Source: Bacteroidales bacterium UBA4230
GTDB taxonomy: Bacteria; Bacteroidota; Bacteroidia; Bacteroidales; UBA932
Length of the DNA stretch: 63,460 nucleotides
Direction of reading: 5' to 3'
Assembly (NCBI GenBank): GCA_002395605.1
Contig: DGXO01000034.1
Location: 1 to 63,460 of the forward strand
In this document: positions 1-63,460 of the stretch, piece after piece
Layout of the letters: each line of letters begins with the position of its first letter
Position numbering within the stretch: the first letter of the stretch is position 1
Notes under the pieces: generated by a model
Database searches by the model: none
What the model was told of the DNA's origin: nothing
The model's input: the letters and a program-made list of their open reading frames with translations, nothing else
Translations under genes and position numbers: made by a program

Positions 1-1707
1 CAGGACTTCTCCGAAATCATCACCGAAGGCCTCACGGCTAAGGTGCAGGTTTCCTGGGACGCCCGCACGGCGTCGTCCGTCACCAACGGCATCCTGCCCA
101 GGGTGTACTACATGGACCCCGCAACCCGCGAATACATCCCCCAGAACAACACCGCCGGTTACATCAACGTCTCCAGCTCTTCCCAGAGCGGTTATACGGT
201 GCTCAACGTGGAGGCTTCGGCCAATTATGAACGCACCTTCGCATCCCGTCACAGGGTGAGCGGAATGTTCCTGTACTACCTCAGGGACCGCGCCAACACC
301 CACCCCGGCTTCGACTACTGGGAGACCTTCCCCCGCAAGAGCCTGGGTATCGCCGGACGTGCCACCTACAGCTACCGTGACCGTTATTTTGCCGAATTCA
401 ACTTCGGCTACAACGGCTCCGAGAACTTCTCCCCCGGCCACCGTTTCGGCTTTTTCCCTTCGGCCGCAGTTGGTTACATTATCTCCAACGAGAGGTTCTG
501 GGACCCCATCAAGGACGTTGTGTCCCTCCTGAAGTTCAAAGCCTCCATCGGCAAGGTTGGTAACGACCAGATTGGCGGCGGACGCCGTTTTGGCTACAAC
601 ACCACCATGGACATCACCGGCGTGAACGGCTTCAACTGGGGCAACGAGCGCAGCGCCTGGGTAGACGGCGTTGCAACCGGAGAAATCGGCAACCCCTACA
701 TTGAATGGGAAGAGGCCCTGAAGCGCAACCTGGGCTTTGAGATGAACCTCTTCAGGGACCACCTCAAGCTGCAGTTCGACTACTTCAACGACTACCGCAG
801 CGGCATCTTCATCACCCGCCAGAGCCTCCCGGACGCCGTTGGCCTCAGAAAGACCCAGTACGTGAACATCGGCGAAATGCAGAACGCCGGCTTTGACGCT
901 TCGGCCCAGTTCGAGTACCTCCTTGGAAACGGGCTTTCAATTGCCGCCCGCGGCAACTTCACCTTCAACCGCAACCGCCGCGTTTACGATGACAAGCCGT
1001 CCCAGATTTGGCCTTACCAAAACACCGCCGGCTTTGCCAACAACCAGCAGAGGGGCCTTGTGGCCGAAGGTCTTTTCATGACCCAGGAAGAGATTGACGC
1101 CTGGCCCAGCCAGTACGGCCGCGTGCTCCAGCCCGGAGACATCAAGTACCGCGACATCAACGGCGACGGCATTGTGAACGACTTCGACATGGTGCCTATC
1201 GGCTACACCACCATCCCTGAAATCAACTACGGCTTCGGCCTCAGTCTTGGCTGGAAGGGCATAGATGCCAGCGTCTTTTTCAGCGGAATGTCCCACGTTA
1301 CACGCTTCATAGGCGGATACAACCTCTACGGCGGCGCCGCCACCAACGTCCTCATCCAGGGCCAGGTGTTCGCCGACGTAATTGAGAACAGCTGGTCAGT
1401 GACCAATGACCCCCGTGCCGAATACCCCCGCTTCACCGTGGAAGCTTCGGCCAACAACCAGCTGAGGTCTACCTTCTGGCAGAAGGACATGAGTTTCCTG
1501 CGCCTCAAGAATGCCGAACTGGGATACACCCTCCCCAAGAAATGGGTAAAGAAGGCCGGGCTTTCCACCGTGCGCTTCTACATCCAGGGAGTGAACCTTC
1601 TCACTTTCTCCAAGTTCAAGCTCTGGGATCCGGAACTTGAATCCGAGTACGGCAACGTGTACCCGCTCACAAGGAACGTGAGCCTTGGCATCAACCTGAA
1701 TTTCTAA
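1..1707 (+). CDS. susC: SusC/RagA TonB-dependent transporter (5' end outside window)
   Basis: Frame open from base 1; barrel motifs EFNFGYNGSENF, PGDIKYRDINGDG, SFLRLKNAELGYT; C-terminal aromatic residue (INLNF); followed by SusD. Confidence 0.95.
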   Translation, partial: QDFSEIITEGLTAKVQVSWDARTASSVTNGILPRVYYMDPATREYIPQNNTAGYINVSSSSQSGYTVLNVEASANYERTFASRHRVSGMFLYYLRDRANTHPGFDYWETFPRKSLGIAGRATYSYRDRYFAEFNFGYNGSENFSPGHRFGFFPSAAVGYIISNERFWDPIKDVVSLLKFKASIGKVGNDQIGGGRRFGYNTTMDITGVNGFNWGNERSAWVDGVATGEIGNPYIEWEEALKRNLGFEMNLFRDHLKLQFDYFNDYRSGIFITRQSLPDAVGLRKTQYVNIGEMQNAGFDASAQFEYLLGNGLSIAARGNFTFNRNRRVYDDKPSQIWPYQNTAGFANNQQRGLVAEGLFMTQEEIDAWPSQYGRVLQPGDIKYRDINGDGIVNDFDMVPIGYTTIPEINYGFGLSLGWKGIDASVFFSGMSHVTRFIGGYNLYGGAATNVLIQGQVFADVIENSWSVTNDPRAEYPRFTVEASANNQLRSTFWQKDMSFLRLKNAELGYTLPKKWVKKAGLSTVRFYIQGVNLLTFSKFKLWDPELESEYGNVYPLTRNVSLGINLNF

Positions 1708-1719
1708 AGACCGGAAGCA

Positions 1720-3732
1720 ATGAAAAAGATATACATACTTGCAATTATGGCCCTTGCAGCCGTGTCCTGCGACTCTTTCTTTGACATAAACCTCAAGGAC
1801 CAGCCCACCCTGGAAGACACCATGAGCCGCTCCAGCACGGTAAAGCGCTACCTGGCCCATCTGTACTCTTACATCCCAAGGGACGAGAATATCCGTAACT
1901 ACGAGGGCGCAACCGTGCTCCGCTCCGACGAATCCCTGGTGGCAAAATCCCAGTACGAGACATTCTGGTACAAGGTGCGCCGCGGAGAATACGGCGCCGA
2001 CAACGCCGTGGACGACGCCAGCGCAAATCCCTGGAAACGCTTCTATACCGGCATCAACGAGTGCACAACCTTCCTCACCAACCTCAACCTTGACAAGGAG
2101 GACTCCCCCAGGCTCATCCAGCAGATGGAGGGCGAAGCCAGGTTCCTCAGGGCCTACTACTACTTTGTGCTCCTGAGACAGTGGGGCCCCGTGATTGTGT
2201 GGGGCGATGAGGCTGCCGACCAAGGCGTAAAGGCCGAAACCCTGGACCGCAATACCGTAGACGAGAACTTCGACTTCATTGTCTCCGAACTTGACAAGGC
2301 CATTGAGCTTCTTTGCGTGGAAGTGAACGACGACGGCCTTGGCCTGAGCCTCGCCTCCAACAAGGGACGCGCCACTAAGGGCGCCGCAATGGCCCTCAAG
2401 ACCCGCGTCCTCCTGTACCGCGCCTCCCCGCTTTACAACGGCCAGAACGGCAGCGGCATCTACAACGGTTTCCAGAATTCACGCGGAGAAAAGCTGTTCC
2501 CTGAGTACGACGCCGCCAAGTGGGACGATGTCGTGAAAGCGGCCGAAGACATCTTCGCCCTTGGCAGGTACGACCTTGCTTCTTCGGCCACGGCAACGGG
2601 AACTCCCATTGAGAAAGCCGCTGCAAACTACCAGTGCACGTGGTTCCAGAACTGGAGCATCAACACGGAGATTATCTGGGGATGGTGGTACCGCTCCTGG
2701 GGCGACGAGTCCCTGGGACAGGGCTGCGACGTTGCATACGCGGCTCCCGCAGGCGGAAAGATAGCACTTGCCGGATACTCCCTCACCTCTCCTTCCCTAA
2801 AACTTGTGGACGCTTATCCAATGTGGGAAAACGGCCGCTACCCTGTCCTTGGGTACAACAAGACAGGAGGCCTTCTGGACTATTCACGCCCCATCGTGGA
2901 CCCTCTGTCCGGATATAAGACCAGCGGCTGGACGGACAATTACCAGCAGCTTGTAGACGTGGATCCTTCCTGGGCCACTCCTTTCAAGGCCCACAACACA
3001 ACCGTGGGAAGGGACGCCCGTTACTACTCCAACTTTGTGCCCAACGGCTTCTGGTGGCCCTCCTCCACCACAAACAGCGGAGGCCCCGTCAGGTTCACCT
3101 GCTACAACTCCCCTTCGGCCACGTCTCCGTACTCGGAAACCGACGCCTGCAACCGCGTGGGGTATGTGTGGCGCCGCCTCTACAAGGCCGGAAACCCGCT
3201 AAAGGACCTTACCGCCGACTACCAGAGCATGAGGTACGTCTATCCCGCTTTCAGGCTTGCCGAAGTGTACCTGAGCTATGCCGAAGCCCAGAACGAGAGG
3301 ACGGCGAGAGATGCATCCAAGGCCATTGAGTACATAGACAAGGTGCGTGAGCGCAGCGGTCTGCCCGGCCTCAGGACTTCCTACCCGGACATTGACTTTG
3401 ACAATGCCGAAGGCACTTCCACCGTTGGCGAAGTAACCCGCACCGGCCGCGAATGGCTGCGCTGGATCATTCTCCAGGAACGCATGTGCGAGTTTGCCAT
3501 GGAAGGCCAGCGCCACTACGACATGCTCCGCTGGATGAAGGCCATGGAGGAATACAACACCGAAAACTGGACCCTCCACATAACCGCCGACAACTACGAG
3601 GATTCCTATGAAAGGGTGAGCGGGGACTACATTGGCGGAAGAAGCGTGTTCCAGGAAAGGGACTACCTCTTCCCCATAGGCTCTCCCCAGATTGCCCAGA
3701 TGACAAATTACACCCAGAACCCCGGTTGGTAG
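1720..3732 (+). CDS. susD: SusD/RagB glycan-binding lipoprotein
   Basis: Lipobox AVSC; GEARFLRAYYYF, FRLAEVYLSYAEA, ERMCEFAMEGQRHYD, terminal QNPGW. Confidence 0.95.
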   Translation: MKKIYILAIMALAAVSCDSFFDINLKDQPTLEDTMSRSSTVKRYLAHLYSYIPRDENIRNYEGATVLRSDESLVAKSQYETFWYKVRRGEYGADNAVDDASANPWKRFYTGINECTTFLTNLNLDKEDSPRLIQQMEGEARFLRAYYYFVLLRQWGPVIVWGDEAADQGVKAETLDRNTVDENFDFIVSELDKAIELLCVEVNDDGLGLSLASNKGRATKGAAMALKTRVLLYRASPLYNGQNGSGIYNGFQNSRGEKLFPEYDAAKWDDVVKAAEDIFALGRYDLASSATATGTPIEKAAANYQCTWFQNWSINTEIIWGWWYRSWGDESLGQGCDVAYAAPAGGKIALAGYSLTSPSLKLVDAYPMWENGRYPVLGYNKTGGLLDYSRPIVDPLSGYKTSGWTDNYQQLVDVDPSWATPFKAHNTTVGRDARYYSNFVPNGFWWPSSTTNSGGPVRFTCYNSPSATSPYSETDACNRVGYVWRRLYKAGNPLKDLTADYQSMRYVYPAFRLAEVYLSYAEAQNERTARDASKAIEYIDKVRERSGLPGLRTSYPDIDFDNAEGTSTVGEVTRTGREWLRWIILQERMCEFAMEGQRHYDMLRWMKAMEEYNTENWTLHITADNYEDSYERVSGDYIGGRSVFQERDYLFPIGSPQIAQMTNYTQNPGW

Positions 3733-3746
3733 CAGTTTAAAGGACA

Positions 3747-5801
3747 ATGGATATGAAAAAACAGATATTTTTAATGGCCGCGCTCATCCTGGGCACAACC
3801 GGATGTCTCAAGGACGACCGTAACAATTTCATGGTGGAAGACAGCTTCGGCCTTACCGCAAGGAGCGCCGTCGTGGAGGCATCCGTGCACACCGGAGCCG
3901 CAAGCGTGGGCATAGCCAAAAACGGCAAGGGACAAAGCTCTGCCAGCGTTTCCATAGTCTCCGGTGAAGAGGCCGACAAAGCCGTCCTCAAGGAGTACAA
4001 TGCCGCAAACGGAACCTCCTACAAGGCTCTCCCCGCATATCTCTACACCCTCTCCGACACCAGGATAGATTATGCCGAAAAGGATGTGGTGAAAGAGCTT
4101 ACGGTAGAGTGGGACTCCAAACTTGCCGCCCAGACCATTGGCGAGAGCACGGACTATGTGATTCCGCTCTCCATCTCTTCCGGAGAGCTCAGCGTGAACG
4201 CCCAGCACAGTTTCCTGATGATTCACCTGAACCGCTCCACCCTTTCCGTGGAGCAGGCCACCCAGGTACGCTCCATTGAGAACAAGGCCGTGGAAGCGGA
4301 CGACAAAGGGAATGTCCCGGAGCTTAAGGAAACAATCACCCTGGACCTTTCCCTTGACAAGGCAATAAAGAACGTGGGAATGACGCTTCCCGTTGCCATA
4401 GACAACAGCCTCATCTCCAAATTCAACGAAACCGCAGAGGAAGAGTGGACAGCCGCCCCTGAAGGCCTCGTCACCCTTGTAAACAGTTCGGTTTCAATAA
4501 AGGAGGGTGCAAGTTCCTCAACCTTCCAGGTGGTGCTTGACAAGGGCAAACTGCCCTTCACGGACGGCCACCTGCAGGAATTCCCGCCGTATGTGGTGCC
4601 GGTTGCCGTGGACGCTTCGGCCATACAGGCCACAATGTCCGGCAAAGAGTTCAGCCTTGAAGGCCTGGGTCTTGGCAACATGGTCACATACATCTGCGTA
4701 AGCTATGCCAGCAACGGCATTTCAGTGGTTGTGAGGGAGTGGGGCCTCTACTCCGAATCATCGGCCTGGTACAGCGGCCTTGAAGGCTTTGGCGCGGGAA
4801 GCGACCGCACCATAGCGATGGACGACGACTACGTGTATGTTGCCCATTCAAACGGCACGCCAGGAATCTATGCCCTCAGCCGCACCAACGGCAGCTTTGT
4901 GAAAAAACTGGACGTGAGCACGGCCGAAGGTAACGGCTGCACGCACCCGGTTTCCTGCGTCAGGATGATCCCTAACGAATCCGGCGCCGACTTCCTCTCC
5001 TTCTGCTCTCTCAAGACCGAAGGCGACCAGCACCTTTATGTATACGCCTATGTAAACGGCACAGACGCCGCTCCCGTGCAGATTCTGGACTTCCTCAAGG
5101 ACAACAAGGGCGGAGCCAACGACTGGCGCCGTTACGGAGACCGCTTCACGGTGGAAGGGACATGGCAGAACGGAAAACTGTGGTTCCTCACCTGGCACGA
5201 CGGCGCTTACGGCAAGATGCTGGGTTTCCACCTCCAGAACGGTACTGTAGTGAATCCTGAAGACCCCGAGGACTACTACATCCCCTCCGACAAGGCCGGT
5301 ATCAAAGATGTCATCCGTTATCCGGGCTGGGACAAATTCCTTGTAACGCGAAACGGCCGCGGAAACATCTACTCTCCCGGAGCCCCCGGCGCCAACGGAT
5401 GGATTAGCCTTACCGACGAAGCCGAAATCGCCGGGCTCAGCCTAAGTTACGGGTTCAACTTCTTTGACTTCCACGGGGAGAACTACATTGCCTTCATGCA
5501 GCTTGACGGAGAAAACGCCGTGCGCGGAAAACTTGTAGTCATTAACGACACCGCAGGCACTCCCGCCGGTTTCCCGGATGTTCTCAAGTGGTATGGAGAC
5601 AATTGCGCTCCCGCAGAGGGAGAGGAACTCCCGGAAGGCATCCGCTACTTTCCCATCCAGCATCCCGACGACTTTGAGGCCAAGTCCAGCATCACCGCCA
5701 GCCACTCCGTTGGAGACTGCACGGTCCGGTACATCAGCGGCAGCACGTATATTGCAGTGCTTATGCAGGGCTGCGGACTAAGCCTTTTCCAGCTCCAATA
5801 A
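3747..5801 (+). CDS. Surface lipoprotein: two DUF1735/BT_3987-like domains plus C-terminal beta-rich (propeller-like) domain
   Basis: Lipobox TTGC; YNAANGTSYKALP and YVIPLSI/YVVPVAV motifs; C-terminal ~360 aa visibly homologous to the C-terminus of 13455..16271. Confidence 0.75.
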   Translation: MDMKKQIFLMAALILGTTGCLKDDRNNFMVEDSFGLTARSAVVEASVHTGAASVGIAKNGKGQSSASVSIVSGEEADKAVLKEYNAANGTSYKALPAYLYTLSDTRIDYAEKDVVKELTVEWDSKLAAQTIGESTDYVIPLSISSGELSVNAQHSFLMIHLNRSTLSVEQATQVRSIENKAVEADDKGNVPELKETITLDLSLDKAIKNVGMTLPVAIDNSLISKFNETAEEEWTAAPEGLVTLVNSSVSIKEGASSSTFQVVLDKGKLPFTDGHLQEFPPYVVPVAVDASAIQATMSGKEFSLEGLGLGNMVTYICVSYASNGISVVVREWGLYSESSAWYSGLEGFGAGSDRTIAMDDDYVYVAHSNGTPGIYALSRTNGSFVKKLDVSTAEGNGCTHPVSCVRMIPNESGADFLSFCSLKTEGDQHLYVYAYVNGTDAAPVQILDFLKDNKGGANDWRRYGDRFTVEGTWQNGKLWFLTWHDGAYGKMLGFHLQNGTVVNPEDPEDYYIPSDKAGIKDVIRYPGWDKFLVTRNGRGNIYSPGAPGANGWISLTDEAEIAGLSLSYGFNFFDFHGENYIAFMQLDGENAVRGKLVVINDTAGTPAGFPDVLKWYGDNCAPAEGEELPEGIRYFPIQHPDDFEAKSSITASHSVGDCTVRYISGSTYIAVLMQGCGLSLFQLQ

Positions 5802-5805
5802 AAGC

Positions 5806-7260
5806 ATGAAATACCTGGCATTCATAGTGATTACCCTTCTCCTCTCGGCCTCCGGCTGCAAGGAGAAGAAGGCTTCGGGGGCCGCCCAGCCCGCCGTGAG
5901 GGTTGAACTCACCTCCGTGGGAGCCCGTGACATAGCCTTTACGGTAAATACCATAGACGCCGCCGCGGTTGAGTATGGCGTGGGAATTTCGGCCGAAAAT
6001 GCCGTCAGGAAAACTGCCACCTCAACTACCGGTCCGGATGTTTTGGAACTCTCCTGGAGCGGCCTTGAGCCTTCTACGGATTACACCCTGAGCGTAAGGG
6101 GCATCGGCCCTGCCGGAGAGGAGGGGAAATGGGAAACGGCCAGCTTCAAAACGGCCGAAGAACGCATTGGAGTGCGCTCTTTCACGGACGTAAGCCTTGT
6201 TGGCTACTGGCACAGGGAGCCATATAAATGGGATGCCGCACGCTTTGCCCCGCACGTTAGTTGGAAGGCCCCGGACGGGACCGAGCAGTGGCTTTTCGAG
6301 GGCTTCATTTTCCTTGAAGGCTCCGACTGGATTCACGGAAAAACCCTTGTGATATCCCCCAGCGGTGAAAGCGCCGACAAATCCGTGTGGCAGTACCAGC
6401 TGGACCTCTGGCTTGGGGCCGAAGGCTCCGTGGCCGAACTCGAGAAAGCCTGCGCAGAAGTTGCGGGCCGAATCGGTGCGCCCTCACAAAGGCGCGGGGT
6501 AATAATCGGCATTCCTGATGCCATAATGTTCCAGCGGTTCTCGGACAAGAGCTCCTCCACCACCTACTGGGGAGACGGCCTTGACTTTGCCTCCACCGAA
6601 GACCGCCTGAAGGCCCTCTACTGGTACATGGACACCGCCAGGGCCATGTTTGCACAGCTTGGATGCAAGTACCTGGAGCTCTCCGGCTTTTACATTACCG
6701 CCGAAGAAATCTACCTCCCCTGGGACATTGACGTCAACTGCCAGTACAAGAACTGGGACGTGATTGCCCCTGCGGTCGCCCGCTACTGTCACGCCTCCGG
6801 GCAGGGCCTTTACTGGATTCCCTACCACATGGGCCCCGGCTACAAATACTGGAAGAGCCTTGGCATAGACCAGGCCTGGATGCAGCCCAACTGGTACTGG
6901 GACCTTCGTAACGAAGGCCGCCACCCGTTCTCAAAGACCATTGCGGCCATAAAGAATGCAGACATGAGCGGCATGGAGCTGGAATTTGAGTATTCCTGCG
7001 TGGCTTCTCAGATGAAGGGTGGTGTAATGGGCCCGGACGGTGACGGACGCCTTGTCTTCACCGCCCAGGATGTTCCCGCCCTCCAGGACCGCGTAAGGCA
7101 TTACATGAAGGAGTTCAAGGACGCAGGGTTCTTCGGAGAGAAGTCCATAGCCCTCTACTCAGGCACCAATGCCTTCACGCAGCTGGCAACTTCGGCCGAT
7201 GCATCGGACCGGGCTCTGTACAATGACATATGCGAGTTCATTTTAGGTAACAGGAAGTAA
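5806..7260 (+). CDS. Lipoprotein with FN3 domain and DUF4855 putative glycoside hydrolase domain
   Basis: Lipobox ASGC; GLEPSTDYTLSV (FN3); WLFEGFIFLE, YWIPY, AWMQPNWY, GMELEFE. Confidence 0.75.
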   Translation: MKYLAFIVITLLLSASGCKEKKASGAAQPAVRVELTSVGARDIAFTVNTIDAAAVEYGVGISAENAVRKTATSTTGPDVLELSWSGLEPSTDYTLSVRGIGPAGEEGKWETASFKTAEERIGVRSFTDVSLVGYWHREPYKWDAARFAPHVSWKAPDGTEQWLFEGFIFLEGSDWIHGKTLVISPSGESADKSVWQYQLDLWLGAEGSVAELEKACAEVAGRIGAPSQRRGVIIGIPDAIMFQRFSDKSSSTTYWGDGLDFASTEDRLKALYWYMDTARAMFAQLGCKYLELSGFYITAEEIYLPWDIDVNCQYKNWDVIAPAVARYCHASGQGLYWIPYHMGPGYKYWKSLGIDQAWMQPNWYWDLRNEGRHPFSKTIAAIKNADMSGMELEFEYSCVASQMKGGVMGPDGDGRLVFTAQDVPALQDRVRHYMKEFKDAGFFGEKSIALYSGTNAFTQLATSADASDRALYNDICEFILGNRK

Positions 7261-7269
7261 GCGCAAACT

Positions 7270-7359
7270 TAAACGGCTGGCAATCTGCAATTTACGCAAA
7301 GTCCCGTATTACTTTTTACCCACGGCAAAATGCATAATACACTAATAATAAAGCACTTA
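7270..7359. repeat. 90-bp box-dyad-box element, copy E1
   Basis: Boxes TAAACGGCTGGCAATCTGCAATTTA (7270) and TAATACACTAATAATAAAGCACTTA (7335); centred dyad CCGT...ACGG (weakest core); contains the ATG of the next gene. Confidence 0.65.
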
Positions 7360-9540
7360 GCAAAAACGCTCATCTTGCTTCCTTTGGCGCTTGCCTGCGG
7401 GCCGAAGCCGGAAAAACAGGTATCAGAGCCTTCCGGCATACATTTTTCCGTAGACGAGACCACCGGTAACCTCACTTTCCTTGGTTTGGGCGCAGGCGGG
7501 CACAACTACGCCGGCAGCAGCGGACTGTGGAGGATGTACTACAACACCCCGGAGCAGAAGGAGATAGAGATTACTCCCCTTGACGGAACGCCGGAGGTAA
7601 GTGTGGCGGGAGACACTGTGCATATAGACTACTCAACACTTGCCGGAAAAGCATTTGAGCTGCATCTGACGCTATGGAAAGAGGAAGGGCAGCTGAGGTT
7701 TGGAGCAACTGTAAAGAACAATGAGCCCCACACGATAATCCGCGAACTCCAGTACCCGCTTGTTGGGAAACTGCAACTGCCGGAAGGATACAGGCTTCTC
7801 ACAACCCACACCGGAGGGCAGATTCATGAGAACCCCGTGTGGAAGATATCCAACGTTGATACAAGGGCCCTTTATATGACCCCCGCCCAGAAGTTCCGCC
7901 AGATGGACCTCCAGTATCCCCGTAACGCCGCCGCCAACTGCTTTGCGTTCATCGGGGATGAGGACGGCCTGTACTTCGGCTCCCACGACACCTCCCTCCA
8001 GCAAACCTGGCACGGGCTCCGCACTTATCCCGATGAAGGGACAATAGGCCATGTGACGGAAGACTTCAAGAACCTTGAAGCGGGCTTTTACCGCTACCCC
8101 AACGCAATGTGCGGCGATACTTGGAGCAATGATGCCAGCGTGGTGGTGCCGTACACCGGAGACTGGACCGAGACTTCCCGCATTTACCGCAAGTGGGCCG
8201 ATACCTGGTGGCACCACGCCCCCGTTCCAAAGTGGGTTCAGGACATGACCGGCTGGCAGAGGGTCATCTTCAAGCACCAGTACGGAGAAGTCCTGCGCAC
8301 ATATGAGGACCTTCCCGGCCGCATTGCCGCCGCCGGAGAGTCTGTGGGTTGCAACGCCGTCCTGGCCTTCGGCTGGTGGGATGAAGGCATGGACAACGGC
8401 TATCCCAACTATACCCTGAAAGACGAAGCCTCATGGAAAGAGGCGATTGCTGCATATAGGGCAGGCAGTGCCGTCCCTCCGCGTTGCTTCGCAACCAACC
8501 GGGGCCCCCGGAAATCTTTGATTTCTGGGGTGGCTCTGTCCGGGCAAATGCTCCGGGACAGCACTGCCTGCCCTAAAAACAGGTTGTTGCTATACTTCAA
8601 CGGCCGTTTGATAGATGTAGAAAGCAACTTCTACAAGAGCGGCGGAGGGTCACGCGTAGCCAACAAAGACAACACGGGCAGGGAGTTCACGGAGCACTAC
8701 AAGTTCACCGGAGAAGGAACCACGCTGGGGTATTACGACTCCAGGACGTTCGTGATAGCCAACATGAGCAAGCGGGAGTGGCGTGACCAGCTCCTGAAGT
8801 GGGCCGACAGGGCCATGGAGTACGGCGCCGACGCCGTGTTCTACGACCAGCTTGGCGTTGCGGAGGAGTTCCCGGACTGGGACCTTTCCCGCGAATACCC
8901 CGTCCAGGACATCTTTACGGGCCGTTACAAGGCCGAAGCACTCAAGGAAATCCGAGACCACATCAAGGCAAAGGATCCGGAGTTCGGCCTTGGCACAGAA
9001 TGGCTCAGTGACTGCACCAGCCAGTTCTGCGACTTTGTGCACATTGTGGAGTTCACGGCGCTTCCGGAGAGCTTCCCGGAATGGTTCCGCTACACCTTCC
9101 CGGAGGTTGTGTGGAGCGACCGCTGCGTGCGCGACGACAACGACGTTCCCCGCCGCGTGAACAACACCCTCCTCAAGGGCCTCAGGAACGACATTGAGGT
9201 GTTCCGCTGCCGCGGACTCATAGATGAAACGCCTGTGTACCAGGCACATCTTGCAAAGGTGAACGAAATCCGTCACGCCTTCCCGGAGCTACTCCTTGAA
9301 GGCCGATACACCGCCACTGACGGCTTCACCTGCTCAGAAAAAGCCCTCACCGCCCGCAGCTTCACCGCCGGAGACAGGATGGCCGTAGTTGTGACAAATA
9401 CAGGTGATAAAATGAAGATAGGAAAGATTACGGCGCCGGGGTATAAACTCACTGGCAGCCGCAGCATAGGAGGGAAGATTGAATCAAACACCATAACGCT
9501 TGACACCAATGAAATTGCAGTACTTGTTTACTCTCGCTAG
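7330..9540 (+). CDS. DUF6259-type putative glycoside hydrolase (lipoprotein) carrying an in-frame palindromic insertion
   Basis: Lipobox ALAC; FGWW...GMDNGYPNY, YFNGRLID, GADAVFYDQLG; 39-codon foreign-looking segment at 8457-8575. Confidence 0.7.
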   Translation: MHNTLIIKHLAKTLILLPLALACGPKPEKQVSEPSGIHFSVDETTGNLTFLGLGAGGHNYAGSSGLWRMYYNTPEQKEIEITPLDGTPEVSVAGDTVHIDYSTLAGKAFELHLTLWKEEGQLRFGATVKNNEPHTIIRELQYPLVGKLQLPEGYRLLTTHTGGQIHENPVWKISNVDTRALYMTPAQKFRQMDLQYPRNAAANCFAFIGDEDGLYFGSHDTSLQQTWHGLRTYPDEGTIGHVTEDFKNLEAGFYRYPNAMCGDTWSNDASVVVPYTGDWTETSRIYRKWADTWWHHAPVPKWVQDMTGWQRVIFKHQYGEVLRTYEDLPGRIAAAGESVGCNAVLAFGWWDEGMDNGYPNYTLKDEASWKEAIAAYRAGSAVPPRCFATNRGPRKSLISGVALSGQMLRDSTACPKNRLLLYFNGRLIDVESNFYKSGGGSRVANKDNTGREFTEHYKFTGEGTTLGYYDSRTFVIANMSKREWRDQLLKWADRAMEYGADAVFYDQLGVAEEFPDWDLSREYPVQDIFTGRYKAEALKEIRDHIKAKDPEFGLGTEWLSDCTSQFCDFVHIVEFTALPESFPEWFRYTFPEVVWSDRCVRDDNDVPRRVNNTLLKGLRNDIEVFRCRGLIDETPVYQAHLAKVNEIRHAFPELLLEGRYTATDGFTCSEKALTARSFTAGDRMAVVVTNTGDKMKIGKITAPGYKLTGSRSIGGKIESNTITLDTNEIAVLVYSR
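8457..8575. mobile_element. MITE/REPIN-like element inserted in frame
   Basis: 21-bp terminal inverted repeats TAGGGCAGGCAGTGCCGTCCC / GGGACAGCACTGCCTGCCCTA (1 mismatch), TA at both ends, internal hairpins GTTGC-TTC-GCAAC and CCCCGGAAATC-TTT-GATTTCTGGGG. Confidence 0.85.
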
Positions 9541-10840
9541 CATATTTGCGCTTCTTCTTTCCTGCAGCCCCAAAGCGCAGGACACTCCCCTTCTGGAGGC
9601 TCCTTCAGGGCTGACCGTTACGGAGATTACCACGGAATCGGCCACCCTCTCTTGGAAGGGGAATTCGGCCGAAGCCATTGGCTACTATGTGTTTGTGAAT
9701 TCAAATGTAAAGCCTCTGGAGGCCCTGCCCAAGGGAAGCGTGGCCTACACTTTTACCGGACTTACAGAGAGCACTGAATACAGGTTTGGCGTGCAGGCGT
9801 ACGGAAACGGCACGGCAATGAGCCCGGTTGCATGGACGGATCCCGTAAAAACCGCCGCTCCGGAGCCTGAGCCTGAACCGGAACCCGAGCCTGAACCGGA
9901 CCCCAATCCCATTGAGCCCGTCACCTTTGACTGGACGGAGGTAACCGGACTTGACATTCCGGAATCCATTAAAGTCTACAAGACCGAAAGCACCCTGAAC
10001 GGCCGTCCGCTGAAGGCGTGGTATGCCGTTGCCGACTGCACCGGGGACGTAAGGCTGAGGGTACTTTTCCCCGGCCTTGACGGCAAGAAAACAATTGACG
10101 ACCAGGCCCAGGCCGACGAAAAATGCCTTGTGCTTGTAAACGGAGGCATCTTCGGCAAACTTAACAACGGATTTGCCGTTTGCGACGGCGAGCAGACTCC
10201 CTGGGCGCGCGTGGAAGACGACAACTGGGACGTAGACCGCCAGTACTGGGGCCCGGACAGCAAGCTCCACACGGTGTCTCGCGGGCTTTTCGGCGTAGAT
10301 GAAGTCGGGAGACCTGGCGTCTTCTGGTCATATACCCCCAAACACGGTACCGTGTATGTGTACGACAAGCCCATTCCCACCGTTGCGGGCGGCCCCGTAC
10401 AAGCCGGCGGCACGGACACATTCCCCTGTGAAAGAGCCCAGTGGGAGCCATACAACGCCATCACCTGCGGCCCGGTGCTCCTTCAGGGCGGCAAGTGCCC
10501 CATCAACGACAAGAAGACTTCGGCCGGCTACTGGGAAACCAATTACGAGCTTTGGGCCGACGACATTTACGGCGTGGATGTCCTTGCCGACCGCACGGCG
10601 GTAGGATTCCTTGAGGACGGCCGCGTGATCCTTCTTGTGGCCGATGTCAGGATTGACTCCTCCAAGGGCGCCAACACCCTTGAAATGGCCGCCATCATGA
10701 AGGGCCTTGGATGCGTGGGCGCACTTAACCTTGACGGCGGCGGCTCCACGGGAATGTGGGCTAGGGGCGGCGGTCACCTGAACGACCTCACCGGCGGCAA
10801 CCGTGCGGTCCTTACCACCATAGGCTTTTTTGAAAAGTGA
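9509..10840 (+). CDS. FN3 + phosphodiester glycosidase (NAGPA/DUF2233) lipoprotein
   Basis: ATG at 9509, lipobox LLSC; FN3 domain; (PE)n linker; VNGGIF, RTAVG, ALNLDGGGST. Confidence 0.88.
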   Translation: MKLQYLFTLASIFALLLSCSPKAQDTPLLEAPSGLTVTEITTESATLSWKGNSAEAIGYYVFVNSNVKPLEALPKGSVAYTFTGLTESTEYRFGVQAYGNGTAMSPVAWTDPVKTAAPEPEPEPEPEPEPDPNPIEPVTFDWTEVTGLDIPESIKVYKTESTLNGRPLKAWYAVADCTGDVRLRVLFPGLDGKKTIDDQAQADEKCLVLVNGGIFGKLNNGFAVCDGEQTPWARVEDDNWDVDRQYWGPDSKLHTVSRGLFGVDEVGRPGVFWSYTPKHGTVYVYDKPIPTVAGGPVQAGGTDTFPCERAQWEPYNAITCGPVLLQGGKCPINDKKTSAGYWETNYELWADDIYGVDVLADRTAVGFLEDGRVILLVADVRIDSSKGANTLEMAAIMKGLGCVGALNLDGGGSTGMWARGGGHLNDLTGGNRAVLTTIGFFEK

Positions 10841-12303
10841 TTCTTGCGAGCCTCATACTGGCTGCCTTGATCGGCCTTGTTCCCGCCCCCGTGGAGTATT
10901 CCCCGGAAAGGAGCAGGACCTGCTTTAGGAAGGCCATAGAGCAACTTGAACCTTGGCAGAAGGAGGAGGCCTACAGGATTACAATCCGTGGCCAAAAGGT
11001 TAAGGTTGAAGCTCTTACAGAAGAGGGCAGGTTCCGTGCACAGACAACCCTGGAGCAGCTAAGGGCCCTTGGGGAACTCCCGGAGGGGACAATCCTTGAC
11101 TATCCGCGCCTTCGGCACAGGGGCCTCATGATAGACGAATCCAGGAGTTTCAAGGGCCTTGAGTTCCTGAAAAAGCAGATTGACGCCATGGCGCTCCTGA
11201 AACTCAATGTCCTGCACCTTCACCTTGACGACAGCGCCGGCTGGAGGATGGAGATTGACTCGTACCCGCTGCTGACTGAAAAAACGGCCTTCCGCGTGGG
11301 GTACACCTACCATGAGTGGGAGGCCGGGAAGTATAAGTTCACTTCGGCCGAAGACCCCGCCGGTTATGGCGGATTCTATTCAAAGGCGGAACTCCGGGAG
11401 CTGGTGGAATATGCCGCCAAGCGCTTCATAACCGTGATTCCTGAGATTGAGATGCCGGGCCATTCCATGGAAGTGGGATATGCCTACCCTGAGGTCCTTT
11501 GTACCCTTGAAGACGGAACGCTTTGCCGCGGGGCCTGGGACCTTTGCCCGGGTTCCGAAGCCACCTACAGGCTTCTGGAAAGCGTCCTTTCAGAGGTGAT
11601 GGAGGTATTCCCTTCGGAGTTCATCCACATTGGAGGAGACGAGGCCACAATGAAAACCTGGCCCGGCTGCCCCAAGTGCCGCGCGCTCATGGAGCGGGAA
11701 GGATACACCTCCGTTAAACAGCTCCAGGGACACCTTGTGCGCCGTATAGAGGCTTTTGTCCGCTCCCATGGCCGAAGGATAATCGGCTGGGACGAAATCC
11801 TGGAGACGGGCGTACCGGAGGGGGCCGTGGTGCAAAGCTGGAGGGGCGTTTCAGGAGGGCAGAAGGCATCGGCCCTGGGACACGACGTTGTGATGTCCCC
11901 AAACACCCACCTCTATCTTGATTACTACCAGGACCTTATACGGAAAGAGCCCAAGGCGGTTGGCGCGCTGACATCCCTCCGGTGGGTCTACGGGTATGAA
12001 CCGCTTGCCCCCGGGATGGCCCCGGAGCATCTTCTTGGAATCCAGGGGAACCTCTGGTGCGAACTTATCCCCACCCCGGAGCATGCCGAATACATGCTTT
12101 ATCCGCGGGCCTTTGCAATTGCCGAAACCGCCTGGAGCCCTTCTTCGGCCAAAGACTGGGAGAGCTTCTACCGCAGGACAAGGGCCCTCCTTGAAGTATT
12201 TCACCGGCGCGGGTACAAGAGTTTCGACCTTGACACGGAGAGCGACCTTTCACGCAGCGGATGCCGCACTTGGGAGGAATATGACGCTTATTTGAAGAAT
12301 TAA
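10837..12303 (+). CDS. GH20 beta-N-acetylhexosaminidase
   Basis: HRGLMIDESR, IPEIEMPGH, catalytic HIGGDE, YLDYYQ, GIQGNLW. Confidence 0.95.
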   Translation: MILASLILAALIGLVPAPVEYSPERSRTCFRKAIEQLEPWQKEEAYRITIRGQKVKVEALTEEGRFRAQTTLEQLRALGELPEGTILDYPRLRHRGLMIDESRSFKGLEFLKKQIDAMALLKLNVLHLHLDDSAGWRMEIDSYPLLTEKTAFRVGYTYHEWEAGKYKFTSAEDPAGYGGFYSKAELRELVEYAAKRFITVIPEIEMPGHSMEVGYAYPEVLCTLEDGTLCRGAWDLCPGSEATYRLLESVLSEVMEVFPSEFIHIGGDEATMKTWPGCPKCRALMEREGYTSVKQLQGHLVRRIEAFVRSHGRRIIGWDEILETGVPEGAVVQSWRGVSGGQKASALGHDVVMSPNTHLYLDYYQDLIRKEPKAVGALTSLRWVYGYEPLAPGMAPEHLLGIQGNLWCELIPTPEHAEYMLYPRAFAIAETAWSPSSAKDWESFYRRTRALLEVFHRRGYKSFDLDTESDLSRSGCRTWEEYDAYLKN

Positions 12304-12322
12304 TCTTATCTTTGCGGAAGAC

Positions 12323-13348
12323 ATGGAAATCAAGATAGACTGCAGCCTCAACCATTCCCTTTACAGGCAGATTGTAGAGGGTGTGGAACATGGTATCCAC
12401 GAAGGCTCCATCCCCGCCGGAGAACAACTTCCGTCCATGAATTTCCTTGCCTCAAAATACGGCATTTCCCGTGAAACCGTCAAAAAAGCCTATGGCATCC
12501 TGGTAGACAAAGGCCTCATTGCCCCAAAGCACGGCAAAGGCTTCTACGTGGCCGATATTTCCAAAAGCGGACGCCCTCAGGTGCTGGTTATCTTTGACAA
12601 GTTCTCCGTTTACAAACAGATTATTTTCAACGCCTTTTCCGGCACGCTGTCAGACAAGGCCGAAATCACCATAGTCAATCACAACCAGAGTCTGGAGCTC
12701 CTCACGTACTATCTGGACAACTATCTTGATGCCTTTGACTACTATGTGGTTACGCCGCACTTTCCACTGGACAAGGCCACCCAGGCTGGAGTTTCAAAGC
12801 AGCTTTCCCGCATTCCCAACCGTAAGCTCATAATGCTTGACCGCCTGCAGCCGGATTTCCCCGGAAACTTCGGCGCGGTGTATCAGGACTTCGAGAACGA
12901 CATCCGTGACGGTCTTTCCCAGGGCCTGTCCCCTACCGTACGCACCCGGAAACTCCGGGTGATAACGCTCCCGTCATCCCTATACGGCCATGGGATGCAT
13001 AGCGGTATAAAGCGCTTTTGCCAGGAGCACTCGATACCCGTGGAATTCATAGAATCGGCCCCCTCCGATATTCATCCCGGAGACACGTTCCTCCTCCTCA
13101 GCTCCCAGCTGGACGCAGGGCTGGTGGCCCTCACCCGCAAGATTCAAGAAAGCGGTCTGGAGATTGGCCGGGACGTCTTCATCATCTCCTACAACGAGTT
13201 CGACATGAACGAGATTGTCCTTGGCGGGCTCACCACAGTTTCGGCCGATTTCCACGAGATGGGAAGGCTGGCGGCGCAGATGATCCTGGACCGAAAACTC
13301 GTCAAGATTCACTGCCCGTTCAGGATGATGAGGCGACATACTTTCTGA
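12323..13348 (+). CDS. GntR-family regulator with C-terminal sugar-binding domain
   Basis: GEQLPSMNFLASKYGISRETVKKAY...HGKGFYV winged HTH; LacI-like tail IISYNE...LTTVSADFHEMG. Confidence 0.9.
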   Translation: MEIKIDCSLNHSLYRQIVEGVEHGIHEGSIPAGEQLPSMNFLASKYGISRETVKKAYGILVDKGLIAPKHGKGFYVADISKSGRPQVLVIFDKFSVYKQIIFNAFSGTLSDKAEITIVNHNQSLELLTYYLDNYLDAFDYYVVTPHFPLDKATQAGVSKQLSRIPNRKLIMLDRLQPDFPGNFGAVYQDFENDIRDGLSQGLSPTVRTRKLRVITLPSSLYGHGMHSGIKRFCQEHSIPVEFIESAPSDIHPGDTFLLLSSQLDAGLVALTRKIQESGLEIGRDVFIISYNEFDMNEIVLGGLTTVSADFHEMGRLAAQMILDRKLVKIHCPFRMMRRHTF

Positions 13349-13349
13349 T

Positions 13350-13386
13350 TTTGTATTGCATTACAAAGAAATAATTCTTATATTTG
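13350..13386 (+). promoter_or_regulatory. Promoter -7 box with upstream palindrome (candidate GntR operator)
   Basis: TATATTTG at 13379-13386; palindrome TTTGTA-TTGCAT-TACAAA at 13350-13367 over the expected -33 position. Confidence 0.5.
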
Positions 13387-13454
13387 CATTATAATACCAC
13401 AGTGCACCACACTTTAGAAACTAGTTTTAATTTCATAACCAATTCATTATTAAC

Positions 13455-16271
13455 ATGAAAAAACTCATTAACGCATTTCTTGCTCTTGCTGCAGGCCTAG
13501 CTATTGCAGGCTGCGCCAAAGAGTACGACGACTCCGCTCTGCAGAACAAGGTGAACAACCTTGACAAAAAAGTGACGGAGCTGGAAAAGAAGGTGAATGC
13601 CCTCACTGAGCAGGTCACCGGTCTTGCCACCACCATCGACGAATGGAAGAAGGGTGGCTTCGTAGAGTCTGTCACTGACATCAAGGAAGGTGACACAGTC
13701 ATCGGCTACACCGTCACGTTCGTAGGCGGCAAAACCGTTGTCCTCTACAACGGTAAGGACGGCGCCCCCGGCAAAGACGGCAATCCCGGTGCTCCCGGTA
13801 AAGACGGTGAAAAAGGCGCTACCGGTGCCGACGGCCAGACTCCTACCATCATCCTCTACGAAGGCAATCTTGTATGGGCAATCGGCGACAAGCCTATCCT
13901 CGTAGACAATAAGCCCGTTCCTGCAAACGTAGTTCCCACCTTTGCCATCAACGACGAAGGTCACCTCATCATGACCCTCCTTGGCCAGGAGACGGACCTC
14001 GGCAAGGTCAAGGGTGAAGACGGTGCTGCCGGCACAGGTGGAGACTCCATCCTGAAGTCCATCGAGAAATCGGCCGATGGCAAAAACCTCGTCTTCACGC
14101 TCAACGGTGATCCCGAGGTAGTGTATGAAATTCCCTTCGCAACCGCTTTCAAGCTTGTCATCGAAAACACCCAGATCGAAGCCGCTGCCGGCAAAACCGT
14201 AGAGATTCCCTTCACAGTTGAAAACGGCACCGCCGAAATGGTAGACTTCTTCGTAAACAATTCGGCCTATGAAGCCAAGATTGTCGAGAGCAAACTTGTT
14301 GTTACCGTTCCGGATCCCTTCCAGACAGCCCAGATTCTTGTATGGGCCAAAAATGACAATGGACTGATCTCATTGGTAAAGCTTTCCTTTATCACAGCCG
14401 CTGACGTCGCAGTAGTAACTCCCGCCGAAGATATTGCAGCTATTCCCGCCGCAGCCGGCGACTTTGTGATTGACCTCACTTCCAACGTAGACCTTGACGC
14501 AAAAGTCCCCGAGGCCGCAACATGGGTAAAGGCTGTTGTCACCAAAGCCGACTACAAGCTCACCCTCACTCTTGAGGAAAACACAACCGGTGAGCCCCGC
14601 GAGGCAGAAATCGAGATTGTCCGCGCAGACAACGGCGCAACCGTAAAGACCATCAAGATTGTCCAGCTCTATGAAGCTCCCGCACCCCTTGACCCTGCAC
14701 AGGCAGGTGATGTCCTTTGGGCAGAAGACTGGTCAGCAGTTCCTACCGACAAAGAAAAATCCGAAGTAGAAGACTATGACTACAGTTCAACCGTTGTTTA
14801 TGGCGGCAGGAAGGTTGCCTATGCAATCACCCACAGCGCCTCCACCACATCCAAGTCACAGCTTTACTACGATACCCAGTATGGCTACAAGGATAATGGC
14901 ACTGCTGTCAAAGATGGCAACCTCCTCATTGCAAAGGGCAATGGTACATTCACAGTTTCCGGTATTCCCGTAGCAGAAGCAAAGGCCGCGACGCTCACAT
15001 TCAAGGTCAACGCCAAGAGAGATGTCACAGTTACTTCTCCCACTGAAAACGTTACCGTAGGTGAAAGGACATGGGGCGAAGAAACCTCAAAGCCCTATTC
15101 CGCAACAGTGAAAATCACCTTCGGGGAGAATGTCGAAAAGTTCGCGCTCCTTTTCACCAATGCCGATGCCGGCAATAATGTCCGCGTAGACGACCTTCAG
15201 GTTGTTGTGGACGGAGAGCCCGCAGTAAAGGAACCCGCATTGGAACGCGTATGGGGACTTTACAACACAGGAGCAGAGGCATACTGGTTCGCAGATGTCA
15301 AGGATGGTTCTGCCGGCATGGCCGCTACAACTGACAGGAACATCGCCATGGATGATGACTATATCTATCTGGCTAAATCTTCCGCATATCCCCAGGTATT
15401 CGCCATTGACAGAACCGATCCTTCCAAGGTCAAGAAGCTTCCCATCAATGGAATTGCTGGCGGAACTCACCCGATTTCATGTGTTCGTGTCGTAAAGAAC
15501 ACCGACCCCGCTGTCAACAATGGTAAAGACATCCTTCTTGTCAGCAATCTGAAGGGTGACTACGAATTGAAAGTATTTGCTTACCTTAATGGAATTGAAG
15601 CCGATCCTACTCAGGTTCTTATCTGGCAATGGGACAATCATGCAAATGCTTCTGACTGGCGCAGATATGGTGACAAGTTCACTGTAACCGGGACATGGCA
15701 AAACGGTGCCATTTGGTTCCAGGGATGGAGTGATGGCAAAGCCCTTTATTTCCCTCTCAACGGTGGTATTGACAAGCCCAACGAGGTTAGCTATGTCATT
15801 GACGCCACAGCCAGCGCAATCAAAGATATTGCAGTATATCCCGGTCAGGATACTGAGGTATTCATCACTTCATACAACAAGGCGGCTTTCTGGACAAAGA
15901 GTGCAGACAAGAATGCAAACAACTGGATTCTCTGGACTGAAGGCGCTGCCATGGAAAGCCTGAAGAATACTTATGGCTACAATTTCTTCGCTTTCAACGG
16001 CAAGAATTACATAGCATACACAAAGATTGAAGATACTACACATAGCCGCATACAGGTTATGGAAGACAATGGTGCATTCAAGTCCTCTTTGGACGCAAAA
16101 GCAGGCCTGATGGAACTGCCTCTGCAGCACGCCTCAGATTTTGCCACGGCTTCTCCTGCCGCCGGACAAAACAATGGTGACTGCACCGTACGTATCATTG
16201 ATGGTGAGGTTTATATTGCCGCCCTTGGCTCAGACATGGGCCTCTCACTCTTCAAGATGGTTCTCAAATAA
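13455..16271 (+). CDS. Large surface lipoprotein: DUF4988 (PL29 N-terminal-like) coiled coil, collagen-like repeat, BACON domain, C-terminal propeller-like domain
   Basis: Lipobox IAGC then KEYDDSAL coiled coil; GKDGAPGKDGNPGAPGKDG; ATWV...EENTTGEPREAEI...IVQ. Confidence 0.75.
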   Translation: MKKLINAFLALAAGLAIAGCAKEYDDSALQNKVNNLDKKVTELEKKVNALTEQVTGLATTIDEWKKGGFVESVTDIKEGDTVIGYTVTFVGGKTVVLYNGKDGAPGKDGNPGAPGKDGEKGATGADGQTPTIILYEGNLVWAIGDKPILVDNKPVPANVVPTFAINDEGHLIMTLLGQETDLGKVKGEDGAAGTGGDSILKSIEKSADGKNLVFTLNGDPEVVYEIPFATAFKLVIENTQIEAAAGKTVEIPFTVENGTAEMVDFFVNNSAYEAKIVESKLVVTVPDPFQTAQILVWAKNDNGLISLVKLSFITAADVAVVTPAEDIAAIPAAAGDFVIDLTSNVDLDAKVPEAATWVKAVVTKADYKLTLTLEENTTGEPREAEIEIVRADNGATVKTIKIVQLYEAPAPLDPAQAGDVLWAEDWSAVPTDKEKSEVEDYDYSSTVVYGGRKVAYAITHSASTTSKSQLYYDTQYGYKDNGTAVKDGNLLIAKGNGTFTVSGIPVAEAKAATLTFKVNAKRDVTVTSPTENVTVGERTWGEETSKPYSATVKITFGENVEKFALLFTNADAGNNVRVDDLQVVVDGEPAVKEPALERVWGLYNTGAEAYWFADVKDGSAGMAATTDRNIAMDDDYIYLAKSSAYPQVFAIDRTDPSKVKKLPINGIAGGTHPISCVRVVKNTDPAVNNGKDILLVSNLKGDYELKVFAYLNGIEADPTQVLIWQWDNHANASDWRRYGDKFTVTGTWQNGAIWFQGWSDGKALYFPLNGGIDKPNEVSYVIDATASAIKDIAVYPGQDTEVFITSYNKAAFWTKSADKNANNWILWTEGAAMESLKNTYGYNFFAFNGKNYIAYTKIEDTTHSRIQVMEDNGAFKSSLDAKAGLMELPLQHASDFATASPAAGQNNGDCTVRIIDGEVYIAALGSDMGLSLFKMVLK

Positions 16272-16295
16272 TCCTTGAATAAATATTGAATCATT

Positions 16296-16326
16296 CAGGG
16301 CAGCCCCACGCGGGTTGCCCTGTTTG
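16296..16326 (+). terminator. Rho-independent terminator
   Basis: CAGGGCAGCCC-CACGC-GGGTTGCCCTG followed by TTTG, 25 bp after the stop codon. Confidence 0.7.
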
Positions 16327-16337
16327 TATCGGGCAGG

Positions 16338-16428
16338 TGGAAGTGAAAAGGCGCAAAAATGGGCAAAAATGCGGGAATCCAGTTGAGGTTGGAAGTGAAA
16401 TCCCGCAAAAATGGGCAAAAATGCGGGA
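16338..16428. repeat. Direct repeat, 52-bp period, with phased A-tracts
   Basis: TGGAAGTGAAA-nnn-CGCAAAAATGGGCAAAAATGCGGGA at 16338 and 16390. Confidence 0.85.
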
Positions 16429-16460
16429 TTTGAGTACGTAATTTTGTATCTTTGGGTAGG

Positions 16461-19247
16461 ATGAAAAGGATTATCGTATTATTTGCTGTGGCGGCCCTGC
16501 TTTGTGGCTGCTCCACACCGGCCGAAAGGGCCATGAAGGGCCTTGCGGGGCGCATTGTGCCAGGGTATAGCATATCTTTCAAGGAAAAGGCCGATACTAC
16601 GGAAAGTTACACCTTCTTCACGAAGGGCGGAAGGCTTGTGATAGAGGGGGCTTCGGCAAATGCAATGGCCGTGGCACTTAACAGGTACATCAAGGATTAC
16701 TGCAAGGCCGATGTATCCTGGTACGCATCAGCCCCAGTGGAAGTGCCTGCGGTGCAGCCCACTGTGCCTGAGCCGGTTAGCGGCCACGCACTTGTTCCCT
16801 ACAGGTTCTTTCTCAACTACTGCACGTTCGGCTACGAAATGCCGTGGTGGGACTGGGCCCAATGGGAGCGGCTCATAGACTGGATGGCCCTTCACGGGGT
16901 GAACATGCCGCTGGCAATAACCGGCGAGGAAGCAGTGTGGCAGGAAGTGCTTCGGCATCACGGACTTACGGACACTCAAATACGCGCATGGTTCACGGGC
17001 CCGGCCCATCTTCCCTGGAACCGCATGTGCAACATAGACGGAGTGGACGGTCCCCTGTCGCAGGAATGGATAGACGGCCAGGTGAAACTCCAGAAGCGAA
17101 TCTTGAAGCGCGAAAGGGAGCTTGGCATGAAGCCTGTTCTCCCCGCATTCAACGGCCATGTTCCTAAGGCCCTGAAGCAGATTTATCCTTCGGCCGGGAT
17201 AACGGATGTATCAGGCTGGGGAGGGTTCCCGGAAGAGAATCTCTGCCACTTCCTATCCCCTACGGACTCCCTTTTTGGTGTGATGCAGAAGGAGTTCCTG
17301 GAGGCGCAGGAGCGGCTTTTCGGCACAGACCACATATACGGAATGGACCTTTTCAACGAGGTCGACGCCCCGTCCTGGGACCCTGAAACCCTTGCAGGGA
17401 TAGGCCGAAGCGCCTATGAGTCCCTTGCCGCCACAGACCCGGAGGCCGTATGGCTCCAGATGGGGTGGCTGTTCCACTACGACAGGAAGCACTGGACTCC
17501 GGAAAACGTGAAAGCATACCTGGAGGCCGTCCCCAATGGGAAGGTGATCCTCCTTGACTACTACACGGAGCACACTCCGGTGTGGACATTCACTGAGGGC
17601 TTCTACGGACAGCCGTACATCTTCTGCTACCTTGGAAACTTCGGCGGGAACACCAGGCTGGCAGGGCCTTTCCGGAAAGAGAGCGCACGGATTTCGGAAG
17701 CCCTTTCCGCGGGCGGCGCGGCCGGGATCGGCTGCACGTTGGAGGCTTTCGGCATAAACAGATGGCTGTATGAATATGTGATGGAGCGCGCCTGGGGGCC
17801 GTCTGCCACGGACGACGAATGGCTTTCCGGCCTTGATGCGCGCCGCGGAAGCCCCAAGGGTTTTTGGAAAGAGATGGCCGACAGCATCTATGTACGCGGC
17901 TCATTCTCAGAGGGCATGCTTTTTTGCGACCGCCCGTGTGACGAAGGCTACAGCAGCTGGAGGGTGATTCACAAAACGCCCTATGACCCCGCCACGCTGG
18001 AGAGGCTTTACGAAAGGCTAATGGCCAGCCCTTCGGGGAAATCGGCCTGGAAAGAGGATGCCGTCACCATTGGCATTCAAGTGCGTGGAAACAGGTTCCC
18101 GGCACTGCGGGACAAATTTGTGGCGGCGTGCCGCGCCGGGGACACTGCCTTGGCCGAATCTTTTGGGGCATCCATGAAGGGACTCATGCTGGAGATAGAT
18201 TCGCTAGCTTTTGAACTTCCGCAGTTCCGGGCCGAAGACTGGCTTTCGGCCGCGGATTCGTGGGGCGGATTCCGGGACAATGCCTGGCATCTTATAACTA
18301 TTTGGGGAGAAACGGAAAGCCTTCGGCTCAATGACTACGCAAACCGCGCCTGGAGCGGCCTTACGCGCCAATATTACTTCCCACGCTGGGAACTGTTCAT
18401 AGACACTCACCTTGACTGCCTGAAGCGCGGCGTACAGTTTGACCCTGAGGCGTTTGCAAAGGACTGCAAGGCACTTGAACTGCGCCTTGCCCGCCATGCG
18501 CCACAGTTCAAGACCGCCACGGTGATGACGTATAATGTTGGTGCGTTGTCAAAGACCCCCGGTCAGGCCGGGGGTGACGTCATATCCGACCCCTCCGTCA
18601 TACCCGGCCCCGACCGGGTATCTGAAATAGCAGCAGTTTTGGCTGATGCCTCCCTTGCCGCCCTTCAGGAACTTGACAGTTGCAACCGGCGTTCTCCGGT
18701 TTTCCAACTGGAGGAGTTATCAAAGGCCCTCGGCGGCCGGCCTTTCCACTTTGCCAGGGCATTCCCCTTTGCTGGCGGCGCGTACGGAAACGGAGTGCTT
18801 TCCCTGGAGCCTATAGTGGCCTCTTTCACCGTTCCCCTCCCTAAGGCCGATGGTGCCGAACCCCGCTCAATGGCCGTGGTGGAAACGGCCGACATTGTTT
18901 TCGCTTCAGTGCACCTTGACCATGTTGGCAGGGAGGCCAGGCCTCGGCAAGTTTCGGCCATAAACGACTGGTTTTCCACGCATTACCGCGGCACCCTGAA
19001 GCCGGTCATCCTTTGCGGAGACTTCAATTCCAGGCCGGAGTCTGAGGTTATCGGCCTTATGAAAGACAACTGGGAGCAGCTTTCCGGAACGGACTACACT
19101 TACTCCACCCTGGCACCTCACGGCTGCATAGATTACGTGTTCTCATGGCACGACGGTGCCCCCGTTAGAGTCATTTCCAGCACTGTTGTCACTGAGGCAG
19201 GCCTTTTGTCAGACCATTTTCCCGTTTCCGTGACAGTGGAGTACTAA
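16461..19247 (+). CDS. GH89 alpha-N-acetylglucosaminidase fused to a C-terminal endonuclease/exonuclease/phosphatase (EEP) domain
   Basis: ATG at 16461 after TATCTTTG; LNYCTFGY, WERLIDWMALHGVNMPL, DLFNE, NFGGN, DYANRAWSGL; EEP motifs TYNV, LQELD, HLDH, GDFNS, IDY, SDHFPV. Confidence 0.9.
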   Translation: MKRIIVLFAVAALLCGCSTPAERAMKGLAGRIVPGYSISFKEKADTTESYTFFTKGGRLVIEGASANAMAVALNRYIKDYCKADVSWYASAPVEVPAVQPTVPEPVSGHALVPYRFFLNYCTFGYEMPWWDWAQWERLIDWMALHGVNMPLAITGEEAVWQEVLRHHGLTDTQIRAWFTGPAHLPWNRMCNIDGVDGPLSQEWIDGQVKLQKRILKRERELGMKPVLPAFNGHVPKALKQIYPSAGITDVSGWGGFPEENLCHFLSPTDSLFGVMQKEFLEAQERLFGTDHIYGMDLFNEVDAPSWDPETLAGIGRSAYESLAATDPEAVWLQMGWLFHYDRKHWTPENVKAYLEAVPNGKVILLDYYTEHTPVWTFTEGFYGQPYIFCYLGNFGGNTRLAGPFRKESARISEALSAGGAAGIGCTLEAFGINRWLYEYVMERAWGPSATDDEWLSGLDARRGSPKGFWKEMADSIYVRGSFSEGMLFCDRPCDEGYSSWRVIHKTPYDPATLERLYERLMASPSGKSAWKEDAVTIGIQVRGNRFPALRDKFVAACRAGDTALAESFGASMKGLMLEIDSLAFELPQFRAEDWLSAADSWGGFRDNAWHLITIWGETESLRLNDYANRAWSGLTRQYYFPRWELFIDTHLDCLKRGVQFDPEAFAKDCKALELRLARHAPQFKTATVMTYNVGALSKTPGQAGGDVISDPSVIPGPDRVSEIAAVLADASLAALQELDSCNRRSPVFQLEELSKALGGRPFHFARAFPFAGGAYGNGVLSLEPIVASFTVPLPKADGAEPRSMAVVETADIVFASVHLDHVGREARPRQVSAINDWFSTHYRGTLKPVILCGDFNSRPESEVIGLMKDNWEQLSGTDYTYSTLAPHGCIDYVFSWHDGAPVRVISSTVVTEAGLLSDHFPVSVTVEY
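18553..18623. repeat. Inverted pair of CGTC-tagged REP palindromes inside the coding sequence
   Basis: AGACCCCCGGTCAGGCCGGGGGTGACG ... CGTCATACCCGGCCCCGACCGGGTATCT, translated KTPGQAGGDVISDPSVIPGPDRVS. Confidence 0.85.
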
Positions 19248-19258
19248 GCCCGTGGAGG

Positions 19259-19348
19259 CAACGCATTGACATTCAGCACATTACTCAAAAACGTCTGCCC
19301 GGTTTTGGGTAGACGTTTTAACATAACAATCACACAATCAATTACTTA
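19259..19348. repeat. 90-bp box-dyad-box element, copy E2 (core may also act as a bidirectional terminator)
   Basis: Boxes CAACGCATTGACATTCAGCACATTA (19259) and TAACAATCACACAATCAATTACTTA (19324); centred dyad AAAACGTCTGCCC / GGGTAGACGTTTT. Confidence 0.8.
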
Positions 19349-20099
19349 ATTCCACGGCCAAATCCGGGCGGTTGGTGGTGATAACGTCTACGCCAAGGTC
19401 CTTGAGGTACTTCATTTCCTCAGGGCTGTCTACGGTCCAGACATTGACCGTGAGGCCAAGGGCATGGGCGCGCTCCACCCAGTCCGCGTGCTTGTGGAAG
19501 GCCACCCAGTTGTAGTCTATGCCGTTAATGCCGTCTGCGTGAATTTGTTCCGGCTCCACCACACCTTCAAGATACTGGTTGCCGAAGCCGGGAAGATTTG
19601 CGGCTATCCACTTGCAAGCGTCGTAGCTGAAGGAGATGAACATCACGCGCTCCGGATCCAGAAGGCCGTGGGCCCTCAGTTGCCACACGCAGCGCCGGGT
19701 AAGTTCCAAAGTAGCCTCCACGGTGTCCTGCGGCTTTACCTCCAGCACCATCATACAGGCCGATTTTGCCCCCTGATGCAGGTATTCGTTGAGCGTGGGG
19801 ATGGTTTCTCCGTTTGGTAGACGGGCCCCAAGAAGCTGCCTGTAAGTGCTTGTGTGGATGGGAATTCCGGCAATGGAAGGGTCGTGGTTTACAACCACAA
19901 CGGAGTCTGCGGTAAGGTGAACGTCAAACTCGCTGCCCCAGAAACCGGCCTCCTGGGCTGCCTTCAGGGAGGCAATGGAATTCTGGGCATAACCGGCCTC
20001 CTGGCACTGCCAGTAACCGCGATGGGCACATACTTTCTGGGCTTTCACGGGCGCTGCCGCCAGCGCCAGAAGCGTAAAAAACAAAACAAGTTTTTTCAT
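19338..20099 (-). CDS. Glycerophosphodiester phosphodiesterase (GDPD), secreted
   Basis: Signal peptide; AHRG, QNSIAS, SEFDVHLTAD, VNVWTVD, VITTNRP. Confidence 0.92.
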   Translation of the reverse strand: MKKLVLFFTLLALAAAPVKAQKVCAHRGYWQCQEAGYAQNSIASLKAAQEAGFWGSEFDVHLTADSVVVVNHDPSIAGIPIHTSTYRQLLGARLPNGETIPTLNEYLHQGAKSACMMVLEVKPQDTVEATLELTRRCVWQLRAHGLLDPERVMFISFSYDACKWIAANLPGFGNQYLEGVVEPEQIHADGINGIDYNWVAFHKHADWVERAHALGLTVNVWTVDSPEEMKYLKDLGVDVITTNRPDLAVELSN

Positions 20100-20137
20100 A
20101 GCGTGAAGTTACTAATTTTTTTGTACCTTTGAAAACT

Positions 20138-22768
20138 ATGGACAAACTATTACTCATAGACGGCCACGCGCTGGTATTCAAGATGTACTACGCGTTCCTC
20201 CGCAGGCCCATGATAAACTCCAAGGGACAGGACATGTCCATCCTCTACGGGTTCACCAAGCACCTCCTGGAGATGTTCCAGAGGGAAGCCCCCACGCACG
20301 TTGCCGTAGCCTTCGACCCCCCGGGAGGCACTTTCCGCAATGAGATGTACCCGGAGTACAAAGGCACACGTCCGCCCACCCCGCAGCTTATCATAGATGC
20401 CCTGGAGCCCCTCACGGAGCTTGTGAAGGCCATGAACATCCCCGTTGTGATGGTCCCCGGTTTTGAGGCCGATGACGTAATAGGCTCCATTGCCGCCCGG
20501 TATGCCGGAGAGTCGCTTGACGTTTTTATGGTTACCCCGGACAAGGATTACGGCCAGCTTATCGGCCCGCACGCTTTCCAGCTGAAGCCCGGCAAAGCCG
20601 GCTCCGAGTCTGAACTTGTGGGCGTGACACAGCTCTGCGAAAAATGGGGCATCTCCGCGCCTTCCCAAGTGATAGACATGCTTGCCATCTGCGGAGACTC
20701 CGCCGACAACGTCCCCGGCGTAAAAGGCGTTGGAGAGGTTGGCGCCGCAAAGCTCATAGCCAAATACGGCACGGTTGAAAACATCTACGCCCACATCCAG
20801 GAGCTCACTCCCCGCATGCAGGCGCAGTTTGAGGAAGCCAGGCCTCACATGGCCCTTTCCAAGGCCCTCGTGACCATAAAAACAGACATGGAGCTTCCCG
20901 TAACGCTGCAGGACATGCGTTACACCGGAGAGTTCCAGGGCAAACTGGCACAGCTCTTCGACCTCTATGAGTTCAGTTCGCTGAAAAGGTTCTTGCAGGG
21001 GCATGTCACCGTAACCCCCGTTTCCGTGTCCGAGACCCCTCAAAATGCCCCCGCGGGCACCATTACCCCCGTTTCGGTGTCCATGGCCGAAGTAATTGCT
21101 GCGGCAAGGGCCGCCGGGGAGCTGGGATTGTCACTGAACGGCCAGCGGCTGGCGGTTGCAGCCACGGGGAAATCCGGGCAGTCGCTTGTTGGCATCATCC
21201 CGGCCACAGAATGGCAGAAAGCACGTGAAGTACTTGAGAGCAACTCCATCGCAAAATTCGGCCTGGACCTGAAGCATATAGCTGGCGTCCTGGCATCAGA
21301 GGGAATAGGCCTTGAAGGAAAGTGGAATGACATCCAGCTAATGCACTACGTCCTGAATCCGGAACGCAGCCATGACCTCCAAGCCCTTGCGCAGACTTAC
21401 CTGGGGGTGTCGCTGGAAGAATCGGCCCCTCAATTTACGGGTTCGCTTTTTGACGAAGCCCCGGAAGAGGACAACTCACCGCTGGAAAAGGAAGCCGCCG
21501 TCATGATTCCTCTTGGCAAGGCCCTCAGGGCAGGCCTCCCGGACTTCTACGACAACATGGAAGAGCCTCTGTCCAAGGTACTTGCAAAGATGGAGCGGGA
21601 TGGCGTGAAGGTAGACCTCCGGCAACTTTCTCATTTTGCCGATTCCCTTAGGGTGGAGCTCACGGAGCGCGAAGCCCGCATACGGGAAATGGCCGGGGAG
21701 CCCGCCCTCAACATCTCCTCCCCCAAGCAGGTGGGAGACATCCTCTTTGAGAAACTAAGGCTGGACCCTAAGGCCAAAAAGAGCTCCAGGGGCCAGTATT
21801 CCACGGATGAAGCCACCCTTCAGGAAATAGCGGACCGCCATCCAATAGTTAACGAAATCCTGGAATTCCGGGCCGTAAAAAAACTCCTTTCCACCTACAT
21901 AGAGCCTTTCCCGTCGTATGTAAGTGAGGCCGATGGCCGCGTGCACACCACGTTCAATCAGGCACTTACGGCAACAGGACGCCTGTCCAGTTCCAACCCC
22001 AACCTCCAGAATATCCCCATCCGCACGGAACGCGGCAAAGAAATCCGCAAGGCCTTTGTGCCCGGGACGCCAGACGGGGTCATCGTTTCGGCCGACTACT
22101 CCCAGATTGAGCTCAGGATAATGGCCCACCTAAGTGGAGACGAGCACCTCTGCGCTGCATTCAGGGAGGGTGTGGACGTCCACGCCGCCACCGCCGCCAA
22201 GATTTTCGGGAAACCGGTTTCGGAGGTGACAAGGGAAGAAAGAGGACAGGCCAAAACCGCCAATTTCGGCATCATGTACGGGATTTCGGCATTCGGCCTG
22301 GCCCAGAGGCTGGGGCTTTCAAGAAGCGCCGCAAAAAGCCTCATTGACGACTATTTCGCCTCGTTCCCGGCCATCCGCAGTTTCATTGATTCGTCCGTGG
22401 CCTTTGCCCGGGAGCACGGTTATGTGGAGACTCTCTTCGGCCGGCGCAGGTACCTCCCGGACATCCATGCGCACAACGCCACGGTGCGGTCCCTGGCCGA
22501 ACGCAATGCCGTCAACGCCCCCATCCAGGGGACATCGGCCGATATCATAAAGCTTGCCATGATTGGCGTGGCGGCGCGCCTGAAGGAAGGCGGCTTTCGC
22601 TCCCGGATGGTGCTCCAAATCCACGACGAACTTGTGTTTGACGCCATTCCCCAGGAGGTTCCCGCCCTCAAGGCCATGGTGAAGGAAGTGATGGAAAACG
22701 TAATTAAATTGTCCGTGCCGCTTACCGTGGAATGCTCGGCCGGCGCTAACTGGCTGGAGGCCCATTAG
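20138..22768 (+). CDS. polA: DNA polymerase I
   Basis: ATG at 20138 after TACCTTTG; LIDGH, EADDVIG, GDSADNVPGV, TGRLSSSNPNLQNIP, ADYSQIELR, KTANFGIMYG, QIHDELVF. Confidence 0.98.
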   Translation: MDKLLLIDGHALVFKMYYAFLRRPMINSKGQDMSILYGFTKHLLEMFQREAPTHVAVAFDPPGGTFRNEMYPEYKGTRPPTPQLIIDALEPLTELVKAMNIPVVMVPGFEADDVIGSIAARYAGESLDVFMVTPDKDYGQLIGPHAFQLKPGKAGSESELVGVTQLCEKWGISAPSQVIDMLAICGDSADNVPGVKGVGEVGAAKLIAKYGTVENIYAHIQELTPRMQAQFEEARPHMALSKALVTIKTDMELPVTLQDMRYTGEFQGKLAQLFDLYEFSSLKRFLQGHVTVTPVSVSETPQNAPAGTITPVSVSMAEVIAAARAAGELGLSLNGQRLAVAATGKSGQSLVGIIPATEWQKAREVLESNSIAKFGLDLKHIAGVLASEGIGLEGKWNDIQLMHYVLNPERSHDLQALAQTYLGVSLEESAPQFTGSLFDEAPEEDNSPLEKEAAVMIPLGKALRAGLPDFYDNMEEPLSKVLAKMERDGVKVDLRQLSHFADSLRVELTEREARIREMAGEPALNISSPKQVGDILFEKLRLDPKAKKSSRGQYSTDEATLQEIADRHPIVNEILEFRAVKKLLSTYIEPFPSYVSEADGRVHTTFNQALTATGRLSSSNPNLQNIPIRTERGKEIRKAFVPGTPDGVIVSADYSQIELRIMAHLSGDEHLCAAFREGVDVHAATAAKIFGKPVSEVTREERGQAKTANFGIMYGISAFGLAQRLGLSRSAAKSLIDDYFASFPAIRSFIDSSVAFAREHGYVETLFGRRRYLPDIHAHNATVRSLAERNAVNAPIQGTSADIIKLAMIGVAARLKEGGFRSRMVLQIHDELVFDAIPQEVPALKAMVKEVMENVIKLSVPLTVECSAGANWLEAH
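21007..21082. repeat. In-frame direct repeat (51-bp period) in the PolA interdomain linker
   Basis: CACCGTAACCCCCGTTTCCGTGTCC (21007) and CACCATTACCCCCGTTTCGGTGTCC (21058), giving TVTPVSVS / TITPVSVS. Confidence 0.75.
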
Positions 22769-22771
22769 CCT

Positions 22772-22839
22772 CCCCCTGTCATTCTGAGTTGAACGCCCCC
22801 CTGTCATTCTGAGCGAAGCGCAGCGAAGTCGAAGAATCT
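22772..22839 (+). repeat. REP palindrome (one partial and one full copy)
   Basis: CCCCCTGTCATTCTGAG twice; full copy TGTCATTCTGAGCGAAGCGCAGCGAAGTCGAAGAATCT at 22802-22839. Confidence 0.85.
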
Positions 22840-22843
22840 CATC

Positions 22844-23413
22844 ATGGAAAACGATAAAGACCTCATACAAAGAGCCCTTGCCGGAGACCAGATAGCCTAC
22901 CGCATGCTCTACCAAATCCACGAGCCCTCTGTCCGGGGGCGCGTGAGCGGCTATTTCAAATGGAAGGCCGATGTAGACGATGTTGTGTCCGAGAGCTTCC
23001 AGAAGGCGTTTTCGGCACTTTCGGCCTTTGACACTTCAAGGGAATTCAGCCCGTGGCTAATCACCATTGCCACCAGAACGGCGCTGGACCACCTTTCCAG
23101 CATCAAGAGGGAAGACAACAAGAAGGAGGGAATCCTGAGCAAGGCTTCGCAGGGAGACCCCATGGGCGCGGAGCTCACGGACACCACCCCGGAAGAGGAG
23201 ATTATCCAGGACGAGGTCCATCAGAGGCTCATACAGTATATAGACGAGCTTCCGTCGCTGTACAAGGACGTTATGATAAAATATATGATAGAAGAGCTTG
23301 AGTACGAGGAAATCGCAAAGGAACTGGGGCTTGAGCTCAATACGGTGCGCACCCGCATCAGGCGCGGCAAGCAGCACCTTTCGGAAATGATGTTAAGGGG
23401 GGAAGTGGAATGA
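22844..23413 (+). CDS. ECF sigma-70 factor
   Basis: GDQIAY, DDVVSESFQKAF, FSPWLITIA, YEEIAKELGLELNTVRTRIRRGK. Confidence 0.93.
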   Translation: MENDKDLIQRALAGDQIAYRMLYQIHEPSVRGRVSGYFKWKADVDDVVSESFQKAFSALSAFDTSREFSPWLITIATRTALDHLSSIKREDNKKEGILSKASQGDPMGAELTDTTPEEEIIQDEVHQRLIQYIDELPSLYKDVMIKYMIEELEYEEIAKELGLELNTVRTRIRRGKQHLSEMMLRGEVE

Positions 23414-24063
23414 CGTTTGATGATTTTATAGGTTTTATTGAGAAAGACTTTGAGCTTTCTTCAGAGCAAAGGGAGCGTTTTGCCGCCCTGGACGGGCTGT
23501 ACCGTGAGTGGAACGCCCAAATCAATGTGATCTCCCGGAAGGACATTGATGGCATTTACGATCACCATGTGCTTCATTCGCTGGCCATTGCGCGGTACAT
23601 CATGACGGTGCCGGGCCTGTGGGAAGAGTTCTCTTCGGCCTCCATTCTGGACCTTGGCACCGGCGGCGGATTTCCCGGAATTCCGCTGGCCATCCTGTTC
23701 CCTTCGGCCCAGTTTGTACTATGCGATTCCGTAGGGAAGAAAACCATTGTTGCTTCTGCCGTTTCAAAGGCGCTGGGGCTTTCCAACGTTTCCGTAGTTA
23801 ACGCCCGGGCCGAATCTCTTGGCCGCACCTTTGACTTTGTGGTATCGCGCGCCGTCGCCTCACTGCCGGATTTCTACCCCTGGGTCAAGGGCTGCTACTC
23901 CCGCGGCATCCTGTACCTCAAAGGCGGGGATGTCAACGAGGAAATCGCCGCCGTGATGTCCCGTCACAAGCTCCCCCGCGGTTCCGTGAGCACCTGGCCC
24001 GTCTCCTCTTGGCTCCAGGATCCTTACTTCGACGGCAAACTTGTAATCCATATCAGGAAATAA
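23410..24063 (+). CDS. rsmG: 16S rRNA m7G527 methyltransferase
   Basis: WNAQINVISRKD, HVLHSL, DLGTGGGFPGIPLAI, VVSRAV, LKGGD. Confidence 0.97.
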   Translation: MTFDDFIGFIEKDFELSSEQRERFAALDGLYREWNAQINVISRKDIDGIYDHHVLHSLAIARYIMTVPGLWEEFSSASILDLGTGGGFPGIPLAILFPSAQFVLCDSVGKKTIVASAVSKALGLSNVSVVNARAESLGRTFDFVVSRAVASLPDFYPWVKGCYSRGILYLKGGDVNEEIAAVMSRHKLPRGSVSTWPVSSWLQDPYFDGKLVIHIRK

Positions 24064-24068
24064 TTACC

Positions 24069-24096
24069 TGTCATTTCGAGCGAAGTCGAGAAATCT
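24069..24096 (+). repeat. REP palindrome
   Basis: TGTCATTTCGAGCGAAGTCGAGAAATCT, same family as 22802 and 31530. Confidence 0.85.
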
Positions 24097-24104
24097 CAAA
24101 AATA

Positions 24105-24136
24105 TTTGGGATTTTCACTTGGAATTACTACCTTTG
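24105..24136 (+). promoter_or_regulatory. Bacteroidetes housekeeping promoter of rpmH
   Basis: TTTG (24105)-N20-TACCTTTG (24129). Confidence 0.8.
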
Positions 24137-24173
24137 CAGTCCCTATTACGCGAAAATATAAAAAACACATATC

Positions 24174-24326
24174 ATGAAAAGAACATTTCAACCTTCCCGT
24201 CGCAAGCGCGTGAACAAGCACGGCTTCCGCGCCCGCATGGCTTCCGCCAACGGCCGCCGCGTCCTTAGCGCCCGTCGCCGCCATGCACGTAAGAAACTCT
24301 CCGTCTCCGACGAAGACCGCTGGTAG
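24174..24326 (+). CDS. rpmH: 50S ribosomal protein L34 (absent from the ORF track)
   Basis: Translated by hand: [50 protein letters not shown]. Confidence 0.97.
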
Positions 24327-24389
24327 TTTTCCGCGGCCGGTCCGGAATCTGGCAAGCGCCACTCCAACCGGTTCTTACAACAATCGCCT

Positions 24390-24422
24390 AACGCAGACCG
24401 CTCCTTCGGCCTGCGTTTTTTG
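24390..24422 (+). terminator. Rho-independent terminator after rpmH
   Basis: AACGCAGACCG-CTCCTT-CGGCCTGCGTT followed by a T run. Confidence 0.75.
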
Positions 24423-24520
24423 TATCCCGCATCCCCCACTTCATTCCCCTCCGCATTTCTCCCCTATCGGCTTTTCTTCCCCCTCGGCCCGCTCTGGCGT
24501 TTTGCCGTGGCGGTGCGACG

Positions 24521-24610
24521 TAAAGCACTAGCAATCAACAACTTGCACGGTTCTTTGGGAAAAGCGGTAATCCCAAACAACCCAGCAAACACCTCACAAT
24601 CAACACTTTA
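24521..24610. repeat. 90-bp box-dyad-box element, copy E3 (left flank of the transposase unit)
   Basis: Boxes TAAAGCACTAGCAATCAACAACTTG (24521) and CAAACACCTCACAATCAACACTTTA (24586); centred dyad TTTGGGA-N10-TCCCAAA. Confidence 0.85.
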
Positions 24611-24675
24611 ACTGCCACCGACCAACAGGAGTCTTTGTACATTTGTGGCAAAGATAAACTACATACCATACGTCC

Positions 24676-25218
24676 ATGACTTACTACAGCCAGCTTCTCC
24701 TTTATTACTTTCTCCATAGCGCAGGAACCATTCTGGAAGAACCAGAGCAGGAGTACTCTGGCCTTTCAGAGGAAACCGAGGCCACGGAACTGTCCGGCTT
24801 CGTGAAAGAGGCTTCGGCTGGCGGGCTGGTCCCGCCTCCGCCGCACGAAGTCATTCGCATTACGCGCGGGTACAGGATTTATTATGGAGGAAACGAACTC
24901 AAACTCAGGCCCATGTCCAAGGCTGTCATGCTCCTTTTCCTGCGGCATCCGGAAGGAATTGCCCTTAAGGACATCGGGGATCACCGCGAAGAACTCACGC
25001 GTCTTTACTCCGGTGTTGCACGCACGGACAACCCTGTCAGGATAGAGAAAAGCATCGGCCGAGTCCTTGATATCTTCTCAAATGAGCTTAATGTGAACCT
25101 TTCCAGGGTTAACGCCGCTCTTTCGGCTCTTGAAAATGAAGGCCGATACCACATGAAAGGCCGTGCCGGGGAGCCTAGGGCCCTTAAATTTTCAAGGGTA
25201 ATCGTCATTTGGGAATAG
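24676..25218 (+). CDS. Hypothetical protein with a probable winged-helix DNA-binding domain
   Basis: Upstream TACATTTG -7 box at 24638; ELKLRPMSKAVMLLFLRHPEGI...LNVNLSRVNAAL resembles OmpR-type wHTH. Confidence 0.55.
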   Translation: MTYYSQLLLYYFLHSAGTILEEPEQEYSGLSEETEATELSGFVKEASAGGLVPPPPHEVIRITRGYRIYYGGNELKLRPMSKAVMLLFLRHPEGIALKDIGDHREELTRLYSGVARTDNPVRIEKSIGRVLDIFSNELNVNLSRVNAALSALENEGRYHMKGRAGEPRALKFSRVIVIWE

Positions 25219-25250
25219 TCGTTTACCCGTACTCCTTTAAAACAGCAAAA

Positions 25251-25266
25251 TGTTTCACGTGAAACA
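25251..25266. other. parS: parS centromere-like site
   Basis: Perfect 16-bp palindrome TGTTTCACGTGAAACA, intergenic, about 1 kb from rsmG/rpmH. Confidence 0.88.
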
Positions 25267-25330
25267 ACGCTATTTGTTACGGGGTTATTGCATAACGGCC
25301 GCATAATGCATAATTTGGCGACAAAAAATA

Positions 25331-26251
25331 ATGCATATGAAACGTAGAGTCGCAGAGGGTGAAGTTCACCACATTTACCAGAAAACAAAAGGCGGAGTCG
25401 TTATCTTTTATTCGCTCAGGGACTACCTTGTATACTTTACCATTTTCTGTACCCTGGCAGAGAGAATGGATGTCACGGTGCTTGCTTTGTGCCCTATGCC
25501 GGACCACCTTCATAGCGCTTGCCGGTTCGCAAGTGCAGAGCAGATGGTAAGGTTTGTGCAGCAGTACACAAGGATTTTTGTAAAAGAGTGGAATCACTCC
25601 AGAAAGCGCAAAGGCTCCCTTGTACAGGAGCACTTTGGAAGTGCACCCAAAATTGGGAACAAAGCCGTACGTACCACCATTAATTACAACAACAATAATC
25701 CAGTAGAACGCAAGATAACGGCCCGGGCCGAAGATTATCGGTGGAATTTCCTCAAGTATTTTAATAATCGCCATCCTTTTTCCAAACCTCTTGATGAATC
25801 GCATTCATCTCATAAGCTTAGGAGTGTACTTCAAGAAGTGAGAGCAGTTTACAAGAATGAACAATGGTTGCGGTACTCTCAACTTGATCTCTGGATGAAA
25901 GGGCTATCATCCGGAGAAGTGCAACAACTGGCCGACTACATAATAACAACTTGGAATGTAATTGATTATGTAGGGGCTATCAGCTACTATGGTGAATACG
26001 CCGCAATGCTACGAAGCTTCAACGACAACACCGGCGGAGAATATGATATTAAAGAAGATAAGGACAACTATTCAGATGCCGTCTATAATGACTGCACGCA
26101 AATACTTATTCGTGAAGGATACATTTCCAGCGTACGGGAGATACCTTGTATGTTCCTAGACAGGAAAATGGAACTATACAAGTTGCTTCAGTCCAGAACA
26201 GCAGCAAAACCATCTCAAATTAAGAAATATCTGCATCTGAGTGGAATATAG
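25331..26251 (+). CDS. HUH Y1 transposase of the REP-associated (RAYT)/IS200-like type with a long C-terminal extension
   Basis: HHIY, CPMPDHLH (HUH motif), KGSLVQEHFGS, YNNNNPV (catalytic Tyr), EDYRW; visibly more AT-rich than its neighbours; no tnpB. Confidence 0.88.
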   Translation: MHMKRRVAEGEVHHIYQKTKGGVVIFYSLRDYLVYFTIFCTLAERMDVTVLALCPMPDHLHSACRFASAEQMVRFVQQYTRIFVKEWNHSRKRKGSLVQEHFGSAPKIGNKAVRTTINYNNNNPVERKITARAEDYRWNFLKYFNNRHPFSKPLDESHSSHKLRSVLQEVRAVYKNEQWLRYSQLDLWMKGLSSGEVQQLADYIITTWNVIDYVGAISYYGEYAAMLRSFNDNTGGEYDIKEDKDNYSDAVYNDCTQILIREGYISSVREIPCMFLDRKMELYKLLQSRTAAKPSQIKKYLHLSGI

Positions 26252-26261
26252 AGGTGTCAAC

Positions 26262-26351
26262 TATATAATTGATACTCAGGCGTTTGCAGAATCATTTGGG
26301 ATTACCCGTTTTCCCAAACAAATGTATAAACGCCTGATAATAAACCGATTA
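26262..26351. repeat. 90-bp box-dyad-box element, copy E4 (right flank, inverted relative to E3)
   Basis: Boxes TATATAATTGATACTCAGGCGTTTG (26262) and TAAACGCCTGATAATAAACCGATTA (26327); centred dyad TTTGGGA-N10-TCCCAAA. Confidence 0.85.
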
Positions 26352-26478
26352 GCTGGCACCAACACGGCAAAACACAAAGGGGGCAACGTGCAATAATGTG
26401 CTAGTTAGCTTGCACCACCAGGGGAGAAAAATAGGGGGCGCAATGTGCAGGGCAAGCGCAGGGCACAAGCCCGGGGCA

Positions 26479-27822
26479 CTACTTCTCTATGGGGTAGAGC
26501 TTCAGGAGCAGCAGGATGAGGAGGGCGATGGCGGCCGGGAACAAGGAGAACAGGGCCCAGATCATGGTTTGGACGGAGGACTGGTTCACGATTGTGACCA
26601 CGGTTTCTCCGGTTGCGGGGTCTGTGCCGGAGATAAAGCCGGCAAGGCCAAGGAGCAGCGCCACAAGCGCGCCGGATATGGCCGAACCAAACTTCTGGGA
26701 CATGGTGCCGGAAGAGAAGATGAGGCCGGTGGAGGAGGTTCCGTTTTTCTCCGTGGCAAAATCCGCAACGTCTGCGTACATGGACCAAAGGAGCGGAGAA
26801 TATATGCCGATACCAACAGAGGTGAGGATGACGGTTGCAACCATTAACCAGATATAGGCGGGGTCCATTGGGATGAAGAAGAAGCCGATGGACGTAACTG
26901 CGCAAATGACCGCTGCCCAGGCAAATGCCTTCTTCTTGGAGCCCACCCACTTTGTGAAGCGGGGAGAAAGGCCGCCGAAGACCATGCAGGTAACTTCACC
27001 GAAGGTCATGAACACCGTGTAGTTGATGATGAGGCCCGACACCGTCACGTCTCCGTGCAGGCAGTATTCCAGAAGGTAACCTGCAACGGCATAGCGGAAA
27101 CCGTTGAAGAAGTTGGTGCAAATGCCAATCAAAGTCAGATAGATCCAGGGCTTGTTGCGGAAAAGGTCTGCGAAAGGCTTGAATGAGAACTTCTCTGCGC
27201 GCACGGGCTTCAGGCGTTCACGGGTGAGAAGGCCGCAGGCAAGGGTGCCAAGGGCGGCCACGGTGCCAAGGACCACGCCCAGAACCGCATACTGGTGCTG
27301 AGGGGTGCCGCCAATCATTTTCTGGAGGTAAGGGAAGGAAAGAAGAGTGACGAAACCCATGGCATAAGCGCCCACCATGCGGTAAGACGAGAACTCGTTC
27401 TTCTCATTGTCGTCGTCTGTCATAACGCCAAGAAGTGACCCGTAAGGCACGTTCACGGCCGTGTATACCGCCATCATGAGAAGGTACAGGGAGTATGCCC
27501 AGATACGTTTCCCAACCGGGCCGAAGTCCGGGGTAAAGAGCAGCAGGGCAAACACCAGCCCAAGCGGAATGGCGCCGAAGATAAGCCACGGCCTGTAGGT
27601 TCCCCAGCGGGACTGGGTACGGTCTGCGATGGCTCCCATCATGGGGTCCGTGACAACGTCGAAGAGACGCGCCACCAGCATAAGGGTGGCGGTATCTGCA
27701 ACCGTAAGGCCGAAGATGTTGGTGAAAAACAGCGGAAACGCAATTGACATCACTTTCCAGGTGATTCCGCCAGCTGCGGCATCTCCCAGACCATATCCTA
27801 TTTTCTCAATGAGTTTGGCCAT
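26479..27822 (-). CDS. MFS glycoside-pentoside-hexuronide:cation symporter
   Basis: EKIGYGLGD, DPMMGAIADRTQSRWGTYRPW, NVPYGSL, MYADVAD; about 12 hydrophobic segments. Confidence 0.92.
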   Translation of the reverse strand: MAKLIEKIGYGLGDAAAGGITWKVMSIAFPLFFTNIFGLTVADTATLMLVARLFDVVTDPMMGAIADRTQSRWGTYRPWLIFGAIPLGLVFALLLFTPDFGPVGKRIWAYSLYLLMMAVYTAVNVPYGSLLGVMTDDDNEKNEFSSYRMVGAYAMGFVTLLSFPYLQKMIGGTPQHQYAVLGVVLGTVAALGTLACGLLTRERLKPVRAEKFSFKPFADLFRNKPWIYLTLIGICTNFFNGFRYAVAGYLLEYCLHGDVTVSGLIINYTVFMTFGEVTCMVFGGLSPRFTKWVGSKKKAFAWAAVICAVTSIGFFFIPMDPAYIWLMVATVILTSVGIGIYSPLLWSMYADVADFATEKNGTSSTGLIFSSGTMSQKFGSAISGALVALLLGLAGFISGTDPATGETVVTIVNQSSVQTMIWALFSLFPAAIALLILLLLKLYPIEK

Positions 27823-27844
27823 AGTTTTCAGCGTGTTTAATAGA

Positions 27845-27874
27845 CAAATATAACAATTTTTTTCAGTATATTTG
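27845..27874. promoter_or_regulatory. Divergent pair of -7 promoter boxes
   Basis: TATATTTG on the minus strand (27845-27852) and on the plus strand (27867-27874) between the MFS and GH2 genes. Confidence 0.65.
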
Positions 27875-27878
27875 TGTT

Positions 27879-30062
27879 ATGAAACAGGGATTTACACTTT
27901 TTTTGACGGCACTCTCACTTGCCCTCGCAACACCTTCAACTGCACAGACCATAACCCGGCTTGAAGACGGATGGAAGTTCGCCTTCGGCAATGCCGCAGA
28001 TCCCGGAAAGGACTGGGGGGCAGGCACGGAGTACTTCAACTACCTCACCAAGGCCCATTCCATCCACAATGAAGGCCCCTACACTGAGACCTTCAACGAC
28101 AGCTCCTGGCAGGAAGTCTCCATCCCCCACGACTGGGTAACCTCCCTACCCTGCGATTCCCTGGCCAGCCACTCCCACGGCTACAAGACCGTAGGCTGGG
28201 AATACCCTGAGACCAGCGTTGGATGGTACCGTAAATCCCTAAGTTTCGGCAAAGGGCAGGAAGGCCGCCATTTCACCATAAGGCTTGAAGGAGTTTTCCG
28301 CAATGCAAGCGTCTGGTTCAACGGCATTTACATGGGCACGGAGCCAAGCGGATACGCCACTCAGACCTACGACATCACCCCCTACATAGACTTCAACGGC
28401 GGCCCCAACGTCCTTACCGTACGGGCCGATGCCACCCTTGAAGAAGGCTGGTTCTACGAAGGCGCCGGCATCTACCGCAACGCCTATCTCATTGAAACAA
28501 AGGGCTCTTACGTGCCCGCAGGCAGTTTCTGGGCCAGCTGGGACGGCTCCAAAGTCACCATCCACTCTGAAATCCCGGAAGCCACCCACCGCATCCTTGA
28601 CAAAGAAGGCAATGAAATGACCGAGCCTCACCTCTGGAGCCCTGAAGACCCTTATCTCTATACGCTGGAATCAACTGTGGGAGAGGACGTTTACCGCACA
28701 AGCATCGGCCTCAGGACCGTTGAATGGAACGCCCAGGAAGGCTTCCTTCTCAACGGCAAAAAGCTCACCCTCAAAGGCGTAAACCTGCACCAGGACCACG
28801 CCGGGGTTGGCGCCGCCATGCCGGACGAACTCATAGAGTGGCGCGTGAAGGAACTTAAGAAGCTGGGCGTCAACGCCATCCGCTGTTCCCACAACCCGGC
28901 CTCACCCGCCCTTCTTGACATCTGCGACCGCGAGGGCATCCTCCTCATAGACGAAAACCGCCTCATGGGCGTGAACGCTCACCACCGCCGCCTCCTTGAA
29001 AACATGGTCATGGAAGGCCGGTCCCACCCATGCGTCATTCTCTGGAGCGTAGGCAACGAAGAATGGGGCCTGGAAAACGATGTAAGGGGCATAAAGATAG
29101 TGAAGGAAATGCAGGAGTATGTCAGGAGCCTTGATCCCACAAGAAGGACAACCGCTGCAAACGCCGGCGGCGGCACCCTCATTGAGGGCCTGGACATCCA
29201 CGGCTACAACTACATAATCCAAAACGACGTTGACGGCCGCCACGCACGCCACCCCGAATGGATAATCTACGGCTCCGAGGAAACCACCGGCTGCGGCACG
29301 CGCAGCATCTACAAGGCCGAAAATGGCAGGATGCCCGCCATCAACCGCACAGAAGAGCCGGAGAATGTCATTGAGCGCGGCTGGAAATTCTACGCAGAGC
29401 GTCCCTGGACCGGAGGCGTGTTCTTCTGGACGGGCTTCGACTACCGCGGAGAGCCCAATCCGCTCAAGTATCCCGCAACGCTCTCAGAATTCGGCATACT
29501 GGACTACTGCGGCTTCCCTAAAGACGAAGCCTGGTACCTGAGGTCATGGTGGACTGGCGAGCCCACCATCCACATCTGCGGCGCCACCAAAGATATCTGG
29601 GTTTATTCCAACTGCGACGAAGTACAGCTCAACGTTAACGGAAAGAACCTCGGCCGAAAGAAAATGCCCCGTAACGGCCATCTCACATGGGAAAACGCCT
29701 ACTCAAAAGGCCGGATCAAGGCTACCGGCTGCATTAAAGGCCGAAAGGTGGCAACGGACATCATTGAGCCCACCGGCCCCGCCACAACCGTAGAAGTCAC
29801 CTCTGATAGAATCGGCCGCCTGCAGGTTTATACCCTCACCGCCAAAGATGCCAAGGGCCGCACCGTCCCTGACGGCAATGTGGCCGTACAGGTATCCCTC
29901 AATGGCCCCGGCCGCATAATAGGCTTCGGCAACGGAGACCCCGCCGGCAGCGAAAATGAGCAGAGCGCAGACGGAAAAACCTGCACCCTCACCACATTTG
30001 GCGGCTTGGCGCAGGTCCTAGTCCTTGGAGAAGGCTCCCTTACTGTGACTCCAGCACTTTAA
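27879..30062 (+). CDS. GH2 beta-galactosidase-like glycosidase
   Basis: WFYEGAGIYR, GVNLHQDHAGVG, IRCSHNP, WSVGNEE, GSEE, WTGFDYRGEP. Confidence 0.92.
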   Translation: MKQGFTLFLTALSLALATPSTAQTITRLEDGWKFAFGNAADPGKDWGAGTEYFNYLTKAHSIHNEGPYTETFNDSSWQEVSIPHDWVTSLPCDSLASHSHGYKTVGWEYPETSVGWYRKSLSFGKGQEGRHFTIRLEGVFRNASVWFNGIYMGTEPSGYATQTYDITPYIDFNGGPNVLTVRADATLEEGWFYEGAGIYRNAYLIETKGSYVPAGSFWASWDGSKVTIHSEIPEATHRILDKEGNEMTEPHLWSPEDPYLYTLESTVGEDVYRTSIGLRTVEWNAQEGFLLNGKKLTLKGVNLHQDHAGVGAAMPDELIEWRVKELKKLGVNAIRCSHNPASPALLDICDREGILLIDENRLMGVNAHHRRLLENMVMEGRSHPCVILWSVGNEEWGLENDVRGIKIVKEMQEYVRSLDPTRRTTAANAGGGTLIEGLDIHGYNYIIQNDVDGRHARHPEWIIYGSEETTGCGTRSIYKAENGRMPAINRTEEPENVIERGWKFYAERPWTGGVFFWTGFDYRGEPNPLKYPATLSEFGILDYCGFPKDEAWYLRSWWTGEPTIHICGATKDIWVYSNCDEVQLNVNGKNLGRKKMPRNGHLTWENAYSKGRIKATGCIKGRKVATDIIEPTGPATTVEVTSDRIGRLQVYTLTAKDAKGRTVPDGNVAVQVSLNGPGRIIGFGNGDPAGSENEQSADGKTCTLTTFGGLAQVLVLGEGSLTVTPAL

Positions 30063-31221
30063 GTGCCTCAAGGCACATGCGGGAGTTGTGGTAGGGGCAC
30101 TTCCAGAAGCCGGCCTTGGGGTTGGCGCGGTCAATTGAGCCGTCCGGGAGGATGGCCCACCACCATTCGCCGCCTTCAAAGTCCACAAGCTTTTCACGGA
30201 TGTAGTCCCAGGTGCGCATGGCAGTATCGTAGGCCGAAGTCACGCCGTGGTACTTCCACAGCCAGAGGTTGCCCACAACGGTTTCGGCCTGGACCCACCA
30301 CTGGCGGGAGTCGTCGAATGTGCCGTCCGTGAACTTCTCATAACGCATTGAGCCGTCCGGGAGGAGGCCTTCGTTGCCGGCAATGCCAAGCCGCAGCGCA
30401 TAAGGCTTTACAAAACCTATAACCTTCTCATCCCCAATGGCTTCTGCACATTCCAGCATAAGCCATGAGGTCTCGATGTCATGGCCATAGGAAACCGCGC
30501 CGGGAATCACCGTCCAGTCATTCTTGAAATACAGCTGAAGATGCCCGTCCGGGGCCATCACCTTTCGACATATAATGTCTAGAAGGCTTACCACGGCCTC
30601 CCTGAGCTCAGGATCCGGCCACACCCTGTAAAGGTTTGCGAATGCCTCCAGGATGTGAAGGTGGGAGTTCATAGTTTTGTCCGCGTTGATGTCATGGGCC
30701 GAAAGCGACATGTCCTCAAGTGGCGAAAAATTCCGGGCCAGAGCCTCTGTGTATCCGCCATTCCGGCGGTCTGCGAAATGCCGCTGACATACCCTGAAAA
30801 GCTCTATGGCCGCTTCCAGGGCCTCCTTGTCGCCGCATGCACGCACAAGCTCCGACAATCCGTAGATTGCAAACCCTTGGGAATAAAGCTGTTTCTTGCT
30901 CTCAAGGGGCTCTCCGGATGCCGACACGCTCCAGTACACCCCTCCGTTTTCGTGGTCCACGAAATTCTTCAGGAACCACTCCTTCGCCCAGAGCGCAGCA
31001 TCCAGGTATTCCTTATTGCCCAAAGCCCTGTAGGCCGCAGCAAACGCCCAGATTATACGGGCATTAAGGATAACGCCCCTGGGCGCATTCTTGATCACAT
31101 CACCGTTTGAGAAGACCTCTCCATAGAAGCCTCCCTCCGGATCACGGAGTTTTAACCAATACTGCAGGATGTTCTCCTGCAGTATTGATTTGAATTCACT
31201 TAAATGTTGGGTGTTTCCCAT
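30040..31221 (-). CDS. AGE-family cellobiose/mannobiose 2-epimerase
   Basis: LNARIIW, KTMNSHLHILE, SYGHDIE, WWVQAE, WKCPYHNSR. Confidence 0.93.
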   Translation of the reverse strand: MGNTQHLSEFKSILQENILQYWLKLRDPEGGFYGEVFSNGDVIKNAPRGVILNARIIWAFAAAYRALGNKEYLDAALWAKEWFLKNFVDHENGGVYWSVSASGEPLESKKQLYSQGFAIYGLSELVRACGDKEALEAAIELFRVCQRHFADRRNGGYTEALARNFSPLEDMSLSAHDINADKTMNSHLHILEAFANLYRVWPDPELREAVVSLLDIICRKVMAPDGHLQLYFKNDWTVIPGAVSYGHDIETSWLMLECAEAIGDEKVIGFVKPYALRLGIAGNEGLLPDGSMRYEKFTDGTFDDSRQWWVQAETVVGNLWLWKYHGVTSAYDTAMRTWDYIREKLVDFEGGEWWWAILPDGSIDRANPKAGFWKCPYHNSRMCLEALKVLESQ

Positions 31222-33515
31222 ACTTTTGTTTCTGTGCAGTTAACCATTACGCCAAGGCCGCCGCAGGAGATGCGGAAGTCGCCTTTTTCAAGGCGCCAGC
31301 GGCCGTCGGTACCAACAAATGCAAGGGCCGAAGCCGGGAGCCGGAACTCCACGGTCTTTGTTTCACCGGGCTCCAGGGCCACTTTCTCGAAGCCGCGAAG
31401 ACGCTTCACGTCAGGGATGAGGGATGCCACAAGGTCCGAGCTGTAAAGAAGCACGGCCTCCTTGCCGGCGCGGTCTCCAACGTTCTTCACGTCTACAGTG
31501 ACTTTCAGGACGTCTGATGCTGTGAAATGAGATTCTTCGCTTCGCTCAGAATGACAACGTAAATTGCCATACTCGAACTTAGTATAGCTGAGGCCGAAGC
31601 CGAAAGGCCACTGGACATCCATGACGGCGTCGTAGTTGTAGGAGCCTTCCATGGTCTCACGGTGCTCTGACACCTTGTAGTCATAAGTGTGCAGGGCGTT
31701 GATGTGCTTGGAGTATGTGAACGGGAGCTTTCCGGAGAAATTCTCGTCGCCGGAAAGAAGTGCCGCAAGGGCGTCTCCGCCGAAGTTGGAGGGCAGCATC
31801 ACGTCCACAACGGCCTTAGCAAGGGGTTCTATATCCCCGATGAGGCGGGGACGGCCCTCGTTAAGCACCAGGATAACGGGCTTACCGGTAGAGGCGGCAG
31901 CCTTCACAAGCTCTTTCTGATTGGCGCTGAGATTGAGGTCGTCCATATTGCCGGGAGTCTCGCAGTAGGTGTTTTCACCAACGCAGCACACAATGACGTC
32001 TGAACTGCGGCCTACGTTCACCACCTGCTGGAGGCTGGCCACAACGTCCTTCTGCCAGTCAGCGCCGTCATACACTACTCCGGGGACCCAGGTCACCTTG
32101 CCGGGGAACCTGTTCTCAAGGGCTTCCTTGATGGTGTTGTACTGAGGCACATAGTCGTCGGCCGAACCCTGCCAGGTGTAGCTCCAGCCGCCGTTGAGGG
32201 TGCGCATGGAGTTGGCGTTGGGGCCGCATACAAGGATGCGCTCGGTGCCTTTAAGAGGCAGCACGCCGTCGTTCTTGAGAAGGACCTCGGACTCCAGGGC
32301 CGCCCTGTAAGACTCCTGGGCGAACCTCTCCGAAGCGAACTCCGGATACTCGTGCTCCCAGAGCGGATTGTTGAACAGTCCAAGGCGTACCTTCAGGCGA
32401 AGCACGCGGCGAACGGCGTCGTCAAGGCGCTCCTTAGAAATGAGCCCTTCATTTACGGCCTCAATGATTGCGGTGCAGCACTCGGGGCTGTACGGGTCCA
32501 TGATCATGTCTATGCCGGCGTTGATGCCCATCGCCACGGCCTCTTTCTTGTCTGCGGCAACGTGGTCGCGCTGGAAGAGGTTGTCAATGTCGGCCCAGTC
32601 CGTTACAAACAAGCCGTCCCATCCAAGCTCATCCTTCACCCAGCCGCTCAGAAGCACTGCGTTGGCGTGGGTGGGGATGCCGTTGACAGAGGCCGAATTC
32701 ACCATGGCGGTGAGGGCGCCTGCGCGGAAGCACTCCAGGAACGGAGCGAAGAACTTCTCCCTGAGGTCGTTTTCGGCAATGATGGCAGGGGTGCGGTCCT
32801 TGCCGGTTACAGGAACGCCGTAGCCCATGAAATGCTTGATGGAAACGGCAACGTGCTCAAGGTCAATGTGATTGGGGTCTTCGCCCTGAAGGGCAAGAGT
32901 CTCCTCTCGGGCCATTTCGGCCTGGAGGTAAGGATCCTCGCCGAAGCTTTCCCAAATGCGGGGCCAGCGGGGATCGCGGCCAAGGTCCATTACCGGGGAG
33001 AACACCCACGGAACACCCGCCGCACGGGTCTCATAAGCCATGGCATGGCCCATCTGACGGGCAAACTCACGGTTGAAAGTTGCGCCAAGGTTAATCTCCT
33101 GGGGATACAGGGAGCCTTCCGTAAGATAGGATGCGCCGTGTATCATATCAAGGCCGTAGATGCAGGGGATGCCTATTGCCTCCATGGATTTTTCCTGGAT
33201 CTGACGCACCATCTCTGCGGTTTCGGCCCTGGAGTGAGCCCTGTCATGCATCACATTGAGAATGGAGCCCACCTTGTATTCACCTATGATCTTGTCAAGT
33301 TTGGCGGGGTCAAGGGCCTCGCGGGTTTCGTCCTCAAGGACGGAGATGTTAAGCTGCACAAGCTGGCCGGCCTTTTCTTCAAGGCTCATTCCGGCAAGGA
33401 CTTTCTCTACCTTTGCCTCTACGGCTTTGTCCTGAGGAATTGCCCTCTGGGCCTTGGGAGAGCCGCAGGCTACAACGCAAAGAGCTGCGCTCAACACAAT
33501 CAACAATCTTTTCAT
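31200..33515 (-). CDS. GH3 beta-glucosidase
   Basis: YGLDMIHG, RDPRWPRIWESFGED, KHFMGY, VTDW, FGFGLSYT. Confidence 0.95.
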   Translation of the reverse strand: MKRLLIVLSAALCVVACGSPKAQRAIPQDKAVEAKVEKVLAGMSLEEKAGQLVQLNISVLEDETREALDPAKLDKIIGEYKVGSILNVMHDRAHSRAETAEMVRQIQEKSMEAIGIPCIYGLDMIHGASYLTEGSLYPQEINLGATFNREFARQMGHAMAYETRAAGVPWVFSPVMDLGRDPRWPRIWESFGEDPYLQAEMAREETLALQGEDPNHIDLEHVAVSIKHFMGYGVPVTGKDRTPAIIAENDLREKFFAPFLECFRAGALTAMVNSASVNGIPTHANAVLLSGWVKDELGWDGLFVTDWADIDNLFQRDHVAADKKEAVAMGINAGIDMIMDPYSPECCTAIIEAVNEGLISKERLDDAVRRVLRLKVRLGLFNNPLWEHEYPEFASERFAQESYRAALESEVLLKNDGVLPLKGTERILVCGPNANSMRTLNGGWSYTWQGSADDYVPQYNTIKEALENRFPGKVTWVPGVVYDGADWQKDVVASLQQVVNVGRSSDVIVCCVGENTYCETPGNMDDLNLSANQKELVKAAASTGKPVILVLNEGRPRLIGDIEPLAKAVVDVMLPSNFGGDALAALLSGDENFSGKLPFTYSKHINALHTYDYKVSEHRETMEGSYNYDAVMDVQWPFGFGLSYTKFEYGNLRCHSERSEESHFTASDVLKVTVDVKNVGDRAGKEAVLLYSSDLVASLIPDVKRLRGFEKVALEPGETKTVEFRLPASALAFVGTDGRWRLEKGDFRISCGGLGVMVNCTETKVWETPNI
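31530..31556 (-). repeat. Single REP palindrome inside the GH3 coding sequence
   Basis: Minus strand TGTCATTCTGAGCGAAGCGAAGAATCT, translated CHSERSEES. Confidence 0.85.
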
Positions 33516-33534
33516 ATAACAGGTTTTAATATAG

Positions 33535-36315
33535 TCAAAGCTTTATTTCCACATCCTTAGTTCCATCGTACTCCACGGAGGCCACGCCTTCGGCATCCGG
33601 ATCCCAAGCAAAAGGATGGGACTCCGAGCACACCGCTATCCTGAACCTGCGGTCACGGACCATTCCGGGGAAACCGCCATCGCGCTTCCTGATGGTGAGT
33701 TTCCTTTCCCCATCATTCCAGTCAAAGGCAATCTTGGAGCACTCTCCCCTCTCATAGCCGTAGGTAAGGCCGTCGTCCTCATAGAGGGTGAAGGAGGCAT
33801 CGGCCCCGGCGTAAACCACAATGAGAAGGTTGTCCGGGCGTTTTTCGCCGGTCCACTCAATCTCCGGGCCCACGGGGATTATGCTTCCGCCACGCACATA
33901 CAGCGGCATGCGGCTGTAGGGGGCGTCTACGGTAATTCGGCCGCCCACAGATGCCCGATCGGGGTCGGGAATGACGGTGTTTCCGTCATTCCCGGCTTGA
34001 CCGGGAATCTTACCGGTATAGAAGTCGTACCAAGTTCCCTCCGGGAAGTATACGCTGCGGCTGCGGGCCTTGTACTCATACACCGGGCAGGGCATGAGTG
34101 CCGGGCCGAAGAACCACTGGTCACTTAGGTATGAAACTTCCGGATCATGAGGGTAATCCATGGCAAGGCCCCTCATCATGGTGTAGCCGTCATAGTTCAC
34201 GGCACCGGCGAGGGAATAAATGTAAGGCATGAGCCTGTAACGAAGGCGCATGTAGTAAAGGATGCTCTCATAGGCCTCGGAGCCTTCCGGGGCGATATTC
34301 CAGAGTTCTCTACGGGGCCACTGGCCGTGAGCGCGGAACAGCGGTACAAAGGCGCCAAACTGGTGCCAACGGGTCTGCAGTTCCTGCCATTCGGCCTCGG
34401 CGGCCTTGGAGTAGAACTTGCTCATTACGGAGAATCCGCCAATGTCCATGCCCCAGAACGGAAGGCCGCTCATGGAGTAGCCAAGGCCCGCGGCCATCTG
34501 CATCCTCATGTCGGTCCAGGAGGTGCCGATATCTCCGCTCCAAGTGGCCGTAGAATAGCGCTGAAGGCCGGAGAAGCCGTTACGGGTAAGGAGGAACACG
34601 CGTTTGTCGGGGTCTACGCCGCGCTGGCCTTCATAGATGGCCTGGGCGTTTACAAGGGCATAGGCGTTGAAATATTCGGTGGCAGAGCCAAGGGCGTTTG
34701 GCGTAAGCAGCCACTTCATGTAGTCCAGCGGCAGGCAGTCCCTGAGGTTGGGCTCGGAGGCGTCCATCCACCAGGCATCGATCTTTCGGCCGAAACGGGT
34801 GTACAGGGACTCGTCCATCTGCCTCCAGAACATCTTTCGGCCTCCATCTGCGTAGGCGTCATAGAAAGACTGAAGATGGCCAAGCCAGTCACGAAGGCTG
34901 TCGGCTTCCGGATGGGTATATGCATAGCCAGCCTCTTTAAGCTCTTTGTAATGGTCTGTATTGGTGTAGAACTTGGGCCAGACGGAAATCATGAAACGGC
35001 CGTGCATTGCGTGTACGGAGTCAAGCATGGCCTCGGGGGCAGGATAGCGGGTGCTGTCAAACTCATGACTTCCCCACTGGTCGGCTTCCCAGTACTGCCA
35101 GTCCTGGACAATATTGTCTACGGGAATGTGGCGGCGACGGAGCTCCCTCAGAGCCTCCACAAGCTCATCCTGAGTGGAATAGCGCTCACGGCTCTGCCAG
35201 AATCCAAGGGCCCACTGGGGAATCACGGAGGCCTTTCCGGTGAGGCTGCGGTAAGCCTTTATGACATCGTCCATGGAATCCCCTGCCATAACGTAGTAGT
35301 CGGCAAAAGGTTCGGCCTCGCTCCAGAAGGTAAGGCGGTCTTCAACGGCACCTGCCGGAAGGGCCCTGAGGCCTATGTAGGACACGTCTCCGTCCGGTTC
35401 CCACTCAATCTTGACGGGCGTGGGGACGCCCTTTTCCAGATGGACTGTGAACTTGTAGCTGTTTGGATTCCAGGCCGGACGCCAGCGGCGGCTCATGACT
35501 TCCTCTCCGCCTATTTCCGTCCTTTGGAAGCCGGCATAATACTGTATGAAGTGGTAGTCTCCGCTCTCCGGAGCAGTGATTGTGCCTTCATAGGTTACGG
35601 CAGCTCCGTTAAGGGGAACATCGGGGAGATTCTTTATAGCCCACTCGTTCTCATAGTAGAGGCTGTCTTCCTTTTGGACAAGTTCGGCTCCGTCCTTAGT
35701 GCGGTAAGTACCTTTAAGGTCCAGGCCGAACACCTCTCCAAGCTGCCTGTAGGGCTGGTCCGTGCCCCATCGGCTTAGGGAATAGGCGTCAAAGAGAATG
35801 CCGTATCCTTTGTTGGAGACCACCATGGGAACGCTCACCTTGGTGTTGTACTGGTAAAGTACTTCCGGAAGACCGCGGTGGTCCAGTTCTCCGGCCTGGT
35901 GCTGTCCAAGGCCGTAGTAGGATTCTCCGCGGGCGCTTTCATAACTTACCGTAGTGCTCCAAAGCCCGCTTTCGGGGGCCTTGGCAAAGGCGGTACGGCC
36001 ACCTGCGAGGATTGGCGTTCCGTCGGCCTTGAAAAAGCTTATCGTGCTGTCTTTGAGAGACACTTTGAGGGCCGAAGTTGTGAGGGTGCTACCGTCAAAC
36101 TTGTAGTCCGTGCAGCCGTCCTGCGGAAGCACCACAAGGCTTTCCCTGTCCTTGAACTCCCCTTCGGGAACGGCGCTTACGCGGATAATTTCAGGGCTCA
36201 CCACTTCAAGACGGAGCTTGTAGCCGTCAAATGGCACTGTGAAACTGTTCTTCTTGCCGCAGGAGATGACGGCAAGAAGAACCAGGGCAAGGCAGGCGTT
36301 TTTCTTAACTTTCAT
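33535..36315 (-). CDS. GH31 alpha-xylosidase-like enzyme with a PA14 insert
   Basis: GFWQSRERY, IVQDWQYW, WWMDASEP, WSGDI, FRAHG; PA14-like segment WRPAWNPNSYKF. Confidence 0.9.
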   Translation of the reverse strand: MKVKKNACLALVLLAVISCGKKNSFTVPFDGYKLRLEVVSPEIIRVSAVPEGEFKDRESLVVLPQDGCTDYKFDGSTLTTSALKVSLKDSTISFFKADGTPILAGGRTAFAKAPESGLWSTTVSYESARGESYYGLGQHQAGELDHRGLPEVLYQYNTKVSVPMVVSNKGYGILFDAYSLSRWGTDQPYRQLGEVFGLDLKGTYRTKDGAELVQKEDSLYYENEWAIKNLPDVPLNGAAVTYEGTITAPESGDYHFIQYYAGFQRTEIGGEEVMSRRWRPAWNPNSYKFTVHLEKGVPTPVKIEWEPDGDVSYIGLRALPAGAVEDRLTFWSEAEPFADYYVMAGDSMDDVIKAYRSLTGKASVIPQWALGFWQSRERYSTQDELVEALRELRRRHIPVDNIVQDWQYWEADQWGSHEFDSTRYPAPEAMLDSVHAMHGRFMISVWPKFYTNTDHYKELKEAGYAYTHPEADSLRDWLGHLQSFYDAYADGGRKMFWRQMDESLYTRFGRKIDAWWMDASEPNLRDCLPLDYMKWLLTPNALGSATEYFNAYALVNAQAIYEGQRGVDPDKRVFLLTRNGFSGLQRYSTATWSGDIGTSWTDMRMQMAAGLGYSMSGLPFWGMDIGGFSVMSKFYSKAAEAEWQELQTRWHQFGAFVPLFRAHGQWPRRELWNIAPEGSEAYESILYYMRLRYRLMPYIYSLAGAVNYDGYTMMRGLAMDYPHDPEVSYLSDQWFFGPALMPCPVYEYKARSRSVYFPEGTWYDFYTGKIPGQAGNDGNTVIPDPDRASVGGRITVDAPYSRMPLYVRGGSIIPVGPEIEWTGEKRPDNLLIVVYAGADASFTLYEDDGLTYGYERGECSKIAFDWNDGERKLTIRKRDGGFPGMVRDRRFRIAVCSESHPFAWDPDAEGVASVEYDGTKDVEIKL
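33949..34010. repeat. Inverted pair of CGTC-tagged REP palindromes inside the GH31 coding sequence
   Basis: AGATGCCCGATCGGGGTCGGGAATGACG ... CGTCATTCCCGGCTTGACCGGGAATCT, translated KIPGQAGNDGNTVIPDPDRAS. Confidence 0.88.
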
Positions 36316-36317
36316 AA

Positions 36318-37772
36318 TCAATATTCCCAGTCATCTGAACGGAATGGCGGAACGGGGATGCCGCTGCTCTTCGCAAGGTTTGCGCCCATCCAGTTACGGA
36401 AGCCGTAGCGCACGGCAACGGGCTTTGCGACCTCCGGGCAGCGCACTATTATGGTCTCCCCGTCCCAGTCTATTTCGGCCTTGGCAAGGTGGAATTCACG
36501 GTCTTCTCCGGCAAGTTCAAAGCCCACCACATCACGGGAAGAAATGGAACCGAGGTTGCTCCAGACATTGGTAAGGCGTACCTTCACGGTGCCGTCTTCC
36601 TCTACGTTCCACTCTTTGAGGCGAGCCGGTTCAATGGAAATGCCGGTAGGGATGCCGTACACGTTCTGAAGGGCGGTAAGTTCCATCATGTCGGCAACCT
36701 CCTTTTTTTGTGAAGGATGCACTGTAACCTTGTTGCCAAGGGTTTCGGTGCACACATACCATGCGTTTGATGTCATTGAGGCCATCCTCATCTGGGCCTC
36801 AACAAAGTGGGGACGCCAGCGGCCGTAAGCATCGCCGTGATCATAGGGCGCAAGAAGGACGTAGATGAAAGGCATGTCGCCGCGGCCCCAGGAGTCTCTC
36901 CAGAGCTGAAGCATGGATGCCTGAAGTTTGTCGTAGCAGCCCGGCTGACCCATGTTGGAGCATCCCTGATACCACAGGAAGCCCTTTGCGGCATAACCCA
37001 CAATGGGAAGTACACGGCCGTTCCAGATAAGTTCCGGAGTCTCCGGCCAGCGGTCTGGCTGTTCCTTGACGGAGTAGAGCTCGTCAAGCTCCTTCTGGGT
37101 AAGTCCTGCACGGTTAATGGCTTCACGCGTCATCCAGGGCTCTATCCGGCTTCCGCCCCAGGCATTTACTATGATACCTACCGGAATACCAAGGTTATTT
37201 GACAGCCTTTTTGCAAAGAAATATCCCACGGCCGAAGTACGTGACACCACGTCTCCGGTAGAGTAAGTCCACTTTGCATCCACATCCTTTTGCGGCTCCG
37301 TGCACTTTGGAGCCTTGATATCGAACACGCGGATCTGTTTTGCGGTTTCGGCAGCCTCCAGGATAGCTTCTGTAGCGCCTTCAACTTCCTGAAAACCAAA
37401 GCCGCCAATGGGCATCTCCATGTTGGACTGGCCGGAGCAAATCCAGACCTCGCCAAGGGAGACGTCACTTACGGCAAGCTTTTCTTTACCGCTTTTTACG
37501 GTAATGGTATAGCCGCAGCCTGCTTCCCCTGTTGTCACATTCACTCGCCAGGAGCCGTCATGCGCCACCTTGGTCTTGAAGGTTTTGCCGTTCCAGGAGG
37601 TTTTAACGGTTACTGTTTTGCCGGCTTCTCCCCAGCCCCACACAGGAGTGGTGGTCTCACGCTGCAAAACGGCGTGATCAGTGAAAAGATGGGACAGCTG
37701 CAGAGTCTGTGCATTCAACGCCGCGCTCAGGAAGAGGAGCGCCGCCACGCAGCGTGGACGTAAATTACTCAT
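36318..37772 (-). CDS. Sialate O-acetylesterase-family (SGNH) acetylesterase
   Basis: GEVWICSGQSNM, WGGSRIEPW, LWYQG, VHP; start at 37772 gives a signal peptide. Confidence 0.88.
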   Translation of the reverse strand: MSNLRPRCVAALLFLSAALNAQTLQLSHLFTDHAVLQRETTTPVWGWGEAGKTVTVKTSWNGKTFKTKVAHDGSWRVNVTTGEAGCGYTITVKSGKEKLAVSDVSLGEVWICSGQSNMEMPIGGFGFQEVEGATEAILEAAETAKQIRVFDIKAPKCTEPQKDVDAKWTYSTGDVVSRTSAVGYFFAKRLSNNLGIPVGIIVNAWGGSRIEPWMTREAINRAGLTQKELDELYSVKEQPDRWPETPELIWNGRVLPIVGYAAKGFLWYQGCSNMGQPGCYDKLQASMLQLWRDSWGRGDMPFIYVLLAPYDHGDAYGRWRPHFVEAQMRMASMTSNAWYVCTETLGNKVTVHPSQKKEVADMMELTALQNVYGIPTGISIEPARLKEWNVEEDGTVKVRLTNVWSNLGSISSRDVVGFELAGEDREFHLAKAEIDWDGETIIVRCPEVAKPVAVRYGFRNWMGANLAKSSGIPVPPFRSDDWEY

Positions 37773-37850
37773 TGTTAATTCTTTATGCATTTTAGGGTGC
37801 CGAAAAACAAGCACCCTCTTTTAATTAACTCACTTATATTCAATTACTTG
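37761..37850. repeat. 90-bp box-dyad-box element, copy E5
   Basis: Boxes TAAATTACTCATTGTTAATTCTTTA (37761) and TAACTCACTTATATTCAATTACTTG (37826); centred dyad AGGGTGC-N10-GCACCCT. Confidence 0.8.
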
Positions 37851-39010
37851 TCTCCACGGCCTTCATTGGCGTCAATGAGCCGGTTGATGGCCTCAACGGA
37901 AAGACCGGTGCGGAAACCGTCCGCGGGAGTGTTCATGCAGTAGTCCACAAGGCGGTCTACAGTTGATGTTGCCACGTGCATGCGGGTGTCTGAGGAAGCG
38001 TAGTAGATGAACACACGGCCGTCGGGGTCGGCAATCCAGCCGTTACTGAACAGCACGTTCATAACGTCTCCGATGTACTCCCAGCCTTCAGGTACCATGA
38101 AGAAGCCGCCGGGCTCTGCAATAACGCGTGAAGGGTCGTCAAGGGCGGTCATGTACATGTAAAGGACATAGCGCAGGCCGCTTGCGCAGCCGCGTACGCC
38201 GTGGGCAAGGTGCAGCCAGCCCTTAGGGGTCTTGATGGGATGCGGGCCTTCTCCGTTTTTCACTTCCTTTATGGTGTGGTAGTGACGGAGGTTGATTATC
38301 TTCTCCTCCTTTATCACGGCGCCTTCCATGGTGTCTACAAGGGCCCAGCCGATGCCGCCGCCGCTGCCGGCGTCAATGAAGCCGTCCTGGGGGCGGGTGT
38401 AGAGGGCATACTTGCCGTTCACGAATTCCGGATGAAGCACCACGTTGCGCTGCTGGCTGGTTGACTGGATATCAGGAAGCCTTTCCCAGTTCACAAGGTC
38501 CTTGGTGCGGGCTACACCGGCCGCTGCTGTTGCGGCAGAGAGGTCCCCTTCGGCCGAATGGTCCTTGCGCTCCACGCAGAAGATGCCGTAAATCCAGCCG
38601 TCTTCATGGGCGGTAAGACGCATGTCATATACGTTGGTGGCGGGTTCTCCCCACTCAGGCATGGTTATGGGGCGGGGCCAGAACTTGAAGTTGTCAACTC
38701 CGTTGGGGCTTTCGGCCACAGCGAAGAAACTCTTGCGGTCATTGCCTTCCACGCGAACTACAAGGACGTACTTCCCGTTCCACTTTATGGCGCCGGAATT
38801 CAGCGTTGCGTGCACGCCGATGCGCTCCATAAGGTACGGATTACGCACAGGGTCAAGGTCATAGCGCCACTCAAGGGGTGCGTGATCGGCCGTGATTATG
38901 GGATTTTCCCAGCGCTCGTAGACGCCGTTTCCTTCAATGGGGGAATTTTTCTTTTCAATCAGTGCCCGATGGTTGTTCCTAAGCCAATCAAGCCTCTTTT
39001 CATAATTCAT
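37844..39010 (-). CDS. GH130 4-O-beta-D-mannosyl-D-glucose phosphorylase
   Basis: RVEGNDRKSFFA, NVYDMRL, QQRNVVLHPE, EVKNGEG, GDVMNVLF. Confidence 0.94.
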   Translation of the reverse strand: MNYEKRLDWLRNNHRALIEKKNSPIEGNGVYERWENPIITADHAPLEWRYDLDPVRNPYLMERIGVHATLNSGAIKWNGKYVLVVRVEGNDRKSFFAVAESPNGVDNFKFWPRPITMPEWGEPATNVYDMRLTAHEDGWIYGIFCVERKDHSAEGDLSAATAAAGVARTKDLVNWERLPDIQSTSQQRNVVLHPEFVNGKYALYTRPQDGFIDAGSGGGIGWALVDTMEGAVIKEEKIINLRHYHTIKEVKNGEGPHPIKTPKGWLHLAHGVRGCASGLRYVLYMYMTALDDPSRVIAEPGGFFMVPEGWEYIGDVMNVLFSNGWIADPDGRVFIYYASSDTRMHVATSTVDRLVDYCMNTPADGFRTGLSVEAINRLIDANEGRGDK

Positions 39011-39022
39011 ATTTAGGTTATA

Positions 39023-40126
39023 TTAGTCAAGAAAAAGTATGTTATCAAGTTCACTGAAGGCCTTCATGTCGGCCTCATACTCAAAGCCCTTCCACGCGGC
39101 ATAGAAATGCTCCGGTTTGTCGTGGGCATTGCGCCAGGTGAGGAGATAGCTGATGGGGTACTCCCTCACGGCAGGCTCCAGGATCTCTGTCCACCAGGTG
39201 GGGTACTTGATGCCTTCATAGCCGGTTTCGGAGAGGCACATGAGCTTGTTGTGCTCATAAGAAAGGGCCGTAAGGAATGTAAGTATGCGGCGGAGTTCGC
39301 CCTTGAAACGGGCGCTGGCATCGGCCACGGTGCCATTTCCCACATATTCATAGGAATCCACGCCAAGGATATCCACAAACTCGTCTCCGGGATAGCGGCT
39401 CATGTATTCCTCCGGCTTTATGTCTCCGTTGGGGGAATAGCACCAGAGGATGTTTGTAAGGCCGCGGTCTTTGGTAAGGTACAGCCAGGTGTGGCGGTAA
39501 AGCTCCTGGTACTCCTGAGCGGAGCAAAGCTTGCCTCCCCACCAGAACCAGCTGCCTATATTCTCATGCCAGGGGCGGAAAACGACGGGGACATCCGGGC
39601 CGATGGATTCCAGGAAATCGGCCACACGGGACAGCCAGGTGCGGAATTCACGCTCCTTTTCCCCTCCCTTCAGGATGGATTTCACCACCTGGTCGGAGCT
39701 CACATCCCAGGCGTCGCCGCCGGTAAGGGGATTGCGCGGATGCCATGAGAAAGTGACTATGCCGCCGCGCTCCACCTGTTTTTGAGCCGCACGGCGCATA
39801 AGGTCGAAGGGCACACCGTCAAGGTTCTCGTCGGCCCCCAGCTCAATGCCGCCAAGGTCACAGCCAAGGATAACGGGATACTTTCCGGTAACATCCTTGA
39901 CATCCGAGCGCTCCAGGGGATCATTCTCCGCGTCCGTTACCAGCCAGTTGTGGCCGTAGAAAAGGTCGTCCTGGTGGCCGTAGGCAATCTTGCCTTCTTC
40001 GGCATAGGTGAAAAGCCTGTGCACAAGCTCATCTTTTGGCGTTTCCATAGGCTTTTTGTCACGGGGACCGCAGCCAACGCACATGGCCACCGCAAGAAGG
40101 GAGAGGTAAGCGTTTTTCCTAATCAT
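39023..40126 (-). CDS. GH26 beta-mannanase
   Basis: YGHQDD, FSWH, FRPWHE, LSETG, TWRN. Confidence 0.94.
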   Translation of the reverse strand: MIRKNAYLSLLAVAMCVGCGPRDKKPMETPKDELVHRLFTYAEEGKIAYGHQDDLFYGHNWLVTDAENDPLERSDVKDVTGKYPVILGCDLGGIELGADENLDGVPFDLMRRAAQKQVERGGIVTFSWHPRNPLTGGDAWDVSSDQVVKSILKGGEKEREFRTWLSRVADFLESIGPDVPVVFRPWHENIGSWFWWGGKLCSAQEYQELYRHTWLYLTKDRGLTNILWCYSPNGDIKPEEYMSRYPGDEFVDILGVDSYEYVGNGTVADASARFKGELRRILTFLTALSYEHNKLMCLSETGYEGIKYPTWWTEILEPAVREYPISYLLTWRNAHDKPEHFYAAWKGFEYEADMKAFSELDNILFLD

Positions 40127-40209
40127 TTTATTATCAATAACTTACGTATTTTACTCCTATCCTTTTTGCCTGGAGTAAATGTTGTATTTAACTATAAATC
40201 AATTAATTA
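40120..40209. repeat. 90-bp box-dyad-box element, copy E6
   Basis: Boxes TAATCATTTTATTATCAATAACTTA (40120) and TATTTAACTATAAATCAATTAATTA (40185); centred dyad TTTACTCC / GGAGTAAA. Confidence 0.8.
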
Positions 40210-40221
40210 ACAAAAACGGCA

Positions 40222-41754
40222 TCAGAAAGTGGGTGCGCTGTTGTAAACGGAATCAAGGGTGTAGGAGCTGGTGGAAGTGTTCCAGGCCCTGACCATAGCC
40301 TTCACAGGGTCCGTTCCGTTATCCGTAACCTTACCGTTTCCGTGATCTATGTAGCCGTGTTGTTCCTTGCCATAACCATTGGCTCCGTTATCCCACAGGA
40401 ATGGAGCGAAGCCGTAGGTTTTGGCAGCCTTTACCACATATTCCAGATAGTAGCAGAAATATGCCCAGGCCTTTGCGTCGTTCTTGTTACGCATAGAGCA
40501 GCCGAACTCACCCATATATACGGGGACGTTCTTTGCAATATACGTATTGAATATATCGGAGAACAGAGCCCTTATCTCATTCTCTCCGTTCTTGTATGAG
40601 GTTCCGGTATGGCCCCAGTCAGGGAGTTGCTTGTCCCCGATGGTATAGTCATAGGGATCATAGCAATGGAATGCCAGCATAATCTTTCCTGCGGGGTCAT
40701 TAGGAACCGTGAGATACTTCAGATAATTGGGGCTTGCGGCATATCCGGGAACGCCCAGCCAGCGGGTGGCGTTGTTGCCTCCGGTTGCACGGACGGCATC
40801 TACAAATACCTGATTCCATTCATTGATAACCGCGCACTTCTTCTCTGTGTTGGAAGAAGAAGACCATTCGTTGCCATAGATGAGTTCATTGAAGGATTCA
40901 AGCATAAGGAAATCTCCCTTCTCCTTGAACTTAGCGGCTATCTGGCCCCATACGGCTGCAATCTCCGCCTTCACCTGAGTGTTGATTGCGTCGCTGTTCA
41001 CTGCTCCCCTCAGGTCCTGCCAATGATTTCCGTCACCCTCACCGTGGTCTTCGTCGTGATGGGTGTTAAGGATTACCTTGAGGCCGGCGTTTTCTGCATA
41101 GCCCACCACCTCATATACGCGGTTGAGCCATTTTTCATCAAGAACGTAATCCGGAGCATCTCCAATATGTCCCATCCAGGTAACGGGGATGCGGACGCTG
41201 GTGAAACCAGCCGCCTTCACACCGTTGAAAGTGGCCTGTGTTGCCGATTTTCCCTGCCAGGCGGTCTCATTTGCCACACCGTTTGCGTATGCGTCGAAGT
41301 GGTTTCCCATATTCCAGCCAAGACCAAGTTCCATAGTGCGGGCAATGGCATCATTGCTCACGGTACCGGGATCTACGGGTTCTTCCTGTCCATCCTGGCT
41401 GACCGCCACGGATTTATCGGCCATTCCCGTTGCTGAAACGGTAAGGGTAGCCGTTCGGCTGGAGTACGTGGGATTGGCCTTCACCGAAAGAGTGAAGGTT
41501 ATCTTGTAGTTATTGAAAACCCCGTCTTTCATAGTGATCCAGTCCGGGAGACCTGAGAGTTTAGGACGCACCGGGGAATTGACGGTAAGTTGATACTCGG
41601 AGCCTTCTGCTGCGGCCGATATAGATTCCGGAGATACCGTGATGGCCGTAGGGGCTTCAGTTTTAGTGGAGTCCTTATCCTCACCTGCGGGCTTCTGGCA
41701 GCAGCAGGCTACGGAAACGAGGAAGAGGGTAAAGAGTTTGGAATGGTATTTCAT
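40222..41754 (-). CDS. BACON + GH5 endoglucanase (GH5_4-like) lipoprotein
   Basis: GWNMGN, VRIPVTW, LNTHH, ESFNE, HCYDP, MGEFG, LWDNG. Confidence 0.9.
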   Translation of the reverse strand: MKYHSKLFTLFLVSVACCCQKPAGEDKDSTKTEAPTAITVSPESISAAAEGSEYQLTVNSPVRPKLSGLPDWITMKDGVFNNYKITFTLSVKANPTYSSRTATLTVSATGMADKSVAVSQDGQEEPVDPGTVSNDAIARTMELGLGWNMGNHFDAYANGVANETAWQGKSATQATFNGVKAAGFTSVRIPVTWMGHIGDAPDYVLDEKWLNRVYEVVGYAENAGLKVILNTHHDEDHGEGDGNHWQDLRGAVNSDAINTQVKAEIAAVWGQIAAKFKEKGDFLMLESFNELIYGNEWSSSSNTEKKCAVINEWNQVFVDAVRATGGNNATRWLGVPGYAASPNYLKYLTVPNDPAGKIMLAFHCYDPYDYTIGDKQLPDWGHTGTSYKNGENEIRALFSDIFNTYIAKNVPVYMGEFGCSMRNKNDAKAWAYFCYYLEYVVKAAKTYGFAPFLWDNGANGYGKEQHGYIDHGNGKVTDNGTDPVKAMVRAWNTSTSSYTLDSVYNSAPTF

Positions 41755-41761
41755 AATTAAT

Positions 41762-43201
41762 CTATTTCAGTGAAGGCATTTCCTCGCGGGTGAGAACATT
41801 CTGCGAACTCATCAGCGTTTTCCAGTAAGATGTTGTATTCAGGGAATATGATTCAAGGTCCCACGCCATGAACCAGCTCCATTTCTGGCCGCCCGCAAGG
41901 CACTTTGAAGGGTCCGGGATGTTTCCGCACTCGCTCACAGTCACCATTTTATGGCCGGCCGAAAGTGCAGCCGCAGCCTTGTACTGGCGTGACTTAGCGT
42001 CGGTGTCGTCGGCATAAATGTCCACGCCAACTATGTCTACGAGGTCGTTGCCGGGGTACCAGGAGCCCCACTCGTTCTCTGCGCCCTGGGTGGCATCCAG
42101 CGTCCATACCCAGATGAGGTTGTCAAGGCCGTACTCCCCTTCCAGTTTGTCACGGAGGAGTTTCCAGAGCTGCTTGCAGGCAGCGGCCCCGCCACGGCCC
42201 CACCAGAACCAGGCGTTGTTGGTTTTTCCGTAGAGGTTGTAGTTTCCGGCGGCTTCGTGAAGCGGACGCCATATTACCGGGATTCCCTCATCCTGGAGAA
42301 GCTTGAGGTATCCCGCCACCTTCTCTATGTCCTTCAGGATGAATTCGTTCTCCCAGGTGCCGGAGGTAATGGCATTCTGGATGCTGAAGGAGGTCTTGTC
42401 GGAATAGAAGTTATAGCCGGAGAAGTCTCCGTTCTTGCCTTTTTCCCAGTCGGCCTTGGTGGAAGGGACGTTCCAGTGCCACATCATGGACACAAGGCCA
42501 TTGTTTTTCCACTGCTCCTTCTGGGCCGATATATCCGAATAGTTCACCACCCAGTTCCATCCCTGTGGAGTGGGAGAATACTGGAGGAAGATGTAGTCAT
42601 AACCTGCCAAGGCCGGGTGCTTTCCGGTCATCTGGAAAAGCTGGTTCACGCGGTCGTTGTTGTTTGCCGTACCGCCGGACTGGACGCCACTCAGCATCTT
42701 CTCCCCGGCTATGGAAAGGAGGAATTCATACACGTTCTTTGCCTCAGCAGATGCATTGGGATTGGTCAGAGCCGCGTCATATTCATCGGCGGGGATAATG
42801 GGATCCTCAGGGTCTACGGGTTCGACAGGATCTCCTCCGGCATCCTGAGACACTTTCAAGCTCCCTGAAAGGCTTCCGGCAGAGAATACAATGGTTCCCA
42901 TTTCCGGCTCACAGGAATAATTGCTATTTGCCGAAAGGGTTGCCGTCATCTTATATTTAGTCTTGTCATACGTGCCCTCCTTGAACGTCACCCAGGCGGG
43001 ACAATCCTCCAACACAGGGCGTTCCGGGGCGTATATGATCAGAGATACGCTGCCTCCAGCTACAGGGAATACAACCTCTGCAGGATCAAAAGAGATACTC
43101 TTCGGGACCTCTGGGATGCCTTCCCCGGATGTACCAGGTTTGGTACAGGATACTGCCAGACCCACCAAAATGGCCAAAGCCGATATAAGATAACGTTTCA
43201 T
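41762..43201 (-). CDS. BACON-like + GH26 beta-mannanase lipoprotein
   Basis: Lipobox AVSC; MWHW, WRPLHEAAG, WFWWG, WYPG, SECG. Confidence 0.92.
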   Translation of the reverse strand: MKRYLISALAILVGLAVSCTKPGTSGEGIPEVPKSISFDPAEVVFPVAGGSVSLIIYAPERPVLEDCPAWVTFKEGTYDKTKYKMTATLSANSNYSCEPEMGTIVFSAGSLSGSLKVSQDAGGDPVEPVDPEDPIIPADEYDAALTNPNASAEAKNVYEFLLSIAGEKMLSGVQSGGTANNNDRVNQLFQMTGKHPALAGYDYIFLQYSPTPQGWNWVVNYSDISAQKEQWKNNGLVSMMWHWNVPSTKADWEKGKNGDFSGYNFYSDKTSFSIQNAITSGTWENEFILKDIEKVAGYLKLLQDEGIPVIWRPLHEAAGNYNLYGKTNNAWFWWGRGGAAACKQLWKLLRDKLEGEYGLDNLIWVWTLDATQGAENEWGSWYPGNDLVDIVGVDIYADDTDAKSRQYKAAAALSAGHKMVTVSECGNIPDPSKCLAGGQKWSWFMAWDLESYSLNTTSYWKTLMSSQNVLTREEMPSLK

Positions 43202-43220
43202 AGAGTCAGTTTATTGGAAC

Positions 43221-43247
43221 CCGGAGGGAGGGTTCGGCCCCCTCCGG
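43221..43247 (-). terminator. Intra-operon stem-loop
   Basis: CCGGAGGG...CCCTCCGG hairpin right after the glycan-binding protein genes; weak U tail. Confidence 0.5.
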
Positions 43248-43259
43248 ATTAAAAGAGCA

Positions 43260-46013
43260 TTACTTCTTAAGGCCGATGCCCGTGATGGTGTAGCCGGTGC
43301 CACAGACCACAAGGCCGCCGTTTGCCGTAAGTTCATCGATATCGGCCTGGGTGAGTTCTATCTCGTGGCCGCCGTCCTGAAGCGGGAGGTTGCCGTCCGG
43401 AGCAAGACCGGCCGTGCTGGGAATTGCTGCCCAGCTGCCGTTACCGAAGCGGATGCAGCCTTCGGGATCATCGATGGTGTAGTGGGCGCAGAGGATGGTT
43501 CCAGCCTCAACGGTGGACCAGTCATAGCCGCCCCAGGAGAGGGCTGTCACTGCTCCGCCGTCCCAGGTGACCGTTGAAGTGTCTTCCCATATAAGAGTCT
43601 CCTGAGGGCCGGCAGACTCAACGGTGACAAGGGCTATTTCAGTGATGGTGAAACCGGTTCCGCAAACCACCAGACCACCATTGTTCACAAGTTCAGCCAG
43701 GTCTTCTGCTGTAAGTTCGAATGAGTAGCCGCCTTCCTGCAGAGGCAGGTTGCCGTCCGGGGCAAGACCGGCCAGGCTGGGCATGGAGGCCCAGGAGCCG
43801 TTACCGAAGCGGATGCAGCCGGCGGCGTCGTCGATGGTGTACACGGCGGAAAGCTTGGTTCCGGGCTGTACGGTGGACCAGTCATAACCACCCCATGAGA
43901 GGGCTGTCACTGCTCCGCCGTCCCAGGTAACCGTGGAGGAACCTTCCCAGATAACGTCGCGCTTTTCAGCAGCGCCGAACTGGATGAGGGAGATGCCGGT
44001 GATTTCCACATTACCATCACCATTGATGATGAAGGCGCCGCCCCAGCCCACATCTTCAGTGAGTGAAGCAAGGACTTCTTCGGTGATTTCGAAGGAGAAG
44101 GACTGGGCTCCGCCGGGGAATCCGGCATCCTGCTTAATTTCGTTACCGCCACCAAGTTCATTCAGGGAGAGGTTACCCCAGTGGCCGTTCACAAGTTGCA
44201 GATCCCACCATCCTTCTTCGGGAGCGGTGTAGTAGATACGGACCTGGTCACCTACCTTGGCGCCAAGGGTTTCCCAGATAAAGCGGTCGTCACCGAATGT
44301 CACGCCTGCCCAGCCATTGATGATCTGGCTGCCCTGCCATATGAATGTCTCCGTGAACGGAGCGGTGATGGCAAAGGGAACGGGCCAAGTAAGCTCTGTA
44401 CCGTCAATAAGGACAATAGCAAGACGATATACGCCGGGGCCAAGGCCCTCAGGTATACCAAACGACATGGCTGTATCTGTGCGGACAGCGTAGGAAGTCA
44501 CCTTCTTGCTCTTCACGAATATCTGCTCTATCTGGAGAAGGTTCTTACCGGTAATGGAGATATTCTGGCCAAGGCCGAATGAAGGAGAGTCGAACTTGAT
44601 GGCAACGGCAAGATCATAGGTTACCGTGATATTGTCGGTAACAGTCTCATAACCACTGTCGGCGGTAAGGGTGATGGGACCGCTGTAAGCCTGCTCAGGG
44701 ATGGCTACCCTTACTACCAATGCATCATTCTCGTCCTTGCCGAACTCGAATTCGCAGTCGATAAAAGACTGCTCCTTGTTTCCAATCTTGGCGCTGGTCA
44801 CAAGGTCAAGGTCTGTACCGCTCACAACAATCGTATCCACGCCTGCGACAGCCTCGGTCTTGTCAATGCCGGTTGCAACGGGTTTCACCACTTCGATATC
44901 CTCGCTATAGGCCTGCTTGCCGGATTCAAGGGTTACGGTGATGGCACCGTCCTTGGCCGCAGCGGGCTGGGTGGCGAAGATCTTGCCGTCCTTGAGGTAC
45001 CATGAAGCCTCGGCGTTGGTGAATTCAACCTTGGTCACAAGGTCAAGGTCCTTACCGGCGATCTCAACCTCGCAGCCTGCCTTGTAGCGGGCGTCTTCGG
45101 CAAGTGACTTGACCGAAAGCTCGGTTACGCTCACGGTAACAATCTCACCTGCATCGAAGTCCTTGCCTGCATAGGAAGTGAGGGTGATGTTGCCGTCCGC
45201 AGCCTTGGGAGGAAGGTTGAAGGTGATGGACTTGGTGTCCTCGGAAACGGTGTATTCAACATCGGCAACCTGAGGAAGGGCCACATTCTTGATCATGTCA
45301 AGGTGATCGCCGGTAACCGTAATCACATCACCGCTCTTGTAGGTTGTCTTTGCAGCCTTGGTAACGGTAGGATCTCCTACGGTAAGCTCCGAGGGAGTGT
45401 AGATATGATTCGGGATTGTGTTCTGGTCCTCAATCTCGTTGACGTCGGAAAGGATCACGGGACCGCTGATGGCGTTGGCCGGAAGCTTTACCTTGAGTTC
45501 ATGACGGGACTGACTCTCAAACGCTACGGAAACCGCGTCCTCACCGCTGAAGATGATTTCCTTCACCACGTTGAGGTACTCACCCTTGATGGTGATTACG
45601 TCTCCGGACAATGCGGTTGTGGGAGAGAAAGAGGAAACCTCGATGGGCTCAGTGAATTCAAGATTGGACAGAGAAGTGATCTCGCGGCCGTCTTTGGCTA
45701 CGATGGTCACCTTGCCAACCTCAGGGCCCTCCATGGGAACAACCAGCTCCAGGGTGTCAAGCTTGGCACCCGTGGAGACTTTCTTGAACTCAGTGACAGT
45801 CACATCACCCGCAAAGCGGACTTCGCTGACCTGATCGAGGCTGCGTCCGTAAATACGCAGCACGCCGCCGCGCATGACCGGATTAGGGGCCAAACCGTTG
45901 AAAGAGAAGTTCTCTCCCATGGGGTCCACATCCATCTCCTTCTGGCAACCGGCCAGAGAGACCAGTGCAGCGCAGAGAGAGACGATGACAGAAAATCTAA
46001 ATATCTTTTTCAT
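43260..46013 (-). CDS. Surface glycan-binding lipoprotein with IPT/TIG repeats and tandem C-terminal CBM-like modules
   Basis: Lipobox LAGC; repeated GxxITIxGxxL; two closely similar 120-aa Trp-rich modules. Confidence 0.8.
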   Translation of the reverse strand: MKKIFRFSVIVSLCAALVSLAGCQKEMDVDPMGENFSFNGLAPNPVMRGGVLRIYGRSLDQVSEVRFAGDVTVTEFKKVSTGAKLDTLELVVPMEGPEVGKVTIVAKDGREITSLSNLEFTEPIEVSSFSPTTALSGDVITIKGEYLNVVKEIIFSGEDAVSVAFESQSRHELKVKLPANAISGPVILSDVNEIEDQNTIPNHIYTPSELTVGDPTVTKAAKTTYKSGDVITVTGDHLDMIKNVALPQVADVEYTVSEDTKSITFNLPPKAADGNITLTSYAGKDFDAGEIVTVSVTELSVKSLAEDARYKAGCEVEIAGKDLDLVTKVEFTNAEASWYLKDGKIFATQPAAAKDGAITVTLESGKQAYSEDIEVVKPVATGIDKTEAVAGVDTIVVSGTDLDLVTSAKIGNKEQSFIDCEFEFGKDENDALVVRVAIPEQAYSGPITLTADSGYETVTDNITVTYDLAVAIKFDSPSFGLGQNISITGKNLLQIEQIFVKSKKVTSYAVRTDTAMSFGIPEGLGPGVYRLAIVLIDGTELTWPVPFAITAPFTETFIWQGSQIINGWAGVTFGDDRFIWETLGAKVGDQVRIYYTAPEEGWWDLQLVNGHWGNLSLNELGGGNEIKQDAGFPGGAQSFSFEITEEVLASLTEDVGWGGAFIINGDGNVEITGISLIQFGAAEKRDVIWEGSSTVTWDGGAVTALSWGGYDWSTVQPGTKLSAVYTIDDAAGCIRFGNGSWASMPSLAGLAPDGNLPLQEGGYSFELTAEDLAELVNNGGLVVCGTGFTITEIALVTVESAGPQETLIWEDTSTVTWDGGAVTALSWGGYDWSTVEAGTILCAHYTIDDPEGCIRFGNGSWAAIPSTAGLAPDGNLPLQDGGHEIELTQADIDELTANGGLVVCGTGYTITGIGLKK

Positions 46014-46025
46014 ATGCGCTTCTGA

Positions 46026-47327
46026 TTATTTGATTGGTACAACACGGACGTTGTCAATCCTGATGATAGGTGTGCAGGAAGCCTCGGGGAAACTCATTCC
46101 GCCATTGCAGATGAAGAACCAGATGCTGGAGAAGCTGGCTTCTGTAACCTCCTGGGTGGCAGGGGTACCGGACCAACCCTTGTTCACTTCCGTGAGAGGA
46201 ATTGTAACGGTAATCCATTTGTCGGCAGTATCAAAAGTACCGGTTTCCTCCCAAGGCATATAGAATGCGCGGGGAGCGGCTTCACCGTTCATGTATGTGT
46301 TGTTCTGACCTGCAACGGTATTTCCGTAGATATCCTGGATACCGGCATTTCCGAATGTGATAAGGTCTACACCGCCAAACACTATCTGCATGGGAGTGTT
46401 GTTCCAGGGATTTGCCGAAGGGACACACATCTCAAACTTGAGGCCCTTGTTCTGCCAGCCGGAGAAATCGGCGATATCTATAAGACGCGGTGCATCGGCA
46501 TAGTCTTCGGGGGTATTCCAGGTGCCAGGCCAGTAAACAAGGGAGAAGTTGGCTTCTTCCCAGGAACCGTCAAGCACAGCAGTACCGTCACCAAACTGGA
46601 AGTAGCGGCCGCTGATACCGTTTCCGTCGTCGTCCTTGCTGCTGTGGCCGTTCCAACCGTGGTTGTCAAGGCCGGTGAGGCCGTCGAAGTCGAACAGCAT
46701 TCCGCGGGAATCCTTGTACATGAACACCGACTGGGCAGTTCCGGAAGCGGTTGTAACCTTGATCTTTCCGGGCTGTGCGCCGGCAGGGACTACAACGTTG
46801 AAGGAATCGCCTGTAGAAGATGTCACGTCAACAGGATCTGCGCCGGGGAACTGGACTGTGAGAGGAGCAAACAGGTAGGAGCCCTTCACGGTAACGGTTT
46901 CACCCACAGGCGCCCATTCGTTGGACAGGGCGGTAATCTTGGGAACCGGAGGCAGCACCTTGAAGTCGTAGAGGACTACGGAGCTGTCACGGGTAACGAG
47001 ATGAATCTTGTCATCGGTAACTGTAGGGAGAGTCTTGGGGACGGAAACCACCATTGTGTGGGCAGTGATGTAACTGGTGTTAAGCACTGCCGGCTGGTCG
47101 TTGAAGTAAAGGTCATGAACGCTGGTGAGATTGTCACCCACGATGCAGATGGTCTCCTCCATAGCGGCCTGGTCAATGATGAGGTCCCTGTCGGCGTAGC
47201 GAACATAAGTCACGGAAGGAATGCCGGAAGTAGGTTGGAACCTGTCCGGATAATCCACCTTCTTGCAAGATGATGCCAGCACGGCCAGACCCATGACAAT
47301 ACCAAAATATTTATTTATAGCTTTCAT
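46026..47327 (-). CDS. SGBP-B-like surface glycan-binding lipoprotein
   Basis: Lipobox ASSC; IPT domains; LKFE...WITVTIPL...IDNVRVVP; directly downstream of susD. Confidence 0.8.
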   Translation of the reverse strand: MKAINKYFGIVMGLAVLASSCKKVDYPDRFQPTSGIPSVTYVRYADRDLIIDQAAMEETICIVGDNLTSVHDLYFNDQPAVLNTSYITAHTMVVSVPKTLPTVTDDKIHLVTRDSSVVLYDFKVLPPVPKITALSNEWAPVGETVTVKGSYLFAPLTVQFPGADPVDVTSSTGDSFNVVVPAGAQPGKIKVTTASGTAQSVFMYKDSRGMLFDFDGLTGLDNHGWNGHSSKDDDGNGISGRYFQFGDGTAVLDGSWEEANFSLVYWPGTWNTPEDYADAPRLIDIADFSGWQNKGLKFEMCVPSANPWNNTPMQIVFGGVDLITFGNAGIQDIYGNTVAGQNNTYMNGEAAPRAFYMPWEETGTFDTADKWITVTIPLTEVNKGWSGTPATQEVTEASFSSIWFFICNGGMSFPEASCTPIIRIDNVRVVPIK

Positions 47328-47338
47328 GGATTCAGGAA

Positions 47339-49129
47339 TTAAAAGTCATAGGAATAAGTTGCGCGAACATCCACGGAAACAGGCTCGGCGTCGGATCCTA
47401 CGTTAGGATTCATTACCACGTCTTCTGTGGGGAATGGAATGGTGAACATTTCGGGCTTTACGTCCTTGAGTTCGTCGGAAGCGTTGTATGAAATCTTGGA
47501 CTGATCCCAGGTGTGGGCACCGGGGCCGGCATAAGAGCCGTCATCACCAACTACATAATCCTTGTACACGCCGCTGATGCCATCCCAGTGGGAACGGCGC
47601 TGGGCCTTGAGTTCTGCGATGCAGCCATCTACGTCATAGTAGGAACGGCGTACGTAGTCGTACCAGTTGTCGCCTTCAAGGGCAAGCTCAAGACGGCGCT
47701 CTTTCCAGATGTCGTTGATGGTAACGGTGGAAAGGGCTGCAGCATGTGCGCGTGCGCGCACTTTGTTCACATACTCAAGCGCACCGGCGTTGTCGCCTGT
47801 GAGAAGGCAAGACTCGGCATATACCAGGTAGATGTCGGAAAGCCTGAGGATATGGGTGGGAAGCTGGTAGCACATGCGGTCGGCATTGATGCCCAGGGCG
47901 GCCACATGGTCTGAGCCGCAGCCATACAGGTGCTTGGCATACATACCACCGGTCTGGCAGCACCACTCGTGGTTGGAGCCGTTGGACTCCAGGTTGGTGG
48001 GATAGTAATCCGGATCAAAATAGAAACGGTACATGTCAAGGCCGCCCTTGTCCCTCCAATACTGGGGATACTTGTCTCCGAACATCATGATGGTGCCGTG
48101 ACGGCGGTCATCAGTGTCTACGCGGAGCGTAGGTTCAACGTCTGCGGATACGCCGAAGAGGTCCATGAGGTTCACGCTGGGGCCTTTCCAGTCTCCCCAG
48201 GTGTTACCGAACTCGTCGATACCCGCCATGCTGACGTCTGACTGGATGGAGTTCTGGGCGGTCCAGATACCGGTACCGGAAACCCACTGCCATGAGAAGA
48301 GGTTTTCACCGGTCTGCTGGAAAATGGTGGGTTCCATGCGGAAGACATCCTCATAATTGGGAGTGAGGCGGCGGCCGGAATTGTCAATGACATCCTTTGC
48401 GTAAGTCTTGGCCTTGGCAAGGTCTGCGAGAGCCTCTTCAGAGGTGATGGAGCCGTTTACGCCGGCCTTTGTGAGGTAAACCTTTGCCAGAAGGCCCATG
48501 GCGGCATACTTGTCAATACGGTTGTACTTGCCGATATTGGGATCTGCGGGAAGAAGCTCGATGGCTTTTTCCAGAGTCATGACAATGTACTCGTAGACAT
48601 CGGCCTTCTTCACCTTCGTCTGCTCATTGTAGGCTGCGTCCTTGATCACCTGGGTGTTGTCGTGGATGATGGGAACGTCGCCGAATGTGCGGACAAGGAG
48701 GAAGTATGCCATGGCTTTCCATGCCAGGGCTTCGCCGATAGCCTTGTTCTTGGTGGCTTCTGAAGCCGTGGTATTGGCATTACGGATATTGTTTATGACG
48801 GTATTGCACTGCGCGTTGACGGCCCACAGGGAGTAGGACATGTTCTTGAGGTCCTGGTCCGTGCCGTTGACGGTAAGGGTGGAATAGGCGTTGTTACCCT
48901 GATAGACATTTCCGCACATGGTCTCTGAACCGTAAATGTAGAAACGGATGACGTCGTACCAAGGTGAATTGTAGAGGTAGTTCACGGACTGCTCCACCTG
49001 CATGTCGTTCTGGTAGTAGTTGGCCGTTGTGTAACGGTCCTCTGCAGGACGGTTCAGGAATTTGGAGCAGGAAGCGGTTACGGCCACTACGGCTGAAACT
49101 GCAATAATATATTTAATTGTGTTTTTCAT
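47339..49129 (-). CDS. susD: SusD/RagB lipoprotein
   Basis: Lipobox TASC; YFLLVRTFGDVP, LRLSDIYLVYAE, ERRLELALEGDNWYD. Confidence 0.95.
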   Translation of the reverse strand: MKNTIKYIIAVSAVVAVTASCSKFLNRPAEDRYTTANYYQNDMQVEQSVNYLYNSPWYDVIRFYIYGSETMCGNVYQGNNAYSTLTVNGTDQDLKNMSYSLWAVNAQCNTVINNIRNANTTASEATKNKAIGEALAWKAMAYFLLVRTFGDVPIIHDNTQVIKDAAYNEQTKVKKADVYEYIVMTLEKAIELLPADPNIGKYNRIDKYAAMGLLAKVYLTKAGVNGSITSEEALADLAKAKTYAKDVIDNSGRRLTPNYEDVFRMEPTIFQQTGENLFSWQWVSGTGIWTAQNSIQSDVSMAGIDEFGNTWGDWKGPSVNLMDLFGVSADVEPTLRVDTDDRRHGTIMMFGDKYPQYWRDKGGLDMYRFYFDPDYYPTNLESNGSNHEWCCQTGGMYAKHLYGCGSDHVAALGINADRMCYQLPTHILRLSDIYLVYAESCLLTGDNAGALEYVNKVRARAHAAALSTVTINDIWKERRLELALEGDNWYDYVRRSYYDVDGCIAELKAQRRSHWDGISGVYKDYVVGDDGSYAGPGAHTWDQSKISYNASDELKDVKPEMFTIPFPTEDVVMNPNVGSDAEPVSVDVRATYSYDF

Positions 49130-49145
49130 CTTGCTGTCCTCCATT

Positions 49146-52100
49146 TTAGAAAGTAATGTTGACACCGAAGGAACAGGTCATCGGGGAAGGATAACGGCCG
49201 TTATCCACGCCGAAGGTAAGACCGGAGGAATCCTGAGTGGATGCACCCACCTCAGGGTCGTAGCCCTGGTACTTGGTGAAGGTGTACACATTCTGGATGT
49301 TCATGTACAGGCGGATGTTCTCAATCTTGGCTCTCTCAAGGACCTTCTTGGGGAAGGTGTAACCAAGGGTGATGTTCTTCACGCGGAGATAGGAGCCGTC
49401 TTCGACGTAACGGTCGGAGAGGCGGTCGTTGTCGTTAGGGTCGGCGATGGTGGGACGGGGAGTCTTGGTGTCGGGGTTGGACACGCGGACGTTTTCGACA
49501 TCCCACTGCCAGGTTTCACCAGCGGTATAAGGCTTGTCAGGGTCTATGACCTCAAGACGGGCGCGGTCGGCAATGGAAACGTGCTGGTTTGTCCAGACGC
49601 TGTTCATGTGGACAAGACCGTTCCAACCCTGACCCATGAGGTTGTAGTTGAGAACCTTGTTGCCAACGGAACCGTTGAGGAAGATGGAGAGGTCCACATT
49701 CTTGTAACGGAAGGTGTTGGTCCAGCCGAAGGTGAAGATGGGAAGCGGGGAACCGATATTGGTACGGTCGAGCTCGTTGATCTTGCCGTCATTGTTGACA
49801 TCGGCGAACTTGAGGTCACCGGGCCATACGGTGGTGTTGCGGTTGAACACGCCGTCAGAAGGATATTTCTCGGCCTTAGGTGAATTCTGGATGTCTTCGA
49901 AGTCCTTGTAAACTCCCACTACCTTGTAACCGTAGAAGTTGTAGAGGGACTCGCCGATTTCGGTGACGGATACGATGTCGCTCCACTGGCCGTAACCTAC
50001 AAGCTGCGCGTTTGCACTGCCGTCAAGGGCAAGGAGCTTGTTCTGGTTGAAGGAAATCTGGAAGTTGGAATCCCAGCTGAAGTTCTTCTTGTCAATGGGG
50101 TGAGTGTCCAGGGTGATTTCCAGACCGCGGTTGCGGATGGTACCGTAGTTACCCTTAGGAGCGGCAAGAGCCGAAGAGCCGTTACCCTGAGTACCCATAT
50201 AGGAAGGAAGGGTCATGGACATTAGCATGTCGGAGGACACCTTCTGGTAGAGGTCGATGATGAGGTTCAGGCGGTTCTTGAAGAAGTTGAGGTCAAGACC
50301 CACGTTAAACTGTTCCTGTTTCTCCCAGTGGATACCGGTATTGGAAATATTGGAAGGGCGCTGGCTGTCACCAAGAGCGGAAGGCATCTTGCTCATGCCG
50401 GATTCCCATGCGCCGGAGCCGATGTTGGCATTACCGGTCTGGCCCCATCCCAAGCGGATCTTACCGTCACTGAGGATATCCTTGGCCGATGAAGGGAAGA
50501 ATTTCTCATTGGTGAAACGCCAGCTTCCTGCTACGGAGTGGAAACCTGCCCAGCGGTTATCGGGGCCGAAGTTTGAAGAACCGTCGTAGCGGAAGGTGTA
50601 GGTGAGGAGGTAGCGGTTGTCGTAGTTGTAGGTTTCACGGGTGAAGAATGAAGCCATGGAACTTGAGCCGAAACCGCCGCCGATGGTAGGAGACTTGCTG
50701 GTAGCAAGGCCGATTGAGTGGATCTCATCCGAAGGAAGGTCCGTGCTGGCGGCCCTGAGATAATCCCAACGGGACTCCCATGCTTCCTGACCTATCATGG
50801 CGGTAATGCTATGCTTGCCGAACGTGTTGGAATAGGTGAGGTAGTTCTTCAAAGACCAGTACACGCTGGAGTTGCGCTGCTGGCTGATGGAGTTGCTGCC
50901 CTGCTGGAAAGTACCCAGAGAGATCTTCGGCTTGTAAGTGTCGGCCTGGGAAGAGCTGATGTCAAAACCAACCTCACTGCGGAAAGCGAAGTGCTTGATA
51001 GGAGTGAGTTCGGCATACACGTTACCGGTGAGTTTCTGACGTTTCAGGGTATTCTCATTGTACATTGCAAGGGCCACAGGGTTCTTGGTGGAGTAGCCTT
51101 CGCGAACAACGGTGGAATAGTTGCCGTCAATGTCGTAAACGGGGATGTCGGGGAGGGATGCCAGGGAGTAGAAGATGACACCTTCCTGACCGTCGGCCAG
51201 TTTAAGTTTATCGTGGGTGATGGCGTAGGTTGCGTTCACACCAAGCTTGAACCACTCCTTGAGCTGGGCGTCCAGATTGGTACGGAAGCTCAGACGGTCG
51301 AAGTTGGAGCCGATGATAGTACCTTCCTGATTCATGTAGGAACCGGAAACATAGTACTGGACTTTCTCGGAGCCGCCCTGCGCGCTCACCTGATGCTGAT
51401 GCTGGAGAGCGGTGCGGAAGACTTCGTCCTGCCAGTTGGTACCCTTTCCAAGGATGGAAGGATCCGTGTAGAGGGGATTGGCCTCCACCTCACCGATATT
51501 GACCATGTCGTTGTAGTACTCGGCGAATTCACGGAGATTCATCATCTTGATGCGGCTGGTCTGGCGACTCACGGCAAACATGCCGTCGTAGGAGAACTTG
51601 GCGTCTCCGGCCTTACCATGCTTGGTTGTGATGAGGACAACACCGTTTGCACCCTGGGCACCGTAGATGGCGGTTGCGGAAGCATCCTTGAGGATTTCCA
51701 TGCTCACGATATCGGCGGGGTTGATGGTGGACAGAGGGGAAATGGTGGAGACGCGGCCGTTACCAAGGGCATCTCCAAGGCCGAAGTCTGAACCGGAGTT
51801 TCCGCCGCCCTGGACGATGACGCCGTCAATGACATACAGAGGTTCTGCGTTGGCGTTGACGGTGGCCTGGCCACGGACGCGGATTGATGATGAGGATCCA
51901 GGGGCACCGGAAGTCTGCACTGCGGTAACACCGGCGGCGCGGCCCTGCAGGGACTGGTCCAGGTTGGTGATGATGGAACCCTTCAGGTCTTCCTCCTTCA
52001 TGGAAACGGAAGCACCGGAGAGGTCACTCCTTTTCATGGTACCGTAACCCACGACGACGACTTCGTCCAGGAATTCGGTATCTTCTCCAAGAACCACGTT

Positions 52101-52361
52101 GATAACCTTCTGGTCACCCACGGGGATTTCCTGGGTTGCATAACCGATGGATGAGAACACCAGCGTTGCGCCGGGGCGCACGGTGATGGTGTAGTTACCA
52201 TCCAGGTCTGTGATGGCACCGTTATTGGTGCCCTTCTCCATGACAGATGCTCCGATGACGGGGCCGACGTTGTCGGTAACCGTGCCAGTAACCTTGTTCT
52301 GTGCGAACAGGGCCGTGGTGGCGAGGAGCGCCAGCATGAAGGTCACAAATTTTTGTCTCAT
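49146..52361 (-). CDS. susC: SusC/RagA TonB-dependent transporter
   Basis: LDEVVVVGYG, ILKDASATAIYG...NGVVLITTK, EDGSYLRVKNITLGY, terminal F. Confidence 0.97.
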   Translation of the reverse strand: MRQKFVTFMLALLATTALFAQNKVTGTVTDNVGPVIGASVMEKGTNNGAITDLDGNYTITVRPGATLVFSSIGYATQEIPVGDQKVINVVLGEDTEFLDEVVVVGYGTMKRSDLSGASVSMKEEDLKGSIITNLDQSLQGRAAGVTAVQTSGAPGSSSSIRVRGQATVNANAEPLYVIDGVIVQGGGNSGSDFGLGDALGNGRVSTISPLSTINPADIVSMEILKDASATAIYGAQGANGVVLITTKHGKAGDAKFSYDGMFAVSRQTSRIKMMNLREFAEYYNDMVNIGEVEANPLYTDPSILGKGTNWQDEVFRTALQHQHQVSAQGGSEKVQYYVSGSYMNQEGTIIGSNFDRLSFRTNLDAQLKEWFKLGVNATYAITHDKLKLADGQEGVIFYSLASLPDIPVYDIDGNYSTVVREGYSTKNPVALAMYNENTLKRQKLTGNVYAELTPIKHFAFRSEVGFDISSSQADTYKPKISLGTFQQGSNSISQQRNSSVYWSLKNYLTYSNTFGKHSITAMIGQEAWESRWDYLRAASTDLPSDEIHSIGLATSKSPTIGGGFGSSSMASFFTRETYNYDNRYLLTYTFRYDGSSNFGPDNRWAGFHSVAGSWRFTNEKFFPSSAKDILSDGKIRLGWGQTGNANIGSGAWESGMSKMPSALGDSQRPSNISNTGIHWEKQEQFNVGLDLNFFKNRLNLIIDLYQKVSSDMLMSMTLPSYMGTQGNGSSALAAPKGNYGTIRNRGLEITLDTHPIDKKNFSWDSNFQISFNQNKLLALDGSANAQLVGYGQWSDIVSVTEIGESLYNFYGYKVVGVYKDFEDIQNSPKAEKYPSDGVFNRNTTVWPGDLKFADVNNDGKINELDRTNIGSPLPIFTFGWTNTFRYKNVDLSIFLNGSVGNKVLNYNLMGQGWNGLVHMNSVWTNQHVSIADRARLEVIDPDKPYTAGETWQWDVENVRVSNPDTKTPRPTIADPNDNDRLSDRYVEDGSYLRVKNITLGYTFPKKVLERAKIENIRLYMNIQNVYTFTKYQGYDPEVGASTQDSSGLTFGVDNGRYPSPMTCSFGVNITF

Positions 52362-52388
52362 GCTTTAGTTGGTTAAAGGTTAATATTA

Positions 52389-53672
52389 TTATTGGTTTAG
52401 ATTGTTTATTGCGTTTTTGATGATGCCAACGGTGCTGTCCGTGACATATACGCCGTTAAGCCCCTGGGCCTCCTGGGCGGGGTCTCCGGTGTAAGGGTCT
52501 CCGCTCACCCATTGCTCGTGAAGGGGCTCCGCAAAACCGCTCCAGCCCCAGAAGTTGGCGCCCTGAAGGGTTTTTCCAACCTGGCCGAAGAGGTACTCAT
52601 AATAGGAATCGCGTGCGCGTGTAGTAGCGCTTTTTTCGGCCTTGAAGCCGTCACGGGGGAAGCCGAATTCCTCACAGACTACGGGAAGGCCAAGTTCCTT
52701 GGCGAGTTCGGCATGCACCCTGAGGTATTCAGCGGTCTTTTCTATTGCGGCGGGGATATCCTCCTCAAGGGATTCGGCCTTTACCCAGCTCCAGTTGTAG
52801 GGCCAGATGTGGATTGTCATATAGTCTACGTCGGGGATGGTGTTGACCCTGCGAAGGAGTTCCATGTCTTCCTCGGAGCCCATGAGGCCTTCGTTGCCGG
52901 TGGAAAGGAGGTGGTTGGGGTCAAGTTCCTTGACTATTTTGGCAGCCTCTGTCATCCAACCGATGAAACCGTCCTGGATCTCTTTTTCAGAGGAGAAGCA
53001 GCGGGGCTCGTTGCCTATTTGCCAGGCAAAGATTGCGGGGTCTTCCTTATACGGCTTGCCGGTGATGGAGTTGGTTCGGCCCACGATGTTGCGCAAATGA
53101 TTGAAATAGAGCTCCTGAGACTCCTTGGAGGTTTGGAACTTACGCATCTGCTGCATGAAGGGCCAGTAGCCGTCTATGAGCGGGATGAGGGTTTTTTCTC
53201 CGGTTGCCCATTCAAGGTACTGACCGTAGCCGCCGCTCCATTCCCAGGAGTTGTTGATGTAGAGGACGGCCTGCATGTCACGCTTTCCGAGTTCCACAAG
53301 ATAGCGGTCCAGGCCCACCAGGAGGGTGTCGTTGTACACTCCGGGAGCGGTTTGGAGGGTGGGCTCCACGCGGGAGAACACGCCGTCTGCGCCGTCTCCG
53401 CCCACAAGGGTGCGGAGATTGGTGATTCCAAGGGCCTTGAGGGTGTCAAGCTCCCTCTGGAGGCGCTCCAGGTCACCGCCACGGCCATCCGACGCCAGGA
53501 TGGGGCCGTACCAGAAATTGGTGCCCACATAGGTGTAGGGCTTGCCGTTACGGATAAACTGACCGTCTTTGACGGTAACGAATTCAGGGGGTTTGCTGCA
53601 AGAAATGGCGGCAAGGGCAATAGCAACCCCCACCACGGTTTTAAGCGTTATTTTCATTATGTTGGCCGACAT
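52389..53672 (-). CDS. GH5 beta-mannanase/mannosidase (GH5_7-like)
   Basis: GTNFWYG, NNSWEWSGG, WQIGNEPR, HIWP, EEFGFPRD, GDPAQE. Confidence 0.92.
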   Translation of the reverse strand: MSANIMKITLKTVVGVAIALAAISCSKPPEFVTVKDGQFIRNGKPYTYVGTNFWYGPILASDGRGGDLERLQRELDTLKALGITNLRTLVGGDGADGVFSRVEPTLQTAPGVYNDTLLVGLDRYLVELGKRDMQAVLYINNSWEWSGGYGQYLEWATGEKTLIPLIDGYWPFMQQMRKFQTSKESQELYFNHLRNIVGRTNSITGKPYKEDPAIFAWQIGNEPRCFSSEKEIQDGFIGWMTEAAKIVKELDPNHLLSTGNEGLMGSEEDMELLRRVNTIPDVDYMTIHIWPYNWSWVKAESLEEDIPAAIEKTAEYLRVHAELAKELGLPVVCEEFGFPRDGFKAEKSATTRARDSYYEYLFGQVGKTLQGANFWGWSGFAEPLHEQWVSGDPYTGDPAQEAQGLNGVYVTDSTVGIIKNAINNLNQ

Positions 53673-53688
53673 AAATTTTGTACAGGTA

Positions 53689-53720
53689 CAAAGTTATGGT
53701 TACGGCCTGTTTCGGACAAA
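53689..53720 (-). promoter_or_regulatory. Promoter of the mannan PUL operon
   Basis: Minus strand TTTG-N20-TAACTTTG. Confidence 0.75.
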
Positions 53721-53758
53721 TGAATAAATAACAAAAACCGATACTATTTTAACATTGG

Positions 53759-54637
53759 CTATACAAACACCCTGTTTTTGGTGAAAAGAGCCCTGAAATC
53801 GCGGGGCGTATAGCCGCGCCGGTTCTTGAAGGCGCGGTTGAAATTGGAGAGGTTGTTGAAGCCGCAGGCATAGCAGATTTCACTGATTCCGGTGGTGGTG
53901 TCAACAAGCATTCGGGCGGCCCTTCCAAGCCGCACGTCTATGATGTAATCCTGGAGGTTGCGGGTGGTGTGCTGCTTGAAAAAACGGCTGAATGCGCTTG
54001 GCGCCATACCCACCATTGCAGCAAGGTCGTCGAGCCTAAGTTCCTCTGCGTAATGTTCTGATATGTAATCCTTTACCTTGCGCACACGGCGGCTTTCGCT
54101 TTCTCCGGTGATGTTGGCGAAAGAAGTGGAGGCAAGGATCCGTGCGCCTTTGTCCTGGGAGAGTTCATAGAGGATCTTGAGCATGTTCAGGAATTGGTCG
54201 AAGCTGTCTTCCAGAGACGATATTGTGTCCAGGTAAGTGTACACTTTGGCAATGGCGCTGAGGGAAAAAGCCACGCCGTGGCGGGCGTTTTCGAACATCT
54301 TTTTTATGGACAGGAACTGGTTTCGGCCAAGGAGCCTGGAGTCCAGGAGGTCCGGGGAAAACTGGATGGTGATTTCCCGGATATCGGCCGAAGTGCAACT
54401 GCCCTGCTCCCAAACGTGCTCCAGGCCGTCACCGGTGACAAGGGTGAGCTCAAGGTCTCCTATTTCCTCTATGCTGTCCCCAACAATGCGCTTTACTCCC
54501 CTGCCGTTTTCTATGAAATTGAGCTCGTAAACGTTATGGCTGTGAATGGGGTACTGGAACTCGGTTTTATGGCGTTCCACAATATAAAAGCAGTCACGGT
54601 CTGTGATTGGAGTTACTTCCCGGAGTACGTTTGACAT
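53759..54637 (-). CDS. AraC-family regulator
   Basis: Cupin YPIHSH...RIVGD; HTH FSRFFK...ICYACGFNNLSNFNRAFK; TATCTTTG -7 box at 54658-54665. Confidence 0.95.
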   Translation of the reverse strand: MSNVLREVTPITDRDCFYIVERHKTEFQYPIHSHNVYELNFIENGRGVKRIVGDSIEEIGDLELTLVTGDGLEHVWEQGSCTSADIREITIQFSPDLLDSRLLGRNQFLSIKKMFENARHGVAFSLSAIAKVYTYLDTISSLEDSFDQFLNMLKILYELSQDKGARILASTSFANITGESESRRVRKVKDYISEHYAEELRLDDLAAMVGMAPSAFSRFFKQHTTRNLQDYIIDVRLGRAARMLVDTTTGISEICYACGFNNLSNFNRAFKNRRGYTPRDFRALFTKNRVFV

Positions 54638-54746
54638 TTCTTATGCAGTTATATGTACAAAGATAGTGAAATTTTGATACTTTTTAAACAATTTTTCATA
54701 ATCCGGGATTTAAATGCTATCTTGCAGTGAAATTTTGTAAGCCACT

Positions 54747-56981
54747 ATGAAAAAAACACTACTTCTTGCAGTAGCCGTACTGCTAGTTGCCATGCCCTCA
54801 GAGGCCAGGAAAAAGCCTAAATTCACCCATGAAACCGTAGCCGTTCCGGCAGTGGAAAGAGAGATTATTTCCGTGGAAACCGCTTCCACCTCCCTTAACC
54901 TTCTGGTTACGGAAAAAGGCGAACTCCAGACACTTCACTATGGGGCAAAGATAGAGGATCCTGGTGCATGGCTGCAACTGGACGGAAGCTCGGAAGACTA
55001 CAACGGCTGCCGGTCCCTCACTTATCCGGCAACGGGAGGCAGGTTTATATCGGAGCCCGCGCTGCACGTCAAATACCCGGACGGCTCGCATAACACGGAG
55101 CTGTATTTCACGGGAGTGAAAAAATCGGCCCAGGATGGTTTTGAGAGGACGGAGATCGGCCTCAAGGACTATGTGACGGGGCTTGAGGTGAAGCTCCTTT
55201 ACGACGCCTATGTGAAGGAAGACGTGATAGAGATGCACTCGGAGATTCTGAACGGCGGCAAAAAGGCCGTGGAACTTCTTAACTATGCTTCGGCCTCACT
55301 TTACGTGGATGCCCCTGAATACCTTCTCACGCACTTTTACGGGGCGTGGGCAAAGGAAATGCTCATGGAAAGCGAGGTCCTTGGCCACGACACCAAGGTT
55401 ATCGAGTCCCGCCGCGGAGTGCAGGCTACGCAGGGGAACAACCCATCCTTCCTTCTGTCGCTGGGCACTAAGGAGCTCCGGGAAAACGACGGCGAAGTCA
55501 TTGCCGGCGCCCTTGAGTGGAGCGGCAATTTCCGCATGAGCTTTGAAAAAGACGACGCCCACAGGCTGAACATCATTACCGGCATTAGCCCTTATGCTTC
55601 GGCATATCCGCTTGAGGCCGGGGCCACATTTGTGACGCCCGGAATGGTTTACACCTACTCTGCCGAAGGTGCCGGCGGCGCTTCCCGCAACCTTCACCGC
55701 TGGGCTCGCAAGTACTGCGTTTATGGTGGCGGCGCAGTGAATCCCACCCTTTTGAACAGCTGGGAGGGAGCGTATTTCAACTTCACCACTCCCGTCCTTC
55801 TTGGCATGATAGACGATGCCGCCTCAATGGGCCTTGAGATGTTTGTGCTTGACGACGGCTGGTTCGGCAACGACTTCCCGCGCAACGGAGACAACGCCGG
55901 GCTGGGAGACTGGGAGGTGAACACCTCAAAGCTTCCGGAAGGAATTGAGTACTTGGCTTCTTACGCTCATTCCAAAGGGCTTAAATTCGGCATATGGATA
56001 GAGCCTGAAATGGTGAATCCGGCCTCCAACCTTGCCCACGAGCACCCGGAATGGGTTGTCCAGAGCCCCGGCCGTGAAATCTATCAGGGCCGAAACCAGT
56101 GGGTGCTGGACCTTTCCAACCCCGCAGTGGAAGACTTCGTGTTCGGCATATTTGACCGCACCATGCAGCTTGCTCCCGGTATCGACTACATAAAATGGGA
56201 CTGCAACAGGGTTATCCAGAGCTTCGGCAGCCCTTATCTTGGCACGCAGCAGGACCGCTTCTATGTGGAATATGTTGAGGGACTGTACAATGTCATGCGC
56301 CGAATTAGGGAGAAATACCCCCGCGTCATCGTGCAGTGCTGCTCCTCCGGCGGTGGCCGCGTAGACTACGGAGCGCTCCGCTACTGCAACGAGGTCTGGA
56401 CCTCCGACAATACCGACGCCCGCACCCGCGCCTTCATCCAGTACTCCATGAACCTCATCTACCCGGCTTGCGTAATGGCCTCCCACGTATCTACGGTGCC
56501 CAACCACCAGACATCCAACGTGACGCCACTGAAGTTCCGCTTTGACATGGCATGCTCCGGTCGCCTTGGCATGGAGCTCCAGCCTAAGTACTTCTCCCCC
56601 GAAGACCGCGCCCTTGCCGACCGCTGCATCACGTCATACAAGAAGTACCGTGACCTTGTGTTTGCAGGAGACGCCTACCGCCTGGCGTCGCCCTACGACG
56701 GCAGTTACTACGGCGTAATGTATGTCTCTGAGGACAAGTCGCGCGCCGTTGTGTTCACCTATTGCCTTGAGTTTGAGCCCCGTACAGTTGGTAGCAAAGC
56801 CTTCCGCCTCATCGGCCTGGATCCTTCCCGCAGCTACAAGGTCATGGAGCAGAACGTAGACCGCAGCTGCTGGTGGGGCAGCGGCAAGGTGTTCTCCGGT
56901 TCCTTTCTTGCCGAAGGCGGCTTCAACCCCGTCCTGCCGCAGATCTACTCCTCCGCCGTCTTCGTGCTGGAGGCGCAGTAG
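54747..56981 (+). CDS. GH36 alpha-galactosidase
   Basis: LLNSWE, FVLDDGWFG, FGIWIEPEMVN, YIKWDCNR, CSSGGGR, WTSDNTD. Confidence 0.96.
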   Translation: MKKTLLLAVAVLLVAMPSEARKKPKFTHETVAVPAVEREIISVETASTSLNLLVTEKGELQTLHYGAKIEDPGAWLQLDGSSEDYNGCRSLTYPATGGRFISEPALHVKYPDGSHNTELYFTGVKKSAQDGFERTEIGLKDYVTGLEVKLLYDAYVKEDVIEMHSEILNGGKKAVELLNYASASLYVDAPEYLLTHFYGAWAKEMLMESEVLGHDTKVIESRRGVQATQGNNPSFLLSLGTKELRENDGEVIAGALEWSGNFRMSFEKDDAHRLNIITGISPYASAYPLEAGATFVTPGMVYTYSAEGAGGASRNLHRWARKYCVYGGGAVNPTLLNSWEGAYFNFTTPVLLGMIDDAASMGLEMFVLDDGWFGNDFPRNGDNAGLGDWEVNTSKLPEGIEYLASYAHSKGLKFGIWIEPEMVNPASNLAHEHPEWVVQSPGREIYQGRNQWVLDLSNPAVEDFVFGIFDRTMQLAPGIDYIKWDCNRVIQSFGSPYLGTQQDRFYVEYVEGLYNVMRRIREKYPRVIVQCCSSGGGRVDYGALRYCNEVWTSDNTDARTRAFIQYSMNLIYPACVMASHVSTVPNHQTSNVTPLKFRFDMACSGRLGMELQPKYFSPEDRALADRCITSYKKYRDLVFAGDAYRLASPYDGSYYGVMYVSEDKSRAVVFTYCLEFEPRTVGSKAFRLIGLDPSRSYKVMEQNVDRSCWWGSGKVFSGSFLAEGGFNPVLPQIYSSAVFVLEAQ

Positions 56982-56987
56982 GTTCAG

Positions 56988-57174
56988 CCGTCGCAGGTGG
57001 CATTGCGAACTGTCGCAGGTGGCATTGCGAACTGTCGCAGGTGGCATTGCAAAACGTCGCGGGTCTGCAAAAAAACTCTGACCTGCGACGGTTTTTGCCT
57101 CTTATGGCCGATTTGCGTCGCAGTTCGGCCGAAAAACGCAGACCTGCGACGGTTTCTCATAGGACCTGCGACGG
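56988..57174. repeat. 22-bp tandem repeat (x3) plus inverted copies of its core
   Basis: GTCGCAGGTGGCATTGCGAACT at 56990 and 57012, variant at 57034; inverted core GACCTGCGACGG at 57080, 57141, 57163. Confidence 0.9.
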
Positions 57175-57203
57175 CTCAACGCCAGACCTGCCGCGCAGCC
57201 ACC

Positions 57204-57346
57204 GCCCGAGCACGGAAACGGCACAAAAACGTGCGCGGAGGGGGCAAAAGTACCAGCCCGAGCACGGAAACGGCACTAAAACGTGCGCGGAGGGGGCAAA
57301 AGCACCCGCCAGAGCACGAAAACGGCCAAAAACGTGGACGGAGAGG
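57204..57346. repeat. 52-bp tandem repeat (about 2.7 copies)
   Basis: GCCCGAGCACGGAAACGGCACAAAAACGTGCGCGGAGGGGGCAAAAG... at 57204, 57256, 57308. Confidence 0.9.
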
Positions 57347-57403
57347 GCGGGTATCGGAGAAATGCGAAAAAATTACGATATTTGCATAAATTAGTGCAAG
57401 AAG

Positions 57404-58552
57404 ATGAAAGTACTCATTGTAGACGACGAACGCGCAATCCGGTATTCCCTGAAGGAAATCCTGGAAATGGAGAATTACGAGGTAGAGACCGCCGAAAATG
57501 GCCTTGAGGGCCTGCAGAAGGCTGGCAAGGAGAAGTTTGACGCAATTTTCTGCGACATCAAGATGCCGGAAATGGACGGCACGGAAATGCTTTCCAAGAT
57601 AATTGAGGAAGGCATTGAGACCCCTGTGGTAATGATTTCAGGGCACGCCGACATCACTACGGCGGTAGAATGCATAAAGAAGGGGGCGTTTGACTTCATA
57701 GAGAAGCCTCTGGACCTCAACCGTATCCTTATCACCCTCAAGAATGCCACGGACAAGGCAAACCTGGTAACCCAGACCAAGATACTGAAAAAGAAGATCT
57801 ATGGCCGTGAAATGATTGGAGAGTCCGAGTCCATGGGGCACATAAGGCAGATGATAGAGAAGGTAGCCCCCACTGGGGCAAGCGTGCTTATCACCGGCCC
57901 CAACGGCTCCGGAAAGGAACTGGTTGCCCAGAGCATCTACCAGCTCAGTGACCGCTCAATGATGCCGTTCGTGGAGGTGAACTGCGCTGCAATTCCGTCG
58001 GAACTCATTGACAGTGAGCTGTTCGGCCACAAGAAAGGGTCCTTTACATCCGCCATCAGGGACCATAAGGGAAAATTCGAGCAGGCAGACGGCGGAACCA
58101 TCTTCCTTGACGAGATTGGAGACATGTCCCTGGCCGCACAGGCAAAGGTACTGCGCGTGCTGCAGGAGAAAAAGCTCACGCCCGTTGGCGGAGACAAGGA
58201 GATTACGGTGGACGTACGCGTAATTGCCGCCACCAACAAGAACCTCCAGGAAGAGATTGCCGCCGGAAACTTTCGCGAAGACCTCTATCACCGCTTGAGC
58301 GTGATTGTACTCAAGGTTCCCGCCCTTGACCAGCGCAAGGAAGACATTCCCCTGCTGGTGAAGCACTTCACGGAGCAGATTTGCGCCGAAAACGGCAAGC
58401 CCGTACGCGAATTCCAGAAAGAGGCCATGGCTCTTCTCACAGGAAGGTCCTGGCCCGGCAACATCCGCGAACTAAGGAACGTGGTGGAACGTCTCCTCAT
58501 CCTTGGCGGCAGCCCCATAACCGCCCAGGATGTGCAGGATTATGTAATGTAA
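57404..58552 (+). CDS. NtrC/NtrX-family response regulator (receiver + AAA+, no C-terminal HTH)
   Basis: VDDE, DIKMP, GPNGSGKE, SELFGHKKGSFTSA, FLDEIG, WPGNIRELRN. Confidence 0.92.
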   Translation: MKVLIVDDERAIRYSLKEILEMENYEVETAENGLEGLQKAGKEKFDAIFCDIKMPEMDGTEMLSKIIEEGIETPVVMISGHADITTAVECIKKGAFDFIEKPLDLNRILITLKNATDKANLVTQTKILKKKIYGREMIGESESMGHIRQMIEKVAPTGASVLITGPNGSGKELVAQSIYQLSDRSMMPFVEVNCAAIPSELIDSELFGHKKGSFTSAIRDHKGKFEQADGGTIFLDEIGDMSLAAQAKVLRVLQEKKLTPVGGDKEITVDVRVIAATNKNLQEEIAAGNFREDLYHRLSVIVLKVPALDQRKEDIPLLVKHFTEQICAENGKPVREFQKEAMALLTGRSWPGNIRELRNVVERLLILGGSPITAQDVQDYVM

Positions 58553-58573
58553 ACAACTGAAAACCCGCAAGAT

Positions 58574-59287
58574 ATGACAATCCCGGACATTACCATAGCC
58601 GTAGACGGCTTCTCCTCTACCGGCAAGAGCACTTTTGCAAAGATGGTGGCAAAGGAATTCGGCTTCCTGTACCTTGACAGCGGAGCAATGTACCGCGGCG
58701 TAACCCTTTTTGCAATGGAAAACGGCATGGCCGAAGGCGGTAAAATAGACGAGCCCGCCCTTAAGGAAGCCCTCCCAGGCCTGGACCTCCACTTCCAAAG
58801 GGAAGACGACAAGACCCTCCTTTACAGCGGCTCCCGCTGCATAGAGTCCCTTATCCGCACCATGGAAGTGAGTTCCCTGGTGAGCCCCGTGAGCGCCATC
58901 GCATTTGTCCGCGCCTGGGTTGACGACCGCCTTCACGCCTTCTCCAAAGGCGGCCGCGTAATCATGGACGGCAGGGATATCGGCACCACGGTATTCCCCA
59001 ACGCCGAAGTCAAGATTTTCATGACGGCGGCCCCGGAGGTAAGGGCGCAGCGCCGCTACGACGAACTTGTGGCAAAAGGCCAGCCCTCCAGCCTTGAGGA
59101 AGTCCTTAAAAACCTCCAGGAAAGGGACTACATAGACTCTCACCGCGAAACTTCCCCCCTAAGGCAGGCCGAAGACGCCTTTGTCCTTGACAACACCCAC
59201 ATGACCCTCCACGAGGAACTGGTGTGGATGCTGGGCCTCCTCCAGGGCAAGTTCGGCCTACTTGAAACTCCCGGCATCACGTGGTAA
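58574..59287 (+). CDS. cmk: Cytidylate kinase
   Basis: IAVDGFSSTGKST, DSGAMYR, MDGRDIGT, RDYIDSHR. Confidence 0.97.
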   Translation: MTIPDITIAVDGFSSTGKSTFAKMVAKEFGFLYLDSGAMYRGVTLFAMENGMAEGGKIDEPALKEALPGLDLHFQREDDKTLLYSGSRCIESLIRTMEVSSLVSPVSAIAFVRAWVDDRLHAFSKGGRVIMDGRDIGTTVFPNAEVKIFMTAAPEVRAQRRYDELVAKGQPSSLEEVLKNLQERDYIDSHRETSPLRQAEDAFVLDNTHMTLHEELVWMLGLLQGKFGLLETPGITW

Positions 59288-60138
59288 AAGTAGAGACAGA
59301 CCCCGGCTCCGGCTTCTGCGGAGGAGTAATCCGTGCCATAACCCGCGCAGAGGAATACCTCAGCACAGGCGGCACTCTCTATTCCCTTGGCGCAATTGTG
59401 CACAATGAGGCCGAACTCTCCCGCCTCCACGAAAAAGGCCTGGTAACGGTGAATTCCCTCCAGGACGTCCCAGAAGGCGGCACCGTCCTCATAAGGGCCC
59501 ACGGGGAGCCTCCCTCCACCTACACGGAAGCCGCGGCGCGCGGGCTCTCCGTCATAGACTGCTCCTGCCCGGTGGTCCTGAAGCTCCAGGAGCGCATCAG
59601 AAACGCCAGCGGCCAGATAATAATCTTCGGCCGGGTTGGACACGCCGAAGTCCTTGGCCTCATGGGACAGGTAGGCGGCAACGCCCTTGTGGTGGAAAAC
59701 GAGAAAATGCTCCGGGAAGCCCTTCGCAGCGGCAGCATAGACCTCTCAAAGCCGGTTGTCATCTTCTCCCAGACCACAAAAAGCCCCACCGAATACGACA
59801 ATATATGCCGCATGCTCCGGGACGCCGGCGCCCGGCTCACGGTAAACAACACCATCTGCGCGCAGGTGGCCGGCCGTCATGAAAGACTGGCCCAATTTGC
59901 AGCATCCCACGACATAATTCTCTTTGTTGCAGGACGCTCATCCTCCAACGGCAAGGTTCTCAGCGACCTATGCCGAAGCGTAAACCCCGCAACCTATCTC
60001 ATAGGCTCCGAAAAAGAGATTGATTTCTCATGGATAAAGGACGGCCAGTCCGTGGGAGTATGCGGAGCCACCTCCACGCCCAAATGGCTGCTTGAGAAGG
60101 TGGCCGAAGAAGTCAGATCCTGGGGTAACGCACGGTAA
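59281..60138 (+). CDS. ispH: 4-hydroxy-3-methylbut-2-enyl diphosphate reductase
   Basis: GFCGGV, IVHN, IRAHG, CPVV, SQTT, TIC, SSN, GATSTP. Confidence 0.97.
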   Translation: MVKVETDPGSGFCGGVIRAITRAEEYLSTGGTLYSLGAIVHNEAELSRLHEKGLVTVNSLQDVPEGGTVLIRAHGEPPSTYTEAAARGLSVIDCSCPVVLKLQERIRNASGQIIIFGRVGHAEVLGLMGQVGGNALVVENEKMLREALRSGSIDLSKPVVIFSQTTKSPTEYDNICRMLRDAGARLTVNNTICAQVAGRHERLAQFAASHDIILFVAGRSSSNGKVLSDLCRSVNPATYLIGSEKEIDFSWIKDGQSVGVCGATSTPKWLLEKVAEEVRSWGNAR

Positions 60139-63100
60139 AGCAGGCACCTCCAAGCGCAAAAGAACGACTGTAGGATATGCTGCCGCCGCAGTGGTCCACA
60201 ATTCGGCGGCAAATGGCAAGTCCAAGGCCGCTGCCGCTGGTTTTGGTAGTGAAGTCCGGCGTAAAAATCTTGTCTTGGTTGGCCTGGTCCACTCCCGGGC
60301 CGTTGTCCTCCACCACAATCTCATAGAAGGAGTCGTCGGAGGCCTTTCTCACGGACACCAGAAGCCGTTTGTCCCCGTCATTGCCGTCCACCGCCTGAAT
60401 GGCGTTGGTGATAAGGTTCACCACCACCCTTGTGAGCTGCGGACGCGGAGCCTCAACCATGGCTCCCGGCAGGCCGAAGTATTCCACCACAATGTCGTCG
60501 CGGGAGTCAAAGAGCTCCACCTCCTGCCTTACAAGGGCGTCCAGGTCTATTGTTTCGGCCTTTTGGTCGTACATCTTGGCAAACGTGGAGAACTGGTCTG
60601 CGGAGTCTGAGAGGAGATCCACGTGGTAGAGGACCGTCTGGGCGACTTCGTCGAATTTGTCCTGCCAGGCCGGGTTCCCGGTGCTCTTCATCCTTATAAG
60701 CATCTGGAGCTGGAGCTTTATGGGCGTAAGCGGATTCTTGAGGTCATGTGCCACGCGGCGCGCCATATCCGTCCAGGCCTTGTCTCTTTCGGCCTGGGCA
60801 AGGCGGCGGGAGCTCTCTCCAAGGTCCTTCACCATGCGGTTGTAGGCCTCAACCAGCGGGGTTAGTTCGTCGTCCTGGTGATAAATCAGGGGCTCCAGAT
60901 GGTCTACGTCCGTCACCGTCATCTTACGGCTCATTTCCGTAAGCGGCCTGAAGAGCCTCCCAACCACGGCAAACGTAACCAGACGGGATATGAGAAGCAG
61001 CAGCAGGAATATTGTTATGACGGTTGCAACGTGCAGCACGGCCTCCGTCTCAAAGTCATGAGTGAGGTCCGTGAACGGGGCCGAAGCAATGGCTATCATG
61101 GTGCCGGAACTGTTGAAGACCGGCACATACTGGGCGTAGAAACGGCGCCTTCCAACCTTCTCCTGATTGAGCCAGAAGCGGTTGTGGCCATACACAATTG
61201 CATTGTAGGCCGAAGGGTCCATCCGGCTTCCGAGTATCATGCGGTCATATACCTCCGGGGTGGTGCTCATGACCTCCGCTCCAGAAATGTCGAAGATAGT
61301 GATGTCACAGCGAAGGTTGTTGCCCACGCCCTCCACTGCCGCCACGGCCTGCGGAGAGCCAATCTCCTGAGGCGAAGCCACCATCCTCAGGCGTTCCTGC
61401 AACATGGCCTGAAGGGTGTTCACGCGGGAAGCCATGACGCCCCTCATATCGGCATTGTTGCGTTTCCAGACAAACCACACGCTGAATCCGGCCATGGCGA
61501 CAAGCGTGACTATGAGGGAGATGTTGACCACAAGGCTTATGCGGGTTTGGAAATACCGCCTTCCCTGAGTGCGGAGGCGCCTCCTTGAAAGGGTGCTCAC
61601 AAGGAAGAACGCGGCAAGTGCAAGAAGGAAGCCTTCCACTATGTAGTACAACCACTCTGTAGAAGGGCGCGCCAGCATAATAACCTCACCCTCAGACACT
61701 TCCCTTTCAAAGAGTTCCCAGCCGGCAAGCTTGCGTTCTCCGGTGTAGAGCGTAGGGAACGGATACTCTCCCTTGTACTGCAGAAGATGCCCGTCAATAT
61801 ACTTAGCCCAGGAATACACCGGCGGCAGTGATACTCTGCCAGGGTCCTGGATTCCAAGGAGACTCAGATATCCGCGGTCTTCCCTGTTGTGCTTAGACTC
61901 CACCGTAACAAAGATGGACGACGGCCCGTACTCTGAATAATAGGTGAAAAGCCCAGTATACGCGGTTCGGCCATTGCCGATGGAGCTGTAGAAGAAGTGG
62001 GAGTTCTCTCCAAGCCGCACTCCGCCGCGGATGCGCTCCAGGAAAAGGGGATGGCTTCCAGGGCCTTGAGGGCCGGATTTTACCACCGAAATGTCATAGT
62101 CCTGGGCTATCCTAACCATATAGGCGCTGGCAAGCCTTCCGCCAAGGATGGCCTCCCCGCCGTCCAGGGCGGCAAGGGCCCCGATCATGGGGTCGTCGGC
62201 GATGGCGGACTCTACGGAGCGGAGCTGGATCTCAAGGCCCACGTCACGGTCCATGGCGAGGCGCCCGGCCCAGACATCTACCCTCCGCTGCTCCTTGCGG
62301 TATCCAAGGACAGCCGTAGTGACCACGAAATACACTCCCAGCACCAGGCCGAAGGACATTCGGCCGGCAATGGAAAAGACGTCGTAGCGCGCTCCAAGAA
62401 GGCTTTTTGCAAAGGGCTGGAAAAGCTGCAGGAGCATGGGAACGGAAAGCGCCAGGGCAAGGAAACTGAGATATACAATCCCGGTGAAAGGACTTATAAG
62501 TATTACCTTATATAGTTCCAGGTTGATGCTGGAGTTTTCCAGGATGCTTGTAAAGCTTATGTGGAAGTAGGCGCAGACGGCAATGATGGAGGCGACGATA
62601 AGCCCTGCAAGAACCCACTGCACGCCGCGGGAGCTCTGGCGCGCGACGCGCTTGAGGAGAGTCCACCTAACCACAAAAAGGTCCAGCACAAGGATGTCTA
62701 TGGCAAGGTTTACTATGAGGATGGCGCCAAGGGAATAGAAGAAGGGGCCGTCTGCGTAAAGCAGCGGAGAAAACAGCTGCGACACCTGCCCCAGGCCGCG
62801 GCCGTAAAGGAAAAGCCAGGTGAATATGCCGGTTTGGATAATGGCCGTACCCGCAAGGAAAGGAAGCGAGGGATGAACCGACAGCAGCAGCACCAGACCC
62901 GTCATGAAAAGCGCCAAAGACACCCAGAGGAGGAAGGGATGCCTTTTACCGCCGGTGTCTATATTGTCCGAGGTAAGCTTGAAAAGCGGCACGCCGTCTA
63001 CGTACACCGCGGTGCCGGTACTGGACGAGAGCGGACTTACGCCGTAGCGGTCGTCGCGTCTCAGGCGCGGATTGACGCCCGTAAGGGAGCCGGGCCTTAG

Positions 63101-63460
63101 CTGGTTGGCTATCTCAAGGCCCGCGATGACCTTGCATCCGTTGCCCTCTACAGCCTTCTCAAGGTACCACTTGGGGCCATGGTTCACGTAGGAAAGGTGC
63201 TCCGTGGCATCTGCGAGCGGCGAAGTTACCACGGCCTTTGCATCCGTGAGGCGGGAGCTTACGGGACGCACCCTGATGTCGTCGTTGCGTATTGGGAACT
63301 GCCCCGCCCAGCTTTGGAGGGTGTCTTCCACATAGCGGTACACCACCATGTCTTCAGGAAGGCCGGGGAGCTCCATCCAGGCCGAAGGATCCTGCGAAAG
63401 CGCGCTATCTATGTATTTGTCCAGAAGTGAGATACGCGCTCCCGTCTTTTTGCCGAAGTC
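60113..63460 (-). CDS. Multi-pass membrane sensor histidine kinase, NtrY-like (5' end outside window)
   Basis: Frame open to the window edge; HAMP region, AHDLKNPLTP, NLITNAIQA, DNGPG, GSGLGL. Confidence 0.93.
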   Translation of the reverse strand, partial: DFGKKTGARISLLDKYIDSALSQDPSAWMELPGLPEDMVVYRYVEDTLQSWAGQFPIRNDDIRVRPVSSRLTDAKAVVTSPLADATEHLSYVNHGPKWYLEKAVEGNGCKVIAGLEIANQLRPGSLTGVNPRLRRDDRYGVSPLSSSTGTAVYVDGVPLFKLTSDNIDTGGKRHPFLLWVSLALFMTGLVLLLSVHPSLPFLAGTAIIQTGIFTWLFLYGRGLGQVSQLFSPLLYADGPFFYSLGAILIVNLAIDILVLDLFVVRWTLLKRVARQSSRGVQWVLAGLIVASIIAVCAYFHISFTSILENSSINLELYKVILISPFTGIVYLSFLALALSVPMLLQLFQPFAKSLLGARYDVFSIAGRMSFGLVLGVYFVVTTAVLGYRKEQRRVDVWAGRLAMDRDVGLEIQLRSVESAIADDPMIGALAALDGGEAILGGRLASAYMVRIAQDYDISVVKSGPQGPGSHPLFLERIRGGVRLGENSHFFYSSIGNGRTAYTGLFTYYSEYGPSSIFVTVESKHNREDRGYLSLLGIQDPGRVSLPPVYSWAKYIDGHLLQYKGEYPFPTLYTGERKLAGWELFEREVSEGEVIMLARPSTEWLYYIVEGFLLALAAFFLVSTLSRRRLRTQGRRYFQTRISLVVNISLIVTLVAMAGFSVWFVWKRNNADMRGVMASRVNTLQAMLQERLRMVASPQEIGSPQAVAAVEGVGNNLRCDITIFDISGAEVMSTTPEVYDRMILGSRMDPSAYNAIVYGHNRFWLNQEKVGRRRFYAQYVPVFNSSGTMIAIASAPFTDLTHDFETEAVLHVATVITIFLLLLLISRLVTFAVVGRLFRPLTEMSRKMTVTDVDHLEPLIYHQDDELTPLVEAYNRMVKDLGESSRRLAQAERDKAWTDMARRVAHDLKNPLTPIKLQLQMLIRMKSTGNPAWQDKFDEVAQTVLYHVDLLSDSADQFSTFAKMYDQKAETIDLDALVRQEVELFDSRDDIVVEYFGLPGAMVEAPRPQLTRVVVNLITNAIQAVDGNDGDKRLLVSVRKASDDSFYEIVVEDNGPGVDQANQDKIFTPDFTTKTSGSGLGLAICRRIVDHCGGSISYSRSFALGGACFTVRYPRI

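Follow-up and report, generated by a model that had tools for sequence, protein, structure and literature searches.

Fixed-geometry repeats bracket and co-vary with RAYT/TIRYT-type transposases in a Bacteroidales genome

Repeat units made of two 25-bp boxes around a central core dyad are found next to transposase genes and as solo copies in the genome of the rumen Bacteroidales bacterium UBA4230. These units bracket and co-vary with genes of a RAYT/TIRYT-type clade. We consider it probable that they are the substrates which its enzymes spread, convert and invert, and that their boxes are bound by an IHF-like bending protein of the host. The element is an architectural variant of REPtron/TIRtron repeats, previously undescribed (a literature search gave no description of a box-core-box element), and is not attC-like. 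The window, a stretch of 63,460 nucleotides, was initially annotated with six units of 25-40-25 layout; all six stand where they were placed, with the cores ascribed to them. The features are as follows, with a strand for coding segments.

7261..7368: G/F hybrid element: on the left, outer motif and core arm are those of G, while the right part is that of F; its right box provides the first ATG of the ORF at 7330
19251..19356: family C element with convergent genes on either side; the gene at 20099-19338 has its stop codon within it, and the G384 site is empty
24455..24470: remnant of a family E outer end that marks the cassette's left edge and matches strain locus L123 exactly
24499..24620: family D element, left end of the RAYT cassette, with boxes at 24521-24545 and 24586-24610, extension at 24499-24507 and outer motif at 24511-24515
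24676..25218, plus strand: host gene captured in the cassette, whose 180-aa product has no Pfam or NCBIfam match; where RAYT is absent it follows rpmH, free of elements
25331..26251, plus strand: RAYT/TIRYT-type HUH-Y1 transposase of 306 aa, with H59-H61, Y119 and E242
25571..25630, plus strand: codons 81-100 of the RAYT gene, the segment that differs between D-type and E-type alleles and likely the core-reading helix
26253..26373: family D element, right end of the RAYT cassette, with boxes at 26262-26286 and 26327-26351 and extension at 26365-26373
26392..26438: family E remnant at the right edge of the cassette (half box, outer motif and extension)
37753..37858: family B element, replaced by a C core at the G317 site and with an empty G380 site; it gives the 39010-37844 gene its stop codon and the next gene an in-frame ATG (37772)
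40111..40218: family F element; the 40126-39023 gene has its ATG in the left box, and the G384 site is empty

For each of the four solo elements of the window, empty or converted orthologous sites occur in sister species. Empty sites differ by 15-20% and show replacement, not clean insertion. Neither a cut site nor a target duplication is readable at them, as the relatives are too distant, and reads mapped over 20 kb gave no clean element-skipping joint among the joints listed. A tRNA was considered as target beside the cassette; none occurs in the window, and rpmH adjoins instead.

We scanned the genome assembly (2.07 Mb in 87 contigs, 79% complete) with a matrix trained solely on the 12 boxes of the six first-noted elements. 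The scan gave 107 box pairs at exactly 65 bp, 101 of them outside the training set, versus 0-6 pairs at any one of the other spacings between 30 and 109 bp and none in any of ten local 50-bp shuffles. Spacings of 53, 63-68 and 84-85 bp may hint at a helical phase, into which 66-68 fit loosely; we build no argument on it. The initial box consensus, YAA-N5-TGA-N3-TCA-N5-TTR, is exact in only one of the 12 boxes but lies within two mismatches of all 12. The inverted repeat is centred to the base on the element midpoint, as had been proposed: mean complementarity reaches 0.90 at offset 0 versus 0.26-0.33 at the neighbouring offsets (-3 to +3), and the spacer folds with z < -2 in 102 of 107 elements. 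The 90-bp length originally assigned was too short. A whole unit spans about 106 bp (105-125 bp among families). It begins and ends with an inverted outer motif of 7 bp, and inside these lie the two 25-bp boxes with the core dyad between them; the outer motif directly flanks each box and is family-specific, and families D and E bear an additional extension on one side beyond it.

Core sequence, first thought to be free, instead falls into seven conserved families (A, 29 copies; D, 21; B, 17; C, 14; E and F, 10 each; G, 6), which are matched to individual transposase paralogues. Since each core family is paired with its own outer motif, a similarity-based repeat finder would see every one of the seven genome-wide, contrary to the earlier expectation that such programs would miss them. 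The arm-to-arm distance within cores is constant (A 29/29, C 12/12, D 15/15, E 9/9, B 13/14), despite an identity of just 32-41% at free box positions. Outside the boxes, a GTGG-like GT(A/G)G occurs on 33 of 34 strands in B, 28 of 28 in C, 20 of 42 in D and 10 of 20 in E; it is rare or absent in A (1/58), F (0/20) and G (0/12). The same motif was found at the hairpin foot, that is, in the first 12 nt of the spacer, on 0 of 214 strands. Nearest-neighbour identity among copies has a median of 0.65-0.73 with no near-identical burst, which suggests a slow or old spread. Rfam returned no match at gathering threshold across the whole window.

The RAYT of the window is the cognate enzyme of family D. 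Each of the four genes that its HUH-Y1 clade has in the genome lies between elements of a single family (D, F, B or A); cognate genes of C, E and G were not found in the source assembly at its 79% completeness. Among 30 homologue loci, two of them from the source genome, 19 carry at least two elements, seven carry one and four carry none. The two cores of a cassette are alike (mean score 18.1 within versus 5.5 between cassettes), a core's own cassette partner scores best in 17 of 19 cases, and cores are paralogue-specific across the loci. Linked elements likewise accompany 8 of 8 closer homologues. Seven of eight more distant Y1 genes in the source genome lack a two-box element, and a Y1 gene of another clade is flanked by the same boxes at 84-85 bp. 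Of the two candidates initially proposed as readers of the central dyad, the HUH nuclease gains support from this linkage; for a recombinase, no integrase link was seen.

The enzymes are under purifying selection (dN/dS of about 0.07 in two pairs), and H59, H61 and Y119 are invariant in 31 of 31 homologues. The window protein matches PF01797 at cut-off and NF047646 below cut-off, and its predicted fold is closest to 4ER8 (Z 15.0, rmsd 3.0, 162 aligned). Its C-terminus gives no Bac_DnaA_C, HTH_23 or HTH_28 Pfam match at E 0.001; the predicted helical tail (251-300), modelled only within the full protein, has no clear structural match. The motifs DHLH/NHFH, F[QE] replacing WQ and YxxNNP, together with a length of 305, are at most compatible with TnpA-Y1 subclass 2.1. 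The clade is restricted to one genus.

Elements and enzyme also vary together at a single locus. We compared 32 partly redundant rpmH-GPH loci, in which the cassette is forward (11), inverted (8) or without RAYT (13). A GPH tree (465 nt, 28 rows) requires six changes of the inverted state. Among the retrieved stretches of this locus, at least one element is present in every RAYT-positive one and none in any RAYT-negative one. Locus L123, from the same species as the window (97.6% in the flanks), has the cassette inverted and E elements instead of D; in contigs of runs X8 and X13, again of this species, the cassette is also inverted. Such inversion could proceed by plain homologous recombination between the 105-120-bp inverted repeats. 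DNA identity between the L123 RAYT and the window allele is 92-100% up to about codon 80 and 57-85% thereafter. Seven of 12 D/E-diagnostic residues (six D and four E alleles compared) lie within 81-100, D alleles are split on the tree, and the allele change at codons 81-100 accompanies the core change. In E. coli TnpA-REP (PMC3479197), which likewise has H59/H61, residues R78-R97 contact the hairpin and alphaC lies in the minor groove. By analogy, codons 81-100 likely fall in the helix equivalent to the hairpin reader of that enzyme.

The proposal that the units are dispersed nucleoprotein sites, with boxes as predicted protein sites, held up: there is no covariation within or between boxes. 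Boxes forming hairpins or a single long stem were ruled out, their complementarity being that expected from the consensus. Each box presents the IHF consensus, WATCARNNNNTTR (PMC10380432), twice, in two-fold symmetry. Out of 428 half-boxes, 75 match it exactly, 149 with one mismatch, 144 with two and 60 with three or four, which places 368 within two mismatches. This resemblance suggests that an IHF-like host bending protein likely binds the boxes; we infer both its identity as IHF and the reaction chemistry set out below. One host dimer per box fits better than the single dimeric protein across both boxes that was first imagined, since a box has two-fold symmetry of its own and stands alone in other families. 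The sole HU/IHF-family gene found in the genome scores nearer HU than IHF, and its product carries an IHF-beta-like LRGFGSF. When 120 other genomes of the order were scanned, 23 contained a perfect symmetric box, against none for the reversed control. Of 27 loci, 14 have a box upstream of dnaA; 28 dnaA loci hold 23 boxes versus 2.2 with permuted matrices, and recA loci 1/28. Enrichment is weak at Arm-DNA-bind_5 integrase loci (a box in 8 of 28; nine boxes versus a control maximum of seven).

The boxes might instead be bound by the C-terminal helical domain of RAYT or by an unrelated Bacteroidales regulator, with the transposase link kept. We think this unlikely. It could draw on the lack of an assigned fold for the last 60 residues of RAYT, on the HU-like character of the local HU/IHF protein overall, on the presence of boxes in many promoter regions and on the HTH-like tails that long TnpA-Y1 proteins of subclass 2.1 bear in the account of PMC6006769. 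However, the same boxes are common to Y1 paralogues from 37% identity down to another clade, the 23 genomes with boxes come from families in which the RAYT profile gave no hit (E 1e-25), and each half-box has the IHF consensus, with boxes concentrated upstream of dnaA.

Two further readings would detach the units from the transposase. In one, they are mainly host-selected RNA signals, either bidirectional terminators or mRNA stabilisers, derived from old transposon ends that the enzyme no longer handles. Placement agrees with such a role: by our own ORF calls, 33 of 82 two-sided sites lie between convergent genes versus 200 of 1560 gene pairs, and among 125 gene ends facing an element about 54 stop 8-18 bp ahead of the box and 25 inside it. 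A U-tract follows the core on 28 of 28 strands in C and 23 of 34 in B, but on none in D (0/42) or F (0/20); boxes, outer motifs and fixed loop length would all be superfluous for a terminator, and enzymes under purifying selection, with alleles and cores that switch together within one species, make this reading quite improbable. Scarcely credible, in our judgement, is that a tyrosine recombinase uses the units as att-like sites, with the RAYT gene as passenger and XerC/D or an integrase inverting the cassette. Phage attP has a core-IHF-arm layout with fixed duplex geometry, which the units recall, and both the inversions between inverted sites and the weak enrichment at integrase loci are in its favour. 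Yet the assembly has only three PF00589 genes for seven core families, none of them tied to a family; cores follow RAYT paralogues and even RAYT alleles, elements are gone from the rpmH-GPH locus where the RAYT gene is absent, and paired sites differ in central loop sequence.

Comparison with known systems sets the transposase-linked units among Y1 repeats. The initial annotation likened them to integron attC sites, with which they share a central palindrome of variable sequence across families. attC sites vary freely in length and loop, and their flanks pair with each other, whereas the present units have fixed length, non-pairing boxes, few, conserved and paralogue-matched cores and dispersed RAYT-linked copies, with no integrase or cassette array in view. 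The analogy is not supported. REPtrons (RAYT plus REP), as portrayed in PMC2817692, PMC3333891, PMC3479197 and PMC3686654, similarly have a single-copy HUH-Y1 gene under purifying selection with two inverted flanking repeats. From the same descriptions, the likeness extends to dispersal outside genes in about 100 copies, a single repeat class for each paralogue, an orthoswitch of repeat class between orthologous genes, a fold nearest 4ER8 and specificity in the alphaC region. We find the HUH motif, catalytic Tyr, TnpA-REP fold and two inverted cognate repeats of a REPtron, without the 5' GT(A/G)G that a REPtron has at the foot of its 20-40-nt hairpin: here the GTGG-like motif stands 35 bp off, behind a 25-bp box and on both sides. 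The fixed 105-125-bp unit, the 305-aa protein with its large insertion and tail, and a cassette that inverts repeatedly and carries host genes are further differences.

TIRtrons/TIRYTs (PMC3733652), equated with TnpA-Y1 subclass 2.1 (PMC6006769), are described as long Y1 proteins with long, partly self-complementary non-REP inverted repeats dispersed as a family. In the present case too, a Y1 gene lies between non-REP inverted repeats, the D and E ends extending outward on both sides; the GGGGWSAS motif of TIRtrons, however, was not seen in our family consensuses. Within the element descriptions of PMC3733652 and PMC6006769, we found no box-core-box layout, IHF-type sites or Bacteroidales examples. 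'Double foot' REPs (subclass 2.4) and atypical repeats (subclass 2.6) of Bacteroidetes, the same phylum, show GTGG...CCAC at both ends as in B and C, according to the survey's outline (PMC6006769). As outlined there, their proteins set them apart (179-194 aa with WQ versus 305 aa without), and in our units boxes stand between feet and stem. E. coli BIME-1/RIB, as presented in PMC3333891, likewise joins a REP-type repeat and an IHF site at gene 3' ends. That description has one asymmetric IHF site in the linker between two inverted REP hairpins; ours is a box-hairpin-box layout, with two symmetric sites around one hairpin at invariant spacing. The reference on BIME-1/RIB is reportedly Boccard and Prentki 1993.

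In the mechanism that we propose, the core stem would be read by RAYT helix 69-90 and the loop after it, the part that alphaC plays in E. coli TnpA-REP. The outer motif, which is GTGG in B and C and at roughly half of the D/E ends, may be a REP 'foot' displaced from the stem by some 35 bp. Each symmetric box would be bent by a homodimer of the IHF/HU family, which would bring foot to core. The site would function in duplex or cruciform geometry, which would explain why loop and spacer lengths are constant within a family. DNA would then be moved, converted or inverted through nicking and strand transfer, or through homologous repair primed by a nick. Copies persist at gene ends; some would double as terminators, and some donate start and stop codons. 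Characterised Y1 enzymes work on single-stranded hairpins, an awkward fit with duplex sites that need host factors. A bolder version, which we hold only tentatively and as doubtful, is that an HUH-Y1 enzyme has given up single-strand transposition for an intasome-like reaction, assembled by host factors, whose substrate is double-stranded or cruciform DNA. In that reaction, two bends of the IHF type would put the displaced guide motif on the core dyad, the cassette would be inverted between two sites and resident elements of other families overwritten, and a swappable 20-residue segment would reset the core that is served. On all 214 strands the hairpin foot lacks GT(A/G)G, as does the outer motif of A, F and G, which counts against the main model.

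The system bears on how domesticated RAYT enzymes spread repeats and on why hosts keep them. One genome here offers seven repeat families and several enzymes for studying this spread, and natural D/E allele pairs within one species, differing at a short segment, with inversion and conversion as an assayable readout. Long-tailed Y1 proteins gain cognate repeats, where the parts of the TnpA-Y1 survey devoted to subclasses 2.1 and 2.3 report none near their genes (PMC6006769). The boxes suggest what a sequence-specific, IHF-like host factor of Bacteroidales may recognise, and this candidate consensus is also found in front of dnaA. In an abundant group of rumen bacteria, the elements further alter where genes of polysaccharide-use loci start and end.

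The six units reported in the initial annotation, each two 25-bp boxes around a 40-bp spacer, were all found, at 7270, 19259, 24521, 26262, 37761 and 40120. With a matrix built from their 12 boxes we detected the anticipated peak: in the assembly (2.07 Mb, 87 contigs), 107 box pairs have a spacing of exactly 65 bp, versus 0-6 for any other spacing from 30 to 109 bp and none in ten local shuffles of the genome. The central dyad is centred to the base, with midpoint complementarity of 0.83-0.98 at element positions 34-40 (0.31-0.50 expected). Rfam, queried for a known match, returned none anywhere in the window. The relatives with names are MAGs of uncultured rumen Bacteroidales, and the public DNA runs with matches are animal gut metagenomes.

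Two points of the earlier description require revision. The cores, thought to be free in sequence, sort into seven families (A 29, D 21, B 17, C 14, E 10, F 10, G 6), and in each a family-specific inverted 7-bp motif lies directly outside the boxes. Since these motifs flank the boxes, the unit measures about 106 bp rather than 90 bp; families D and E have an additional extension on one side. A search with the core arms alone found them a fixed distance apart within families A (29/29), C (12/12), D (15/15), E (9/9) and B (13/14); family F gave nine copies at one distance plus three chance-like pairs at others. Free box positions share only 32-41% identity within families, and a neighbor at 90% identity or more exists for just 7 of the 107 copies. 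Such old, diverged copies without any loop indel suggest that the geometry spans the whole unit, which would resemble a duplex protein-DNA assembly more than a free hairpin. U-tracts follow the core in families C and B and are lacking in D and F.

Window features linked to the element:

25331-26251, + strand: ORF of a Y1 HUH protein (RAYT), between two D copies
24455-24470 and 26392-26438: E-element remnants, at both edges of the RAYT cassette
7330, 37772 and 40126: first ATG of a gene, in or beside an element

Three RAYT paralogs (37% identity) each sit between two elements, of family F, B and A respectively. Homologs were found in 19 of 36 congeners and in none of 24 other families; of the 30 homolog loci retrieved, two or more elements are present at 19, one at seven and none at four. 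At these loci, box spacing is family-specific, mostly 64-68 bp, core and outer motif differ with the paralog, and the paired cores of one cassette resemble each other. The element is very probably the cognate repeat of the RAYT. Residues H59, H61 and Y119 do not vary among 31 sequences, and the two pairs with estimable dS give a dN/dS of about 0.07. For the predicted RAYT structure (pLDDT 91.7), the closest match is E. coli TnpA-REP 4ER8 (Foldseek E 2e-4; VIA Z 15.0, rmsd 3.0, 162 residues; next 9.3). This alignment ends at residue 246 of RAYT and 165 of TnpA-REP, so that the conserved E242 would match the metal-binding E161.

This genome has roughly 12 Y1 genes. Eight are more distant: one is flanked by an 84-85-bp-spaced two-box element, and the other seven have no two-box element. 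Apart from the RAYT genes, at least seven of the Y1 genes encode proteins of about 305 aa (including C83:20410, C59:1649, C76:500, C31:10975, C22:19154 and C3:10208); those inspected are flanked by different short palindromic repeats, some as tandem arrays. The 84-85-bp variant has its own core dyad (C83:62609-63833, C29:34160, C82:48961, C83:61084), and one pair brackets a Y1 gene of another clade (C83:62863-63699). In a third variant, from sister species G317 (L110/L114), boxes 53 bp apart enclose a 28-bp perfect palindrome, at the site orthologous to the C element at 19259. A BIME-like amplification, three tandem elements of 134-bp period, follows a RAYT gene in another genome (L010/L073, G010 C18).

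We compared the rpmH-GPH locus in 20 regions from congeners and 20 metagenome loci. All stretches with a RAYT gene have at least one element; those without have none, and there the 180-aa gene directly follows rpmH. The product of this gene (window 24676-25218) matches no Pfam or NCBIfam family, and it is conserved beside rpmH throughout the genus. Of 32 loci, some of them redundant, 11 carry the cassette in forward orientation, eight carry it inverted and 13 lack it. The inverted state requires six changes on a tree built from 465 nt of GPH (28 rows, the four loci without GPH left out), a short marker in a recombining group and hence a weak tree, suggesting that inversion recurred. Within the species, the cassette is inverted in strain locus L123 (flanks 97.6% identical) and in contigs of runs X8 and X13, and collinear with the window in X6, L121 and L122. 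Inversions alone could reflect plain homologous recombination between inverted copies.

The cassette of L123 has E elements, and its DNA is 92-100% identical to the window over about 24800-25570, then 57-85%. The E remnants that the window retains at both cassette edges indicate that a D cassette replaced an E cassette. Seven of 12 D/E-diagnostic residues lie at 81-100, within helix 69-90 and the next loop (six D and four E alleles, related rows rather than independent ones); D alleles do not form one group. The TnpA-REP residues described as contacting the hairpin are R78-R97, and alphaC sits in the minor groove (PMC3479197); H59/H61 have the same numbering in both proteins. Core specificity probably lies in alphaC. 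This change of allele and core corresponds to the 'orthoswitch' as described in PMC3686654, and places it within the protein. A B-type cassette (C71:15485-17655) also encloses a second gene, downstream of RAYT; capture of a neighboring host gene is therefore not unique to the window. The start of that gene resembles ssb.

Solo copies were compared in up to four sister species. Site 19259 is empty in G384, occupied by the 53-bp-spaced element in G317 and present in G380; at 37761, G380 has no element, and G317 has a C core where the window has B, with unchanged outer motifs; site 40120 is empty in G384. Site 7270 shows three types across three species, the window copy being a G/F hybrid. At empty sites a few codons are replaced; as this is no clean insertion, no cut site could be read there. 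With ORFs that we called ourselves, convergent genes surround 33 of 82 two-sided sites (background 200/1560), about 54 of 125 stop codons facing an element fall 8-18 bp from a box and 25 within it, and the first ATG is in or beside the element in 12 of 62 genes pointing away. In the three window genes listed, the first ATG and the N-terminal residues of a signal-peptide-like leader come from the element; the allele that is empty at 40120 has a different N-terminus. All six window elements lie within or beside two putative polysaccharide-use clusters (1-21000 and 26479-53700), named by sequence appearance and a few family matches: a SusC/D-like pair with glycosidases, and mannan-type genes.

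The refined box reads YAA-N4-YTGAT-W-ATCAR-N4-TTR, and the IHF consensus is given as TAAnnnnTTGATW/WATCAAnnnnTTR (PMC10380432). The box is this consensus on both strands, with the central W common to both; 368 of 428 half-boxes have at most two mismatches. We take this W to be the two-fold axis of the IHF-DNA complex. Complementarity within and between boxes is no higher than the consensus alone gives, which rules out stems and makes the boxes sequence motifs. Elsewhere in the order, 23 of 120 genomes contain perfect symmetric boxes, mostly single and intergenic (reversed control, 0). A RAYT profile search at E 1e-25 in the families of those genomes found nothing; over 350 genomes it gave one partial match, in the family of the window genome. 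At dnaA loci the boxes are over-represented: 16 of 28 carry a total of 23 boxes, versus 2.2 (at most 9) for permuted matrices, and 17 of 21 matches lie 54-386 bp upstream of dnaA; recA loci have a box in 1 of 28 cases and integrase loci in 8 of 28, close to the control maximum. A symmetric box 54-386 bp upstream of dnaA was seen in 14 of 27 Bacteroidales loci (L195-L224, L160), which makes it a candidate site for a host factor at the origin or in the dnaA promoter. Occurrence in RAYT-negative families and enrichment at dnaA argue for binding by a host factor, and on balance we predict IHF-like sites. Four other-family genomes (G458, G467, G520, G507) contain between 8 and 38 perfect boxes, and several of these are identical copies located at the ends of contigs; this suggests other box-bearing repeat or IS families.

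One HU/IHF gene was found in the 79% complete assembly. Its protein scores nearer HU, yet has the LRGFGSF of IHF-beta, whose Arg presumably takes part in reading TTR. Besides this IHF-beta-like Arg, the protein (L039:594-869, C81) has Ile for the arm-tip Pro of HU and IHF (RNI for RNP). In Bacteroides, the IHF/HU-family protein BHFa is described as assisting CTnDOT integration (PMC6606824).

The system works like a REPtron, yet fails the REP foot test: GTGG belongs to the outer motif in families B and C and at half of the D/E ends, and is never found at the foot of the stem. It fits the loose definition of a TIRtron given in PMC3733652. The RAYT agrees by description with subclass 2.1 proteins, near which the survey text reports no REP-like repeats (PMC6006769). 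BIME-1 is a precedent for REP with IHF, but its layout, as described, is opposite (PMC3333891, PMC2817692). Our literature search found no description of the box-core-box layout; figures or supplements of PMC6006769 and PMC3733652 could contain examples.

The comparisons establish linkage, co-variation, inversion, conversion, and gain and loss. In the mechanism we propose, helix alphaC would read the core, the outer motif would be a displaced REP foot, and an IHF-like homodimer would bend each box so that foot and core meet; nicking may then drive strand transfer or repair-mediated conversion. Guide-directed cleavage has been described (PMC8266576); chemistry on the duplex seems rather unlikely here. 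The element family is real, mobile and transposase-linked, and its design is unusually testable.

Follow-up and report, generated by a model that had tools for sequence, protein, structure and literature searches.

A RAYT-type HUH/Y1 gene between inverted 108-bp palindromic repeats in Bacteroidales, and inversions at such repeats among relatives

RAYT-like genes flanked by long repeats have been described as TIRtrons, and their enzymes (TIRYTs; Di Nocera et al. 2013, PMC3733652) fall mostly in subclass 2.1 of Quentin et al. 2018 (PMC6006769), according to the portions of both papers used here. The relevant sections of PMC3733652 describe a RAYT-like gene with a C-terminal extension and long inverted flanking repeats (TIRs) unrelated to GTAG REPs; some TIRs are self-complementary, some belong to moderately abundant families, and paralogs carry different repeats. 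All of this resembles the locus reported below. In contrast, the same sections of PMC3733652 do not mention IHF-like arms, a fixed 108-bp geometry, inversion, bracketing of host genes or a mapping of specificity, and the GGGGWSAS motif of many, but not all, TIRs is absent from the six family consensuses in our genome. The C-terminal HTH types named for TIRYTs in the excerpts consulted are Bac_DnaA_C, HTH_23 and HTH_28, and for subclass 2.1 the consulted part of PMC6006769 reports that no REP-like flanks were found.

The REPIN-RAYT and REPtron systems of groups 2 and 3 (PMC3333891, PMC3479197, PMC5581495, bioRxiv 10.1101/2021.07.10.451892) have the same fold and catalytic motifs as our enzyme, a gene that keeps to one locus without duplicating, extragenic palindromic repeats of ~100 bp evolving together with the enzyme, and several paralog-family pairs per genome. 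They differ in that our elements lack the GTAG-tagged short REP (5' GT[AG]G hairpins), have a spacer of fixed rather than variable length and combine a central core key with an end key; the 306-aa protein carries an insertion and a C-terminal helical domain, and pairs of elements bracket and invert host genes as well as the enzyme's own gene. BIME-1/RIB of E. coli is also a RAYT-linked palindromic repeat with an IHF site, but the part of PMC3333891 at hand places one such site in the linker between two REPs, whereas each arm of our elements, on either side of a core hairpin, has two putative IHF-like sites that overlap and point in opposite directions. Subclass 2.6 (RAYT group 5), from the same phylum (Bacteroidetes), has atypical non-GTAG flanking palindromes; of 30 entries (among 68) in the consulted part of the source, 29 are hairpins of 13-42 nt and one is a 122-nt nested palindrome without the arm motif of our elements.

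Bacteroidales also contain invertible DNA, such as invertase-driven promoters and shufflons, whose segments are bounded by inverted repeats and found in either orientation. Unlike these, the cassette described here has no tyrosine or serine recombinase, its repeats are ~120 bp, and its inversion is a difference seen between relatives. Judged from sequence, the locus is likely a new REPIN/TIRtron-like variant in which the enzyme would copy keyed elements and inversions would arise as a product.

The cassette and its two elements

We analysed the whole 63,460-nucleotide stretch of contig DGXO01000034.1 (the window), from Bacteroidales bacterium UBA4230. An ORF at 24174..24326 (+), which we take from its sequence to be rpmH (L34), was the constant left neighbour of the cassette. 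The ORF at 25331..26251 (+) encodes a 306-aa class-2 (RAYT-type) HUH/Y1 nuclease with H59, H61, Y119 and a Y---NP motif. This identity, first proposed from the sequence, was borne out by Pfam Y1_Tnp, which was reached at its cut-off (23 bits). H61, Y119 and N122 were invariant across 85 sequences and H59, N123 and P124 nearly so; the HUH motif together with a catalytic Tyr in Y---NP places the protein among RAYTs (class 2 TnpA_Y1). The top fold match of the AF2 model (pLDDT 93) was TnpA_REP 4er8 (Z 15.1, rmsd 2.8, 162 aligned; Foldseek E 1e-4). The NCBIfam equivalog NF047646 for REPtron/REPIN enzymes scored 37.9 bits, below its cut-off of 80. A Pfam search of the C-terminal domain for an HTH found none, and this domain gave Atlas leads at just 0.79-0.81.

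The gene occupied one locus in 15/15 cases without recent duplicates, as expected of a domesticated RAYT. A single locus, divergent paralogs (37% identical in genome G000, 33-43% in five relatives) and the lack of near-identical copies at new sites set it apart from IS200/IS605. The family comprised 361 clusters at 50% identity (E <= 1e-30), and no full-length match at E <= 1e-30 turned up in a sample of 300 other genomes of the order, of which two belong to the same genus.

The two flanking elements align without gaps as an imperfect inverted repeat, positions 24499-24614 being identical to the reverse complement of 26258-26373 at 75/116 sites, and the alignment upheld earlier hand counts of 16/18 for the outer motif and 22/24 for the core. 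Of 501 inverted-repeat pairs detected in the window, none was longer than the core of this 24499/26373 pair. The unit, previously put at 90 bp, proved to be a 108-bp self-palindrome with a 13-bp box outside it, in the order end motif, IHF-like arm, core hairpin, arm, end motif. On the left, the type-A outer box (24499..24511, +), a degenerate form of GTAATGCCGAYGC, adjoins an element of family F4 (type A) at 24512..24619, whose core hairpin, the family key, lies at 24554..24577 (the 38-nt core region folds with z -2.25). Candidate sites resembling the IHF consensus are present at 24533..24545 (+) in the left arm and at 24598-24610. The right element, also F4 (type A), begins 2 nt past the enzyme stop codon at 26253..26360 (fold z -3.15), with its core hairpin at 26295..26318 and its outer box at 26361..26373 (−). 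Outside it, at 26413..26430 (−), is a remnant of type B (F5) consisting of a box and end motif, which suggests that the site was held earlier by the other type.

The possibility that a whole element forms one long ssDNA or RNA hairpin was rejected, as the arms are not complementary beyond the consensus and the whole left copy folded like its shuffles (z -0.69). An Rfam search of the element returned nothing at E <= 1. The sequence-only reading had held the core to be private to the two copies; this is true within the window, but 19 matches to the core pattern (<=1 mismatch) were found genome-wide, against 0 for the reversed pattern, and a looser scan gave ~22 same-core copies, so that a private two-copy repeat was ruled out. 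The window copies agreed at 9-10 of 28 variable positions, which equals the mean over all 4095 element pairs (9.8); therefore, they are not recent duplicates of each other, and on this comparison their resemblance is that of the family consensus.

The cassette also contains a 180-aa ORF of no assigned family (24676..25218, +), previously read as a wHTH protein that might bind the box. A two-gene system, in which this protein binds the box and the enzyme needs it, would fit the presence of the gene within the cassette in 15/15 loci of the subclade, where it flips along. We nevertheless consider it very improbable: the gene was missing beside the other 26 loci compared, many of which have elements, most element-bearing enzyme paralogs lack it, and in three genomes it follows rpmH although enzyme and element are both absent. 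The boxes are moreover limited to two element families, and structure comparison established no DNA-binding fold (best VIA Z 3.6; response-regulator effector domains Z 2.6 at most), nor did Foldseek and PDB sequence searches find any match. With such patchy co-occurrence and no family or fold support, the box-binder candidate was dropped, and the 180-aa gene is probably a resident host gene carried as a passenger.

Element families and their cognate enzymes

The genome contained at least 91 elements in six core families (0 after block shuffling), a lower bound, since a degenerate F2 element at 37752..37859, with the core of the C71 paralog, escaped the detector. Stand-alone elements in the window include one of family F1, with another core (19250..19357), and one of F6, with the core of the C12 paralog (40111..40218); for the F1 element, at 19303, no clean empty site could be mapped among the relatives drawn, which were distant. 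The spacing was invariant and the centre even in 91/91 elements, with a conserved central core and an A at -44 in 182/182 halves. Complementarity between arms did not exceed the level predicted by the consensus, suggesting that the arms serve for binding and do not form stems. Each arm has two overlapping IHF-like consensus sites in opposite directions; with one mismatch allowed, these putative sites matched 82 and 104 of the 182 half-arms, the background being 0.0005 per position, an enrichment that arises partly by construction of the detector. The boxes, confined to F4 and F5, start with GTAAT or GTTCT and fold poorly; in relatives they lay on the outer side of 61/80 pair ends and on the inner side of 22/80.

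Four paralogous RAYT-like enzymes were found in the genome, each adjoining its own family. The idea that the element is the cognate partner of the enzyme family was supported by the flanks of homologues: in the genus, 76/101 loci had an element within -900/+400 nt of the homologue and 25/101 had none. For tests of cores and ends, 74 of the 76 loci were kept after L122, L115 and the upstream match of L095 were dropped as doubtful. The two elements shared a core at 45 of 49 two-element loci, compared with 10/465 cross-locus pairs, in line with the suggestion that cores act as keys for paralogs.

The core also co-varied with the enzyme, as had been proposed: a switch of allele was accompanied by a switch of core. 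The two enzyme alleles (A and B) go with different cores and have fixed differences mostly at residues ~78-100. Loci L004 (A) and L005 (B) were 95-100% identical across the promoter and the neighbour gene, whereas identity fell to 64% in the ~78-100 segment, in which L005 was 95% identical to L007. A:B core counts were 19:10, 34:1, 35:5, 22:20, 37:11 and 36:1 in genomes with the A allele and 15:18, 3:22 and 1:12 in those with B; the commoner core was thus that of the allele in 9/9 genomes, two of them near parity. In five close relatives, the element type at orthologous sites matched the enzyme allele. Against this, G000 had 10 B and 14 F1 elements for which no cognate enzyme was found in an assembly 79% complete, and G456 had 20 B cores, yet the A enzyme alone was found.

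Among 30 disjoint sister pairs, core likeness tracked excess identity at residues 70-104 (rho 0.59, p 0.0005) and end likeness tracked residues 152-171 (rho 0.41, p 0.024), the latter window having been chosen on the data used to test it; these pairs showed no cross effect between 70-104/core and 152-171/end. A tree-based independent-pair test of the end motif against residues 159, 161 and 164 agreed in direction and was not significant (~3:0 of 10 pairs), and the core signal in an all-pairs scan was marginal (r 0.16; null 95th percentile 0.145). The C-terminal helices (250-303) gave no signal for core or end and were rejected as the specificity domain. These multicopy extragenic repeats co-evolve with a cognate enzyme, as REPtron/REPIN repeats do, and the comparisons point to an enzyme that likely recognises and copies its own repeat type alone.

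Fixed spacing, double-stranded IHF-like arms and the inversions described below resemble site-specific recombination, and the elements could instead be att-like sites of an unlinked tyrosine or serine recombinase acting with IHF, the Y1 gene being merely bracketed. This is quite improbable, as every paralog has its own family next to it and, across an allele swap, the core changes together with a 30-residue segment of the Y1 protein.

Inversions between relatives

Both the cassette and host segments were found inverted between related genomes, a comparison that the sequence-only reading had suggested. The cassette lay at one chromosomal site in 15/15 loci, 10 forward and 5 inverted (orientation called from rsmG and the 180-aa gene). 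In five close relatives, in regions picked around element clusters rather than at random, 6 of 10 element-bounded host segments that were compared end to end were inverted; bracketed segments were gene-sized. Elements were present at 50/57 strand-switch points, which are non-independent, while elements and their margins make up 8.4% of bases. The strand switch that an internal repeat causes in L197/L202 was left out of the inversion count. One inversion lay away from A/B elements, and 1 of the 6 inverted segments had another repeat at both junctions. Adjacent pairs were inverted near-copies in 14/40 cases versus 2/540 background pairs. The element type had changed at 7 sites, the cassette included, and in 5 of these the segment was also inverted.

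Contigs of runs X1, X3, X4 and X5 had no strand-switch joint at elements among the matches listed for the regions checked (window 23400-27400 and G000:C55:14500-25500); the joints skipping over the cassette, at 85% likeness, are probably those of other organisms. Live inversion within populations was thus unsupported by the contigs of these four runs, in which rare variants are lost.

Every genome compared is a draft assembly and the locus 3 inversion is seen in one assembly only, so misassembly at inverted repeats of metagenome-assembled genomes could be invoked. It is scarcely credible as the general cause: most orientations recur in two or three separate assemblies, the repeats are both divergent and short, the junctions map to the inner end and not to the identical core, and a change of element type often accompanies inversion.

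A more serious alternative is that the enzyme does no more than seed and maintain keyed repeats as in REPIN-RAYT, with the host's RecA recombination and gene conversion, acting on inverted repeats of ~120 bp, accounting for the inversions and the homogenised pairs. The two members of a pair often show 80-95% likeness, sufficient for homologous recombination, conversion tracts reach variable distances into the flanks, and the relatives are mosaics in which host clades cross element types. On the other hand, the sole mappable same-type inversion exchanged at the inner end motif, within the last ~10 of 108 nt, and the joint type change and inversion at 5/7 sites is not predicted by plain recombination between fixed repeats; we regard this alternative as unlikely, at about one chance in a few.

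A possible mechanism and its meaning

The explanation we favour, with a probability of roughly 60%, is that a RAYT-type HUH/Y1 gene and a probable passenger lie beside rpmH between inverted 108-bp repeats, and that the enzyme likely recognises its own type alone and likely nicks and copies it, which would produce repeat pairs and flips. It is consistent with elements of fixed geometry, cores and end motifs specific to each paralog, inverted near-copy pairs, a fixed locus in both orientations, a core that tracks the allele and inversion breakpoints at elements, all at the level of sequence. The helix and loop that follow the HUH motif (~70-104) may read the extruded core hairpin in the manner of alphaC of E. 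coli TnpA_REP, which contacts the hairpin according to the consulted part of PMC3479197, and residues ~152-171 may read the end motif. A host IHF- or HU-like protein would bend both arms and join the ends with the core; a nick made in the end motif or close to it would leave a free 3'-OH, which would prime copying or strand transfer, the target being an existing element or a site at a distance of 1-4 kb. The outcome would be an inverted copy, in many cases with inversion of the segment, by duplicative inversion or conversion. If the recognition segment is exchanged by recombination, the elements would turn over as a population to the new key.

A bolder version is a two-key modular recombinase, whose segments read core and end, whose synapse is formed by host IHF, and which itself inverts 1-4 kb segments and overwrites elements, so that a ~30-residue swap reprograms dozens of sites. 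We put it forward tentatively, as a possibility well short of even odds. If true, it would mean a host-level RAYT function, with heritable shuffling of gene orientation, and hundreds of mutually orthogonal enzyme-site pairs available as a natural library.

These observations address the host role of domesticated RAYT transposases and the movement of their repeats in vivo. The footprints are readable as inverted near-copy pairs, inverted genes and in-place replacement of element type after a natural allele swap, and the question of the host role therefore becomes directly testable here. Where flanks were examined the cores differ, so the family may supply many natural enzyme-site pairs for work on a recognition code and for engineering. 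The finding suggests that gene order in an abundant group of gut bacteria also changes through a source that had gone unnoticed, and if the enzyme recognises and copies its own repeat type alone, it would be a previously undescribed engine of gene inversion.

Cassette and repeat element

The window carries rsmG, rpmH, a left element, a 180-aa ORF (24676-25218), the 306-aa ORF of the RAYT-like HUH/Y1 enzyme (25331-26251), which directly precedes the right element, and a convergent MFS gene; the names rsmG, rpmH and MFS are those we presume from the translations. The two flanking stretches, which the sequence-only reading had paired as an inverted repeat, aligned without gaps (75/116 identical), and both motifs quoted there match as stated. 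The centre of this pair is the longest among 501 inverted pairs in the window. The inverted repeat is real, but the feature is bigger than first described. Each cassette copy is itself an imperfect 108-bp palindrome flanked on one side by a 13-bp box.

Scanning the 2.08-Mb, 79% complete assembly of the same genome for this geometry detected 91 elements (a lower bound; the scan missed one further element in the window) and 0 in one block-shuffled copy. They comprise six core families with 22, 20, 14, 14, 10 and 9 copies, plus 2 others, and each core family goes with a matching end motif. The centre was even in 91/91 elements and an A was found 44 nt from it in 182/182 halves. All 91 fall outside the ORFs as we called them; 39 are between convergent genes, 38 between tandem and 10 between divergent ones, and 4 are at contig edges.

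IHF recognizes the consensus WATCAR-N4-TTR, and the arm consensus contains two opposite, overlapping matches to it. Allowing up to one mismatch, 82 and 104 of the 182 halves carried them, versus 0.0005 per background position, an excess that arises partly from how the detector was constructed. Complementarity between left and right arms was not above the consensus prediction in the 91 elements; at positions 13-17 next to the core it was 74-86% against 58-70% expected, at positions the detector favours. In our reading the core is a hairpin, and the arms are predicted double-stranded binding sites with constant spacing. A review (PMC6606824) places BHFa, a host factor of Bacteroides, in the IHF/HU family.

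Other repeats were also seen. A partial arm-and-end remnant at 7313-7375 is kin to an element of core family F6 at 40111-40218. Three enzyme loci (L072 on G010:C18, L069 and L071) have tandem arrays of two or three elements 3' of the enzyme with 134-nt spacing, resembling local BIME amplification. The short palindrome TTGGACCTGGTCCA has 15 strand matches genome-wide, often after type-A elements (e.g., G000 contigs C20, C30, C51 and C85; loci L193 and L212), and is present at both junctions of one inverted segment. Further families are the GTCGCAGGT type, with 78 strand matches in the genome, and 52-nt tandem units (window 56982-57348 and 16338-16435; L209/L216).

The enzyme and its pairing with the element

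The 306-aa enzyme passes the Pfam Y1_Tnp cut-off and falls below the RAYT equivalog cut-off (37.9 vs 80). Among 85 sequences H61, Y119 and N122 never vary, and H59, N123 and P124 hardly do, which fits Y---NP, the class-2 signature in PMC6006769. The structure model (pLDDT 93) best matched TnpA_REP 4er8 (Z 15.1, rmsd 2.8, 162 residues aligned over model residues 1-246); for the C-terminal domain the leads were HTH, all weak. Residues 231-250 form a low-confidence loop with a nearly invariant E242 and, because the alignment to 4er8 reaches residue 246, may be the counterpart of the TnpA_REP autoinhibitory acidic tail after a helical insertion.

At E <= 0.001, 91/151 genus genomes have matches to the enzyme, weak ones among them, and none was found at E <= 1e-30 in 300 other genomes drawn from the order. 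A profile search returned 361 clusters at 50% identity (E <= 1e-30), and the related loci belong to uncultured Bacteroidales or Bacteroidia. The genome itself encodes four paralogs (~37% identity), each adjoining elements of a single family. The promoter region of the enzyme holds a perfect 16-bp palindrome (25251-25266) that presumably fits the parS consensus. It has no second exact copy elsewhere in the assembly, and contig C68 carries two related sites; since GAAAC/GTTTC motifs also lie upstream of the three other paralogs, it may be an operator instead of parS. The cumulative GC skew reaches its minimum near 32-34 kb of the window.

Flanking elements, which the sequence-only reading proposed to look for at homologs, were present at most 900 nt upstream or 400 nt downstream in 76 of 101 full-length loci, taken from among the matches listed together with the genome's own paralogs. 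The core was the same on both sides in 45/49 two-element loci versus 10/465 cross-locus pairs. Of nine close cassettes, six are of type A (window, L001-L004, L008) and three of type B (L005-L007); core and box differ between the types, and the end motif is common to both. Fixed A/B amino-acid differences cluster at residues ~78-100; there L004 and L005 are 64% identical versus 95-100% over the neighbour gene and promoter, and L005 and L007 are 95% identical. Helix alphaC of E. coli TnpA_REP inserts into the hairpin groove, according to PMC3479197, and the shared fold suggests that the A/B-variable segment corresponds to this helix.

Genome-wide counts fit the co-variation of core and enzyme raised in the sequence-only reading: the commoner core agreed with the enzyme allele in 9/9 genomes, two of them near parity (A:B counts 19:10, 34:1, 35:5, 22:20, 37:11 and 36:1 in six A genomes; 15:18, 3:22 and 1:12 in three B genomes; reversed-core controls 0). 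A search of genome G456 for a B enzyme found none. In a sliding residue scan of 74 loci corrected for overall identity, the end motif gave a signal at residues 152-171 (r 0.37 in 52 loci after thinning, against a maximum of 0.285 in 500 permutations). The core signal at residues 67-91 was marginal (r 0.16 vs a null 95th percentile of 0.145). Across 30 disjoint sister pairs the core and end effects came apart, with rho 0.59 for the core, 0.41 for the end and cross terms of -0.13 and 0.15, the end-motif window having been picked on the same data; a tree-based independent-pair test gave no significance.

Inversion of cassettes and host segments

All 15 two-gene loci have an element on either side and lie in the polA-sigma-rsmG-rpmH region, with enzyme identity down to 53%. 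Ten cassettes are forward and five inverted, so that the inversion between related genomes anticipated from the window alone does occur. The inverted cassettes are scattered over the flanking-host-gene tree, where L004/L005 and L069/L071 are sister pairs (100 bootstrap) of opposite orientation; the enzyme tree groups L005 with L007 and L069 with L070. The cassette history therefore requires three or more inversions. In the window, L001, L002, L005 and L007, box remnants of the other type are found beyond the present element, and the window's own element pair is old (9-10/28 variable positions match).

The product of the 180-aa gene had been put forward as a candidate box binder. The comparison does not support this: the gene is not beside the remaining 26 loci of a locus survey, in three genomes it follows rpmH while both enzyme and element are missing, and in a fourth it is at another locus. 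We regard it as a resident gene that came to be enclosed by the elements. Its protein model (pLDDT 75) had no convincing fold match. No Pfam family covers the C-terminal part of the protein (residues ~55-180), which recurs at the end of many genus ORFs of 250-490 aa; a weak second match to this part lies at G000:C51:4896, adjoining a type-A element. At L076 (G093:C32) rpmH and the 180-aa gene are jointly inverted relative to rsmG, with neither enzyme nor element nearby.

Among the core positions of five close relatives there were pairs whose spacings matched, and 40 regions around such clusters were therefore taken, a chosen and not a random sample. By our own count, 6 of 10 element-bounded host segments comparable end to end are inverted in some genomes, with collinear flanks; these six span 1.3-2.2 kb. 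An A or B element was found at 50/57 strand-switch points, which are non-independent because they were counted per query locus; element surroundings make up 8.4% of the 328 kb. Of the remaining seven, four lie opposite an element of the partner genome or mark element loss, an internal repeat accounts for one, and the last two come from a single inversion located away from A/B elements; a GTCGCAGGT-type repeat lies near one end of that inversion (L209/L216). The box pointed outward in 61/80 pair ends. Across host clades, the element type at orthologous sites mostly matches that of the genome, A or B. B elements occupy the same sites in two clades; one possibility is that relatives exchanged short tracts, which were then retained according to the allele.

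Inverted near-copies (>=19 of 28 variable positions alike) made up 14/40 adjacent pairs versus 2/540 background pairs. In the window's genome, 8 of the 11 most similar element pairs were within 10 kb, and 24/91 elements had a same-family neighbour within 5 kb (mean 8.8, maximum 20 in 1000 label shuffles). Intramolecular replicative transposition is expected to yield inverted copies around an inverted segment. The inner junction bases move with the inverted segment, and in the one mappable A/A inversion both element bodies remain with the outer flanks, which places its exchange point at the inner end motif. The main rival explanation keeps the same keyed repeats and has RecA perform the inversion. 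We favour copying with inversion driven by the enzyme, at a probability of roughly 60%. Going beyond what the sequences demonstrate (geometry, families, co-occurrence, allele tracking, pairs and inversions between genomes), two separate enzyme segments would read core and end motif, the element would undergo IHF-type bending, and a nick close to the end motif would lead to copying, or to strand transfer into a site in the vicinity. For BIME amplification, PMC3333891 proposes a model of nick-primed copying. Contigs from four runs showed no live switching.

Two further arrangements were noted. At G000:C55:15900-23450 (L218), three ~750-bp composite repeats, 77-84% alike and alternating in orientation, lie between host genes, each consisting of another repeat, a type-A element and a type-B element. 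At G000:C12:53630-56804 (L220), adjoining the contig end, two F6 elements, recent inverted copies with 24/28 variable positions alike, enclose a paralog and four host ORFs.

Relation to known RAYT systems

Searches of open full text gave no account of the present element, of TIRs with IHF arms or of gene inversion linked to RAYTs; the word 'inversion' does not occur in the text of PMC3733652. The subclass-2.6 comparison covered 30/68 rows of one published supplement. Published figures and other supplements may list members of the present family. The GTAG-REP and variable-spacer tests were both negative for the present system. It is like REPIN-RAYT in its way of working (PMC5581495; bioRxiv 10.1101/2021.07.10.451892) and like the TIRtron in its build (PMC3733652).
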